This document shows positions 1 through 64,000 of a DNA stretch of 64,000 bases, in pieces; the first letter of the stretch is position 1; the number at the start of each line of letters is the position of its first letter. The stretch lies in the NCBI GenBank assembly GCA_905178155.1, contig CAJINV010000003.1:6508570-6572569 (forward strand), given 5' to 3'. The notes beneath the pieces were generated by a model, which was not told the DNA's origin, searched no databases, and saw only the letters and a list, made by a program, of their open reading frames with translations. The position numbers and the translations under genes were made by a program. Source of the DNA: Amoebophrya sp. A120 (taxonomy: Eukaryota > Protista > Dinoflagellata).

Positions 1-467
1 ACGAACATAAAGAGATTCTGAATCTGAAGGGAAAGAAATGCGACGGTTTTATGTTCGCCCCACGGCCACGTCAAAAGAAGACTGTTTTTGAAGATTGCGC
101 CCCTGGTTCTGTCATTTTTCTGCAGCAGCGTCTGTGGTGTGTACTTTCACCAAATGAAGATCAAGGCAAACAGCAAGCTGGACCTGCGTAGTGTGCAGTA
201 ATTCGCGATCTTCGAACAAAAGAAGCCTGTCGCAGTACTTACAGCCAAGCTAGTACTTATCTGTGAGCATGTCGGAACAAGAATGAATTAGAATTTTCTC
301 TCAGTGTCAATATTTTTCGCCATTTGCATTATTTTAAAGGCAGCGCAAAAATATTCGACCTTTGGGTTTGGTTTTGGCTCGCAACATTCGCCGAAAGCCA
401 CACACAGACACACCATTGTTGTAGCAGAACTGGGACCTAAGACCACTAAGCGCGAGGAGACATTATA

Positions 468-2628
468 ATGCGAGGGGTACTGATGCAGCCCATCGGGTTT
501 CTTCGTCCGGTGGTGCGTTCTTTCGGAATGTTTCTGCATCCCTGTAGTGTTGCGGGACTTGCGTTGAATCTACGATCAGACCCAGTGGCCAGGCCGTCCG
601 ACTTTGTGCCAAGACCTCGGCCGAGGTCACTAGAGGACGAGTATGGCAATGGCTATGAGAAGGTCGAAAGTAATGCGCCTCGATCCCAGAACCAGTACCG
701 GATGAAAGTCGGGCGCTTCACGATTACTCCGGCTGAGGAAGACGAGGATAGCATGCGCGACGATCTTCCAGCGACTGTGCGAGCGCTAAGTAGAACGCGG
801 ACCGCTAGCGGCGGCAACATCGTGGAATTGCTGCACAAAAGGCCGCCCTCCGGCAGCACCACAAAGAGCTCGTGCTCGTCGTACAGTCCTGGTAGTTCGT
901 CTAGCTCGTGGTCCCCGTCAGAAGTGCCCCGACCTTTGCTGTCAACTAGCGGCGCAGGGGTGAGTAACATGGTAAGTAGCAAGAACCAGGCACTCCGTTG
1001 CGCTGCTGGAGAGCTGCAACCATCTGCGGTAGAAGCAAAGGTTTGGGTTTGGCAAGATGTCGGCGCAGCTGCACGGGAACACGATTTTGGCCCACGGCGC
1101 CTTGTTTTCCTAGCAAGCTTCTTGGACGATGAGAGTAAACAGCAGGAGTTTTGTTCCACCTCTGAAATCAACGACGAGGACCGTCGAGACCGATGCGTAG
1201 GGCTAGTCGTATCCCCAAATAAAAAAACGAAAAAGACCACAGGGACCACAGCCAGAGGTCTAGGGGTTTTTCGCCCCAGTGCGCTGCAGTCTCCTAAGTA
1301 TTACGGTCTCCATTGCGAGGACCCAGGGATTTTCAGTATTCCCGAAGAGCAGTCGCCGGACTGTATCACGCAGACGCCAGCAAGCAGTTCAGGCTGCTAC
1401 ACGGACGTGCCGTCGGCTTCCTCAGACTGGGAGACAGACGAAGCAGCAATGGTGATGAAGACAGCTCCGGCGGCCGACGGAGGCACGGCAGGTGAAACTA
1501 GCATTCTCATTGGTGTGAATAAGGAGCCCCCACCAGCACCAGAGGAGCGCATTCACGGAGGCCCGTCGAGGACTAGAATTGAAAAACCTGGCTTTTTTTT
1601 TCCCGCCATTGTCGACGAGTTCATTCCTGAGGGTATTTCCAGAGAAGTCCAGCAGGAATTCTATGCGCGACAGGAACTTGGGGGGCAACTTGGGACGGTC
1701 GTTCGAGATATGGTCCACATTCAATCTGGAGGTCAGTACGTAGTAAAATATATCGCGAATGTTTGAAACTCTGTGGTTCAAATAAAGTAGATTCATCATG
1801 AGGAAAGAATGCCAGCGCGGAGCCGTGGACGACATTTCACAGTTTTGTTTTCTCATTTCAAAAGACACTCACTCACACGACGTCAGTTCACCTGTTAACG
1901 TGTGCACACATATGAAATTATTTCAAGGTTTGGATACTTGTACGCGGTTCGGCGCACCTACAGTGTCTTTTCGGGCCTGCGTGGCACGCTCTTGTCGTGC
2001 ACGGCTAGCGGAACGAGCGAGAGAAATTCCTTCTCTCAATGCAGTTCCAGCGTCGCGTGTGTGGCTCCCGGCTTCGGAGCAATTGTTGTCCGATGTTCTC
2101 ACGCTTGTGTGTGCCAGAAGAAAACAAGTTTCGCTGCGAACGCAAACTACATGCTCCCGAGGGCTAGCGGGCCAAGCAGGTGATGCGGAAAACGAAAAAG
2201 ATGCAACAGCAGAGGAACGACTTTTGCAGCTCCACCCAGACAACCGCCGTACAAGCGCCTGCAGCGCCAATCACGAGGGGCACCCGAAGAATTCCCGGAG
2301 CGCAATGCTGCGAAACAAAAGCGGAGAAAGTGACACCTCCTGGCATCGAACCTCACTCCTGACGTCGACTTTGGCAGACGCAGACTGCACGATTTTACTG
2401 AAAGATGATAAAAAGAAATCTGGCGCTCCGGCTGTTTCCCTTACAGAGCAATACGACACCGCTGTGCGCTGGGATGCCGTGGGAAATATACTGCATTTCT
2501 ACCTTGTCCAATCCGATGCGTTTCCTGCAGCGTTGCGCGGTTTGTCGAACGAGGGAGCCCTGCGGTTGAACTTGATCACTGGCGCCGTTGACGTATTCCC
2601 AGAATTAATAGCGCGAGGAGCATTCTAA
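468..2628 (+). CDS. Hypothetical Ser-rich protein, probably two exons (468-~1750 and the 3' part of ORF 1798-2628); junction unresolved
   Basis: 432-aa ORF, then an AT-richer interval, then a coding-like ORF ending at 2628. The end of exon 1 weakly resembles a kinase N-lobe, but no HRD/DFG motif is seen. Confidence 0.5.
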
Positions 2629-3880
2629 AGTTATCAAAAAAAGAGAAGAGTTATCGATTTGAATGCACATGTCGCGGTACTTACGTTTGTAAGTTGTGTT
2701 TTGTTTCGAATTTAAAACCTATCAGAACTCACTTGAATTTTTGACACTGCTTTGAAGCTTTAGTGCCGTCTGAGGCACTGCAGTTTTTTGCGTCGCACGG
2801 TGGAAAAAAAATGTTTTTTTCTGGTGCTGCGAAAGAGGGGCAGGTGTAGAGCAACTGCCGAGCCTTAGCGTAAACAAAATTCGTTCTTGTCATGTAATAT
2901 TTCGCGAAACAGATGATGATGAAAACGAAAATTTTCCACGACAGCGCCCACCTGTCATGTACCCCAATACCCGAGATGACAGGCGGCGAAAACATGATGA
3001 CAGTTTTCATGTATTTTGAGAATAAAGATGAAGATGATTGATCACATACCTGGGGACCAACAGTAAATGCGTACGTGTACAGGTTTTTTGTGCAGGTGCG
3101 CAAGTGAAATTATAAGTTGCTATCTGTCTGCTGCCCTCCGGATCGCTCGTGTAGATTCTTTTCTGCGATACTAATGAATGCAACACATTTTTGATTTTGA
3201 TATTGGAAACGAACGAGCAGAGCTACACATATGAAATGTTTTGGTAAAGGTAACTTCATGATGATTGCCGAGGGAATCTCTTGTCGAATTTGATATTTCA
3301 TGTCGAGTGACAAACACCTGCGGTGCACCGGCGAGGAGCTGCGTACATTTGCGAACAAAACGATTTCATCCCTGAGGCGCAAGCCTACATGTCGCAGCGA
3401 CAGAGCCTGCCATTCGTGTTCGGTTTATGCTCACGCCGACCCAGACTTCGAAGATCAATAACGATCCACCGCAAGAAGGTCATTATTAAGCAGTCTGCTT
3501 TTTGTCTTTCACGGAAACACGAGTGGTACGCAACCGCAACCGCAAAAGCGATGCGGTACTTTATTAAAGTAGCGCTTTTCTACACATGGATGCCGACAGA
3601 GAACATCATTACAGAGGCAGGTCTTCTCGGTTTAGTGCTCAGATGCAAGAGTAAGGATGTATGATAACCAACGACAGGCAGAACCTCTTCTGCCGCGTCT
3701 TTCCAAATCCAACAGCTACCTACTCAGGCTATAATGAGACTCCAGGGGTGTCGAACAATAGGAGTCGGTAAGGGACAGTCTAACGCTGAGAGTCGAGCAG
3801 ATGTAAATCATCAGAATAATCAAGCCGTGCATGTTTTTGCTGTTCGCGCTGCCCTTCGTTCAGTTTATAATTTTGTCGGG

Positions 3881-4711
3881 ATGACTTTCTTCACATCTTA
3901 TGCGTCATGTTCTTCGTCTGGGTCTGCAGCCCAGCAGAGCGACAGTGATAGCGCCACACGGCCAATGAAGCAGGTAGCGCTTTTCGGCGGAAGAACGGAG
4001 ATTCGAATGAGCGAGCAATCCGTGTGGCGCTGTTTGTACGGTGCGAGCTTCGGCCTTGTCGTCCTGAACGCGGTAAAGCTACCACTGCTCCTGCCGAAAT
4101 TGTCCGCCCGCCACCGCGGCGCGCCTTATTTGCCTACTTCCCGGAAGGCCCTGGACACGCTATTCAATCGTCTGCTTCCACCGCCGCAGCGTGGACCGCC
4201 AGGGAGCACAGAAGGAGCAAAATTTAATCGTGTCAGAATGCGCCTATTGGATCTGGGCTCCGGTGACGGACGTATTGTTATCGCCGCAGCGCGGCATGGA
4301 TACCACGCGACTGGGTATGAGCTCAATCCCTGGCTTTACGCCTGGTCTCAGCTCCAGCGCATCCGCACATTCGCCCGCAGCGCGGAAGAGCGCCGCAATT
4401 GCAGGTTTATCCTGGGCAATATCTGGAACGTCGTCGGTTGCAGCAGTACTGCGCGGCAGTCGCAGCGGGAGGGCACAGCAAGAGGAACTACCGGTCGGCT
4501 GCAGCCAGAGGACTCCAAAAATCTTGACAGATTCGATGTGGTAACGGTGTATGGCCGCCCAGGGGACCAGGTGATGGAACGCGTGTCGGATCTGGTGCAA
4601 AACCACTTAAGGCCCAAATACCTCGTGTCCAACCAATTTTCGGTCCCTGGCCTAGAGAGCAAGTTAGTAAAGGACTTGGACGGTCTTAAGCTGTACAAGC
4701 TGGACGACTGA
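3881..4711 (+). CDS. FAM173/ATPSCKMT-ANTKMT-like class I SAM-dependent protein lysine methyltransferase
   Basis: Hydrophobic segment, then GAPYLPTS, LLDLGSGDGRIVIAAA (motif I) and GYELNPWL, which are characteristic of the FAM173 family. Start codon uncertain. Confidence 0.85.
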   Translation: MTFFTSYASCSSSGSAAQQSDSDSATRPMKQVALFGGRTEIRMSEQSVWRCLYGASFGLVVLNAVKLPLLLPKLSARHRGAPYLPTSRKALDTLFNRLLPPPQRGPPGSTEGAKFNRVRMRLLDLGSGDGRIVIAAARHGYHATGYELNPWLYAWSQLQRIRTFARSAEERRNCRFILGNIWNVVGCSSTARQSQREGTARGTTGRLQPEDSKNLDRFDVVTVYGRPGDQVMERVSDLVQNHLRPKYLVSNQFSVPGLESKLVKDLDGLKLYKLDD

Positions 4712-5328
4712 CGTAGACAGAGTTTTATTATCATAGATCGTTGTCGTTTTCTATCTCTAGTTGTAATTTATTATACCAATTGTAGTAGAACTAGTGTGAC
4801 GCTGGCGGAGGCTTCCCAAGACGTGTTGAGTATTTGCAGGAAAAGCAACCGGTGTTCATTTCGATTCGACCTCGACGGTTTCCGAAATATATAATAATCC
4901 AATTCGATCACGAGTGTTGGAGTCGAGAGGCGTGCATGTGCAATTTGTGAGTAAACAGCTGGGAAACGGGGATCGTGGGAGTGTTAAAAAGCAGGCGAAA
5001 TAGACAAGTAAGAAAGAAACTTGGTGACTCGCATATTTTCATCTCTCTCGCTACAGGCCGATCGCCATCGTCGTCATACCGTAAACTCGTGGTGGGGGTT
5101 TCTGTCTTAAATAAGACATTGCCCGCACTAACTCTCCTACACACACGACCAAAGAACACGTCTTGGTATCGCCAGAAGTAGGAGGCTTTCGGCGATTATG
5201 CCCGCTGGTTGACGAGTATTTTTTTAAGCATCACATCGAATCGGGTTCCTCTTCGATCGTGTCGGCGCTTTGATGGGTCCCTGGGTTTCGAAGCACACTT
5301 GATCATCCTAGATGCGGCATCGTCAAGC

Positions 5329-6291
5329 ATGAGCCGTCGCGCTTTTCTGCTCGTTGGTGCTTGGTTGTCCTCCGTGTGCTCTACGTCGGCCTCACACGAT
5401 GACGTAGCGGCATCTGGAGGGATCATCGAAGCGGTGGATGACCATTCTGGTGCTGTTGATCGACAGAGGTTCTTGCGGAACGAACACAGCGACCGGTCCC
5501 CATCGGTTTCCGTGGCACAAGAAGAAGAAATCGCTGACGTCACTCCGAATACCACTGTCCTCGGTGGAATTCCAAGAACCGATGATTATTTGCCTACCAA
5601 TGCATCATCCTCATCATCCGCCACAGCTCGGCGTTTCAGGCCCCACCGAGGACCCACGGCGACCACAATACAGGCGGGCTCTTCCTCGACCAGCTCAGCA
5701 GCGGTTCCCGGTTCAGGACTTGTCCAAGGGCGACGAGCAGTCATCACGGCTTCGTCATCTATGATACGTTCGTCAGAGCTGGAGTCCGAGTGGGTGGACA
5801 ACTATGAGGACCACCTGGTGGTATCTTCGAAAGGGGACCAGCAGAATGTCACAGTCGCCAGTAAGCCTAGCAGGGCTGCTACCGATGTTCTTCGCGGTTC
5901 TGCTCTTCTGCAGTTCTTGAACGCCACCAACTGCACCGACAACGCCACAAACTGCACGAACGAAACTGCAGCCGCTCCGGCGAAGAAGACCACCGCAACG
6001 GAGGAGGAGACGCCCGGGCTCTTTCCGGAGTGGATGTCCTTCGGCAGCGCACTCGATCTCGCCAAGTTTGTCGCCACGAATGGCATGATCATTGGGCTGC
6101 TCTGTGCCGTGATTTACTTCGTGCAGACGCAGCGAGACTCTATTGTGTATGAAGACGACGTCTACGACAGTCGCGCGGGTGCGACGCAGGAGGAGATCGA
6201 AGAAAAAAGACTGGAGCGGAAGCTCCGGAAGCGAAAAGAAAAGGACGACGAAAAGATTCAGGAGGAAGTGATCGAAGAGGCGTTGCAGTGA
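5329..6291 (+). CDS. Type I membrane protein of unknown function
   Basis: Signal peptide MSRRAFLLVGAWLSSVC, Ser/Thr-rich ectodomain, NATNCTDNATNCTNET sequon cluster, TM segment GMIIGLLCAVIYFV and a charged tail. Confidence 0.75.
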   Translation: MSRRAFLLVGAWLSSVCSTSASHDDVAASGGIIEAVDDHSGAVDRQRFLRNEHSDRSPSVSVAQEEEIADVTPNTTVLGGIPRTDDYLPTNASSSSSATARRFRPHRGPTATTIQAGSSSTSSAAVPGSGLVQGRRAVITASSSMIRSSELESEWVDNYEDHLVVSSKGDQQNVTVASKPSRAATDVLRGSALLQFLNATNCTDNATNCTNETAAAPAKKTTATEEETPGLFPEWMSFGSALDLAKFVATNGMIIGLLCAVIYFVQTQRDSIVYEDDVYDSRAGATQEEIEEKRLERKLRKRKEKDDEKIQEEVIEEALQ

Positions 6292-6671
6292 CAACCTGGC
6301 GGTGATATTATTACGTGCAGCTCAGGGTTCGTTTCGTAACGCGGTCTGATTTTTGAACTTGCTGCAGTTTCTCAGCGGCTCTTCTGGTGGAGCATAAGCG
6401 AGTCCACCGTGCGACCGTGTCTTGGTCAGTGGAGGCATAGCTTTGTGTTCGACGTAGATCATCTACTGCGTTCTGTAATCAGAGTGCGCGACGAAGACTA
6501 TGATCTACTGCGCCAGCATTCTCCTGGCGAGGTGCAGAGTGATAGTGTCTTTGTCGTGTGCTCATCGTATATCGAACCGAAAGTAAGCCGAAACGGTAGC
6601 GCAAGCGAACAAAATAAGAACTATGGGTCGTATTCATCGGGGGTAAAAAGATCGCCGGCCGCGGCAACGTC

Positions 6672-8157
6672 ATGCGGCACAAGGCGGGCCCGGGATCGTG
6701 CGGGCAGGGAGGAGTCTGGAAGTGCATCTTCGTATCACCGTTGTTGACTTCGGTACTTGTTAATTTCCGAGAGGCGCATGGGGTGCAGTTGCGAACGAAG
6801 CCGCCGCGCGAGTACGACTACGGCACGTACGACCATGATTTAGAGGTGTCCCCGGGGGCTGCGTCTTCCCTTGCCATTGGCTTCTTTCGAGACGCTGTTT
6901 GGAGTCGTTACGAGGGCGTTGCAAGTGACAGCGGGCCGACCGCTGCCGCGCAGCTACTACACCGCGAAAATGTGATGTTGCATGAAGGTGCTGATCCCCA
7001 GTTACCCAGTAGTGAGAACAAGTTGGATCCACCCCTCGATGCGACGTCATCCTTTTTGGCGGTGTTTTATTCCCACACCTGTCCCGATTGTCGGAATTTT
7101 CGCCCAGTCTGGAATCGTCTACGCGGGGAAGTGCCGCAAAATCTCACTCTCGTTGCAGTGGAGGACCCCGAGTACGCCGCACCGGGTCCCTTTCGGCACT
7201 TCGAGATACCCGCAGTATTTCGTGTCGAAGTCGCAAAAAGTCGAGTACTAGCAGCGGACACGCCAACAACTACTATCGGCGCAGGAAACTTCGACGGGAC
7301 CACGACTCGATCGCGGGCTGAAGATCGTCACTCGCTGAAGGTCAAGGTCACAAAGTTTCCAATGGCTGCCTTGGGGGACTTTCTGGAACACAAAAAATCG
7401 GCTGACCGGATGCTTGCGGAGCTGGTGGGATTTGTTTCGCCCTCTGTGACCGCGTACGGCCTGTCTAAACGCAACGACGGCCGCCGCGGAAAGGAAACGA
7501 AGGGTACTGATGGTGATGCGGGCACACTGCTTGCGGTTTTGGCGGCGCACCCTGGGCAGGAGCTCGGCGTTTTGCACTCTCCTGACTTTCGAGATACTGC
7601 GCTGGCTATTAGAGGGAAAGATGCCCTGCCTCCGGAGGTGTGTTTCACGCAAAAAGAAGTTTTTAACGACGAACAAAAACTTTTACGTTTATGTTGCATG
7701 AAAGGAGAAATGCCTCCCTCTTTTACACGACGAGTGTATGCCGCTCTTGCTGGGAGATTCTGCATGTACAGATATGCGCTATTGCGCATTGCAAGCGTGT
7801 GCTGCTGATGCGCTGGGTAGAACGCATTGAAACCGCGTACTGCTGACGCATGGATAAATCATGTTTAATTCTGTTTTTCCGGTTGGGGCTTGCTATTGCT
7901 TCGGTTGAATGGCCTGGCCGCGTTCTGTGGTGGGGGCAATTTTCACTTTGGTACTCGCACAGTATCTCCTGTCGCTAAATTTGGCGACGTACTTCCAAAA
8001 CGAAACAAACACTAGTCCGAAAGCGGCTAACCAAAAAATTCTCCAACTCGCCGCTGGGTTTCTGGATCGCCACCAGCTCGCTTGGCAGGGAGGTGGAAGT
8101 ACCGAAATCTCATCTGTCGACATTTCACAACCACCTACGGATCATCCGAATAAATAA
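6672..8157 (+). CDS. Secreted thioredoxin/PDI-like protein, 2 exons (6672-7606, 7959-8157)
   Basis: FLAVFYSHTCPDCRNFRPVW (CxxC) and FEIPAVF (cis-Pro loop). Removing 7607-7958 joins DTALA|QYLLSL in frame. Confidence 0.8.
7607..7953. mobile_element. TIR introner
   Basis: Ends tattagagggaaagatgccc / gggcaattttcactttggta; DR ctggc/ctcgc; in-frame join. Confidence 0.75.
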
Positions 8158-8831
8158 AATGAATACATTGACATTGAGCAAATTAGTTTTTTCCATGTGG
8201 GTGTATACTTAATCGATCGATTGTTTGATGATGTGAGGACGAATCCTTTACATTGATGAGAACCTGTGTGAACGCGTCGCCACTGTCTGTTCTGCAGGAC
8301 CGTCAAGAAGGGTGGATGCACTAGTAGGTATCGAGACACTTGTTGTCCACTGGCATGACGCATCGCAATTACTGTCGTGGCGTAGACGAGGCAAGCGCGA
8401 CTGTGGTACAGATCGATACCCGCTTCTCCTTGGATTACCCAAATCGTCATCTTCGTTATCGGGTTTTTAATCGACATCAAAAAGTGAAAAGGTCGTCGTC
8501 GTCCGCCTTTAGCTACAACTGTGCCTCGTTAACTAAGGCATTTCCATTTGTATCGCTCGTTTTGTGCATTCGAAGAATCGATTGTTTGCAAGAACGAGTT
8601 GTCTTCGTCGATATCTTGATCTTTGTCCTCTTATCGAACTTAGAAGAGCATGCGGTCGTGTTTGGCTAAACACGAGCGTATGCTCGAAAAAATACGGACA
8701 AAAGTGCGACTAGTACGGGAGCACGCACGGTGCCATTTTTTTGAGTGTTCAATTCGCATCGAGGCGTGTAAGAGGTCGTTTTTCGTTGTGAGTGCTCGAC
8801 AAACGAGCGTCTTTTTAGGGAATGGTAGGAA

Positions 8832-8981
8832 AGTACGAAGGTGCAGCCACGGATGCGCTGTAGATTCAGGCAGCTAAAAGCCGCATCACATGCAGGCCTT
8901 AGGAGAGTACGAAGGTGCAGCCACGGTTGCGCTGTAGATTCAGGCAGCTAAAAGCCGCATCACATCCACATGCAGGCCTCA
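8832..8981. repeat. Two-copy tandem duplication, period 74 bp
   Basis: agtacgaaggtgcagccacgg...gcaggcct at 8832 and 8906. Confidence 0.9.
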
Positions 8982-9376
8982 GGGCGCTGGAAGTAGAAAG
9001 TAGGCGTTGGCGGGAAAAAATAGTCAGGGGGCCCGATTACGTAGAGCGAGGTGTCGTCGTGCTTCACTAGACCAGGAGTGAGTCGATGTTTGCAACATTC
9101 CATGCTGGCATCCGTCCCGCTTTATTCTTAGTAGATCGACATCGACGTCGTGCTATACAGTGGTGAGCCTTAGAAAAGTTCAATATCCGCGTTCTTGGTA
9201 ATACATCTTCAATTTCGACGTGCGTTTTGACGGTCAGCAAGTGCAAGGGTCCTTTCTTTGTTTTTTGCTACTGCCGGGACCGCGACGGCACGTAGAAGAT
9301 GATGCCTCAGGACTTTTTAACGAGAGCACGCTGAGCTGGAGCAAGTTGGGGTGAGGCCTACTAACTTCCAGCAGAG

Positions 9377-12300
9377 ATGCCGCTCACGCGGAAAGACCGG
9401 ACGCACCACACCGGTGCGTCGAACCGGGAGACGCACTGGAAGCCGATCAAGGGCGTGCCCACCGACTTCGATGGGACGATGCGAAGTACGCTCCCGCGGG
9501 AGTACAAGTACCATCTGAGCCGAAACGCGCCGCTCATGCAGCTGTCCGGGGAAGCGAACACGGATTTCGAACAGACGCTGGCGGGGGCGGGCTACCGCAA
9601 GGGCGAGACCCTGACCGACACCCAAACAGAGCTGTTCAACCAGACCCGGGACCTGAAGCTGTCCGCTAATCTAGCCACGCGGCAAAGAGTACTGGAGGAC
9701 AGTTTCAAGCCACAGGCGTCGGCGGGCGGCGAGAACGCCGACGCACTGGATTCGTCGCAGAAAATGCCGGACGTGCTGCCGTCTTTCCTCAGCTGCCGCG
9801 AGAAGCAAAAGCTGCCGCTTGGCAGCGAGCTACTCCCCAGCTCTCCATCCAAGATTTCAGCTCCGAAAATCGAGTCCATGAAGGCAGTTGCCCCGAAATT
9901 GCCTCACGACAAAGCACAAAAGCTGCTACCGGCACTGCAGGTAAATTCTTTGTTGGCATGAAAAATTAATATATCTTCTATTAATTCATACATTCACCTG
10001 CCAATGCCACTCTTTTTTTAGATTTCACTGAGCTTTTTTGGCTTTTCTTTGTCTTTTTGCCGGAGTGACAGATGATTCGTCGTGTCTGGTTGTGTAGGCA
10101 AGAAAGTGAACTTGAGTGTTGTAATTTGTCAAAGAAATAGGATCGATTCAACATCAACTCGATAAACAGAAAAAAGCTACCATGCGTAAGTCTTCAATAC
10201 AAAGTACACCTAAACGCTGCCTCAGGTTGGGCATCATGTCTTGCCAGGGACTGTGCAGAGTTTGCCGCGATGGAACGCGCGCAGTTGGTGGGAGCCTCTG
10301 GCTTTAGAGATGCAGCCGAAAATCAAAGACTACGAAGCTTCCTGTGTTTGGAATGACATGGACTCCCACTACCTAAAACGCAGGAAAGGTCAGGACTACC
10401 TGTTTCGGGCCACGCGAACACAAGCGGAGGCCGATGCAGAGAACGAAGAGGCAGCGAAGCGAGACCTCAACCGGTTGGAAGAATACTACCCGAGGCGTAT
10501 CCGGAGTAAAAATGTACCCACCTCCAGAGTTGTCATGCATAATTTGCATTAGCATTGCCAGAACATGAACATGTCTCATGCGGTTCCCCATGAGAGGTAT
10601 TTTCGAGTCGTATTTTGAAATTTGTCATGCGCCAATCAGCACAAGAGACAACCATGCGGAGCGGGTACTACTAGCTCAACACGACTACAACAATGTGGAG
10701 CAGAATTAGGCATGCGTGATTCCCAGAAGTTGTTCACTTGTGTAGCAGAAATTGCAAATCTTGACCACCACTATGGGTTGGTGCGTTTTTACACAGGAGA
10801 AGGCGCGAGTTGGTGGACTCCGTGAAGCGGCTGGAGCCCGGAAACGACACGCAGGTGCGACCGGTTTATCTGCCCGATTTCGCTTACCTGCTCCCTGGCC
10901 GTACCAACGCCGAAATGAAAGCCCGCGTCGAGCGTCTCCGCGGTGTGCTCAGACAAAAGTAATTCTTGACGACTTCTTTGCGCGTGTCGATGTCGTTCAC
11001 GATATGATGCGGTTGATGATGCGATCGCGTTTCCTTTTACAAAGAAGTACGAAAGAGAAGAAAAGACACAACGAACTGTCACACTACAGTGAACACACAC
11101 GACAAGAATGAATTTGATTTTTTTTTCGTCTCAGATACGGTGGTCGACCAGGACTGAACAAGGTCTTTCGAGCGTTTGCCAACGTGAAGCCGGGGTTCCT
11201 CCTGCCAAAAGACTTCCACAACGTTCTGGACAGCATGGGCATAAAAACAGAGATGCGCGAATGCGAACTACTCATCCAAGCCGTGGATCGCACGGAGAAA
11301 GGAGCCATCACATTTTATCGTAAGGTAAAATCCCCCCTCCCCATATTGAAAAGGTATGTTTTCGAAAATTTGCGTAGCTGATTTGAGGTCACAAATCACA
11401 TCTGTGTTGCAAGAAGAGAACGGCAGAAGCTTCCGCCCCATTATGGAAGCGGTTTGTCATGCTGTTGAGCCAACATCAAGGACGCTTCTCATGCTAAGCG
11501 CCTAACTCAAAGCATCTCTGCTCAGGCTTGATATGGGTCTGCAGTCCTCTCTAGCAAGACAGATTTGATTTGTGTACTCAAATACAGCAACACACATTCC
11601 GCTTTCGATATGGGGAAGGGGGATTTTTCCTCACAATACATTTGAAGAGTTTGCAGATCTGGTAAGCTTATAATAATAACTATTCAGAAATGAGTCATGG
11701 GTGGCCTATATATATAATCTATAGGGGGCCTCTTAGAAAATTTTTCTAAGAGAAATTGCTTAGGCGGTACCACTTAAGAGAGCTCCTTAAGAGAGCTCCT
11801 TAAGGGAGCGCCTTAAGAAGCTTCCTCAAGGAGCTTCCTGCAGGACGGAGATAGCTTGCTTCAGGAAACAGCTCGAGCCGTGCCCGTTCTCGCTGTCGCT
11901 GCGAAAATGTGACTGGCAGCAGCTAGCGGCCATCGCTTTATTTTGGCGAGCGAAAAAAGTGCGACGCTACGCTTTCACTGACTCGGGCAAAATGATGACC
12001 AGAGGTGAGGGGCGAGCGTGAGGCGACGAGTGGCGTGAGGGCATGAGATTTNNNNNNNNNNNNNNNNNNNNNNNNNNNNNNNNNNNNNNNNNNNNNNNNN
12101 NNNNNNNNNNNNNNNNNNNNNNNNNNNNNNNNNNNNNNNNNNNNNNNNNNNNNNNNNNNNNNNNNNNNNNNNNNNNNNNNNNNNNNNNNNNNNNNNNNNN
12201 NNNNNNNNNNNNNNNNNNNNNNNNNNNNNNNNNNNNNNNNNNNNNNNNNNNNNNNNNNNNNNNNNNNNNNNNNNNNNNNNNNNNNNNNNNNNNNNNNNNN

Positions 12301-15300
12301 NNNNNNNNNNNNNNNNNNNNNNNNNNNNNNNNNNNNNNNNNNNNNNNNNNNNNNNNNNNNNNNNNNNNNNNNNNNNNNNNNNNNNNNNNNNNNNNNNNNN
12401 NNNNNNNNNNNNNNNNNNNNNNNNNNNNNNNNNNNNNNNNNNNNNNNNNNNNNNNNNNNNNNNNNNNNNNNNNNNNNNNNNNNNNNNNNNNNNNNNNNNN
12501 NNNNNNNNNNNNNNNNNNNNNNNNNNNNNNNNNNNNNNNNNNNNNNNNNNNNNNNNNNNNNNNNNNNNNNNNNNNNNNNNNNNNNNNNNNNNNNNNNNNN
12601 NNNNNNTGCTCATCCAAGCCGTGGATCGCACGGAGAAAGGAGCCATCACATTTTATCGTAAGGTAAAATCCCCCCTCCCCATATTGAAAAGGTATGTTTT
12701 CGAAAATTTGCGTAGCTGATTTGAGGTCACAAATCACATCTGTGTTGCAAGAAGAGAACGGCAGAAGCTTCCGCCCCATTATGGAAGCGGTTTGTCATGC
12801 TGTTGAGCCAACATCAAGGACGCTTCTCATGCTAAGCGCCTAACTCAAAGCATCTCTGCTCAGGCTTGATATGGGTCTGCAGTCCTCTCTAGCAAGACAG
12901 ATTTGATTTGTGTACTCAAATACAGCAACACACATTCCGCTTTCGATATGGGGAAGGGGGATTTTTCCTCACAATACATTTGAAGAGTTTGCAGATCTGG
13001 TAAGCTTATAGCGTCTAGTAGTTCTTTTGAAGTATTGGTATTCATTTTGCTCGACAGCTGTGAACTTGTACATATCAAGTCTCTTCATGTTTGTTCTGGC
13101 ACAGTTGTGGTCTAAATCGCTACGTGTACCTACGTCTACATCGATATCCACCTGCAGTTGGTCTTGTTAATTAAAGAAGCGCTATTGTTTACTTCACGAC
13201 GAGTGGCATTCTTTATTTCGCGCTGATATGCGATATACCAGATTTACTCGCCACTGATCGAAGTGGGACGGGGGGCAGAGGACGCGGTGGAAAGGCACAC
13301 GCAGGCAATCACGCAGAACATTCTGGATATCTTGGTGGAGCGGGGTCCTTACCTCGGGAAAGCATTCTGTGACGTGGACCCCGATCGAAACTACTTCATC
13401 AGCAAAGAGCAGTTTACCAATGCTCTGGGAACCGCCTGCAACCACCTCTCGGACCAGGCCATTGACTTTTTGTGGGCCGCACAGTTCCCGATTTCGGGCA
13501 ACAACGAGGACGTAAACGCCATGTCTGCCGTTATCGAGAGCCAGCTTCCTGCCGTTGCGCCGATCGCCGTAGAAAGTGGAGACAGGCAAGCAACAGAAGC
13601 GGCGCCAAGTATACTGTTGTTTGACCGGCCCTTCCGATATGAAAAAGTGAAGACACGCGAATAAATGCACGACAACATCGGGTCTGTTCATCATCTCTTT
13701 GTAGGAAGCGTAGGAGTGCAAGCGCTTCATTTTCTCGGCTGCTACTTACTCAAGCTATTTTCATTTTGTTGGTTGCCTGAGCGTGTGCGTTGTTCTTATT
13801 CTTTTTCTTTGGTGATACGCGCACCGTAGCTAGAATTTTGGTACGTCCTCCACTTCAGGGCTTTGCAACGGATAGGATAAGACATGAATCGTAAAAATTC
13901 AGGGCCATCTACTGTGGAAGTCGGAACACAAGGGTCGTCCCCTTCCAAGGTGCCACCGGAGGAACGTCTGGAGATGCATTTCACTACGCAGACAAAGGCC
14001 TTCGACAAAAAGGAGAAAGCTGCGTACGACGCGAGGCAGGAGAAACGGAGGCAAAAGATGCGCGAACAGAAGCTGCCGGCAAATCCCTACCGCGATAAAA
14101 TCGACTGGACGCTGTTTATGAAGCAGCTTACCGATTACGTGATGAGCATGAGACCCATGACCCCGGTTTACTACCAGGTTCGTATCTATATATTCCTAGT
14201 TTTCATTTTGAAGCCGTCGCTAATCGTGCATGTGCTGTTATTTCTCGCCCATTTTTCTGCAGTAGATGTGGTTGTGGATGTGTTTGGAAAGGGGAGTAGA
14301 GCGAAAATAGAATCCTAGAATTGTATCAGGGAGGAGATGCGAACTTCGCTATAGAAAAAAGTGACAGTGAGCAAAGTAAGACGATTCTTCATCTTCTACG
14401 AAGGCCTTTTACAATCTTTTCCAACACTGACAGGGCAAAAAGCGGCACTATGATTTGGTCCAGCGGACCGCGGCGCTGACGGGTGGCAACATCCCCGAGC
14501 TCGATCTGAATCGGCCGAACATGGACGCAAAAACGCAGATACAGATTGTCGCGGACAAACTCGTGATGAAGGAGCGCAATCTATCCAACATGCCTTCCGA
14601 GGCCGCGATGCAAACTGTCAACTACAACGAGGTTATCCGCACCAAGGCCTACGCGGCACGGCGGGCCATCTATCACAATATATCCAAAGATCGCTTCAAG
14701 TACCTCTGCAACAATTACGAGCAAATACCGAGGCAGGTGATGATAGACATTCTGTTCAACGAGATCGAAAACCCGGGCAGTCAGCGGCCCTACGTCAGAC
14801 CAGGTACACCTTTTCTTTGTTGTACTCATCACGACGTGGAGGTGCTACACGCACGCTTCATTCTTGTTGGACGAAAATTTAAGAAGGTCTTCTGCTTTGT
14901 CTTCGTGCTCCGTGGCAGGAGTAGACCACAGAAGTACGGAGGCGTCTATGCAAAAAACTTACGAAGGAAATAGCACCAGGCTAATCCCCGTGAGATTTAT
15001 TTCACTTATTTGGACCACATGAATTATCCCAGGGGGCTCACTTCCCGACGGCTACCAGTCTCCGCGCGCCGAGGTTCCCGAAATCGAGCGTGTCCGCTAT
15101 AACCTGCCGAGGTGTTACAATCTCAAGCGTTACAATAGAATATGGAAATCTGTGAGGCAAGAGTGCAGGTGGATCTAGCCTACTCCCAGAGCATTGCGCA
15201 TGACAAGTTCTCGAGTCCCAAACCGCGCTACACTCTAGCGAAATTTCCATTGCAGAAAATGGAACACTCTGCGAGTCTGTCTTCATGCTCATGATGCAAA

Positions 15301-18300
15301 ACAAAATCCAGACTCTATTGCAAGGCGTGCGATTGTAACACCTGAGGAAGCCATATCCGCGACCCCGAACACGTTGCAGAAATCGCGAAGGCCGTTTACG
15401 GTCCAACGGTTCTGGAGCCGAAGGGCCGCAACAAGAAAGCGGCACACATACTCTGCCAACCCGCTGACATAGAAGCTTGGGTACTATTATCTAAGAGAGT
15501 GTCTAGCAGCTTTCTTGACGTTTTCGTTAAAGAATGTTGCAATGATTTTTTGGGCGGAAGATGGTGGCTAGTGCAAGGCTGAGCCTTTGTCGTAGATGAA
15601 CTCGTACTAGTACAGGAGCAGCAGCGGCCAACAAGCAGCTGTACTGATAGTTTCTTTGTGTGTGAAGTTCTCATCACGGTGCACGTTGGAATGAAGTGCC
15701 TACTCGGCGAGCATTTTCTCTTTCGTCAGACATACAGATAAATTTAACTGCTAGGTTGGGTGCGAGTTCGGAAACAATGGCGATATGGTGGCACCGGTGC
15801 GTGCGTGGAACTTGATCGAAAAGCAGAATGAGGACCTGTTGCTATCGGCTGCAAGCACGTCTGGATCTGGATGGAAGCACGCAACTTGCGTCGCAGATTT
15901 TGACATGGCAGTAGAATGTTCTGCTGTTGTTGTACAGCAATAGGTCATGACAAGGCTCTCCAGCTTTACTGCAGATTTCTTCGTAAATCGCATGTGCATC
16001 CGGATCCGCATGACGAAGTGCCCTCCGCCACGATAAAAAAACTCGCCTTTCATGTTCTTTCACCATAGGGCTCCTGATTGACTTTTAAAGTTTGAATCAC
16101 AAATCCAGATCCAGCCATATTCGCAATGCATAGCTTGCGCAGTTCGACGATTCGAAGGACGGCTTAAACAGGGCACTGCGGCAGTTGCGGCCGCTTCGGC
16201 AGCGGCCAAAGGACAGTAGTCTCGACGAGGTCGAGCGCAAGCGATTGGAGACCGAGGACGCTGGCGAGGCACGGACCTCAGCGTCCTCCACACAGGACAG
16301 GCGTCGTGAGAAAGAGGAGGCGGCAATGCAGTATCAGGAAGACCTACAGCCCGAACCCGCCTACCGAAACTATTGGCAGGTAGATGGCGGCTTAGCTTTA
16401 TCTTCAAGGAGACGTCGTGTTGCGATTCTAGACCCAGACCCTGTAGTCCCTGAGTGGACCGGAGGGAGGGTGCCACCGTTGGGGTGCGCGGCGTCAGAAT
16501 CTATCATGCGTCGAAATGTGTAAATGTAATATGGATAAATATTCTTTGTGACGTACTTCTGTTCTGCATCAGCGAGTTGGAGGATAAGAATGCATGACAA
16601 AAATTAGGCCCGGTTTGTGATGGAGCTGATTGCGGATGGATTGGAAAAAATGGAGAATGGTGCGAGCGGCAAGTTACGTTCGTACAAAGCGTTCAAGCGA
16701 CTGGACCACGACAACGACAATTACATCACGCTGAACGACTTAGAAAGATCTTTCCAGCAGTTCAAAATTTCGTACACGCCCGAGGACGTGCACGCCGTCT
16801 TCTCGGAGCTCGACACTGCGGATCGCGGATCTGTCGGTATCGGGCAATTTAGCCGGAGGTAATGCCACAGAGATATTCGGTCATGGACCTGGTGTAATCC
16901 TAGAGTAGGTATATGAAAAGAGCAGTTTTTGATTGTGAATCTGTAGACGAACAACTCCACTTTGTCCACAGCAAAAAGAAAATGAACTACGCGCACTTGT
17001 TGGACCTGTGGCGCAATGTCGTTCAAACAACCTTGATGCCCGCTGGATGCATTTGTATCAGCTGCAGATTGAATTTGAATTTCGTCGATAGAAAAACTTC
17101 AGTTACTTTTGAAACATGAATATTACAATCAGGTTTCTTACTTTCCAAGGGAGTCTGCTTGATAACATGCAAAAACCAATCGCGATGGCGGCGTTTGATG
17201 GGACTTACCAAGAGAAAAAAATCCGCCCCGAAATACTCAAAAGAAGACTTTGTATCATGCTGGATCTGTTGCAACAGGTCAGGATTACTGCAACAAGTTC
17301 TCACTGCAAAGAGGCAACACCGCAGGGCTTCTGTAGCACCACTCTATGTAGAAGTAGGTAATTCCTGAGCCTGACTTATAATTATTCGCGGCTGTCCGTC
17401 GCTGTTTGCTCGGCAAAAAATAACAATAAGCCATGCCCTACTGCTAGACCGCGTCATTCTCTCGCAGGCTAAGAATGGGTCTGCGTTGCCTTTTCAATCG
17501 TCAGAGCGGTGCAGTGTATGTATACAAAAAGAAAATACAACCAGGCTAACCGGGGGCATTCATAATTCTTGCGAGTGTGCAGGGGTGGGCCATGGATTTT
17601 TTCCCACGATAGACCAGCGCCCTACCGCGTAGGTCCGGTGGTGGAGCGGGAACGGGCCGAGGCAGCAAAGCGCGGCGACGGGCTCCAGGTGGTCGACCAG
17701 CCGATGGATGCGATGGGATCTGACCCAGGGGAAGTAGGGACGACACCCGTTGCTGCGGCAGATCCGGGACAAACCGAAGCCGGGCCGGACCAGCGAGAAG
17801 AACCGGTATCACAGCAGCACGAAGTAGAACAAGCCGCTGCGCCGTCTTCCCAGCGTTCTGCCGCGAATGCGGACAACAGTCCCGTTTCCGTGACGGAGTC
17901 TGCGCCCGCACCGGCGCCGTACGAGCAGGGAGCCTTACCGGAAGACGACGCCGCGATCTATCCAGGCGAGCCACCCTTCACGGGGCGTTCCTCGCGAGCG
18001 GGCGACTATCGGATGAAACCCCCGCGGTACAGCATGCTGGGGCGGCGTTACGGCAGCATCACGCAGGTGATCAAGGCGCGTACGGATCGGTGGAAGGCCA
18101 AGAAGCACGAACTGTACACCACGCTGCCCCCGTAGCCCTGGGAAAAACAGTTTCACTGTGAAGCTATAATGTAAACGACGAGTGTAGCACTCAAAAGGTT
18201 TTATTTGTTTTGCCAGACAGTATCTCGCCCACCTAGAGGCGAGCGCACATGTTGTTTTGCCAGGACTGCAAGAAAGGGCATTAATTTTATTGCACGCGTC

Positions 18301-18762
18301 TCCTCCTAGGGAGCGCGCGCGGCAGATTTTTGTTGTGATGCGTGACGATAAACTTCTCCTGCTGCAAACTGTGCTAAATCATCACAGTGAAACACAGCTT
18401 TTCTGTACGATACCCAGGGGCGATACGAGCGCACGCAGTACCCGGAAACCACGCACGTGACGCAACCCATCCCGCACGAGAGCATCGCGAGTTACCTGCC
18501 CGAAGAGCGCCGCTTCAAGACCATGTCTTTGGCGCACAATGTGTACGCAGCCCCGGACCCAGAGGTGCCAGCCCGCATGGACCGACTGAAGTCGATGGCG
18601 ATCCGCGATTTTAACGTCCGCCGCATCCAGCACCGGCAGGCCGAAATTTCGCATCGCCAAGCGCTGGCCGAGGAGGCGGCGCGCGAGTTCGAGGAGAAGC
18701 GCATCGCCCGAAAAGCGCTCAATCAGCTCAACTACGAGCGGAAAATCCGGGCGACCTACTAG
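9377..18762 (+). CDS. Large multi-exon EF-hand calcium-binding protein, spanning the assembly gap
   Basis: EF-hand loops DRTEKGAITFEEF (formed only after removing 11316-11643), DPDRNYFISKEQF, DHDNDNYITLNDL and DTADRGSVGIGQF. Introns are a mix of GT-AG (e.g. 9941-10226, 10959-11134) and element type. Not all junctions were resolved. Confidence 0.7.
10498..10800. mobile_element. TIR introner, family D (tatccNGNGTAAAAA)
   Basis: Perfect DR aggcg; join YYPR|RELVD. Confidence 0.85.
11316..11638. mobile_element. TIR introner, family A (tatcg..aaaatccccctccccatat)
   Basis: Perfect DR cattt; removal rebuilds an EF-hand. Confidence 0.92.
12052..12606. other. Assembly gap (555 N) flanked by an identical duplication (11271-11672 = 12609-13010)
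   Basis: N run; identical sequence at offset 1338. Confidence 0.95.
12654..12976. mobile_element. Family A introner, identical copy inside the duplicated segment
   Basis: Identical to 11316-11638 at offset 1338. Confidence 0.85.
15110..15347. mobile_element. Putative GT-AG intron with 13-bp terminal inverted repeat (second introner class)
   Basis: aggtgttacaatc / gattgtaacacct; DR gagg; GT at 15112, AG at 15345-15346. Confidence 0.65.
15843..16132. mobile_element. TIR introner, family B (gtctgg(g/a)tctgga)
   Basis: DR gttgc/gcttg; removing element +5 nt gives NEDLLP|QFDD. Confidence 0.8.
17206..17611. mobile_element. TIR introner, A-like
   Basis: taccaagagaaaaaaatcc / ggattttttcccacgata; 411-nt removal joins ORFs 17116 and 17569. 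Confidence 0.65.
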
Positions 18763-20719
18763 CGCACAGGGAGGACGACAACCATCCACGGTGCCAGTGT
18801 TTGCTGCGGTCGCGTGGAGCAGACGTAATTTCTTAGGTTTGTTTAGTGAAATAAGTATGATCTATAGATGACTTACTAGCGCGCTGCAACCTGCTGTGAT
18901 GCTGATGACAACAGATACCTGCAGCTGCACATGCAAAAATCCTCTTCTTCTAATTCCATCGAAAACAAAGCGAAACCGCTCTGCGGAGCCAATCCAAAAT
19001 TTATCAGACAGTAGTACGAGCAGATAGAGATTATGAAGTTAAGTAGACTAGCACAGACAGTTGTCGGGAGACTTAGACAACATTAGACGATATTTATTAG
19101 ACACCCAGAAGCAATTTCTTCAGTGAATAGGAATACGATACCGTTACAGAGGCGAGCAGAGCTTTGATGACACATCGCGGACGAGTCAAAATATAGAATC
19201 AATCTAGATATACTTACTAGCTTACTTTGTAGTTATCGAGCGCAGACGGAGACGCATGATATTATCATCTAGCAAATGTTGAGGCAGCATGTCGGGTGGC
19301 AGCAGACCCACAGCATCTTTGGGCACGTATAATTATGAATGTTTCCAGACACATCGCATTAGCAGCCACTGAAAATGAGCCCGCGTAGCGTTATGCTTGG
19401 CGTCAGCAACACTACAAAGAAACGGCTGTGGTGTCATTCATCTGACGTAACGCGACCGTTTTGTCGTCGAGTTTACACAACTCCGATCTGACGATCTGAG
19501 ATGCAGCTGCGTCAGGAATGAGCTTAGGAATAGTGATGATCTTGGAGACTATTCTATGTTGTGCCAAAAGAACTCCACCGACGATTTGCGACACAGTCAA
19601 CGCAGTTGTATAAAGATGTTTCCAGACTATACTACAGGATCTTCGAACTTGATGGCTGACAATGTTTCCTGTTTCTGTGAATGCCTATGGTTGCCGTGTA
19701 TCATGCTGCAAAAATCTGCCTTGAAATTATGCATGTGAATGTTTTTCGATACCCTGTACCATTTAGTTCTGGAAAGAAAGAATCTTCAAAATCAATTGCA
19801 TTAACTCGATTGATTCATTGCTAATATGCAACTGAAGAATCAATGCCGTGAGCGCATCAGAGATCACAGTCTGGTGGTCATTTGTTGTTCAAAGCTGGGC
19901 TTCCGTGGTAAGTAGGTCTCGAGGGAGTGTGGGGACGGAATTCGTTGCCTGGACGCGCGATGAGGGTGTGTGCTCATATCAATACGAATCTGTACGAGCA
20001 CTTGTTTCATGGGTGAAAGGGGGTCGGACCTGGGAGTCTGATCTTTCATTGTTGTAAACTTACTGACGCACCATATGCTTTCATTGTTGTAACTCTCTTA
20101 AATGTCCCGCTTCCACGGTGGAGGGAGAGGACAGCGAAGAAGGCTGCGAGAAGCAGGAGACTTTTCGTTATCCGCACGGGGGCAATAGAAGGTGACTATA
20201 GGTCATAAGAGAAGAGGACAGTATACTAGACCCCCCAGTTGGGTACATCATCATCACAACATTGAAACTGCACAGAAAATAATGGAAAAACAGCTTCAAA
20301 TTGGCGCCGCGCGGGGATGATCACATACTGATACACAAAAGTAGAAGATGAAGAGAGTTGTGTGGGGTGAACCGAAGGGGAGAGAGGATCACTATAAATT
20401 TTGGAATCTGCAGCTTCATCGGGTCCTACTGTGATTGAAATGAGAGCACGTTGCACAAACTGACTGTGACGAAAAACGCGACCCTGCATCCGAGCCTGAA
20501 GTTGGAGAATATCTTGTGCATGTTTTTACGATGTATCATATTTGAATTTATCTGGCTGCACTGGCTGCGAATAGTAGTCGGGTAGCTATAATAGATAGAA
20601 GCTCACTAGGACTAGACCACAAGCTCACTACAGAGGTACTGTTCTCCCGTTGAAAAGAGTTAACAGGGTCTTCGAGGAGAAGTCGTGTCGCTCGTACAAG
20701 AAGAGGCAAGTTTCACAAC

Positions 20720-23700
20720 ATGAACATGTCCGTCGGCGAGGAAGTAATGGTTGGATCGGGATCTGGAGATGCACTGGCCATCTCCGCCATTCCGTCGGAG
20801 ACGTACAAAACGCACCCTGCCGGTGAGGGCGACAGTAAGGAGTGCGACTGGGCTTTGAACGGGTTTCTCATCCCGCACTCCGTCGCAATATCTTGTGTAA
20901 AAACTTACCGCCCACCCCAGACTTGTCATGCGTTTTTGCATGATGCCGGTAGTGCCCAGAACACTTCTCATGCGGCTTCGCATGGGAGGGGGAGGCGTTG
21001 TCTATTCACCTTCTGGAATTCCTCACACGCTAATGTTATTGTTGATTTGTCGTGTAGCATCATGTCTCTCGTCTTGACTATGGGGTTATGTTACGTTTTT
21101 CAACAGGATACGTAAGGATGGCTACCTACGACCTGCTTGCCGCTGTCAAGGCCCTTGAGGCAAAGGGCGTTTCTGGCGAGAGTGCGACCCTGCTGAAGGA
21201 CTGGTACAAGAACTATTACCTGTACGGAGAAGAAATAAAGCCAGCACAAACACTATCACTACATTAGATTTTGCATGATGATGCATGGATGTACCATTGA
21301 GTTCATCGAGGATTCTGCCCGGATTCCGGACAGATCGAAGCTAAGATCACGCATAATTTTTTACGCCTGTGAGTCACACACTTTCGTGCTCCAGAAGAAA
21401 CAGTAGTGGACTTCCTTGAGTTGTCATGTTCGTATGGACTCATACAGACATACTTTCGTCTACAGACAAGCAAAGTGACGACGTGATGGTGGTGGATTTT
21501 TCTCGTCTGGATAGCTGCTGCTTCGTGCACCACCACCACCGCAACGAAGAGACGATCTACTTTCCCTGGCTTTCCGGCGTTTTGAAGGAGAAGGGGATTA
21601 CCTCTCTGCCACCGCTATTCCGTGTAAAAACGCTAACGCGGTTTATGACCGCTCTGTAGTGAAGATGTTGGTCGCGCCCGTGCAAAAGAGAGTGCGTCAG
21701 TCTCTGACGCGTTCGCTTACGAAAGACAGTTTTTTATTATATGTTTTTGTTTTGAGTTCTTCGTCTTTTTGAAAATAAAAGATGAAGAACTCAAAAAGAA
21801 TTTTTCTACTTCGTCATCTTCTGCTTTTTGCTGTGCCCGAAGGAACCACGATGGATAGGAATACCTAAGTAATCTTGAAAGATTCTGGGTCCGAACCTTC
21901 TGTCGCGGGAAATTTGCAGTACTGCAAAAGCTGCAGCTGCTTCTGGATTTCTATAGCAGAGCTGACATCTTGACTACAGGGCGAGTCACTGTGTGCCATG
22001 GGGATACTTGCGCATCTCCGAGCAGCATGATGATCTGATGAAACGCATGGACACTATCGAGGCGCAGACCCAATCCCTGGAAGAATTTGCGCTGAAGGAG
22101 CCAGAGAAAGTTCCTGCACTGGTAAGACTAAGTCTAGCTCCGGAAGAACACAGTAGACAGACTGTAACATGGAGCAGCTGCGTCTCGTTAAGAATGAATA
22201 CTGATAAATTATTTGCGCATAAACTACTTCTACTCATTAATTTCCTCGGAGCCACATGACTGCCAGAATAAGGGTTTTCTTCTTGAGTGATTGTTTGCCG
22301 TGTTTTATTCCGTGTGTTGAGGAGTGATGGCTGCATTCCTTCGCTCTGTTTGCGAAGAAGAGTGTACTGCTGAAAATTGGAAAGCTATTAGATGACGGGT
22401 TAGATGAATAGGGGTCGTTTGGATTCCGGGCGCGGTTTAAAAGGGTCCGGTGGGGGGTTTCGGGATGCGAACTAGAGGACAAACTAGATGGCCTCCTCCC
22501 CCATTGGACCTGGAGCAAGCATCTGCAACCGGGGCCCATCGTTCTGGCTTTTGGGGTGTCCGCTTTTGGTTTGAAATGTCAGGGCGTGGGATAGTTTTCC
22601 GTTTCTCCAGGTCCTCACCCCGCCAAGTCGCCAGGTTTTGGCAACCGTCTTCCTTGCCGCGTCTGTTTTCATCTTTTCCCTTGGCTGTGGTCCTGGGTTT
22701 GGGTAATTTGTAAATTAGCCACCTTCTATTCTCCAGTCAGAGTCTTTAGGTCGCCCGGGCCTGTCTCCCTGGTCTCGTGGCCCTGGCGCGGGCGGCGGGG
22801 GGCCTCTTCATTTTGGGCCCCCCGCGGAGCTTGCTGGTTAGCTGCTGTGCCACCCACGCCCCTGCCGATTGGTCGTTTCGCTGCTGTAATCGCGCGCGGC
22901 GCACGACTCGCCCGCGACGGCGCACACCCGCCCCCCCCGCGGCCGGATTTTCATCACAAAGGAAGCGCGCGGCCGCCCAGAGGGGCGCCGGCCCACCCGG
23001 CCCCCTGTGCGGGCGGGGGGGCGGGCCAACAGTGCGGGACGTTTGTTTTTTTCTGCCTGGTCGTCCTGGAGGTGGGGGGGCGCGCCACAGTTCTGGCGCT
23101 CTGTTGCGTGTTCGGCGATCAAACCTTTTTCGCCCGGCCCCGCTTCTTCGGTTGCCTCCGGGGATTTCTTGTTCCCGAATTTTGGCTTTTCTCCGCTCCA
23201 GGGGAGGGAACATAACGAGGAGGCGCAGGGAGGCGAGGCCGCCGGCCGCTCCATTGGGGCGAGGCCGGGAACATGGCGCGGGCGTCGCCGTTCGCGAAAG
23301 TAATGGCACCTAGCCAAAGGCGCAGCGGCCGCCCTCGCATGATATTGGGGCGCGCGACGGCAGGCCAAGGAAGCATACACGCACACGAGCCGACTTTCAG
23401 GCGACCTGCCCGGCGCCCTCTGGCTGGGCGAGCGCTCCGGGCGCATTGACTGGGAAGCGTGCGGCCACGCGGTTGCGCCAAGATTGCGCCACCCTGCCTG
23501 GGAAAGGCGCGCACGAGGGTCACTTGCGTGCATTCCAGGCTTTTTTTTGCCGGTGCCAAAGGCCCGCGTCGACCTTTACTTCGCCGCGGCCAGGTGTGTC
23601 GTATCCCGTTTTCTCAAACACCCGCTTTCCGGCCACTGCGGGGCCGCCCCCTGGCGGTCGTTCCCGCGAGTGGTCGCGGCACCGTGGCGAAGCTTTTCTG

Positions 23701-25893
23701 GGCTCCGTAAAGAAGTATCGGCCCGGGCGTATTGCCTTATTTTCCCAATGGCGCCGCCTGTGGATCCTAGTCGAGCTCGTCAATTTTTGTTCGCCATCGG
23801 TCAATTTCGTCATCGCCAGGAGCTCGTTCTCGTGAAATGAATCCGGCGTTTTTGAAAATGAATCACCCGAAGTTAGTACTTCAATACCTTATCTTAACCT
23901 TTCCCTCATCTAATACCGTACCCCCCAACTGCATTCCTTCGCTTTGTTTGCGAAGAAGAGTCTACTGCTGAGCCCTGAAGATCGTCTACCCATCTACTTG
24001 CTTCTCTTCAGGCCAAGGACCTCGCCATCGCCGTGGAGGAGTTTGCAAAGGAAATGATTCAGCACCTGAACGAGGAGGAAATGGCGATCGTGCCGTTGCT
24101 AAGCATTGCAAAAACGTCTGGCTCCGCCGGGTCACGGCTTGTTACGAGATTCGAACCACCCGACACAGATCTGCAATCCACGAAACGGAAAGAACGAAGA
24201 TGTGCCTTGTTTTGTCAAATGGCAAGCCTGTCTGCCACACGACTTACGTGTCATTTCGCAAAAAGTGTTCATTTGTCATGCTGCCCTGCCGTGCAGGGGA
24301 CCGGTCGGAAGTGCAAGTGTCAGCACGACCTATTGCCTAAAGGTTTATTCCGGACCCAGACTGCTCAGACCTACTCGCAGTCGATAGTTGCTCCGCGCTC
24401 ACACCACGCAAAAGGAGGAGGCCAAGACCGTGGACAAGATCGTGAAGGGCTTGGGACTGGGTGGCGCGAAGATGGCGCTTCTATCAAAATTGAAAATTAT
24501 GCGATGCCCCCTCCGCATACACAGGGTGAGATTTGCATTTGTGTGGAATTATTTGCTTACACAAATCACTCTGGACGGTAAGAAGCCATGGTTGGTGGAT
24601 GCTAAGCCTGTGCAGCAGGTAGACTCCTAGCTGTTCCGTACGATAAATCCTTCACTTCCACTGTACTCTCCCGAGGAGTTCAATAGCAATAGAAATTGCT
24701 TGCAAAATACGACAGAAATCCGTCGGGCCTCCTGTATGCAGTGCGAATTTATTGCATACACACATGGCGCATCACAAGTGGCTTCTTCAGTGCTAGGAGG
24801 GGGTAATGTTCTCCACAATAGCTTCCGTGGATTATCGACGCAATGGACCAATACGATCCGATATCCCCAAAAAAAGTGTGTATTCGCTGCAGGAGCCTCG
24901 ATCTCGATTTCTTCTGGTTGATGCAGCTTCAGCCGTAGGCTCTACTGCGAGAGTCAGCCATCTTCATGCGCAAGAACTGGAAAATTCCACTTGATTTGCT
25001 TGCAAAAATAAATAGCTGTGATGCTGCTCGTCCAGCGCGACAGGTGATTTTTGCTGTTTCGATGTATGGCATCTGTGCAACCCAACACATTTACACGCCC
25101 GTTTGTCACACGTATAATCGACGCCGGAAAAGAAGTTCAAGAAGGAGTTCCACGCTTCCCTGCCTCCGCCGTACGAAGACGGAAGATAAAGTCCCCTCCG
25201 TCCTGTGTAGGTTGTTTGTTTGGTCATACGCTTAGCCTCTGCGATTCCAAACCCGTACGCAAATCAACGTTTTTTCATCAAGTACTAAAGCGCACGCAGA
25301 ACTCGTAGTCGTACTGCCACTCTGGCTGGTTTTGCGCCAGGTGTTCTAGGTGGTCGGCAAGGCGGACGTTTCTGCTGTAGGGGTGTTGCAGGTGTGTCTC
25401 GGGGCGTCCCACGCAAGGCACACGTTGCATAGTTTGCAAGAATGAAGAGCTACTTGAGATTACAAATGATCCTTCCAAAAACAATTGCAATTTTTGTCTC
25501 TTCCGGAGTGTGTGGGGCTTTTGAATTTCCATACACGGCTCAGAATGTTCATGAGCTGTTGCTGGAACGGTATAAAGTACTATTTTGCCGGTTTTCGATA
25601 TTGGTTTTTCAAGCACCAGGTGCAGGTAGAGGTATCAGGCAGGATTCTCAACATGATTTACCTATTTCCAGTGCGGCTTCTGCCGGCATGTGCATGAGCA
25701 TGCACGAAGTGATGGCAACTTACTTAGTCATGAAAGAACGAGGAGACACAGGGAATATCCTAGTGGACGACATAGGAAAATAAATCGGTACTTACCAATA
25801 ACAGGTGCGTACAACAAACGCAATAAGGCTGTCATCACGGCGCTGAAAGCGGGCAACTCGATCCGGGTTTCCAAGGGATGCTGTTGCTGCTGA
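20720..25893 (+). CDS. Hemerythrin/HHE cation-binding domain protein, 10 exons
   Basis: Spliced product reads ...FLIPHSVAR...FVHHHHRNEETIYFPWL...SEQHDDL...QHLNEEEMAIVPLLR...ALPWII...LPPPLR...GCCCC*. Eight element introns plus one GT-AG intron (22122-24011), all joining in frame. Confidence 0.85.
20889..21110. mobile_element. TIR introner, family D
   Basis: DR cgcaa/cgtaa; in-frame join. Confidence 0.85.
21217..21513. mobile_element. TIR introner, degenerate
   Basis: DR actat/gctgc decayed; join KNY|CFVHHHH. Confidence 0.65.
21616..22006. mobile_element. TIR introner, degenerate, D-like
   Basis: DR accgc/cttgc; join LPP|RISEQH. Confidence 0.65.
22374..23928. mobile_element. 1555-bp GC-rich insertion flanked by 43-bp direct repeats, inside a GT-AG intron
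   Basis: Repeats at 22331-22373 and 23929-23971 (2 mismatches); subterminal IR tattagatga/tcatctaata. Confidence 0.8.
24100..24386. mobile_element. TIR introner, family B
   Basis: Perfect DR gttgc; join VPL|LRAH. Confidence 0.8.
24482..24820. mobile_element. TIR introner
   Basis: Perfect DR gcttc; join MAL|PWII. Confidence 0.8.
24862..25116. mobile_element. TIR introner, degenerate
   Basis: DR tccga/atcga; join YDP|TPEK. Confidence 0.65.
25172..25533. mobile_element. TIR introner, degenerate
   Basis: DR cgccg/cacgg; join LPPP|LRMF. Confidence 0.65.
25571..25800. mobile_element. TIR introner, degenerate
   Basis: TAT...ATA ends; DR aacgg/acagg; join WNG|AYNK. Confidence 0.65.
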
Positions 25894-27142
25894 AGCGGTA
25901 TAGAAGGAGGTTTACGGATTCGATTTTTTGTAATATGGAGTACGATTGGGATTGAGGATGACGGTATATTACAGTTGCCCGTGAAACGGATATTTTATCT
26001 TGCGACTCGCTTCTTTTGCAATGTCATACTCTTCTTGTAACGAAAAAACGAAAGAAGTACGTAAATAATTTTTAAACGGCACAGGAAACAACAACTGCAC
26101 GAGCGGGACGGCTGTGCAGCTGGAATTATTCCAGAGGTAATCTATGCAGATTGCTGGATGCAGAAAGAGGAACAGCGCAAAGGACACGGGAGCAACCTGC
26201 TGGCATTTGTGACTGGAAATTGGTTCTCAAGCTCATTCATATCTATTTAACGCTCTTCCTAAGCCTGAATTGTTTGTGTTTCCGCCACATTTTACTGATT
26301 GTGATTCAAATCATGAGGTATCTTCGAACTGCCTGTAAGATTCAACCGTCTCTAGAAAGAAAATTGATTGCGCGACCAAATGTATCTGTATTCACGGTTT
26401 GTGTTTGTCGTCCCAGCAGGATTGTCAAGAAGATTCCAACGAAGTTTCGATGCATTTCATGCGTGCGCAGCGTGCACAGTCTCATATTTATTTCGGAGGT
26501 AGTCACCAATGAATTATTTCTTGTTTTGTACTAATGCTGTCCGTTGGCCATGTTGGTTTTCGTGTTGTAATGCGCCTGTTTGTTGTCATGGCGATGGAGC
26601 AGACGAAGACATGAATGAACTCCTGGCATTTCACGACCACGTGGATCGTGATGCTATTTCCCCTTTACACGAGGACTACAGTAGAAGTTACTGCACAGAA
26701 CTAGCAAGTAACAGCATCGCCGTATCACCGTCGATAGCTCTTTTGGCAGCTTCGGAGCAGATGTTTGCAGAATGTACGTCCCAGGAAAGTGGGCGGCAAA
26801 ACGAAAAAAGACTTGCTGTATGTAGCAAAGCAGCACTCGGCCCGGGCCCTGCTCACAGCAGGGAAGAGGCAGGCGAAGGCAGAGCTTGTTCAGCACAACA
26901 CGGCGCGGGGTTTGTGTTTCCCACAGGAGAGGTGGGTTTGTGTTGCTTGTACTTATCAGCGGGACTTCTTCTGGTTCTGGTTCATCCGTTCTTGGCTAGT
27001 CTATGGGGTTCAGAGTTTCACTTCAGTTGCTTGGAGTAGCTCTACAATTTATTTCATCGGTTTAATACGAAAAACGTAAGCGACCCAAGCGAAAGTGTAC
27101 AAACAGGAGCGAATTCCTTCTCGTGAAAAGGAATCGAAAAGG

Positions 27143-29635
27143 ATGTTGGCAACGAGGCTGTTGGCTTTTCTGATGACCCTAAAGAGGGTTCGCGGCGAAT
27201 CTGCGGTCGTGAATATTGAGAGGAAAAAATCCCCCTCCCCATATCGAAAAGGTATGCTTCTGAAAATTTGTGTTGCTGATTTGAGGTCACAAATCACATT
27301 TGTCTTGCAAGAAGACAAGGGCAGAAGCTTCCGCCCCATTATGGAAGTTATTTGTCATGCTGGTGGGCCTCAAGGGGAGCCGTTTGCAATGCTGAGCACC
27401 TAGACCCATACGCCCCTACCTAGCCTGGGGATCTGGCCGCAATGCCCTCCTGCAATACAGAGCTGATTTGTGTACGCAAATCCAGCATCAGAAATTCCGC
27501 TTTGATATGGGGCGGGGGGATTTTTCCTTTCGATAGTGAACAAAGGAAGGGCACCTGGAACAACCGTGATTGTAGCGGGTGCGACAGGCCGCACCGGTCA
27601 GCTGATTTATGAGAAGTTGCGGACGACCTCTGAGCCGCATCTGCAAGTGCGCGCGTTGGTGCGAAGTCGCACAAAAGCACGAGAAGTGCTGCATTGTGAC
27701 AAGTGCGATGCCTCCGAAAACATTTTTGTGGCAGACATCACCGACGCCGACGGTTTGGAGGCATGCGGAGTTTTTGATTCCGCATCTGTTTCGGGATCAA
27801 TGATGCTGGTGATCGCGACAAGCGCTGTATCCTGTGTAAAACCGTCCTAGCTACCTACCTACCTACCTACCTACCTACCTACCTACCTACCTACCTACCT
27901 ACCTGCAGAAAGTCCTCGCGTTTCTCTTAAACTTGGACACTAAAACTGCTCTGTGTTCAAGGATCGCTCTGCATGAGAACTGCGTTGCGCTTCATCGGGT
28001 TATAGAGCGCGTCTTGCCTCGACATGCAAGTTTCGTATGTATTCAATAGAAGCTAGTGCTAGGCCATTATTATTTTTCTGCAATTGGGACGCTTCTGCAC
28101 AGCATGATTCATCCCGAAGTGCAAGGAACCGTTTACCGGGAACCCCTCGGATTGCGTGTATCCGCCCGGCGGCAGCCCGCGGGAAGTGGATTGGAATGGC
28201 GGACGCAACCTTATCAAGGCTTTTGCGCGCAGGTCAAGCGAGAGTAGCATCAAACAGAGAAGCGCAGCGAACGAAGACCGAGCAGTTGCTGTTTCTGGGG
28301 TTGCGGCAGAATCCGCAGCTGCAACCGAGTATCCCAGAAAATAAACGAGAAAAGAGCTTTGACAGCAGGCGATGCAAAAATAAAAAAATGATCTCCGTTA
28401 CATATTCAAAAAGTAAATCAGAAGCGGATGTCTTTATCCTATTTCTTTTTGCATAGAATAAACTACAAATAGAAGTTCTTTTCTCTGTTCGGATAACGAG
28501 CGATCTGTCGTCTTGATTTCTGCGATGGGGACCACCGAGCCGGCGTCGTTTCTAGACAAGCTTGGCGAGGGATGGATTTCGTTTTACAAGCTCAATCTGG
28601 AAGCTTTCTTGAGTTCCGCGGGCGTACGCAATGTGATCGTGAAGCCGTGTGGACTAAAGGACGACATCGCGGACAACAAGTATGCCAGGAAAAAACTGAT
28701 TTCGTCTCCTAAACTGCTAGAGACTCTGGTCACGAGTCAGCAATACTCATCAACGATAGCCACGCACGACATCTGTAGCGCGTCATGAGTAAGAAGACGC
28801 ACGCAGATCTTTGATGCAATTTGTTGCCGTCCTCGACATGCAGGAGTAGCAGCAAGAACAATGGCCCATTGTTCTTGCTGCTACTCCTGCATGTCGAGGA
28901 CGGCAACAAATTGCATCAAAGATCTGCCCTAGTTTTACAAATGGAGATAGTGTAGTCGTGTCAGTTTTCTTGCGATAACAGAAACCTCAAATTTATTACC
29001 GGCCACGACGACGAGCATCCGGTTTCCGTTTCTCCAATCGCTGCCACGAAGAAAACGGGCGTACCTACCAGTAAAGAGACTCGCGTGAATATCAGAGAAA
29101 TACGTGTGTAAAGTGTATAACGTATTGTGTCAGATTCCGTGCTGCAGAGGCTGCAGCATGCAAGGAACAGTACGCCGCGTGGCAATCACACGTACCTCGT
29201 ACCTTGCCGCTGGAAATGACTTTTTTATAATCAACGCATTTTGGATCGCCTTGCAGAGTACATATCAACACGGGAACCGGCCTGCCGGTGTTCTCTCAGT
29301 CTGAGAGTGGTGCTGTGGTTCTTGTTCTTTCTCTTTGAAGTATTACTCCCAGATTGCTTGTTGGTAATTCCATGCTGGGCAGCCATTTTGACTGCATACG
29401 GATGACGAGGAACCAACTAGCAGACTTGAGCATTGCAGCTGTGCAGTGGCTGAAACAGCACGACGACCCGGCGGGGTACGGCACCAGTCGGCGATTTGAC
29501 GTCTGCACACAGGATGGAGCGCAGCAGGCGAGCCTCGTCGATGTTGTGAATGCCGCTGGCTGGCCCTGGCAAAATGACACTCCGGAAGACCGGTTGCGCA
29601 CCAGCTCGCAGCGCAATGCTGAACTATTCAACTGA
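27143..29635 (+). CDS. Signal-peptide-bearing NAD(P)-binding Rossmann protein (atypical SDR, NAD_binding_10-like), 6 exons
   Basis: VIVAGATGRTG, VRALVRS, LVIATSAVP, PREVDWNG, VVLISAMG, YKLNLE and IVKPCGL. Five element introns are removable in frame. Confidence 0.85.
27214..27535. mobile_element. TIR introner, family A
   Basis: Highly similar to 11316-11638; perfect DR gtgaa; join AVVN|KGRAP. Confidence 0.92.
27828..28106. mobile_element. TIR introner, family D, containing a (CTAC)n tract at 27851-27904
   Basis: tatcctgtgtaaaaccgtcc / ggacgcttctgcacagcatg; DR fully decayed (cgctg/attca); join TSAV|PKC. Confidence 0.75.
28330..28495. mobile_element. TIR introner, short
   Basis: DR ccgag/acgag; join ATE|RSVVLISAMG. 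Confidence 0.8.
28681..28977. mobile_element. TIR introner containing a perfect 125-bp palindrome
   Basis: tatgccaggaaaaaactga / tcagttttcttgcgata; DR acaag/acaga; join DNK|NLKF. Confidence 0.8.
29090..29398. mobile_element. TIR introner, degenerate
   Basis: TAT...ATA ends; removing element +5 nt gives RVK|TRNQLAD. Confidence 0.55.
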
Positions 29636-31295
29636 TACCGACGTGGGTCGCTTTATTTCACAGCGTGAAAACAAGAATCGACTCGAGCTGAAAAGGACTT
29701 CGAGTCTTTAGGCAAGAAGTAGTGCGAATCAGTTTTGAAAGTAGTCATCGAGCTGTCAGTTCATAAATTGTATAAATTACGCATGTACAACAGCGCAAGT
29801 AGAAAGGCAAAGGAGCAAAAAAAACAAAAAAGCATTATGGGACGAGATGACAGTTCGATCAGAATTGATGTCATTTTAGCAAGACGATGAAGATGTAGAC
29901 TCGCTTTATGTGTCTTCGACTTTTTTTTTCTGCGCGGTTCTTACTTCCCGCAGATCTCAGCAGGTGAAAGCGCTCTATTTTGTCGATCTCTTTACTCACT
30001 TCTTCGCGACAACGCGTAGTTCAACTTCCTGATGGTGACATTCCCCACGCGCGCGTTTTATTTTCAGTATGGCAAACGGACGAGATCTGTGCTTTGCAGA
30101 AGGCGAGAGTGTTGATTATTTGTCGTCTCTTCTGCTAGCCTTGCCTGCCATATCTACTACTAAGCGCAAGGCGGATCCAGTAGTTTAGTCTACTGAGCGA
30201 AAGGCGAGTATAGTTTAGTATAGGACTGAAAGGCGGGCTTGTAGTTTTTTTTTTTCGTGCTGGAACTGTCTGGTCCCTGCCCAGCGGTCAGTAGAGATCA
30301 AATGGCAGATTATATATAATCCCTCTCGCAGGTCTTGCTCTTGGCCTATTTTGATTCCAGTTTCGTGTACTTTGTGTTGCTGTAATTCTGTTGTTTCATC
30401 GCAATACAAATCGCCATGCAATTATTAAGTGACCTTTTTTTGATTTTTTTCTAGCTGCGTATTAGCACCTGCGCGTGTTGACCGCCGAACAACACTGGAA
30501 GGCTCGCAGTCCGTCTAGTCGAGCACCTAGTGCAGAAATCTCATCTATAGATATTTTTTTATACGAGTATTTCACGGTAGCTACAGCCCGACGCGCGTGC
30601 GGAACCGCAACAGGGTGGGAGACACAAAGTCATGGCGCTGTGTAGCAGAGGCCGGTCGTTGGCCATGGTGTCCATGATCATAGTTGGATTCTTAGGATGG
30701 CCTCTGATCGCGCATGGACGGATGTTTGCCCGGGTACCGGCCGGTTGTATGGGAGTGAATCGAAATCGAACCACCGCGTTCGCACTGCCCTTGGGATGCT
30801 AACCCGTTGTGTCCTTGCATTTTGCATTTATTTTCGTGTGTCGCAGTAAAAGAATGGAGCAAAGGTGACAAGCAAGCAAGAAGTTTAAGAAAAATCATGT
30901 CCCGAAGGAGTTTCACTGAATGTTGAACGTCTGACCTCGCAAACGCATCATGGAAAGCACGAATGAAAAACATTCGCCTGCAGCTGTGCCTGCGAACGTG
31001 CTTGCTGTATGGGGCCCTTTGTAGATTATGCCCAAGCCCAAGAGCGGGGAATCATTTAGCAGATACATCACAGATGAAGCTGCTCGAACGTTCCTCTGCA
31101 GCAGCCTCTCTTTCATGTTGAAAGTGGGTTCTTCGAAGAGAGGTAAATAGAAAATAACTGGAGCGGGACCTAGCAGGCATGCTCTTTTACGTACTTGATT
31201 GCGCCAACCGTTAAATCTTTTGCATGAAACTGTGCAAGACCTGCATGATTATGCTCATGTGCGAGACCTAGACCGCACCTTCTCGTATCTTCTTC

Positions 31296-34200
31296 TTGTT
31301 TACTCAAGGACTACCAGTGCAGGGCGTGGTCTTTCACTTGATACGCTCGGGCGGCGGCGCACAGAGTCGTAGTGGCTCCCCAGCATCGTCGTCGGAGGGT
31401 AGCTCCTCCACAGGTGACACGAGCTCAGGCAGCGCCCCGGGCCAGCCACGAAGCAGTCGCACGAGCACGGAGCAGACGACATTGGAAGACGGCATCGTGG
31501 AATTTCTAGAAGAATCTCTGTGTTTCAAGGACCCCCTCCAGAAAGAGTGCTGCAACCCCTGCTGCGGGGCACCGAACGGGGATACGCTCAAGCAGGCCTT
31601 CAACCCCGGGGAAGAGTGGGGTTTGCTCCCAGCCCGTCCCCCCTGCGATCGCCGGCCGAAAGTAACACGGGAACAGCAACATAGTGCGCTGGTCGGGGAG
31701 CCTACAACTGTCGTAACACCTTGAAGGCTGATCTCACGCGACCCTGCGTAAGGGAAACGACGATGGATGAGTACAAGTTTTAGGTTCGCGCCATGATCTG
31801 CACACGGACGTCAGTTGTGCGTGTCGCTACCAGAGGCTGGTGTGTCCGACTACTCAGATCAGGAGGACTTTGCAGTTCGCCTGGTTTTGTGCAAGAAGGT
31901 TACTGGCCGTCTAGTGTAAGATTTCGCTTGCATGCATGAGAAGCGACACTTTCTCCATGCTTCTAAGTTTAGTAATTGATGATGATGGTATCTATAATTC
32001 TTGGTATAGATGAAATGCTTTTGCTGGAAAACACGTTCATCATCTTCCTCTTGCGTTTCGGTGGCGAGGACAGTTTTCATTCCGATACTAGGCCGAAGAC
32101 CCGGGCCGCCACGTCCCTGGGAGCCGGCGCAACCAGGCCTTGCCGGCGGGCGACCAACCATTTTGCCCTGACTTGGACCTCTGTGGCGAGGACCGGCTAC
32201 CTCTCTTATGTTGCGGTCGACACCACACCGTGTTTCCGTGCGAGAATATCAAAGTGAAAAAAGCCCCCACCCCATACTGAAAAGACAATTTGTGATGCTG
32301 GATTTGTGTAAACAAAAAAAGCTCTGTGTTGCAGCAAGAGCTCGTCGGCATATTCTAAGTCCATTTGGTTACGCATCCGGCTAGGAGCTGCGCATGAGAA
32401 ACAAGTCTGACATAGGCGAAAACGTATGACAGACTGGCTGCACAATGCGCCACATGGGCGCCGTTTGCCTTGTACGCAAGACAAAGCTGATTTGTGTTCA
32501 CAAATCAGCATCAGAAGTTTCCTTTCCGATATGGAGAGGGGGGATTTTTCCTCACAATAGAGAACTACTGCTGCGGGTTGACGCTCAGTGACATTTCCGC
32601 GGAGCCGTATTCGCCGAAGCCGCAGTGGCGGTGCCCGGGATATGACAATGAAAAATGCCCCACTCCAGAACGTGGCAGCATTTGTATTGCAAACTTTTCC
32701 AATTGTAGAAACATTCCCCGTCTTGCATGTATCGGCATCACAAATTTTCCATGCTATATGGATCAAATTTGTGTTGCAAAGGAGCGCAACAGCAGCCGGA
32801 TCTGTTATGCAAAAGATACCTTACGGGCCTAGGTTCTGCATCAGAAAGGCTCGTAGTCCTTTCATGCAAGACAAAAAGCTTTCACTTGGAAACTTTGCAT
32901 GAGAAACTTTTGCAAATTCCGCGGTGGGGGCATTTTTCATTGTAATGCGGGAGCTTTCGAAACCTGTCACAGCAATATCGTGCAGAAACTTTTTCCCAAT
33001 GCCAGCCCAGCCTACGCCTCTTTCTCTTTCATGAAAAAGCAATGCTAATGCCTTGAGGAGGCGGAGGCCACAAAAAAACTTTGCGAGGTTTTTCTTGATG
33101 ACGCAATTTCAACACTAAGCGTAGGCAAAAATATGGACTCCTTGAGGTGTGGGTGTGCCTAACTGATCGAATAAGTAGTAGGCACATAACAGGCATATAA
33201 CAAGCCAGGACTACACAAAAGATAAATATGACCACGGGCAGCCGGCCGGTATTAATTCGTTTTCCTGTGCGATATGCGAAGAGGTGCTCAAAGAATGCTT
33301 CGCGGACGGGGGCTACCTCCGAAAGGCTGCCTGCACATGCCCCTGGGGGATCGGTGGTTCCCAGTACGAGGCCATGTCGCCAGTATCCGACGACGAGGTT
33401 GCACGGGATGCGGAAAGTGGCGCTCGACGTAGACCCCGACCAAGTATTTTTATTTTTCTGTTGTTGTAAGTAAGTGGATGCGGATACTGATACTTTTTGT
33501 TGCTGGCGGGTCGATTTGTTCTTCAGCGCTAGGAGCTCCTGTTTCTCGTCAGTGACAGTCTCGAGCATCTTCCAGAACGGGTCGGTTTTCCGAAGCGTTT
33601 TACTACGAAAATTGATATGATTTTTCAAGCCCTTTTTTATCGTCATGGCTTCAAGATCATCTACCTCATGGGGAACTGTGAAGCGCTGAGGCTGACGTTG
33701 ATGGTGCACCATTTGCAACTTCCTTGAGACCTCACTGTACGTGATGACAGAACAAGATGACTGGCCGTGCAGTATGCTCAATCTTGTGCGAGCACCTCAA
33801 CCATCGCCTTCCTCTCTTAACAACTACAGGACCGCTCCTCAGTGGAGCAGCATCGCATCGCACCGCGGCAGTGATGCCGCGCGGCTCCGTATGGAGAAAA
33901 AAAGCCGCCGCTACAAAAATCCTTAGCAAGATGACGATGAGATACTTGTCTTGCACGTCGACAACTTTCTGTTGTATTGTAGCAGCGCAAGGATACAGAA
34001 ACTATAATCAGTATATGTTTTTCAACAACAACGAACATACATGCAGTCATTCAATGAATGCAATAGAATATACCTATGCTTTGGTAGTAATGCATGGTTG
34101 GTCTTGTTTTTCGTATTCGACAAAAAAGTTGTTACAGTGACACCCTTGTAGTTGCACCAACTTCAGCAACTACACAGACTTTCTCTGCATCACAGAGGGA

Positions 34201-37200
34201 CTTGCAATGCAAAGATCATAAGGGGAAACATGTGTGTTGCGCTGCTTGATGCAAGCATTTCCGGCAGGACAAAACTTGTCTATCTTGCTGCGTTTGCAAC
34301 ACAGTGTGTAACTGTAACGTTTTTCTCTGTGCATTTTTCGCGCATACGGGGGAGCAGACGATCAGCTGGCGGCCGAGCGCGACGCGGTGGTGGACGGGAT
34401 TCGGGAAAGACTGGAGGCGAGGTTCCAAATATCCTGAGTAAAAAATAAGTCCCTGCTCCACAGTCAAGATGGAAAATCTGAGACACAAGCGCAGATGCTG
34501 TGGAAGTCACGCATGACTACAAGGTTAGCTAGGCGGTGCCATCGTGCCTAGGTGCTAGTGCAGATGACGCGTTGTAATGGAGTCACCCTGGTTAATATTC
34601 CGATGAACGCATGAAAAAGTTGCAAACGCGGCAGGAAAATGCCTCTCGCGGAGAGCCGCATGAGAAACACCCTCCGCATGCAGACTTTTTGTAGAACATA
34701 AAGATTTTTTCGATGAGGTGCTGTCGGGGAAGCATGGCTCTTTAATATAGGGCAGGGATGTTTTTATTTAGGATGCTGCAGGGACGACCGGCGTAGTAGA
34801 GCCGAAATCCAGGCACTTGACCGCCATTATGCGCGGAGTCCGGGTTGTTGTGACGACGTGTGGGCACTTCCAGCCGCGGTTCGTGGAGTAGCTTTGCTCG
34901 CGAGTGCCACATTGCTCGGCGCGCCAATTTGGCTGGGAGCCGTGCTGCTTGAACCCCCGGTATCTGTCCTCTTCGGTCTAGGGCTATCAAATGCAAAAGT
35001 GTCTGGGTCTGGAAGATTGCCAGGTTTGTCATGCATATTTTGCATGGCCCATGATGCCTGTAGTGCATGACTTAGCACCACAGATTTTTGGAAGGCTTCC
35101 TGATGCCTATTCCGCATGACAAATTCCTGATGCCTATCCCGTCGAAGTCGTTCGGACTAGGTTTATTACCAAAGTGGCGCCAGGGTTGTTATTTTAAAGA
35201 CTGCGCTAAGGCAGCACCCCCCCTTCCCCAAGGGGCCCCCCGGGGCGGGCGCGGTGGCGGCTCTGCTAACGCGGAGCTCCAAAGTCCGACTCTACCTATG
35301 CGCATAAAAAGGGTGCGCGGAAGCAGGTCGGTAAGGTGCTTGAAAGGGGCATGCTTTGGGGTTGCCCGCCATCGTGATAGGGTCAACGTGTGTGACCAAT
35401 AGGCCCCCAGTATATCATAGCGCGCAACCGACCACAAAAGCAGTAGCGTTTAACGTTTGTAAGAATAACCCCGCAAGGCAACACTGGAGCTCCACCTTGC
35501 TCGCGGGCTTGGATGGTAAATCAGGTCAGCCACATCTAACGCCCACTGGCCGTATACACGCGTAAGAAATCGGAAACGGTTCAGCGGATGCGGTCGGGTG
35601 GTACCTGTAGGACGTGGAACGGGTGTCCACCTAGGGGTATTGGCAGAGGCTAAATCTGTTCTAACGCCACGGCATTGGCAGAGGCTAAATCTGTTCTAAC
35701 GCCACCCTGACAGGAGTCAAATGTCAAAACGATACGATACGATACTCGTAGCACAATCTGGCCTCCTCTTGCTGGTCATGCAATACAACATTTTGGAATC
35801 CAAAGACAGCATGACAAGTTTGGATCCTTCCAGACCCAGACATATTTGCATTTCATAAGGGCGAGCGACTTGCAATCGATGTTCCACGCTGGACTACAGA
35901 CACTCTGCCAAGCCGCCCATTGTCGATCCCGCGTCTTGGCTAGCAGGCGAAAGCGATCTTATGGAAGGTGAAGAGACCAATGCTGAGGAGTCGGACGCCG
36001 AGGGTGAAGAAAAACTCGATGACCATTTGCGCGTTGTCGGGAACTTGGAAATGATGCGATGGCTGGACTTTTTGCGGCAGCTCTCTTGGCTTGCAAACCA
36101 CGCGGTGCCCCAGGATTTGTACCACGAACACGCAGTCAATTCAATGCAGAACGCAGTGCACGCTGCCAGCTCTATGTTGGGCGGCGTTGTGCGCCAGTTC
36201 TCCGGAGCCGCCTCCAGCGCGGGAGGTTCACAGCCGCGGGCGATGGGCGGCGCAATGGCCCCGCGAGTGCACAACGGCCTGGTACTCCGGCGCCGTCAGA
36301 GGAACAAAAGGTTCACCATTGCGAGTTTTCCACAAGACACGCAAACTGAGCAACAGCAGGCCGGGCGCGCGAGTGCAAACGACATTCGGAATCCGACCCT
36401 TGCCGACCAATATTACGATCCTGAGTTGTATGTGCAGACGATGATGGATGGACGCAGCAGCCACCGCAGCTACTTCACAAACGACGAGGAGAAGAAGCTG
36501 CGCGACGTCGTAAACCCTGAAGGTGCGGCGTGGGGACCATGGCTCACGACCTTGACGGACGACCGTTTTTTTCGGAACGAGTTTTTCATATCATTTGGAA
36601 GAATTGCAATTTCCCGTGGCTGCACCACCCAATCAAACAGCTATAAATACGGGATTTAGATTATCTGCGTACGTCGACGCGCGCCAATGAAAATGAACAC
36701 TAGGAGATGCTTGTTTTTGTTCCTTTCGAAAAAAGTTTAAGTAGATGGAGATTGTTCGCGCAGCGAACACGCTCCTTTCTCACGAAGTAAGTAGAGAGGC
36801 ACGACGTGCAGGCTAAGCACAATGAGGGGCCGCGTTTTTTCACATGGATATGTCAAAAAACGCGCGACGCTTGCGTATTGGGGGGTGCCTTTTGGTGCAG
36901 TTTGATACTTCAACAGCGAGGACCACTGGAGTGATCTGTTGCAAAGCCTGATGCGACTACCGGAGAGTACCAATGCCGAAAAGCACTTTGCGCTCCTGAG
37001 TCCCTTGGCCTTTCTCCACTACGAAAATCGCCGTTTGGGAAACGATATGCAAAAATGCAAACATATCTGGATCTTCATGTGAGAAAGTAAAGGCGTGTCG
37101 TAATACTGTCGTCCTGAGCGTGATACAAACATAGGTGCGACACATGGCCCACAGACACAAAGTATTTAATATTTTGCCGCTCCTTGCTTTCATCTGTCGG

Positions 37201-40200
37201 CGTTAGGCTTGGGCACCATCTTTACACATTGAATTTTGCCTGTGCGCAGAGGCCACATTTTTAGGACTTGGTAACTAGACTGAGGTGCCGCCCATGCTGT
37301 TTGGTCTGATGGATGTTTACGCGCGTAAGCGGTCTCGACGAATTGGTTGGACATACTGTGTGGCTCAGCCGCTGGAGGCGGCGAGTCGGTCGAGAACCTT
37401 ACGCGGCCGCAGGTGACTGAGATTGGCACGACCGTCGTCGAGCCGGGAGGGATGCCGTATAGGCCTCCTGTCCCTATTCTCTTGGTCTCTTTCTGCCCAC
37501 CCTGACTCTGACCCCTTCTAGGGCCAGACACGTCTTGGCCTCCAATGAGGCGTCAGGAGTCTTTCTGTACGGTCTTAGTCTTGCCACGGCACGTGTGCAC
37601 GCATCCTGACTACAACGCACCACCGCCCTTCCAAGAGTATAGTCTAGCTCACACCAGAGCCGAAGGCTATGTGTGCTCTAGGGGTGAGGCCCACTGCCCG
37701 CCCCGCCACTTCTGAAGGACGCTCGCGGTGCGTTTCAGCGTTAGGGTGTGTGCTCGCGCACCACCAAACGGCGACCCAGCTCCCCTTCGGGGGTGGGGGC
37801 CGCTGTAGGCATCCATCGGTCCGTGAACGGACGAAGACCATACAGTATGGGCATTGGCACCTGCATAATAGTTAACCCTCTGCGCAGTATTCCGCGCAGG
37901 ATAGATGATGATGATGATGATGATGATCCTGTGGACGCCAGCCGTTACTCACTTCCCAACAGAGGTAGTGCGTTTGCATGGCATAGGCGAGCTGCAGCTC
38001 GAAGAGTGGGAGGGGGATATGCTCGGCAAGGGCATGAAGTTTCACGTGCCACTGCAGCTCGTTGTGGAGTACGAAAACCTGCTGCACGCAATCCCGAAGT
38101 ATCCAGGAACGGATGGGTGGATGTATTCCCTTATCACAGAGGAAAAGCTAACATACTTACTATCTATTTCCGCGAGCAATGAAATAATAACGCATTAATT
38201 CTTTGTGTTTGTCAGAGAGGACGAGGAGGGCCAGGCCGCCATGCCGTAGGATAAATTGAATAACACGCTGTTTCTTTCAGCTTCGCAAGACAGAGTTGTT
38301 TTCATTTTTGCATATCCACCCTCGTGTAGCCTACAAGTGACGCTCTCGCTGTTCACCTGCAGGGGTTCTGGGTCCCTCAACATTACATTGACCTACTTAT
38401 TTACCTGGTGGATGTTGGCGGAGGTCCATGCTCTGTCAGTTAAGTGTGTATTTTATTTCATGTTTACATTACGTGTTGCCATCAACATCTTCAAGTAATA
38501 TGTACGCGCTTTTTTCTCTGGGATATCCCGCGCCGATCGCAGATTCATAGAGGGGTAGTTAAGTCTAGACTTTTCCGTTCCTAGAAAAATTGCCGCCGTC
38601 CGTCTATCGATTGTCTCTGCGTTTTTTGTTGCCGGTCGAGCACCACGATCATTTACTACTTGTTGGTTTTTTTTTTCCAAGAAAAAGGTCGCTCGTACCA
38701 GGGCCTTGAACCATTGACGCCAAGCCCAGGCACGAGAGAAAGAAAGAAAGAAAAAGGTTGCTCGGATCAATTTGATACATACAACAAGTTGTATGCTTTG
38801 GCTTTGCAGATCTGCATCTTGGAAGAGCTGCCTTGTCATCTTGCGAGCACCCTGAGCACGAAAATGATCTATGATGTATGTATGTATACATAGGAAGAAT
38901 TTGAAGTGAATGTTGTCGCTTAGATGTGATCATATGAATCAATAATAATTTAATCTGATGCATGATGTCAGGAAAGGGAAAGGCAAAAGCTGCACTCAGG
39001 AACGTGTGCAATACCATTTTTGAATTCGCAATTATATTTCAGACTTGACCAATTGAATGCCAGACTGAATTTCTTTCTCCAACCATTTGCAGGCAGGAGC
39101 ATCCGGATTTGCTTCCCGTTCCGTCCGGAAAGGCGGCTGCAATGGCGTTGAATTTCTATCTGAATTTGGGCAACAAGAGGTTGTATCAAATGTAAAAATG
39201 AAAATGTCTGGGTCTGGAAGAATGCATGCATATTTCTCATGACCCATAATGCCTGTAATGCTTGAACTAGCATCGCAGACTTTTAGAGGGCTTCCTGATG
39301 CACCTTCCGCATGAGAAATGGCCCGTCTGTGTAGCAAAAACTGTACCCATTTTGCTGGTCATGCAATACAATTTTTTTTAGAGTCCAAAAACAGCATGAC
39401 AAGTTCCAATCTTCCAGACCCAGACATTTGTACATTTGATAGGCTGGTAGAGAATGTGATGCTGCAGTTTATCCGCCGAGAGGAAACCGGTTCTCGGGAC
39501 GATCGAAGGGTAAGCCGAGAGCTGATCACCGCCCGGCAGACCCACCTGAACAACCCCTACGCTGGCGGCCGCACGGAGAAAGTGCATACTAAGTTCATTC
39601 TACGGGGCGTGATGGGGTTTCAGGCCATCAAGCAGGCTTTAGCGACGCCGATGCTGGAAGGCATCTTCGAGCAGTTTGACCAAATGATGACACAGATAGA
39701 CTCGCGCACCCGTGAGGACCAGGGACGAAGGAGAAGAGCCAAAACCGTTGAGGAACAGCTGCGCCACCGTGGTTGGTACTGTCCCATCACACAGGAGATC
39801 ATGCAGGATCCAGTGGTTCTCCAAGTTGATTTAGAGTCACTGGGTGCCCAGCTAGTTCCTTCGATGGTTGGGCGCGTTGTGCAGGGCGGGAGCACCGTTG
39901 CTACGGGTATGGCGCGATGGTGGTCGGCCCGCCGGGACGCACCTGACGAACCGACAAGGGAGTTGGAGGACCAAGAAGAGCTGGAGGACCAGCAGGAGGC
40001 TGGCAACGTCGAGCAGCCATCGTCCCGGCCGGGTGACGGTTCTGAGGACGACCGCCGGAACTTACCGGAGGTTGAAGCCCTCTACGTGTCCGTGCGCCCT
40101 GGCAAGCTCCGCTATCCAGCAGTTCACGACAATAATGTTTCCTGCCCAGAGAAGGCAGCAAATTCATCTGAGAGGGTGTTGATGTAGTCGGTGCGAAGTT

Positions 40201-43200
40201 CTTTCTATTTGGTTTTAGAACTATATGTTGCACTTTCACATGCGTTCTCTTACGTACGTGGTATAAGTAGATAGTACACAGGCTAGCGCGAGACACGCTT
40301 TAGACGTGTTTTGAGGTCTTCCAGGCCTACCATGCAAGCAGAAAGCGCCCTCCGTTATAGACAGGCGCACAAATAAGACGGCAGTCGGACCAAATCAATG
40401 TAACACAGTAGCCGTTGCAATTGCTACTTCGGCGCGACGTCGACAGGGGCCGAGTCGTATAATCGAACTTTTATCTGCATATTTGCATGCTCCTGTCCCT
40501 GGCAATGGCAAGTTTGCATGCTGCGTCGCCTCGGCATCACTGCTCAGATAAAAACCGCAATAGCCAACCGAGACCTCGGGCGGGGAACGATTTTCATACG
40601 ATAGCCTCCCCAACTACATCCAGGAGGGTGCGGACATGTGGATTCCGCGGCAGCCACACAAACATGTCTTCGAGAGGCACGCCATTGAAACCCACCTGAG
40701 AGCGTATAGATACGATGCTTATATTTACTTAGTTCGCTGCTGTTCTTCTTTTTCACAACTATTGTCAACCCGCTCGTCGTGTTCTCCAGGTGTTTGTAGA
40801 CTTTAAGTCAGCTGCATCAACGAAGAAATCCAGTTGTTATTAAAGTACACTTCTTTGTCCGATCTGGAGCTCTACCAGCGGAAACAGAGGGTTCTGCGCC
40901 TACTTGAAGAGAGAGCATCGTCCTCGAGCTTGTATTCCTATCTAGAACGGGCGGTCGCTCCGCGCCCGCCGGCCCGGCGACGGGGGGGTGCAAGGGGGAG
41001 AGAGGGGAAAAAAGCGTGGCCGCCAGAGGCCAGCGATGCATGTTGAAACTGTGTTGGCGCGATAAGCGAAAAAGAGAAACGGTCTTCCTCCCTCGGCGGG
41101 AGCGAAAGAAGCGTGCGTAGGTAGAGTCAAGACCGCTACGCGCGAGGAGCGGTAGGGGGCACAGAGCGCAGCCGCTTTCCAAGCGTCCACAAACAGGCGC
41201 GGCGGAGAGCGTGCGCAGACCCTTTTTAAAGGCGCGGGAGGCTAGCCACAGGAGGCAGACCGAAAAGAGCGCGCCGACGGCCGAAAGACGAGAAAATCGG
41301 CCGGCACCAACCAAAGACAGCCCGAAAAAAAGGTAAGTAGGCGAAAGGAAGCCCGCGCCCGGGGGTGAGGCAAAAAGCCCCGGAAACGGAAGGGGAAGTG
41401 CCCGAACAGGCCGAAGGGGCGAGCCATAATGTAAAGAAATTAGCCGGAAACACGCCCGGCGGCCCAAAGAACATGGGGCAAAATCAGGCAGCCCCGGCGA
41501 GGCCGAAGAGTCCGCGGCCGGCAGTGGGCACGCGACGAAGCCCGGCCTGCAGAGCCACAGGCGGCAGGGAAAGGCGCAAACTGCCGCCACCCCTCGCAAC
41601 AGGGGGCGAATGGCAAAGGGCGCCAGAATGCAGCATCACTTCGGCCTGGGGCAGCCAATCGGCAGCCGCCACCCAGACAGACATCTGAGAGGGTTCGGCT
41701 AGGGGAGACCACAGCCCCAAGCCCCCTGCCCGAGGCTCCTCGACAGGCGGCCCGGGCGAGCTTTTGCATGCTGGTCTAGTGTGCTTCCGTCGGGGTTTCT
41801 CGCTCCGGCTGCGTTAACGGGTTTTCTCACTAGTGTTTCCGCTTTCCCCAAAGTCGGTTTTTTTGTCACTAGTGGCTCCACTAGTGAGTGCCTTCACTAG
41901 TGGCGCCTGTCACTAGTACCTCTCGCGCTTTTTTGTCACGCTAAAATCACTAGCAGAATTTCTACTAGTAGCCGTTTTTCTGCTAGCACGATTCTACTAG
42001 CAGGATTCCTACTAGCACCTCGCACCCCCCCGTCCGCCAGAATTTTTCCAATAGTATTATAGATAATAGTAAGAGAGAGCATCGTCCTCGAGCTTGTATT
42101 CCTAGTACAAGCGTCGCGCTTAAAGCTTGCCAGGCTGTTAAGATATCGGGCGTGTAAGTTCAAAATAAGTGGCGCGTAAGCTACTCGTGAAAAGTCTGAA
42201 AGCCTGGGAGTTTTGGAGTTGAGGCAACTGCCTCAACTCCCGTGTCTTTGTGCGCGACAAATACTTGTCGCAATTTGAGGACGCCGGATTGTCATATTCC
42301 GGCGGGCGGTGCTCGCAAAATCGATTTTGTGAGTACCCGTGGACAGATTCGATTTTGTGCGCCCCCCTCGGGCACGCATCTCGAAGATGCCTCATCCTCG
42401 GGCGGGGCCACAATAACCTCGGAGGGGCGCCAACTTTGTGCCTGATCGATGCCTGGGACGTCCGGCCTTTGGACTGATCGGCACTTCCGAAAAGTCGATT
42501 TTTCCGGCTTCCGGAAAGTCCGTACTTTCCGGAAATTCCAAAAGCTCTGGATTTTCCGAAAAGGCCGGACTTTCCGGAAATCTTGCGAAAAGTTCGGATT
42601 TTCCAGCACTGCGAAAAATCGATTTTTCCGGCTTCCGGAAAATCCGATCTTTCCGGAAATTCCAAAAAGTCCGGACTTTCCGGAAATGTTGCGAAAGGTC
42701 CGGATTTTCCGGAAGTCGGAAAATCGATTTTTGCGGCTTCCGGAAAATCCGGATTTTCCGGAAATTCCAAAAAGTCCGGACTTCCCGAAAAGTCCGGACT
42801 TTCCGGAAATCTTCCGAAGAGTCCGGGTTTTCCGGCACTTACGAAAAATCGATTTTTCCGGCTTCCGGAAAATCCGGACTTTCCGGAAATTCCAAAAAGT
42901 CCGGACTTTCCGGAAATCTTCCGAAAAGTCTGGATTTTTCGGAAGTCGGAAAATCGATTTTTCCGGCTTCCGGAAAATCCGGACTGTCCGGAAATTCCAA
43001 AAAGTCAGGACTTTCTGAAAAGTCCAGCCCGGCGGATTGCGTGGCGCACGACCTCGATCTTGAGCCACGCAGCCGCTCGATTCTCTCGGACCTGGGAAGC
43101 TGCAAAATCGATTTTGTGTGGCCGGAAGGTTGCGTGGCCTACAGCAGCGATTTTGTGGCCGGTAGGGTTGGCGGCCTCCTGCGCGATCCACAAAATCGCG

Positions 43201-46200
43201 CCTGTGGTCGGCGCAAAATCGATTTTGTGTTGTGGAAGGGTTGCGCGACGCACAAAATCGATTTTGTGGAAGGTAGGGCGAAAGAGTGCGATCCCCTGGC
43301 CTGCGCGGTATACTAGTTCAATTTTTCGCGATCTAGGGGGCTTGCGAAATCGATTCTGTGTGCCTGGGGAATTGCGCCGCCAACTTTGTGCGGCCTGGGG
43401 GGGGCTGCAGCCTGGATTTTGTGTGCCTGGGAGATCTTCAAACTTGGGATCTGAGAGAGCATCGTCCTCGAGCTTGTATTCCTATGACATGCGTATGGCG
43501 ATGGCAGAAACTTTTTGCTCCAAAACTTTTTTTTTTTGGGCATGCAATTCATTCATCATGAAAACTAGACACATGCTGGGCGGTGAATATTCCGCGCCTG
43601 AGCAGGGCGGCTTTTTCTGTAGGCTGAGCTAGCTAGTCTGAATGCAGGGACAAGGTGGGCCGGCCCGTCGGCTGCGTCACGGATTCGTCCTGAGCCCTTT
43701 GGCCTCGAGGTGCGTGACAGCTAGGCTCCCTGCCGCGGCCTTGGCGTGTCGAGAAGCAGTTCAGGGTATGGCAGCGCAATGCTGACTGTTCGCACAAGGG
43801 CGGCAATCTCAAACGAGAATGGCCAGGGGGCCTGGCGCGCCATAGCTTCCAAAGTACTCTGCGAGGCACAGAAGGTGTAGGCGTACAGAGCCAGTAAAGT
43901 CGTCCACTTTATTCCGGGCCCGATTGTGTAACGCCCGTCCTTGCCAGGTTCGCGTGATCAGTTTCCCTGACATTGCTTTTGAAAAGCTGCAAACTTGCGG
44001 AAGCAAAAAGAGGGCTCGGGCCCCCCCTTGAGGGGGGGGGGTTTGGGGGACCCCCCTTCGTGGAGATACCAATGGGGAGTACCCTTCTGAGAAGACCCAA
44101 AAAGGGGGGGGGGTTGGGGGACCCTCTGGGGGACCCCCTGGGGGCTTTTGCTTGCTTCCGGAGACACAGGATTCTTTTGCTCTTTGCAAAGCAACCGGGG
44201 ATGAAAAGGGCTGGCCCGAGACCAAAACCCGACGTCGCGGCGTATCCGCGGCGGCTAAGTCGTCGGCGCCGTCGCGCTTACCTTTCAATTGTTTGACAGC
44301 CGAGCGTGACCACATTTTTTGCCTGCCGGGGCACGGGCCGGCTTTTTGCCACGGACCGCGGCACAAACGGCCACGGCTTGGTTGCGTATTTCTTGTCTTC
44401 GACCAGCGCCATCCCATGCGATGGCTATCCGGCTCCTGCGCATGCCGTCACGGACCAATTCCTACTGTTCGCGCTGGGTGATTCGCATGCCCCCAAAAAA
44501 AAAAGTTAAGAGAGAGCATCGTCCTCGAGCTTGTATTCCTAGTACAAGCGTCGCGCCCGATTCTTTTACACAGGTCCGACATCCATCCCATGACACGGTC
44601 CCGCTTACGCGGGAGGGAGAAGGACTTGATTTCCTTCGAGGCACTGCAGACCGAAATCAAGTACGTTGTGAAAACAGCGTATTTCGGCGAAGGAGCCGAT
44701 CTCCAGGTGCTGCTCGGTGATCTTTTTGCGAAGGCGGTGAAGATATCAAATGCAAAAATGTCGGGGTCTGGAAGAATGCAACCTTTGGACTCTACAAGCA
44801 TCTGTCTTGCATGATGAGCAACAGGAGGAGTCTAGGTTTTACTATGTGGAAATGGCGTTTCTCTGCATGCGGAATAGGCATGAAGTCGCCTCAAAAAATC
44901 AGTGATGCTGTGACATGCATCACAGACATCATGGGTCATGCAAAATGTGCATGACAAACCTCGCATCCTTCCAGACCCAGACATACTTATTTGCATTTCA
45001 TAGAAGAAGGACCCAGCACGAGGGATCTTAGCTACACCCAGCGGTGCGTCGTCATCGAGTGCGGGCAGAAGTACCAGCCGCATCGGTCGCAGCGCGACAG
45101 GAAGCCTACAGTTCCCGCAGACGCCCGGCACGCAGTCGCGGCCGATGAGGCCGGACCAGCTCCACGGTCGCCACGAGTTTTTAGCCGCTATGGTGGTGGG
45201 TCTTGGGCACCTGGCGTCTCCGTGGAAGACAAGTCCGGCGCGGCGCTCGCCCGCCCGCCAGACCCGCAATGCGACCTTGGCAGCACCAGCGACTGCGCCT
45301 GCGCAGCAGACCATGTGGTCCGTTGGGGAAATAAACATCGGAGGAGAACAAGAACACAGGGGCGGAAATGTTGGCCGGTTGCTTAGCGCAGAGCCCTACC
45401 TCGGCACGGCTGCGGACAAGGCGCAGCAAATGCTGGAGCGGAGTTACAGTGACGAAAAGCGACAGTCTATCCTGACTAAAAACGTCCCCCGCCAGAGTTG
45501 TAATGCAGATTTGCAAAGACAGGAACACTTGTAATGCGCATCCCCATGAGAGCCACTTCCATTCGCGTTTTGGAATTTGTGATGCTGTGAACAGGATGAG
45601 CAGATGAATCTGTGATGCGGCTACACTTGCTAACCTGCACTACACTGCGGAGTGCAACTTGTCATGCGCGACTCCCAAAACTCCTAGGTTTGTGTTGCAA
45701 AGTCCCCATATTGACTATGGGGCGGGGACGTTTTTACATAGGATACAGTCAGTACTGGATACGCTACCGTCGTTGGAGCACATTTGGTGCTGCCACGGGA
45801 ACAGAAACTGCGGGGAACGGATGTACGACTGCTGCCAAGGGTGCGGCGAGAGTTGCCACTCCCTGGGACAGAGCTGGGACAAGGCAAAAGAGGTCTTCGA
45901 ACAGGTGAACAGCCACGAAACCAAGAGTCGTCCCGTAGGTCCCCTGGACTTCATCGATATGGCGCTGCATCACAAGCCCCCGTCCAATACCGAGACCGCC
46001 GAGGGGTCGTCCTCGTCGCGTTCGTGGTGGCACCATACGTACCGCGCGCGCGAGGCTGCGCAGGAAAATTATTTGCAGGTCCTCCAGGCCGCACGGACAG
46101 CGCTCCCGCGAGGGCGAGAATCCCGGGAGGCTCTGGAAATGATAGACGAGCTCGAAACCCTTTTCAACCAAATGCCTGGAAACTTTTACATGCATTTCCA

Positions 46201-49200
46201 CAACAAAGCGTCAGCGAGACGAGGAACACAGCACGGCGGGGATGGCGATTGCGACCAATGCTGCGACCAGGCGGCAGACCTCGGTTGTTGCTGCTGCTGC
46301 CCCGGCAACTGTAGTCGCGAGATGGAGGCGCACAGTACGCTCGCGTTCCCGTGCTGTACGAAAGGGCTAGAGTGCTGCTGTTGCTGCCACAGCGATTGTT
46401 GCCTCGGACGCGTGCTCATGCCCACTTTTGCCTGTGAGGGACTCTGCGACGCGAACCCCGATCGCGACTATGAGAATGCACAACTCCTTACTCCCCCGAT
46501 CCACCTCATTATTTGCAAGGCATGTACAGCAGCCGCAGCGACGGGACACAAATCTCGTTTCTAGTACACGACAAAAAAATAAGAACACCGCGCGCGGACA
46601 CGAGCAGCGTCGGGTCTACCGGAACCTGGGCACGCAAGCAACAGCGGCAAAGGGGAACGGCACGGCTATGAATTATGCATTTTTGATGAAATACATGATT
46701 ATGGGGAGGAGGTCGAGGGCGGGGAGTTGTTGACTCTCATAGCGACAACGGGCAGAGGTGCCTCAAGAATTGCGGATGCTTCACGCTGGGGAAACCTGAT
46801 GGGAGTGGCGACTCGCTGATCTACATGCTGCTGGAGTCCATGGTGAAGAGCTACCACCGTGTGGCCGCCGTACCGGCATTGAAGATGCAGCTGCACCATG
46901 TACTCAGCACGGAAAGAGTCTCGAGAGCAGCGTCGGGAGAGGAGTTGCAGCTGTTGAAAGAGTTCGTGGAAAAGACTCACACTGAGTTTCGCCGCAAGGT
47001 TCATGATATGGACGCGGTCAAGCGTCGTGCGATGTTCGGACCCCACAAGACGCTGGCATCGGGTGCCGAAAGAATCTGCGACATGTGCACCGGCGCGCAT
47101 CCTGCTGGGCAGGACGAGTTACTTATCATTCAGAAAAGTACTAGCATCTACTTCCATGGTATCTGTTTGCAGAAGTAGCAGCGCAGATGAAATAAAACAC
47201 TGGGCGAGCCTCTCGCAATCTATTAGTGTCGTGACACATCACATAAACTGACAGTTTTTATTTTGCCTGGTTGATGACCAGGTGGTATAATCGCCTAGGC
47301 GTGCCACCATTCGTTATTCCTCATCTCCTGACCAGTCCCTGCATACCTAGCCATTGGTTGTTTTACCACATTGATTGTGCAAGAAGGTGACAGGATTGCT
47401 CTGAGCGTCGTCACATGTCCTATTATTCCAATGTCTTTGATGAATGGCGAACAGATATGATGATGCGCTAGCTATTTCTTTCCCGCGGGATATTGCTTGT
47501 CGATCAAGGGGCAACGCCCGAGAGTTTTGAAGAGAACAGACTACCGCGGTCGCACCTTTATTCGGGGCACATAAAATGTCTGGGTCTAGAAAGACCCAAA
47601 CTTGTAATGCGTAATCAGGTGAAGGTGAAGATCGAAAATGCGCTGTCAACATCTTGTATGAATATATTACACAAACAGTCGCCCACTTGCTGCCACGAAA
47701 AAAGAGTTATCATGCGGAACAGGCTCCTTCAAGACCACCGCGAGGACTGCGCAACGCCTGAACTAGCATTTGCGTGCGTTCCAGGCCATCTTCAGTGTGC
47801 TGCAAAATAAATAATATACGTGGTTTTCTTTTCTAACCCAGACATGTTTACAGATGATAGCCTTGATGCGGGTGACGGGCCGCACCGCGAGTGCTGGGCC
47901 ATGTGTGGGCATAACGCAAACTGGTGTGCCGCCTGTTCCTGCCGAGGTCTAGCACTGTACGGTGGTCTCGGATGCTGCGGAGCCACGTCCAACGTGTGCT
48001 GCAATTACGTAGCGTTGCCCCTGCACAAGTGCGGAGAAGAAGCCTGTTGCGATTATCGGACGCCGTGTTGCGAGGGACCGGCGACGGCGAATTGCGGCCG
48101 GGTGAACAGCGCTATGTGCGCAAAAGGGTGCGACGATCTGGTGAACTTCTCCTGCGGCACCTGGTGTCAAGGCTGTTGCGTCAAATTAGCGTACTCGGGA
48201 TCTCGTTTCTCAAGCGGAGCGGTGTGGACCGGTCGGCGTGCCCGGGGCTATGCTGGGTACGCGTCAAACCGCTGCGCACCGGTTGCGTCACGGAAATGCC
48301 GGCAGTGCGTAGCGAGCGGGTGCGGCAGTGCCGCGGTCCTTTGCTGCGGGGGCAACACCGTGACACGCAACCAGATGTGCAGTCTTAAGGTGCCGGGCGA
48401 GATTCCCGGGTTTTGTTGCAACCTGTGTTCAATTTGCGGATGCAACTGCAAGCACGTGGTCTGGGAGCCGCGGGGTGACCGCCTGCAAACCGGTGATGGG
48501 GGCGCTGTCCAGTTCCAGTCCTCCGGTTGTTGTGTTCCAGGACTCATGCGTTGCGGACTCGAGGCCTGCCCCGGCGGGTGTATTGGTAGCTTTGCGTTTC
48601 CGCTTGTAGCCCCCTGGGCCGGACTGCTAGCTGATGTCGGTGTGCAGGCGGCGGGCGTTGCAACCTTTGCGGCCAACGTCGTTGTGGGCGACATCATTTA
48701 TCGCGGTGCTCGTTATGTGCAGTTTGCGCTTACTCTGCTCGGACGAGCACTCTCGGCCGCGGGGCAGTTGGCGAAAGGCACGCTCACCCTTGTGTACCTG
48801 ATCGGACGCGGCCTCTTGTACATCTCGGCGCTCGCGGTGGCTTGGATCTTCTACGGTATCGGAATGGGAGTCTGCGCAATCGGAGAACATTGCGTCGTTC
48901 CTGCCTTGACGGCAGGCTTCCAGTTTGTAGTTCAAGCCGCTCAGGCCTTGGGTGTCCTGCTAGAGCCCTGCGGAACGTGCGTGAGCAAGGGGTGCGACCG
49001 CTGTACCGCGGGGATTTCTGCCGGGTGCACTGCGGCTGGTACTGGAATATCGAATGGGTGCCGCCGGCTCGCGTCCGGTTGTGGCAGGGTATGTGGATCT
49101 TGCAGGGACGGCGCAGCAGCTGGCTGCTCGGTGCTAGGAAACGTCCTCCAGGAGTTGTACAACTTGGTGGGTGTGCCGTTAATGCGTGGACTCGCTTGCT

Positions 49201-50941
49201 GTTGCAATTGCGGCACTACTTGCTGCGTGGGCGCCTGCAAGTGCGTGTTTAAACACCCCCGCATTTCCGCAGCGGTAACTACTCTTCTTTTGGGCACGGG
49301 AGCGGTTGCAGCCTACCAGATGGGTAAAATGCAGCCCCTTTTGGAGCGGTTGCAGCCACATGTGACTCAGTCTTCTTCGCCGGTGGATGTTGTTGGCTCG
49401 TCAAGTAGTACAACTTCTCTTGTCGACGATCCTGACCGACATGATCGCTACGTGGCGCCGTTGGGCGTGGCGTCGCCATATGAAATGTCCATGACCACCT
49501 ATCAAAAGGAAAAATCCCCCCTCCCCATATCGAAAACAAAATTTGTGATGCTGTATTTGAGTACACAAAGCGACTTGTAATGCTAGAAGGCCAAGTGACG
49601 CAGCTGTGGCCCCCTCGTTTGCAGGCAATTTGTAATGCTGTTTCCCACTTCCAGCTGCCCCCTGTCATACTGAAGATGCAAGGCTTTCCCACGCCAACCA
49701 GCACTACAGTCCGCATCTTTCCCGTTCTAGCATGACGAAGCTGATTTGTGGCCACAAATCCGCATCACAAATTTCTAGTTTGAGTATGGGGTCGCGGGGG
49801 GATTTTTCATTTTGATACCACCACCACGGCCTGGATGTCGCCCGCCTCACACCCACCAGCGGCACCCACGGTCCCGCGACCGGCGGTGGAGCCGCCCCGG
49901 CTGGGCATCACTTCGACCACTGCCCTTGCAGCGCAGCAACCCAGCAGTGGAGTTGCCGTGCCTGCTTCGGGTGGCACTTGGGCGTTTGCAAACCCTGCTG
50001 GTGGTGGGCCGAGTGGTGACCTTCCGGCTACCCTCACCACCTCTGCGCCTTCCGGCGAGCCCGGGAAAGAACGAAAACTGCGGGAAGAACTTCCGCGGCG
50101 TGGAGATAGTACTATTTTGACAACTACTGCGAAGAAGAACACAGCTGCCTCTAGATCTACAACCACTGACTCGGCGATGACGAAGGAAGACGGGGGAAGT
50201 GGCCCAGGTCGTGAAGATCCTCACAGTGCGGAGGAGACAGAAAGGGGACGACGAGAACAATCGGAGGTTGAGCGGGAGAGGCGAGAGCAGGACTTCTACG
50301 AATGGCATGACAAAAATGCGGACCACTTTGGTAGGTTTCCTGCGCTTTTTGAGCAGGGTAACTTAGGCGACGCGGAAGATTTTTTGAGCGACGGTGTGCT
50401 CCCGGAGGAGCTGCAGACGCTTCCAGAAAACGACCTCGGTGCGCCGGAAGAGACGGACATGAGCCAAATCATCCACGACCTAATCGACGAGGACGCGAGG
50501 TTGCGAAGCAGGCTCACGACGGGATTGCGTAACCGCGGCTCGTCCTCTCGTCACGCAGAACACGAAGATAAATCCTCTCCCCCCTCCTCAACTGCGACGA
50601 CAAGTAAAAGGCGCACTGAGAATGATTGGAGGGACCGGGCTCGGAGCTTCAACGAAATGTACGTGCGGGCTGTGAAAGAGACTCGAGAAGCACCGCGAGA
50701 CCAGGAGTCGTCTTCCGGGAAGTTTTGGCTGGCCATGCAGCGCATCGCCACCGCAACCGTGCCCCCGCCGACAGCCCAGCAAACGGCTCGGGCAAGTACC
50801 CTTTTCGGTGGAGCTCTCGTCGGAACCTCCAGGCGGATGGCGAATGCGCCCGCACAGGAGCAGATGAAAATGGGATCTGCTCCCGGCGAACAAGCCTCGC
50901 TGTCAGAGAGGGACGAAACCCGAAGAAAGAAGCAGAATTGA
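31296..50941 (+). CDS. Very large multi-exon Cys-rich membrane protein with a split U-box-like domain; 5' end and some junctions unresolved, may be more than one gene
   Basis: CPITQEIMQDPVVL (~39780) and IHPMTRSRL...LISFEALQTEI (~44580), many CC/CCC clusters and hydrophobic helices at 48600-49320. Exons chain in frame across 15 element introns; 40834-50941 joins continuously if 40901-44557 is also removed. Confidence 0.55.
32247..32559. mobile_element. TIR introner, family A, opposite orientation to 57238
   Basis: Perfect DR gagaa; join FPCEN|YCCG. Confidence 0.9.
32641..32947. mobile_element. TIR introner, family C (tatgacaatgaaaaatgcccc)
   Basis: 21-bp TIR with 2 mismatches; perfect DR cggga; join RCPG|AFET. 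Confidence 0.9.
32976..33274. mobile_element. TIR introner, degenerate
   Basis: tatcgtgcagaaa / tttcctgtgcgata; joins to ORF 33284 in frame. Confidence 0.6.
33890..34346. mobile_element. TIR introner, degenerate
   Basis: tatggagaaaaa / tttttcgcgcata; join PRGS|GADDQ. Confidence 0.5.
34430..34775. mobile_element. TIR introner, family D
   Basis: tatcctgagtaaaaa..ccctgc / gcaggg..tttttatttaggatg; join EARFQ|RDDRR. Confidence 0.75.
34985..35857. mobile_element. TIR introner, family B, carrying a ~620-bp nested insert
   Basis: Perfect DR agggc; both arms align with 39184-39441; join FGLG|RATC. Confidence 0.9.
36589..36907. mobile_element. TIR introner
   Basis: DR tttca/cttca; join EFF|NSEDHW. 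Confidence 0.75.
38132..38525. mobile_element. TIR introner
   Basis: tatcacagaggaaaagc / gctttttttctctgggata; DR tccct/tcccg. Confidence 0.75.
39184..39441. mobile_element. TIR introner, family B
   Basis: DR ggttg/ggctg; join GNKRL|VENV. Confidence 0.88.
40909..44556. repeat. Array of four identical 32-bp repeats separated by three unrelated ~1.0-1.3-kb cassettes
   Basis: gagagagcatcgtcctcgagcttgtattccta at 40909, 42073, 43453 and 44510. Copies 2 and 4 are extended by gtacaagcgtcgcgc. Confidence 0.9.
42485..43025. repeat. Higher-order tandem repeat built from TCCGGA / AAAATCGATTTT palindromes
   Basis: Directly visible; produces spurious repetitive ORFs on both strands. Confidence 0.9.
44744..45002. 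mobile_element. TIR introner, family B, inverted relative to 39184
   Basis: Perfect DR gaaga; join KAVK|KDPAR. Confidence 0.9.
45468..45745. mobile_element. TIR introner, family D
   Basis: tatcctgactaaaaacgtcccc / ggggacgtttttacataggata; perfect DR cagtc; join KRQS|VLDT. Confidence 0.92.
46469..46741. mobile_element. TIR introner
   Basis: tatgagaatgcacaactcc / ggagttgttgactctcata; perfect DR gcgac; join PDRD|NGQR. Confidence 0.88.
47124..47492. mobile_element. TIR introner
   Basis: DR ttact/ttgct; join DELL|VDQG. Confidence 0.75.
47559..47859. mobile_element. TIR introner, B-like
   Basis: atgtctgggt / acccagacat; DR acctt/gcctt; join RSHL|DAGD. Confidence 0.8.
49500..49817. mobile_element. 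TIR introner, family A
   Basis: Perfect DR ccacc; joins ORFs 47820 and 49835 in frame. Confidence 0.92.
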
Positions 50942-50970
50942 CGAGGGATGAATCTGGTCCATCAAGCCGA

Positions 50971-51406
50971 TATGAATTGCGAAGCTACTGTCTGGGTCTG
51001 GAAGGAAAATGCCAAATTGTGCTGTGGATTCAGGAAAACGCGATTAAAAATCTGTGTTGCACCAAGAGCATTTTGTCTCCGGGACCGGGCCTTTCTCGTG
51101 GAGGCTAGGCATGGAAAAGTCTCCGCAGAATTTGCCGTCCTCTGTGTGCATTCCTAAACTGCTTCATGCAAATGCAAGAACAAATCAAAATTGCATGATT
51201 CATGTCTCCCGATAGAAATCATCGTTTTCAGCAAAATATGCGTACTCAACGTTCGCGGGTACGGGGCTTGCTGGATTACAACAGCACTTTCTAGGTTTAC
51301 TATTTTCCCCATGGACGCGGCCCTGTTTTCCCCATTTCCTTTTCCGACAACATGGCAACGACAAGTGTCCGCATTCTTCCAGACCCACACATACTTGCAA
51401 TTGATA
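50971..51406. mobile_element. Family B-like element just 3' of the stop codon, probably in the 3' UTR
   Basis: tatgaattgc..tgtctgggtctggaag / cttccagacccacac..gcaattgata. Confidence 0.75.
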
Positions 51407-51769
51407 GTCCGACGAAGAATTACAGCAAAATTGATATTATTACTATGCGATGGGCATTGGGCGGGTGTGGATCTGCGGACGGTTAGTTTAGACCGCACTT
51501 TGTCCTCGTTGCCCCTACGGCTCGAGATTGTGTATTACGACGTGTTGCACTACCGAATGGGTTGTTGTTTCAACTGTTCGCGTAGCGGGATAGTTTTCGT
51601 TTCCCGATAACTCCGTATCGCACAAGTCATACGACACCACGCCTCGCGCTTTTGGTATTGCTATCTTCACAGCTTTGTTTCAGGTTGGATTTATGGATCG
51701 AACTTCCAGTCGACTTGTTCAAAATTGTATGTATAGTACTACAGAATGAATATAACTCCTATTGCTGAG

Positions 51770-54170
51770 CAGGGGCAGTTAAAATTTTGCAGCAGGGAGG
51801 AAAATCGCCCACGCCGAAAAGTTTTTCACATTTTTCAAACTTTTTAAAGCTGTTGCGATTTGCGAAATCGTTCACCGCCCAACGGCCAACGGCAACCGGC
51901 CACATCGCAAACGGCCAACGGCCACATCGCAAACTGCCAACGGCCAGCGGCCAACGGCCAAATCGCAAACGGCCAGCGGCCAAATCGCAAACGGCCAGCG
52001 GCCAAATCGCAAACGGCCAACGGCCAAATCGCAAACGGCCAACGGCCAGCGGCCAAATCGCAAACGGCCAGCGGCCAAATCGCAAGCGGCCAGCGGCCAA
52101 ATCTATCGCAAACGGCCAACGGCCAAATCGCAAACGGCCAGCGGCCAAATCGCAAACGGACAAATCGCAAACGGCCAGCGGCCAAATCGCAAACGGCCAA
52201 CTGCCAAATCGCAAACGGCCAACGGCCAACGGCCAAATCGCAAACGGCCAGCGGCCACGCCGCAACTCGCAAAATATTTTGCAACTCCAAACATTCTGTG
52301 GCTTCAAAGATTTTGCGATCAAAATATTTCGCAAATCCAAATATTTTGCGACGCACGACATTTTTTGGGTTTGCGACTCCAAATATTTTGCAGCTTCAAA
52401 TATTTTGCGCCTCGAAATATTTCGCAAGTCCAAAAATTCCGCAAGTCCAAAAATTCCGCAAGTTTAAAAATTTCGCAAGTCCAAATATTTTGCGCCGCAA
52501 AATATTTTGCGGTCCGAAATGTTTCGCGACCCAAAAAATTTTGCAATCCCCGACAAATATTCTCATCAGGAGAAAATATTTTGCAACAAACTCCCGAAAG
52601 CCTGTCTCCCCGGTTTCACAGCTTTGAAAGCGAAGACCGCGAAGGGGGCGGGGAGCATGGGGGGAGTGGAGAGCACGGGGAAGGCGAAAGGCACGGGAAA
52701 AACGTGAAGAACCGGAAAGGCGGGGCGGAGGCTAGCAAGCGGCGCCCACGGGGAAAGCGGGAAGCACGGGGAAAGCGGGAAGCACGGGGATAGCGGGAAG
52801 CACGGGGAAAACGGGAAGCACTTACAGGGAAAACGGGAAGCGCGGGGAAAGCGGGAAGCACGGGGAAAACGGGAAGCACGGGGAAAGCGAGAAGCACAGG
52901 GAAAACGGGAAGCACGGGGAAAGCGGGAAGCACGGGGAAAGCGGGAAGCACGGGGAAAGCCAGCGGGAAGCACGGGGGGCGCTGGAAGCAGGGGGGAAAC
53001 GGCAAGCGCGGGGAAAGCGGGAAGCACGGCGGCAGCGGGATGCACGGCGGAAGCGGGAAGCACGGGGAAAGCGGGGGGCAAGGGGGAAGCGGGAAGCACG
53101 GGGAAAGCGGGAGGCACGGGGAAAGCGGGAAGTATAGGGAAAGCGGGAAGCATAGGGAAAGCGGGGAGCACGGGGGAAACGGGAAGCACGAGAAAGGCGG
53201 GGGGCACGGGGAAGGCGGGAAGAACGGGGGAAGCGGGAAGCACGGGGAAAGCGGGAAGCACGGGGAACCGGGAAACACGGGGATAGCGGGATGCCAGCAC
53301 GGGCGGGGGGCGCAAAGAAGGCGGGGGGCACGGGGGGGGAACGCCGCCGGCGGCCAAGCCCCAGGCGAGCAGCTGCCCACCACCCTCCCCCGGCGCCCTC
53401 CCTCTGTTCGCGAAGGGAAAGCCGCGCCCCGGCGCCAGGTTTGCAGGCGGGCAGCTGCCCACCACCCTCCCCCGGCGCCCTCCCTCTCTCTGCTCACGAG
53501 GAGACCGGCAGAGGGCGCCACCGTCCGCCGCCTCTGTCTTGGACGGTGCGCGCAAGGGAAGCAGGCGGGGGCTGAGCAGTCAGATTACTGCATGCGAGCT
53601 AGCGCGGGGGGCGCCGCTGTCGTCCGGGGGTGGGCCCCTGCGCCTGGAAGGCAGCCAATGAATGCCCCGCCCCGGCGCCCGTGCTGCCTCCATCCACGCG
53701 CGCGACAGGGAGGCGCCCCCGCTCTGCAAGGCTGTGCGCGGGGGAAGGCCGCGGGGGGCACAAAGGCGCGCAGGGGCAGCCGGGGCACAAAGGCAAACGG
53801 CACGAGTGGGCCACGCCCGCCGCAAACGCGCGGGCATGGCGTCGCGCGCCAACGCCTCGCATGGCGCGGGCTGTCCCCCTGCTTCCTTCCCCCGTCCACT
53901 GGCGCCCGCCCGCTGCCGCGCTTTGCGTTGTTGCTTGGGCCTAAGGCTTGCCGCCACGCAAATGCGCGCCCCATGCGGGTGGGGTCCTCGCGCTCGCGAA
54001 GAGACTGGAACCACGGGCGCCATGGCGCTCCGCCTTCGTTCTTTCAGCAAGAAGCGGCGCAGATGCCTGGCCCCGCCCTGCATTAAAAATTTTTTCCCTT
54101 GCCCACCCTCTGACGATTTTCCTTCCCCCCTGTCCACTCGTTCACCCTCCCACTACGCGACATAAGCTGC
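51770..54170. repeat. Composite minisatellite element: CAAATCGCAAACGGC units (51880-52255), AAATATTT palindromes (52270-52585), 18-bp GGGGAAAGCGGGAAGCAC units (52750-53290), GC-rich tail; ends approximate
   Basis: Directly visible repeats; subterminal IR ggaaaatcg (~51800) / cgattttcc (~54115). Confidence 0.8.
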
Positions 54171-56785
54171 GGCCTTGTAAAATTATGACTGTCTAAAGCA
54201 GGTGCAGGTGGCAAGTAGGTGACGTATCTCTTGCTTCTCCTTTCTCCTGTCTTTTTTTATTTCTTTGAGTTTTTTGATTGAACTTCGCGGGCACCGCCCC
54301 GGCGGAATGAAAAAACACCCTTGTTTTTTGAGAATATAGAAAATCAAAAACGCACCGGTGCGCAGAAAAAAATGCATTATGTCTGGACTCTTTTGACGTT
54401 CTGGATCTGGGAATGGATAGCAGCTACAAGAGCGAATATATGCTTTGCACCAGCCTTCAATTATACAAAAACTTGCCACATCCACTATTTCTATTTCCTT
54501 TCATTTTGCGAAATGAATCACGATAGTCGCCCTCCTGGCCTTTATGCAGTTTTTGCAAGCACGCAGATGCACTTGCACACACGCATACACACACCACACC
54601 TCGATTCTTTCCTGCCTTTCGGAATCGGAGGGTATCAATCAGTTTTTTGCTATAGATTTGCGCCGACCTGCTCGCTTTAGCGGTAGTTCTATTTTTGCGA
54701 AAAACAGAGAGAACAAGCGAAGATCGCAAAAAGATGGCGAAGTACTGCCAAATCTATTGCACTCTGATCAGGAAGGACATCTTCACAACCGAGTTGCTTT
54801 TGGCCAAACTGTAAAATGCATTTTCAGCGAAGGACAGCGATATGATCCGGTGCTTCGCTTCCTTCAATCGCGCGTGTAGACAATAAAGATTGAATGAAGA
54901 TCTTGGGTCCAGTCTTTCATTGAGTAGTGCAAAACGCAACACTGAAAACCGCCACACCCCGGGATGGCACTGTCATCAGTGCATGATAGATGGATGCACG
55001 ATAGGCGGCAGAGACGCACGCGCAGCCCGTGCAAATCCAAATTTCCAACAAGAAATTATCAAACCGAGTCTACGCCTGCACTTTCCTGATTGTTTTTTGG
55101 ACAAGCACAAGTGTTGATTTGGAACTGAATCGGCCACGAGACAGAACATGAGTAAAATCGCGCCTGTTGTAGTCCTTATATATTTTGATATTTCCACCTG
55201 TTTCACGAGGTCGTGGCTCTCGAAGCAGTTGCGTCAACGTATTCGTCTGGTTGTGGTTTCGAAGCTATTTAGTACACGACTCGGTCCCAGAAGCGGGAGT
55301 AAATCACCGCAGTGTGCGCTGGCTCTAATGCTTTACTCAAACTTCTACATGTGCTGGAGTTTGTATTGTAGTACATCAAGACCGGATTTGTGTCGACCGT
55401 GAATGAATTTTTGGATTGATCGGGCTCTGCAAGCGTCTTTATGCGCCTTCTTTCAAGAGGACGCAATATAAGATTACGCTGCTCATTGTTGGACGAGCAG
55501 AAGCATACGCGTAAAAGCAATGTGGATCAGATTCTTTTTAGGTCTGGGATCTGGGATTTCATTTTGGGCCCCGTCTGCACTCATGACATGAGAGAACCCT
55601 CTGGGACTTTACCATGCCATATATTTGCTCCGTGTGTGAGAGAACAAGTAAAAGTTGCAAACTGTTGGGCCACGCCTACGGCCTTAGTTCTTGAATGTTT
55701 GTGTCTCTTGAGGGCCGTTCTCGTTGTTTCGCAGGTGTCGTAAAAATAAGCGTTTCTTTTGATGACGTTTGTGTGGTAAGTGCTTCACTTTTTTCCGGTA
55801 CTCAGTGTAATGACCAGCTTGTGTACTCATCTCATAGTGCACCAGTAGCTTGTTTCGTATTGGTTTTTAATTCGGTTTCGGTTTGGCATCATCTACATTC
55901 TTTGACCATGACTTTTGTACGTATTGTTGGAGAATTTTTCCTCTATATTTTGCCCACTAATTTATGGCAACATCAGCCAGCTTACGCTTAGGTGTGAATT
56001 CAGTGCTTGCTACTCAGGCTTCATGGCGGCCTCTGATAGAACAGGAGCATACTTGCGTTTGCGTCGGTCCGGCAGCCTCACCACCACCAGACGAAAATCG
56101 AGGGCGCGCACTTCTGCTTCCTGAATCAGCGGCCTTACCACGACTCCCATGCAGCGACGGATACTATCGGGACCGCACACAGTGTGAAGTGTCGGCGATC
56201 CTTTTTCTGCCCCCAGGGGCAGGCTACATAACATATTCTTAGTACTTCTTACTTCATCCGCGGTTCTTAGAGCTGCCGAGCGAAGAACTGAACGGGGGTC
56301 GGTCTTTGCTGGGTCGACTTGATGTTCACCCTGCGCATGCTAGATGATAAACGATGATACATCAAGGCAGAGCACAAATCCTCGGGCGCCACGGGTAACG
56401 AGGCGCGCAAAGCCCCGAAAAGGTTTACCATTGGTAGCCCCATTCCCCTTCCCGGCTGGTGACGAGTTCAATTTTTGCACTGATGGAGGGCGGCTGGGTG
56501 CGTTCGCACCATGGTTGGAGGATTTTGGTGAGATCACCTCCGAATACCTACACAGGGAAGCGCCCAGAAGAGAAAAAGGCTACTGATCCAGGTCTTCTTG
56601 ACGAATGCGCACGCAATTGCCGCGTTCGTCTGTCTGTGTGAGCTGTGTCAAAGCGTAATCTGAAGGATCTCCGCGAAGATGAAACTACGAGCGCAAGAAG
56701 CACCTATTACGGTGTGGGTACTAACGTCAACGACGAGACGCCCCCCACCACACGATCATGGTCTAAAGAGCTAAGGGCTTCTTTG

Positions 56786-56963
56786 TATCCCACAGAAAAA
56801 GACAGGCAAGGCATATTCGTATAAATGCAAAAATAAAAACAGAAAAATCTGCGTTGCGTATCCTAAGCAGCATGCTCATCGGCTCACCCAGGACAGATTT
56901 TTCTGCGTATTTATATTCCATAATTACAAGTATGAACGCCTGCCTGCTTTTTTCTGTGGGATA
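56786..56963. mobile_element. Fold-back TIR element upstream of the 57012 gene
   Basis: tatcccacagaaaaa / tttttctgtgggata with imperfect pairing far into the interior. Confidence 0.8.
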
Positions 56964-57011
56964 GTTTTCTCATCACAACCTTAGCTGGTGACAGACTCAA
57001 TCATACCGTTC

Positions 57012-60000
57012 ATGGGCGACGCTACGCGACCAGCCTCTCTGACACTCCGACCCTGTCCTCCCGTGTTGTCGCAAGTTCGCTCCTTTCGACTTGCATCTCG
57101 CAACATCTTGCCCACGAAACTTGCTGCCGGTTCGTCGTCCAGCATCGCTTTGTTCATCGCCTCCGTGGTATTAATATTAGTGTTGTCACCGTGGTCGAGC
57201 AGCTGCACCGTTGCAGCAGAAAGCTCGTCTACTGCAATATCGTGAGGAAAGATCCCCTCTTCCCATACTCACAATGGAAATTTGTGATGCTGGTTTGTGG
57301 CCACAAATCAACGTTGTCTTGCATATGAGGCAAATGGGAGCCGTGTGGCGCACTTCACAGCCAAACTGTCACGCGCTTTTGCCTACTGCAAGGCTTTGTG
57401 TCATGCCTGAGTGCTAGCCTTTCGTATACCTAATCAGGCTCAGGAAATGCCTGCAAGCGCTTGCTGCAATACAGCGCTGATTTGTGATGTACACAAATCC
57501 AGCAACTCAGTACTCGGTCGTTGGGAAGGATGTCCGGGGTCTCCGTCTCATCGGTTCTAGATGTCTGGCGTGAGTTTGTGAAATAGGGGGCAGTGGTTGG
57601 CTTAGGTTTGCGGAGTACTTCTGAAAAGAGGCTCCCATTCCTTCTTCCAGGCAGTCGTGATCTTTGATCGCTGCCACGCGGAGCCACCCCCTTTTCTCAC
57701 CCCCAGGGGGTTGTGGACCTGGCAAAACCGATGAGTTCGGTCTGCTGACTGTTCCACTTCCTCTTAGCGGTACCAGTTTCGCCCACGCCCACAAATCCAG
57801 CAACAGAAATTTCCGTTTGAATACGGGGAGGGGGCCTGTTTCACTTTGATATGCAAGTTTCTCACCCCCTGGTATAATTGACGAAGCGGACCGCGCCGCG
57901 GCCGCGACCAGGAACGGCGACGCGGGGAGCGCCGAAGAGACTGCGACAGGACACACGACATCAACCGGGCGTACGGGTAGTACTGCGGAACGTGCAGAGC
58001 AACAAAATGGGGCTCCCACGGATAATTCCGTCGGGCAAGGACTTGGCACAACCTCCACCGGGGGGCGCCAGCACTTGCCGACCGCAAAAGGGGACGCTGC
58101 GTCGCAAGAGCATCCGCGGCGCGCAAGCGGGACTCGTAGTACAGAGAACAATCTGCGCCAGCCGCCGGCGTGGCGCCCAGCGGCTGGCAGTAGTACACCG
58201 TCCGAACTCAATCTCAACCCTTTCGAAAAGCGTTGGCTACATATGGCAAGAATGGAGCGGCAGCTACGGGCGGCCCATGCAGCGAGGGCGCGCGGACGTT
58301 TGCCCGCTCTTGACAGTGCCGACAAGCCAAAGGCGTCGGTGGATGATCGGTTCCCGATCTTTAGTGAAGTCGCAGGAAAATCAAGCAGTACAAGTGTCCC
58401 TTCGGGGGTGGACAATCACTATACAACCCGTCGTGTTGCCCCCGCTTACGCCGCTGCCGGCGAAGACCTCTCACCGGCGCCACAGGAGGAACCTCAACAT
58501 GAAGTAGAATTCGGATCATCCGCAGGGAAATCGGTAGCCGAAAAAGAGTCGCAGGCGGGGACCCGAAGTGATAGTACGGTGACAAAATTCGACATGCTGG
58601 CACCTGGTCGACCGCGGCGCGGACTGACAAGTAGCTACCGGTCGTTCCAACCGCCCCAAAGCTATGAGGAAGTCGCCCTGGACGCCAGCACAGCAACGTC
58701 AAATATGAACAGTGTCACGAACTCGTGGACTCCTGCGCAAGCCTTTGACGGCACGAAGGGATCAGGCACCCCATTTCGTAGCGCGAGGGGAAATAACCCC
58801 TATTTGAAGGCCGACTTTCCAACACCAGGAGTGGAGGTGGTCAAGATCGAAGTATACCCATTCGTAGAGAATTGGTGGTACTTTGTTGTTCATGGCGTCT
58901 CCAACAACCAGGGATGCGACACAAATAATGATGCTGAAGCATGCTGGGAAGGATCGGACACGGACCTCGAAATGGGTGTTGGGACAGGAACTTTCGTTAG
59001 CACCGACCTACCAAACAGTGGGGGCGCCACGATGTGTGGTTATACTGACGAGTGGAAGGAGGACGATGGTTCTGTCCCGCGCGAAGTCAGGGTACAGGAT
59101 GTCGTGAACTCGCAAACTGTTACTCAAAGGGGCATTCCGTGTCCGGACGCAAATCATTGCAACATGCGCGTGGCGGAAATGTTTTGTCCACGAGGCAGCA
59201 AGGCAGATTGGCTGTTTGTGCGGCTTCCAGGAAATCGGGAGTTTCGGTTGACCGAGGTAACTGCCTACGTGAGAGCTGAAATTAGCCACGACCAAGTACG
59301 CCAGATCTTCCTTCCCAACGCCCCGACTCCGGAGTTTAAGAACGTTCCTGTGGACGAGAGCAGCGCGACGGGCAGCGCAGCCAGCTTGACGACTACCTGG
59401 ATTCCAAGCCAGGCTTTTAACGGTGTTTACGGATGCTATCGCACTGGACATCACTGCAGTAACAATCCGTGGGTGCAGGCCTCCTTCCCCGAAGCATATG
59501 TCGTAGCATATATCGACGTGTACGCTTTTATCGAAAATCCGTGGGGTTTTGTGTCTCATGGCGCGTCTAACTGCGACACGGGCAGTGCAAATGGTGCGTG
59601 TACCGCGACTGCGAATATCAATGCGGAGGTTGGGATAGGCAGTAACTATGGTCTCCCAGGAGAAGCCCCTTGCACGGGTGCCGGAGACACCTCCACTTGT
59701 AATATCAACTACATCCCCGGGGGCTGGTTGTGTGGTGGTGACTCCTCGTCCGACGCGACCATGACACCAATAACGTTGGACTTCGTCGTAAATTCGCCAA
59801 CCGTCCAAGACAGAGGAAAATTCCCGAGGAGCGACCTCAACAGCATGCGGGTTCCTCGAAAGTGGTGTCCACCCCGCCGAACAGACTGGGTGTTTATGCG
59901 GTTGCCGGGGTGTCGGGTTTTCGCGCTCAGCGAGCTCGACGTGTATACCTATGCTTCCAAATGCAGTTATTACATCGAAAATGTGTTTCACTGGTGTAAA

Positions 60001-60313
60001 CGATTTTGCAAGTCTTGCACTACAATTTTTCTACCCAAATCCCAAGGTTGTATACACATGACACGGAAAGTCCGTCATGCGCGGTTTCGAAGGGAAAACA
60101 CCACGAAAAATTCGATGTCTTGCAGTTCTAGCAAGGCAAACACTTTTTGTGCGTGTGTGGCATTCTCTGCATTACAAGTTCACACTGAAACAGTTTTTTC
60201 CGGCGATAGCAGTGACTGGACGAAGCAGATCGCTCATCCGGCCTGCTACGATGCTAAATATTCCCAGGCCACCTCCGGATCGGGCTTGCCAACTCTTGTC
60301 AACTTTAAGAAGC
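57012..60313 (+). CDS. Secreted/surface protein with two tandem ~185-aa beta-rich repeats (fucolectin/F5-8 galactose-binding-like); 3' end interrupted or beyond window
   Basis: Hydrophobic N-terminal segment. Both repeats share WxPxQAFxG...NNP(Y/W)xxAxFP...IxVYxFxEN...FxRLPGxRxFxLxE. In-frame joins after removing 57238-57856 and 59968-60213. Confidence 0.7.
57238..57851. mobile_element. TIR introner, family A, with a nested 283-bp insert
   Basis: Perfect DR tgcaa; joins ORFs 56988 and 58075 in frame. Confidence 0.9.
57507..57789. mobile_element. 283-bp insertion with a perfect 15-bp target-site duplication (SINE- or truncated LINE-like)
   Basis: cacaaatccagcaac at 57492-57506 and 57790-57804; subtraction restores a 316-bp family A copy. 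Confidence 0.8.
59968..60208. mobile_element. TIR introner, stop-free and hidden inside the predicted ORF
   Basis: Perfect DR gcagt; imperfect ~30-bp TIR; 246-nt removal gives KCS|DWTK. Confidence 0.8.
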
Positions 60314-60450
60314 TATGCTTTGCAAATATGTCTGGGTCAGGGTCTGGAAGAATGCAAGACTTGCCATGCTTGTCTGGCATGACAATGACTCTGAGGTCTG
60401 TTATGCATACGCACGAACAGCCCCACTTGCCTGTCATGTTGGGAAGCTAA
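60314..60450. mobile_element. Left arm of a family B introner; right TIR not found in the window
   Basis: tatgctttgcaaatatgtctgggtcagggtctggaagaatgc. Confidence 0.75.
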
Positions 60451-63400
60451 GGGCTGGGCGTCCCTGTCGTTCTCTAAACCTGAAAACTGTAACCACTTAC
60501 TCGACAAACTCTAGGTAGAATAAGTTTGGACAAAGTGATCAGTACCGAGAGACAACAACAAAATGTATGACCGGGCAAGCAAGGTCTTGCGAGCTTGTGA
60601 GTCAAGGCCGACGTTGGTCGGTCTATATTTTATGGGCGGGCTCAACCCGTCCATATTCACGGTAGCCAGAACCTGAGTAGCATGAACAACAGAGCAAGCA
60701 CCTTTTCCGTGCTGATTTTTCTCTCTCGCTCTGCTTGTTACGTGCTGGGTTCTCAGGGAGTTGCACCCCTGCCGATGGTAGCTAGAGTGAGGACGAGATA
60801 TTTCGATTAGAGGTTTCGTTTCGTCGCGGGTCCTTATATTCGGCCCGTGACCGAGGATTTATTGGGAGTTCCTTATTCCGATTAGCGCCCCCGATTTCGG
60901 GGCCGAGTATAGAGCTTTTCACCTGGGTGGACAAGTGGATGTTTTTGATTTTCATCTTGGCCCGGGTATGGTCTCTGAGGAGTCCGCCAGAGTTAGATTT
61001 TCTATCAGGCCTTGGTTCTTTTCATCTTGAGCTGGCTCGGCTTTGTGGCACTGGCGGTAACCAACCCGTTAATCCTAAAAGAGGGCCGGGGATAGATGGA
61101 AAAGGCTGGGGACGCTCAGCGTTCGGCTGGGTTGAGGTTCATACTTTATTTCGCCTGCTGTTGCAGGACATGTTATTATTTGGGCACTCTGTCCCCAGTT
61201 CCACGAGCCGAGCATGAGGCTCAAGATGATAGCTCCAAGGCCGAGATAGATCTCAAATTTTGAGCGATGGTTCCGCTCCGAGGATTTTTGTTTTCGACTT
61301 TCCGGGGCCGATTTTCCCCTGTTTTTTTTTCACGACATGGCGTCGCTATTCTATTTTCACTTCAGGCTATTACCCTCTCGGGGGCTTTCATTTGGGATTT
61401 CTTTTTTCCTGTAGGAGCGGCGTATTTCGATTCCCGAGTCTGATATCTCTTGTCGCGGAGCACAGTCGTGCTTTCCGACTTAGTAGCACTAGAATTCATA
61501 GCTTTCCTGCTCTGTTATTTCGCTTCATGATGTTGGGTCGACGCAAACGCTTCCACGAGAAGCTGCAGCGTGAGAAAGAGAAAAATGCGCGCCAGTTTCG
61601 GGCTCCGGATCCGGGTTCGAGTAAGATAGAGAAGATTTTGCAGGGGGTGCCCCCCTTGCAGTTTTCTGTTCCCACTAGCAGTCGCAAGAGCCGGACATCG
61701 GCGAAGATGTCTTTGGCCTGTAGATTGGCGGCGGATCCTGCGTCCCTGGCGCAGTGTGTGCAGCTTTTGTCATCCATGACCTCGCTGGCGTCAAGTGCGA
61801 CCACTTCGTCGCAGATTCTTCGCTATGAACGCATTACCCGCGCAACCGGGGGGGAGCCTTGGCCGGTTTCCTTTCGGTCCTTGGAAAATTATGTTGCGAT
61901 TTGCTTGGCTACGGGGTACAAGACGTTCGACGATGACATTAGTATTATTTTGAAGCAGGGGAGGAAGTCGGCTGAGCTTTCGCTCAGCGAGGTGGAGGAG
62001 AAGTTTATTTGGTCGCTCCTTTCCAGCCTACGCAGGAAGGGCGTCTTCAACCACGAGCAGAAGTCCCCTATTTTTCGATCGGGGGTGATGCAGATCCCGA
62101 ATGTAGTCGATCGGGCCCAGTTGTTGGTGGTGCTTCTGTTCGGCCTTCGTAAGTCGGAGGCAGCTGAAATCAACAAGGGGATCAAGATTCTTTGGGGCGC
62201 GGAGTCGATTGGGCTAGACTTGCGGGGGGCTATTCTCAAAAGCAACAGCACCCAGGCGATTCGGGTGCGTTGTTCCTGTGCTCGGGGCAAGATGTCCTGT
62301 CTCCATGCTTATAGGGGAATCCTTGACCGTTGTCAAGGGGTCCAGATTGAGCCGATTCTCAAGCGCTACGATTTCGAGACGACTACGCAGAGCCTCCGTA
62401 TAGGTCTTTTATTAACTCTTCTCGCCCAGAAGACCCCGAGCGCAGACATCACGGGCCACATGAGGTGGTCTTCCCCGTGTATGATCTTATATTGCGGTCG
62501 TATGCGGGCGCTTTTCGAAGTGCTTGAGTCGGATTATTCTATTCCTATTTTGTGAGGATTGCGCTAGTTGTCTTTGCTGCAAATAAAATTCCCACCTGTG
62601 TAGGTGCATGAGGCTCTCGCTGGTCCCAAAGTATTCTTTTCGAGAAATTGGCTGTTCTGCAAATGTTTGCTAAATGTTCCGTCTAGTTCCTGAGCTGCGG
62701 TCTACTGCCCGGGTGGGTTTGATCGGAATTTGTGGGGTCTGCTTGATCGGAATTTATTTGCAGCTGACCCCGGACAACGCGATGGTTGTCTTTCTCCCCT
62801 GGAGGGTTCGCTATGCGCTTTATCGGGCGGGACGAATTTCATTTCTTGTGGTATCCAGGGTTACTGTAGTGTCCATCAGGATCTACATCGTGTGAAGAGT
62901 TACGTAGTTAGGAGCACTATCTAGTATTTGGCTGTTCTCAGTTCTTACCTATTTTCAATTTGAATTTTATTTATTTATCATTTCATGATGCCAGACGAAA
63001 TTCAACAGCACGAGGATGTGCAGCAGGCTGCTGCTGCTGCTGCAGCTCCGGCTCAGGGTGCGCCTGACCCGATTTTGGCGGCTTCTTTCGCTGCTTTGAT
63101 GAGTAAAGCGGCTAAAAATGTTGCTGACGATACTCGTGACACCGAGGGCGCCCGGCGCCAGAAGGGCCTAGCCTCGGCGGCCCAGGCCTCTCAGGCGGAC
63201 ACCTGCCGCCGGATTTCCCCGCTTAAATCAGGCTAAAAAATTGCTAAAAGCAAAAGACTAGGCCCCCGGCGGCGTTTCGTCAGTGCGCGCGCCGGGCCCT
63301 GGCTTTGTCCCATGCCTTGCGCCGTGGCCGCGCAGGCATTGGGGCGGCCACCTAGCATCCCCCGGGCTTTGTTTGCCCTCCCTCTTTCAGTTTTGCTCGT

Positions 63401-64000
63401 CGGTGGCGTTTGGGTTCTCCCTGTGGGGTTTCTGCGTTCTCATGGCTCGGCCGGGGCGTCGCCAAAGCAGTCCAGTTCCATCCTTTGGGGCCGCCGCTAC
63501 GTCCGTTTCATGGCGGATCGCCAGCAGCGGCATTTGCCAGCCGCCCGGAGCAAGGAAAGTGCTCCAAGCAGGACAGCGCCTGGGTGAGGCCCGGGGCGAC
63601 CCTCTTTGGCGGGGGAGACGTCGTCTGGGGTGAAGGTGTTTGTTGTTCTGCTCGGGTTGTTTTCTTGCTTCGGACGGCAAGGTTGCGGCTCCTCCGGAAA
63701 GGGCCGGAGTTGGGTCCGGAGTTGGTAATTTTCGGCACTGCTAAAATCGGGATTTGGACTGCTAAAACGATTGCTAATTTGAATGCTAAAATGGCTGACC
63801 CTTGAAAATCGGAACGATTTTCAAGTTTTGGCATTTTAGCACAAAATTAGCAATTTTTTAGCAGACACTTTAGCACGGATTTTAGCAGACGAAAACTGCC
63901 GCGGCGGGATGTGGTTCCAGGGGATTTAGCAGTGAATTAGCACTGAATTAGCAGACTTTTAGCAGAATTTTAGCAGACCGGCCGCCCCCCCAACATCTTG
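60450..64000 (+). mobile_element. YR-encoding element region inserted in or after a family-B introner; boundaries approximate, runs off the window
   Basis: Begins after the unpaired left TIR at 60314 and shifts to T-rich composition. Contains the YR ORF, a short Ala-rich ORF at 62985-63236 and a TTAGCA/TGCTAA repeat block. Confidence 0.55.
61527..62555 (+). CDS. Tyrosine recombinase of a DIRS/Ngaro/Crypton-like element
   Basis: LFGLRKSE (R), LKS (K), CSC...CLH, QSLRIG (HxLR-like), HMRWSS (W) and MILYC (Y) occur in catalytic order. Intronless. AATAAA follows at ~62582. Confidence 0.8.
   Translation: MMLGRRKRFHEKLQREKEKNARQFRAPDPGSSKIEKILQGVPPLQFSVPTSSRKSRTSAKMSLACRLAADPASLAQCVQLLSSMTSLASSATTSSQILRYERITRATGGEPWPVSFRSLENYVAICLATGYKTFDDDISIILKQGRKSAELSLSEVEEKFIWSLLSSLRRKGVFNHEQKSPIFRSGVMQIPNVVDRAQLLVVLLFGLRKSEAAEINKGIKILWGAESIGLDLRGAILKSNSTQAIRVRCSCARGKMSCLHAYRGILDRCQGVQIEPILKRYDFETTTQSLRIGLLLTLLAQKTPSADITGHMRWSSPCMILYCGRMRALFEVLESDYSIPIL

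What the first reader, a model, noticed from the sequence alone, without database searches (positions are those of the whole stretch)
7607..60208. One geometric rule for ~35 non-canonical introns: TA(T/C)...(A/G)TA TIR element plus exactly 5 nt
Seen: at least four sequence families (A-D) and many singletons share TAT...ATA-like ends and a 5-bp flanking duplication. In each coding case checked, removing element+5 nt restores the frame and often rebuilds conserved motifs (EF-hand, HHE, SDR). In the copies checked no shift gives GT-AG (27214 yields only GT..TA or TG..AG). Known: introner elements with inverted and direct repeats are reported in Amoebophrya genomes, so their existence is not new. 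Inference: one DNA-transposon superfamily with a 5-bp TSD made them, and excision is guided by the paired-TIR structure rather than by splice dinucleotides.
Basis: partly seen in the sequence, partly recalled or inferred. Interest (0 to 1): 0.8.

Follow-up and report, generated by a model that had tools for sequence, protein, structure and literature searches.

The report
Transposon introns with one fixed cut
About forty small hairpin-ended mobile elements interrupt genes of a likely Amoebophrya parasite, an already published kind of intron; those covered by transcript assemblies are removed with exactly 5 extra bases and fit one fixed cut position, which likely reflects a relaxed spliceosome and makes the unsolved removal mechanism testable.

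Summary
Real, and of a published kind: the introner elements of Amoebophrya (Farhat 2021). The flush 5-nt duplication holds in the window and in 150 of 175 family-B copies from another public assembly. RNA-like contigs (one sample) laid on 27910-42480 lack element+5 nt at 15 of 15 element junctions seen; DNA-like contigs keep the elements. Added detail: where the two 5-mers differ, only one cut fits all 15, 1 nt before and 4 nt after the element (chance at most 3e-5). Every such intron starts N-T-A, like GT-A. Two of the 15 are ordinary GT-AG, and at 39184 an available GT-AG shift is not used. So 'no splice dinucleotide' overstates: +2U/+3A are kept, +1 and the last four bases are free. Likely a relaxed spliceosome, helped by end-pairing (0.55); a hairpin nuclease/ligase remains possible (0.25). 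No transposase was found, so 'one superfamily' is untested. The fixed register is not in the papers I searched, but this scan reported it before on other DNA of this genome.

The parts
7607..7953 (+). element; predicted intron 7606-7957 in thioredoxin-like gene; TSD 4/5; right end GTA
   Evidence: frame only, ends from sequence scan
10498..10800 (+). element, family C; TSD 5/5; right end AGA; EF-hand gene
   Evidence: frame only
11316..11638 (+). element, family A; TSD 5/5; splits an EF-hand
   Evidence: frame only
12654..12976 (+). identical second copy of 11316 with its flanks across the N gap; likely assembly duplicate, not counted
   Evidence: D4, 100%
15098..15355 (+). element; TSD 5/5
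   Evidence: frame only
17206..17611 (+). decayed element; TSD 2/5; starts TAC
   Evidence: frame only, ends chosen with frame in view
18133..18412 (+). element; TSD 4/5; starts TAG; +5 keeps frame, the GT-AG reading one base longer would not
   Evidence: frame only
20889..21110 (+). element, family C; TSD 4/5; HHE gene
   Evidence: frame only
21223..21513 (+). decayed element; TSD 1/5
   Evidence: frame only, ends chosen with frame in view
21616..22006 (+). decayed element; TSD 2/5
   Evidence: frame only, ends chosen with frame in view
24100..24386 (+). element; TSD 5/5; starts TAA
   Evidence: frame only, ends chosen with frame in view
24482..24820 (+). element; TSD 5/5; weak TIR (6/20)
   Evidence: frame only, ends chosen with frame in view
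24862..25116 (+). decayed element; TSD 3/5
   Evidence: frame only, ends chosen with frame in view
25172..25533 (+). decayed element; TSD 3/5
   Evidence: frame only, ends chosen with frame in view
25571..26074 (+). tentative element; TSD 5/5; right end TTA
   Evidence: untested
27214..27535 (+). element, family A; TSD 5/5; SDR gene; AT..GA at the fixed register
   Evidence: frame only
27828..28106 (+). element; TSD 0/5; intron 27827-28110, GT..TC; cut unambiguous
   Evidence: RNA loose end in 4 of 4 runs
28330..28495 (+). element; TSD 4/5; skip 171; partly retained
   Evidence: RNA joint 28325|28497 in 4 of 4 runs
28681..28977 (+). element; TSD 3/5; intron 28680-28981, GT..AG; cut unambiguous
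   Evidence: RNA joint 28679|28982 in 4 of 4 runs
29090..29398 (+). decayed element; TSD 2/5; skip 314; partly retained
   Evidence: RNA joint 29086|29401 in 4 of 4 runs, short side 28 nt
30748..31343 (+). decayed element; TSD 2/5; skip 601
   Evidence: RNA joint 30745|31347 in 3 of 4 runs
31714..32087 (+). decayed element; TSD 1/5; starts TAA; intron 31713-32091, GT..AG
   Evidence: RNA joint 31712|32092 in 2 of 4 runs
32247..32559 (+). element, family A, reversed against 27214 and 57238; TSD 5/5; skip 318
   Evidence: 14-letter RNA loose end in X2; contig length sum
32641..32947 (+). element; TSD 5/5; right end ATG
   Evidence: RNA contig length sum 605=605; frame
32976..33274 (+). element; TSD 3/5
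   Evidence: RNA contig length sum 605=605; frame
33444..33829 (+). plain GT-AG intron without TIR (control), starts GTAT
   Evidence: RNA joint
33890..34346 (+). element; TSD 2/5; skip 462; GT..GG
   Evidence: RNA joint 33888|34351 in 2 of 4 runs
34430..34775 (+). element, family C reversed; TSD 2/5; right end ATG; skip 351
   Evidence: RNA joint 34428|34780 in 2 of 4 runs
34985..35857 (+). element, family B, with nested insertion about 35125-35747; TSD 5/5; skip 878
   Evidence: RNA joint 34979|35858 in 2 of 4 runs
36589..36907 (+). element; TSD 4/5; weak TIR; skip 324
   Evidence: RNA joint 36584|36909 in 3 of 4 runs
37046..37985 (+). element with internal repeat DNA; TSD 3/5; skip 945
   Evidence: RNA joint 37042|37988 in 2 of 4 runs
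38132..38525 (+). element; TSD 4/5; skip 399; excludes offset 5
   Evidence: RNA joint 38126|38526 in 3 of 4 runs, short side 21-28 nt
38555..39092 (+). plain GT-AG intron without TIR (control), starts GTAG
   Evidence: RNA joint
39184..39441 (+). element, family B; TSD 4/5; skip 263; same-length GT-AG option not used
   Evidence: RNA joint 39181|39445 in 2 of 4 runs
40113..40603 (+). decayed element; TSD 3/5; TIR 6/20; skip 496; CT..CT
   Evidence: RNA joint 40111|40608 in 2 of 4 runs
40704..44573 (+). plain GT-AG intron of 3,870 nt holding other repeats (control), starts GTAT
   Evidence: RNA loose end in X1, X2
44744..45002 (+). element, family B, reversed against 39184; TSD 5/5
   Evidence: frame only
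45468..45745 (+). element, family C; TSD 5/5
   Evidence: frame only
46469..46741 (+). element; TSD 5/5
   Evidence: frame only
47124..47492 (+). element; TSD 4/5
   Evidence: frame only
47559..47859 (+). element, family B-like; TSD 4/5
   Evidence: frame only, left end picked by eye
49500..49817 (+). element, family A; TSD 5/5
   Evidence: frame only
50971..51406 (+). element, family B-like, just past the stop codon; TSD 2/5
   Evidence: untested
56786..56963 (+). palindromic element upstream of the ATG at 57012; TSD 3/5
   Evidence: untested
57238..57851 (+). element, family A, with nested insertion; TSD 5/5
   Evidence: frame only
59968..60208 (+). element; TSD 5/5; 246 nt and stop-free, so frame cannot test it
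60314..60363 (+). family-B-like left end whose partner was not found
30485..50940 (+). host gene, 2,568-codon open stretch over 22 introns
   Evidence: RNA contigs of 7,223 and 2,139 nt
27143..29636 (+). host SDR-like gene with 5 element introns
9377..18762 (+). host EF-hand gene model (1,278 aa; 5 element introns, 9 GT-AG models)
   Evidence: no RNA laid
20720..26138 (+). host hemerythrin/HHE gene model (279 aa; 8 element introns)
   Evidence: no RNA laid

Best explanation
These are short elements with TAT...ATA inverted ends and a 5-bp flanking duplication, likely non-autonomous DNA transposons, that are missing with exactly 5 extra bases from transcript assemblies and fit one cut position (1 nt before, 4 nt after the element), likely made by a relaxed spliceosome. 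Step 1 (inferred): an unidentified transposase inserts them in either orientation, duplicating 5 bp with little site preference. Step 2 (shown for 15 junctions, one sample): the removed piece is N + element + NNNN in transcript direction, leaving one 5-mer and an unchanged protein. Step 3 (inferred): because both ends read the same, either end offers a donor N-U-A-U, the GUA of an ordinary donor with +1 freed, and the far end offers a U-tract and AUA from which the 3' cut is measured four bases on; pairing of the two ends likely helps bring them together in place of U1/U2AF recognition but need not be strong. The geometry alone I put at about 0.95; the confidence given is for the whole account.
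For: Geometry: 13 joints and 2 loose ends all equal element+5; allowed offsets intersect only at 4; two junctions allow 4 alone; bound 3e-5 under independent uniform offsets. Ten of 15 exclude the mirror offset 1 although families lie in both orientations (window; loci 48 vs 29), so the register follows the transcript, not the element. DNA-like run X5 spans 9 of the 17 elements in single contigs with no differences. Spliceosome-like donor: +2T and +3A in 15 of 15 junctions not chosen for it, and in the 3 plain GT-AG introns; offset 4 is the only one of six that puts TA there; 2 element introns are GT-AG at this register. Farhat Table S4: all 18 'predominant' non-canonical pairs begin N-T, in both strains, although A25's repeat starts TTA. 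Same paper: nearly full spliceosome, U1 undetected; a congener with GT-AG introns has U1 (PMC12005148 passages). Precedent: Fritillaria's altered spliceosome (PMC13326754 abstract). Pairing as helper: own-end complementarity at TIR positions 4-10 is 0.53 vs 0.34 across elements (p=0.0003, n=17); 12 of 17 have an in-register pair with probability at least 0.5; the two SDR introns with retained-form contigs are the two with the weakest predicted helix. TSD: 150 of 175 perfect at k=5, 0 at k=4 and 6-10.
Against: No lariat, branch point or snRNP contact was or could be tested. The last two intron bases are free (AG in 2 of 17) and +1 is any base (G 7, A 7, C 2, T 1), which ordinary second-step docking would not tolerate (established knowledge). 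The -7 A, invariant in 15 of 15 RNA junctions, is G in 7607 and in 3 of 214 oriented copies in the loci, so a strict branch A is not supported. The predicted stricter constraint on the 5' TA than on its 3' mirror appeared in the small set (0 vs 6, p=0.03) but not in the larger unbiased set (position 1: 1 vs 2; position 2: 1 vs 1; n=214). TA at +2/+3 may be only the transposon's terminus. No significant enrichment of G at +1 or AG in young sites (76 vs 60; 17 vs 9). All RNA data are contigs from one sample of one study, labelled RNA by guess, all genes on one strand, and only 27910-42480 was laid. In decayed elements own-end pairing is marginal (0.43 vs 0.34, p=0.08). No transposase found.
Confidence: 0.55

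Rival explanations
1. A non-spliceosomal RNA nuclease and ligase recognises the paired ends as a helix and cuts 1 nt and 4 nt outside it, as the first reader proposed and as is suggested for euglenid nonconventional introns.
For: No sequence consensus at +1 or in the last four bases; complementarity above consensus; an available GT-AG option is ignored at 39184; retained forms at the two weakly pairing SDR introns; in Euglena, mutational tests support a role of the inverted repeats (PMC12501133 passages).
Against: 5 of 17 spliced elements have in-register pair probabilities of 0.15 or less; an unrelated enzyme gives no reason for the cut to place TA exactly at +2/+3 in two strains with different repeats; two element introns are GT-AG at the same register.
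Confidence: 0.25
2. The spliceosome reads the two ends only as linear signals (donor N-U-A; U-tract and AUA as branch region with a fixed distance to the 3' cut); pairing is a by-product of transposon symmetry.
For: Weakly pairing elements are still cut at the register; where +4 is not T (6 of 42) the -7 A is kept without a partner (five of these six are frame-only and were sought by an ATA end); own-end pairing in decayed elements is marginal (p=0.08).
Against: Own-end complementarity at positions 4-10 persists with wobble pairs in decayed elements (0.60 vs 0.46, p=0.019); -7 and -6 variants exist.
Confidence: 0.15
3. The joined forms come from DNA: programmed DNA excision, an element-free allele, or an assembly artefact.
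For: X1-X4 are RNA by guess only; 165 of 180 X5 joints were not shown.
Against: The same contigs also lack three plain GT-AG introns, match at 100%, and show zero depth between genes; X5 contigs run through the elements at flat single-copy depth and none of its 15 shown joints is an element+5 skip; DNA excision would not follow transcript direction.
Confidence: 0.03

Closest known systems
Introner elements / non-canonical introns of Amoebophrya sp. A120 (Farhat et al. 2021, PMC7789003; read: abstract, sections 10, 11, 12, 16, passages, supplement part 2 and Table S4 rows; figures not visible)
   Same: Inverted ends starting TAT, seven variable bases, then an A-tract; 3-5-nt direct repeats (5 bp in the Fig. 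S19 legend); about 240-320 nt; many families and singletons; RNA-supported; hairpin proposed to join exons; MITE-like; some introns with these repeats are GT-AG.
   Different: The paper gives variable repeat length and position, 'no clear splicing signature', and splice sites 'variable' relative to the hairpin. Here the duplication is a constant flush 5 bp and the cut fits one register, so all donors are N-T-A.
Introner survey of A120 (Gozashti et al. 2025, PMC12130899; read: passages, 32 of 58 A120 rows of the family table)
   Same: Most families classed as TIR DNA, superfamily unknown; mixed gt/at/non-canonical ends.
   Different: Duplication lengths listed as 2-6 or none (5 in 4 of 32 rows read) and families treated as diverse; family 38 has TIRs with integrase-like homology. 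No common register in what I read.
Non-canonical introns of Fritillaria borealis (PMC13326754 abstract; PMC11282704 passages)
   Same: MITE-derived introns with TIR and TSD, non-GT/AG ends, handled by a changed spliceosome.
   Different: There the ends have preferred dinucleotides, U1 is kept and U2AF is duplicated; here the 3' bases are free and U1 is reported missing.
Euglenid nonconventional introns (PMC12501133 passages; PMC11282704 passages)
   Same: Ends brought together by inverted repeats at fixed offsets; slidable junctions in direct repeats; register found from non-slidable introns.
   Different: Signature N3CDG...CH'GN5-6|R with pairing from +4; circular products reported; no U+2/A+3.
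hAT5 transposons (PMC12730594 passage) and Ginger-like integrase transposons (PMC12130899 passage)
   Same: hAT5 makes 5-bp duplications; an A120 TIR family carries integrase-like homology.
   Different: No transposase was found or compared here; ends are TAT in 494 of 520 termini.

Membership tests
Amoebophrya A120-type introner elements | Inverted repeat at both intron ends starting TAT + 7 nt + A-tract | tested here: met
   logos: TA 15/15, third T 14/15, A at positions 11-12 in 12-13 of 15 at each end; 494 of 520 termini TAT with the first three letters left free
Amoebophrya A120-type introner elements | 3-5-nt direct repeat at the exon/intron boundaries | tested here: met
   k=5 identity 0.73 in window; 150 of 175 perfect in loci
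Amoebophrya A120-type introner elements | Removed from transcripts, mostly with non-GT-AG ends | tested here: met
   15 of 15 element junctions seen; 13 non-GT-AG
Amoebophrya A120-type introner elements | Repeated in families plus singletons | tested here: met
   blastn families; 147 stretches with the family-B end
Amoebophrya A120-type introner elements | Host is Amoebophrya A120 | not tested
   No genome held; the label rests on motif match to the paper and on earlier scan notes
Non-autonomous TIR DNA transposons (MITEs) | TIRs, constant TSD, either orientation, short | tested here: met
Non-autonomous TIR DNA transposons (MITEs) | Cognate autonomous element with a transposase and the same ends | tested here: inconclusive
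   No transposase family among 13 window ORFs or 56 of 63 long locus ORFs; the two long TIR calls inspected were false; only 0.7 Mb seen
Non-autonomous TIR DNA transposons (MITEs) | Empty orthologous site with one copy of the 5-mer | not tested
   No orthologous locus among the fetched loci
hAT5 | 5-bp TSD | tested here: met
   definition from PMC12730594 passage
hAT5 | hAT-type transposase | not tested
   No candidate protein in hand; claimed in earlier scan notes only
Ginger | TGT termini (recalled, from no call) | tested here: not met
   TGT in 1 of 520 termini
U2-type spliceosomal intron | GT...AG ends | tested here: not met
   2 of 17 RNA-supported, 2 of 42 overall at the register; about 3% of young sites would give it (6 of 214)
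U2-type spliceosomal intron | Donor +2U and +3A | tested here: met
   15 of 15 junctions
U2-type spliceosomal intron | Branch adenosine and lariat | not testable with these tools
   -7 A is 15/15 in RNA junctions but has G variants; contigs cannot show lariats
Euglenid nonconventional intron | N3CDG...CH'GN5-6|R signature | tested here: not met
   Ends read N-TA(T)...(A)TA-NNNN
Euglenid nonconventional intron | Stable pairing of the ends required for removal | tested here: inconclusive
   12 of 17 predicted paired, 5 of 17 not

The most novel reading that the evidence does not exclude
This lineage has a U1-less spliceosome whose donor is reduced to U+2/A+3 and whose acceptor has no sequence at all, the 3' cut being measured four bases past a transposon end. 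Any insertion by one 5-bp-TSD transposase system, in either orientation and at any site, is then born as a scar-free intron, and tens of thousands of 'diverse' splice sites collapse into one rule.
Probability: 0.45. Interest if true: 0.8.

Novelty: already known. Interest (0 to 1): 0.5.

Why it matters
The elements are published; how they are removed is open. A single register turns 'highly variable splice sites' into a rule with exact predictions: where a lariat's 5' base and branch must lie, which bases should be mutable, and how tens of thousands of ambiguous junction annotations should be shifted. It also explains tolerance of mass insertion into coding exons: only about 3% of young sites could give GT-AG, yet removal leaves no scar. 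If spliceosomal, it would mark how far splice-site recognition can be relaxed; if not, it points to an unknown RNA cut-and-join activity. The score is moderate because the system is known, the mechanism is untested here, and the register has been noted by other agents of this scan.

Tried and rejected
No whole genome is held, so no genome-wide count or transposase search. No listed run is on record as an RNA holder. Both lays went to 27910-42480; 25 of 42 elements have no RNA test, and 3 of 18 joints were not shown. Family-B end in viral contigs: 0. Transposase: none by Pfam; of the long TIR+TSD calls, L057 and L067 were inspected and came from ends or inner motifs of separate short elements, the others were not inspected one by one. 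Terminal-variant asymmetry test: positive in a small set, null in the larger one; the family-A motif was off by one base and its 9 calls were set aside. AG|G target preference: not significant. TSD decay against TIR decay: rho 0.31, p=0.23. G at +1 in decayed vs intact sites 8/17 vs 5/25, p=0.09. No common branch motif seen in 13 GT-AG introns (3 RNA-backed, 10 modelled). Two EF-gene introns (13609, 15481) can be read as GT-AG or as decayed elements in the same frame and were left out of the 42. X5 depth over families A and B is 500- to 4,000-fold above unique DNA, but the tool warns this is no copy number, so I use it only as a sign of high repetition.

Full report
Observation. A blind scan for TA...TA pairs with inverted-repeat ends and a flush duplication found 11 with a perfect 5-mer against a shuffled mean of 3.3 (max 6 in 10 shuffles); k=2-4 were below their shuffled means and k=6 had 3 against 1.2. 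Profile scans and gene modelling gave 42 elements of 166-940 nt (median 318), 15.2 kb in all. Flush identity is 0.73 at k=5 and 0.21-0.31 at the other lengths from 2 to 9. Sixteen have a perfect duplication and ten match at two or fewer positions. blastn groups A (11316, 27214, 32247, 49500, 57238), B (34985, 39184, 44744, 47559, 50971) and C (10498, 20889, 34430, 45468); members lie in both orientations within genes that all run on the + strand.

Larger sample. A pattern made from the family-B end hit 147 stretches in the metagenome collection, all 80 listed ones on JACKZZ01 contigs; 144 loci, 640 kb, reached the script box. Of 175 paired family-B copies, 150 have a perfect flush 5-mer, 14 a 2-mer, 2 a 3-mer, none a 4-mer or 6- to 10-mer; the target shows only a mild G/C lean. 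A family-free caller that left the first three letters open called 260 elements (0 calls in 281 kb of shuffled DNA); 494 of 520 termini are TAT. Family B lies in both orientations against the inferred gene strand (48 vs 29 of 77). Whether this assembly is the same strain was not examined.

RNA. No run on record as RNA holds the stretch. Four contig sets guessed to be RNA (X1-X4, one sample, one study) behave as spliced RNA: 100% identity, zero depth between genes, and three plain GT-AG introns missing. On 27910-42480, 15 of 18 joints were shown: 13 skip an element and 2 a plain GT-AG intron. Loose ends add two element junctions (27826|28111 in 4 of 4 runs; 32246 onward, 14 letters, one run) and one GT-AG intron. 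All 15 element junctions remove element+5. Two more (32641, 32976) fit a contig's length exactly, 605 = 605. Contigs of the DNA-like run X5 span 9 of these 17 elements whole with no differences, at flat depth; none of its 15 shown joints (of 180) is an element+5 skip. X5 may be the source of the assembly and is not independent. Retained-form contigs exist for two SDR introns (29059-29430 in 4 of 4 runs; 28300-28526 listed in 2), at about a third of the spliced contigs' depth; bin depths leave no room for retained forms of the other two.

The register. With a perfect duplication the cut can slide over six offsets; where the two 5-mers differ the RNA shows which copy gave each base. Allowed offsets (bases kept from the left copy) are {4}, {1-5}, {4}, {2-4}, {3,4}, {4,5}, {0-5}, {4,5}, {4,5}, {0-5}, {1-5}, {2-5}, {0-4}, {3-5}, {4,5}. 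Only 4 is common; under independent uniform offsets any shared offset has probability at most 3e-5. The intron is thus one base + element + four bases. For several decayed elements I fixed the ends after seeing the joint, but the junctions were not chosen for motif, and all 15 show TA at +2/+3 and AT at -7/-6. Ten of 15 exclude the mirror offset, so the asymmetry follows the transcript and not the element. At this register donors are GT 7, AT 5, CT 2, TT 1 and acceptors are AG in 2. At 39184 a GT-AG pair of the same length is available at offset 1 and the contig excludes it. Applying the rule gives one open frame of 2,568 codons across 22 introns, six of them downstream element introns with no RNA laid, and continuous SDR, EF-hand, HHE and thioredoxin-like frames. 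For 13 frame-only elements the ends came from the sequence scan and the frame test is informative; for 8 the ends were chosen by eye with the frame in view; 59968 is open either way.

Mechanism. Shown: geometry, transcript direction, presence in DNA. Inferred: the enzyme. For the spliceosome: offset 4 is the one that puts U and A at +2/+3, shared with the three plain introns (GTAT, GTAG, GTAT); in Farhat's Table S4 all 18 commonest non-canonical pairs start N-T in both strains although A25's repeat begins TTA; the spliceosome is nearly complete but U1 was not detected, whereas a congener with GT-AG introns has U1; Fritillaria shows that a spliceosome can adapt this way. For a role of pairing: something in the element must place a 3' cut that has no sequence of its own; own-end complementarity exceeds the shared consensus (0.53 vs 0.34, p=0.0003; decayed subset 0.43 vs 0.34, p=0.08, with wobble p=0.019); 12 of 17 fold with an in-register helix; the two partly retained introns pair worst (n=4, one gene). 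Against pairing as sole guide: 5 of 17 spliced elements have pair probabilities of 0.15 or less. Against my reading: no lariat data; -7 A has G variants; the 5'/3' asymmetry of end variants vanished in the larger set; no significant drift to G or AG. I put a relaxed spliceosome aided by pairing at 0.55, a hairpin nuclease/ligase at 0.25, purely linear recognition at 0.15, DNA-level causes at 0.03.

Origin. hAT5 makes 5-bp duplications; an A120 TIR family has integrase-like homology. Earlier notes propose hAT-like enzymes in 11-16-kb elements; I could not test them.

What is known. Farhat 2021 describes these elements, the TAT start with A-tract, 3-5-nt direct repeats with a 5-bp example, and the hairpin idea, and says the splice sites are variable relative to the hairpin. 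Gozashti 2025 lists duplications of 2-6 bp or none in the 32 of 58 A120 rows I read. Six searches naming Amoebophrya or dinoflagellate introners and passages of PMC11282704, PMC9860276, PMC11453091 and PMC12005148 showed no fixed register. Limits: Farhat's Figs 3, S19-S23 and S25 are images I could not see and may show it; Roy et al. 2023 (Curr Biol) was not read; subscription papers are not searched. This scan has reported element+5 removal and the -1/+4 cut on other pieces of the genome; my reading was logged before that look-up, and those notes are not counted as support.

Verdict. Observation confirmed; interpretation partly supported; known system with a sharper, testable rule. Interest 0.5.

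Noticed in passing
window 11271-11662 and 12609-13000: Exon, element and flank are repeated at 100% on both sides of the 555-N gap; likely an assembly duplicate.
   Followed up: partly
window 28803-28927: A 125-nt near-perfect palindrome inside element 28681; the DNA-like contigs break there, so it may be real or an assembly fold-back.
   Followed up: no
window 61530-62549: 340-codon ORF with no Pfam hit; Atlas features point to tyrosine recombinases (score 0.97; Phage_integrase on 27-100% of members of some clusters). It lies past the unclosed element end at 60314, likely in a separate mobile element.
   Followed up: partly
window 35125-35747, about 57500-57790, 37287-37870: Insertions nested in elements; 34985 (873 nt) and 37046 (940 nt) are still removed at the same register.
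   Followed up: partly
window 40704-44573: 3.9-kb GT-AG intron holding four copies of a 40-50-nt repeat and a 230-nt tandem array; another mobile element.
   Followed up: no
window 22331-22373 and 23929-23971: 43-nt direct repeats around a 1.5-kb GC-rich insertion in the GT-AG intron of the HHE gene.
   Followed up: no
window 59968-60208: Element plus 5 nt is 246 nt and stop-free, so retention would add 82 residues in frame.
   Followed up: no
window 13000-13241: A modelled GT-AG intron also ends with ATA plus four bases, perhaps an old element.
   Followed up: no
   Followed up: no
window 51826-53340: Three adjacent satellite arrays (22-, 17- and 18-nt units).
   Followed up: no
L057:2877-9126: Eleven called elements in 6.3 kb, among them a 135-156-nt family not seen in the window, on a gene inferred to lie on the minus strand.
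   Followed up: partly
L012:591-2090: 500-codon ORF with a C5 DNA methylase domain (E 2e-37) next to an unnamed 1,100-codon ORF.
   Followed up: no
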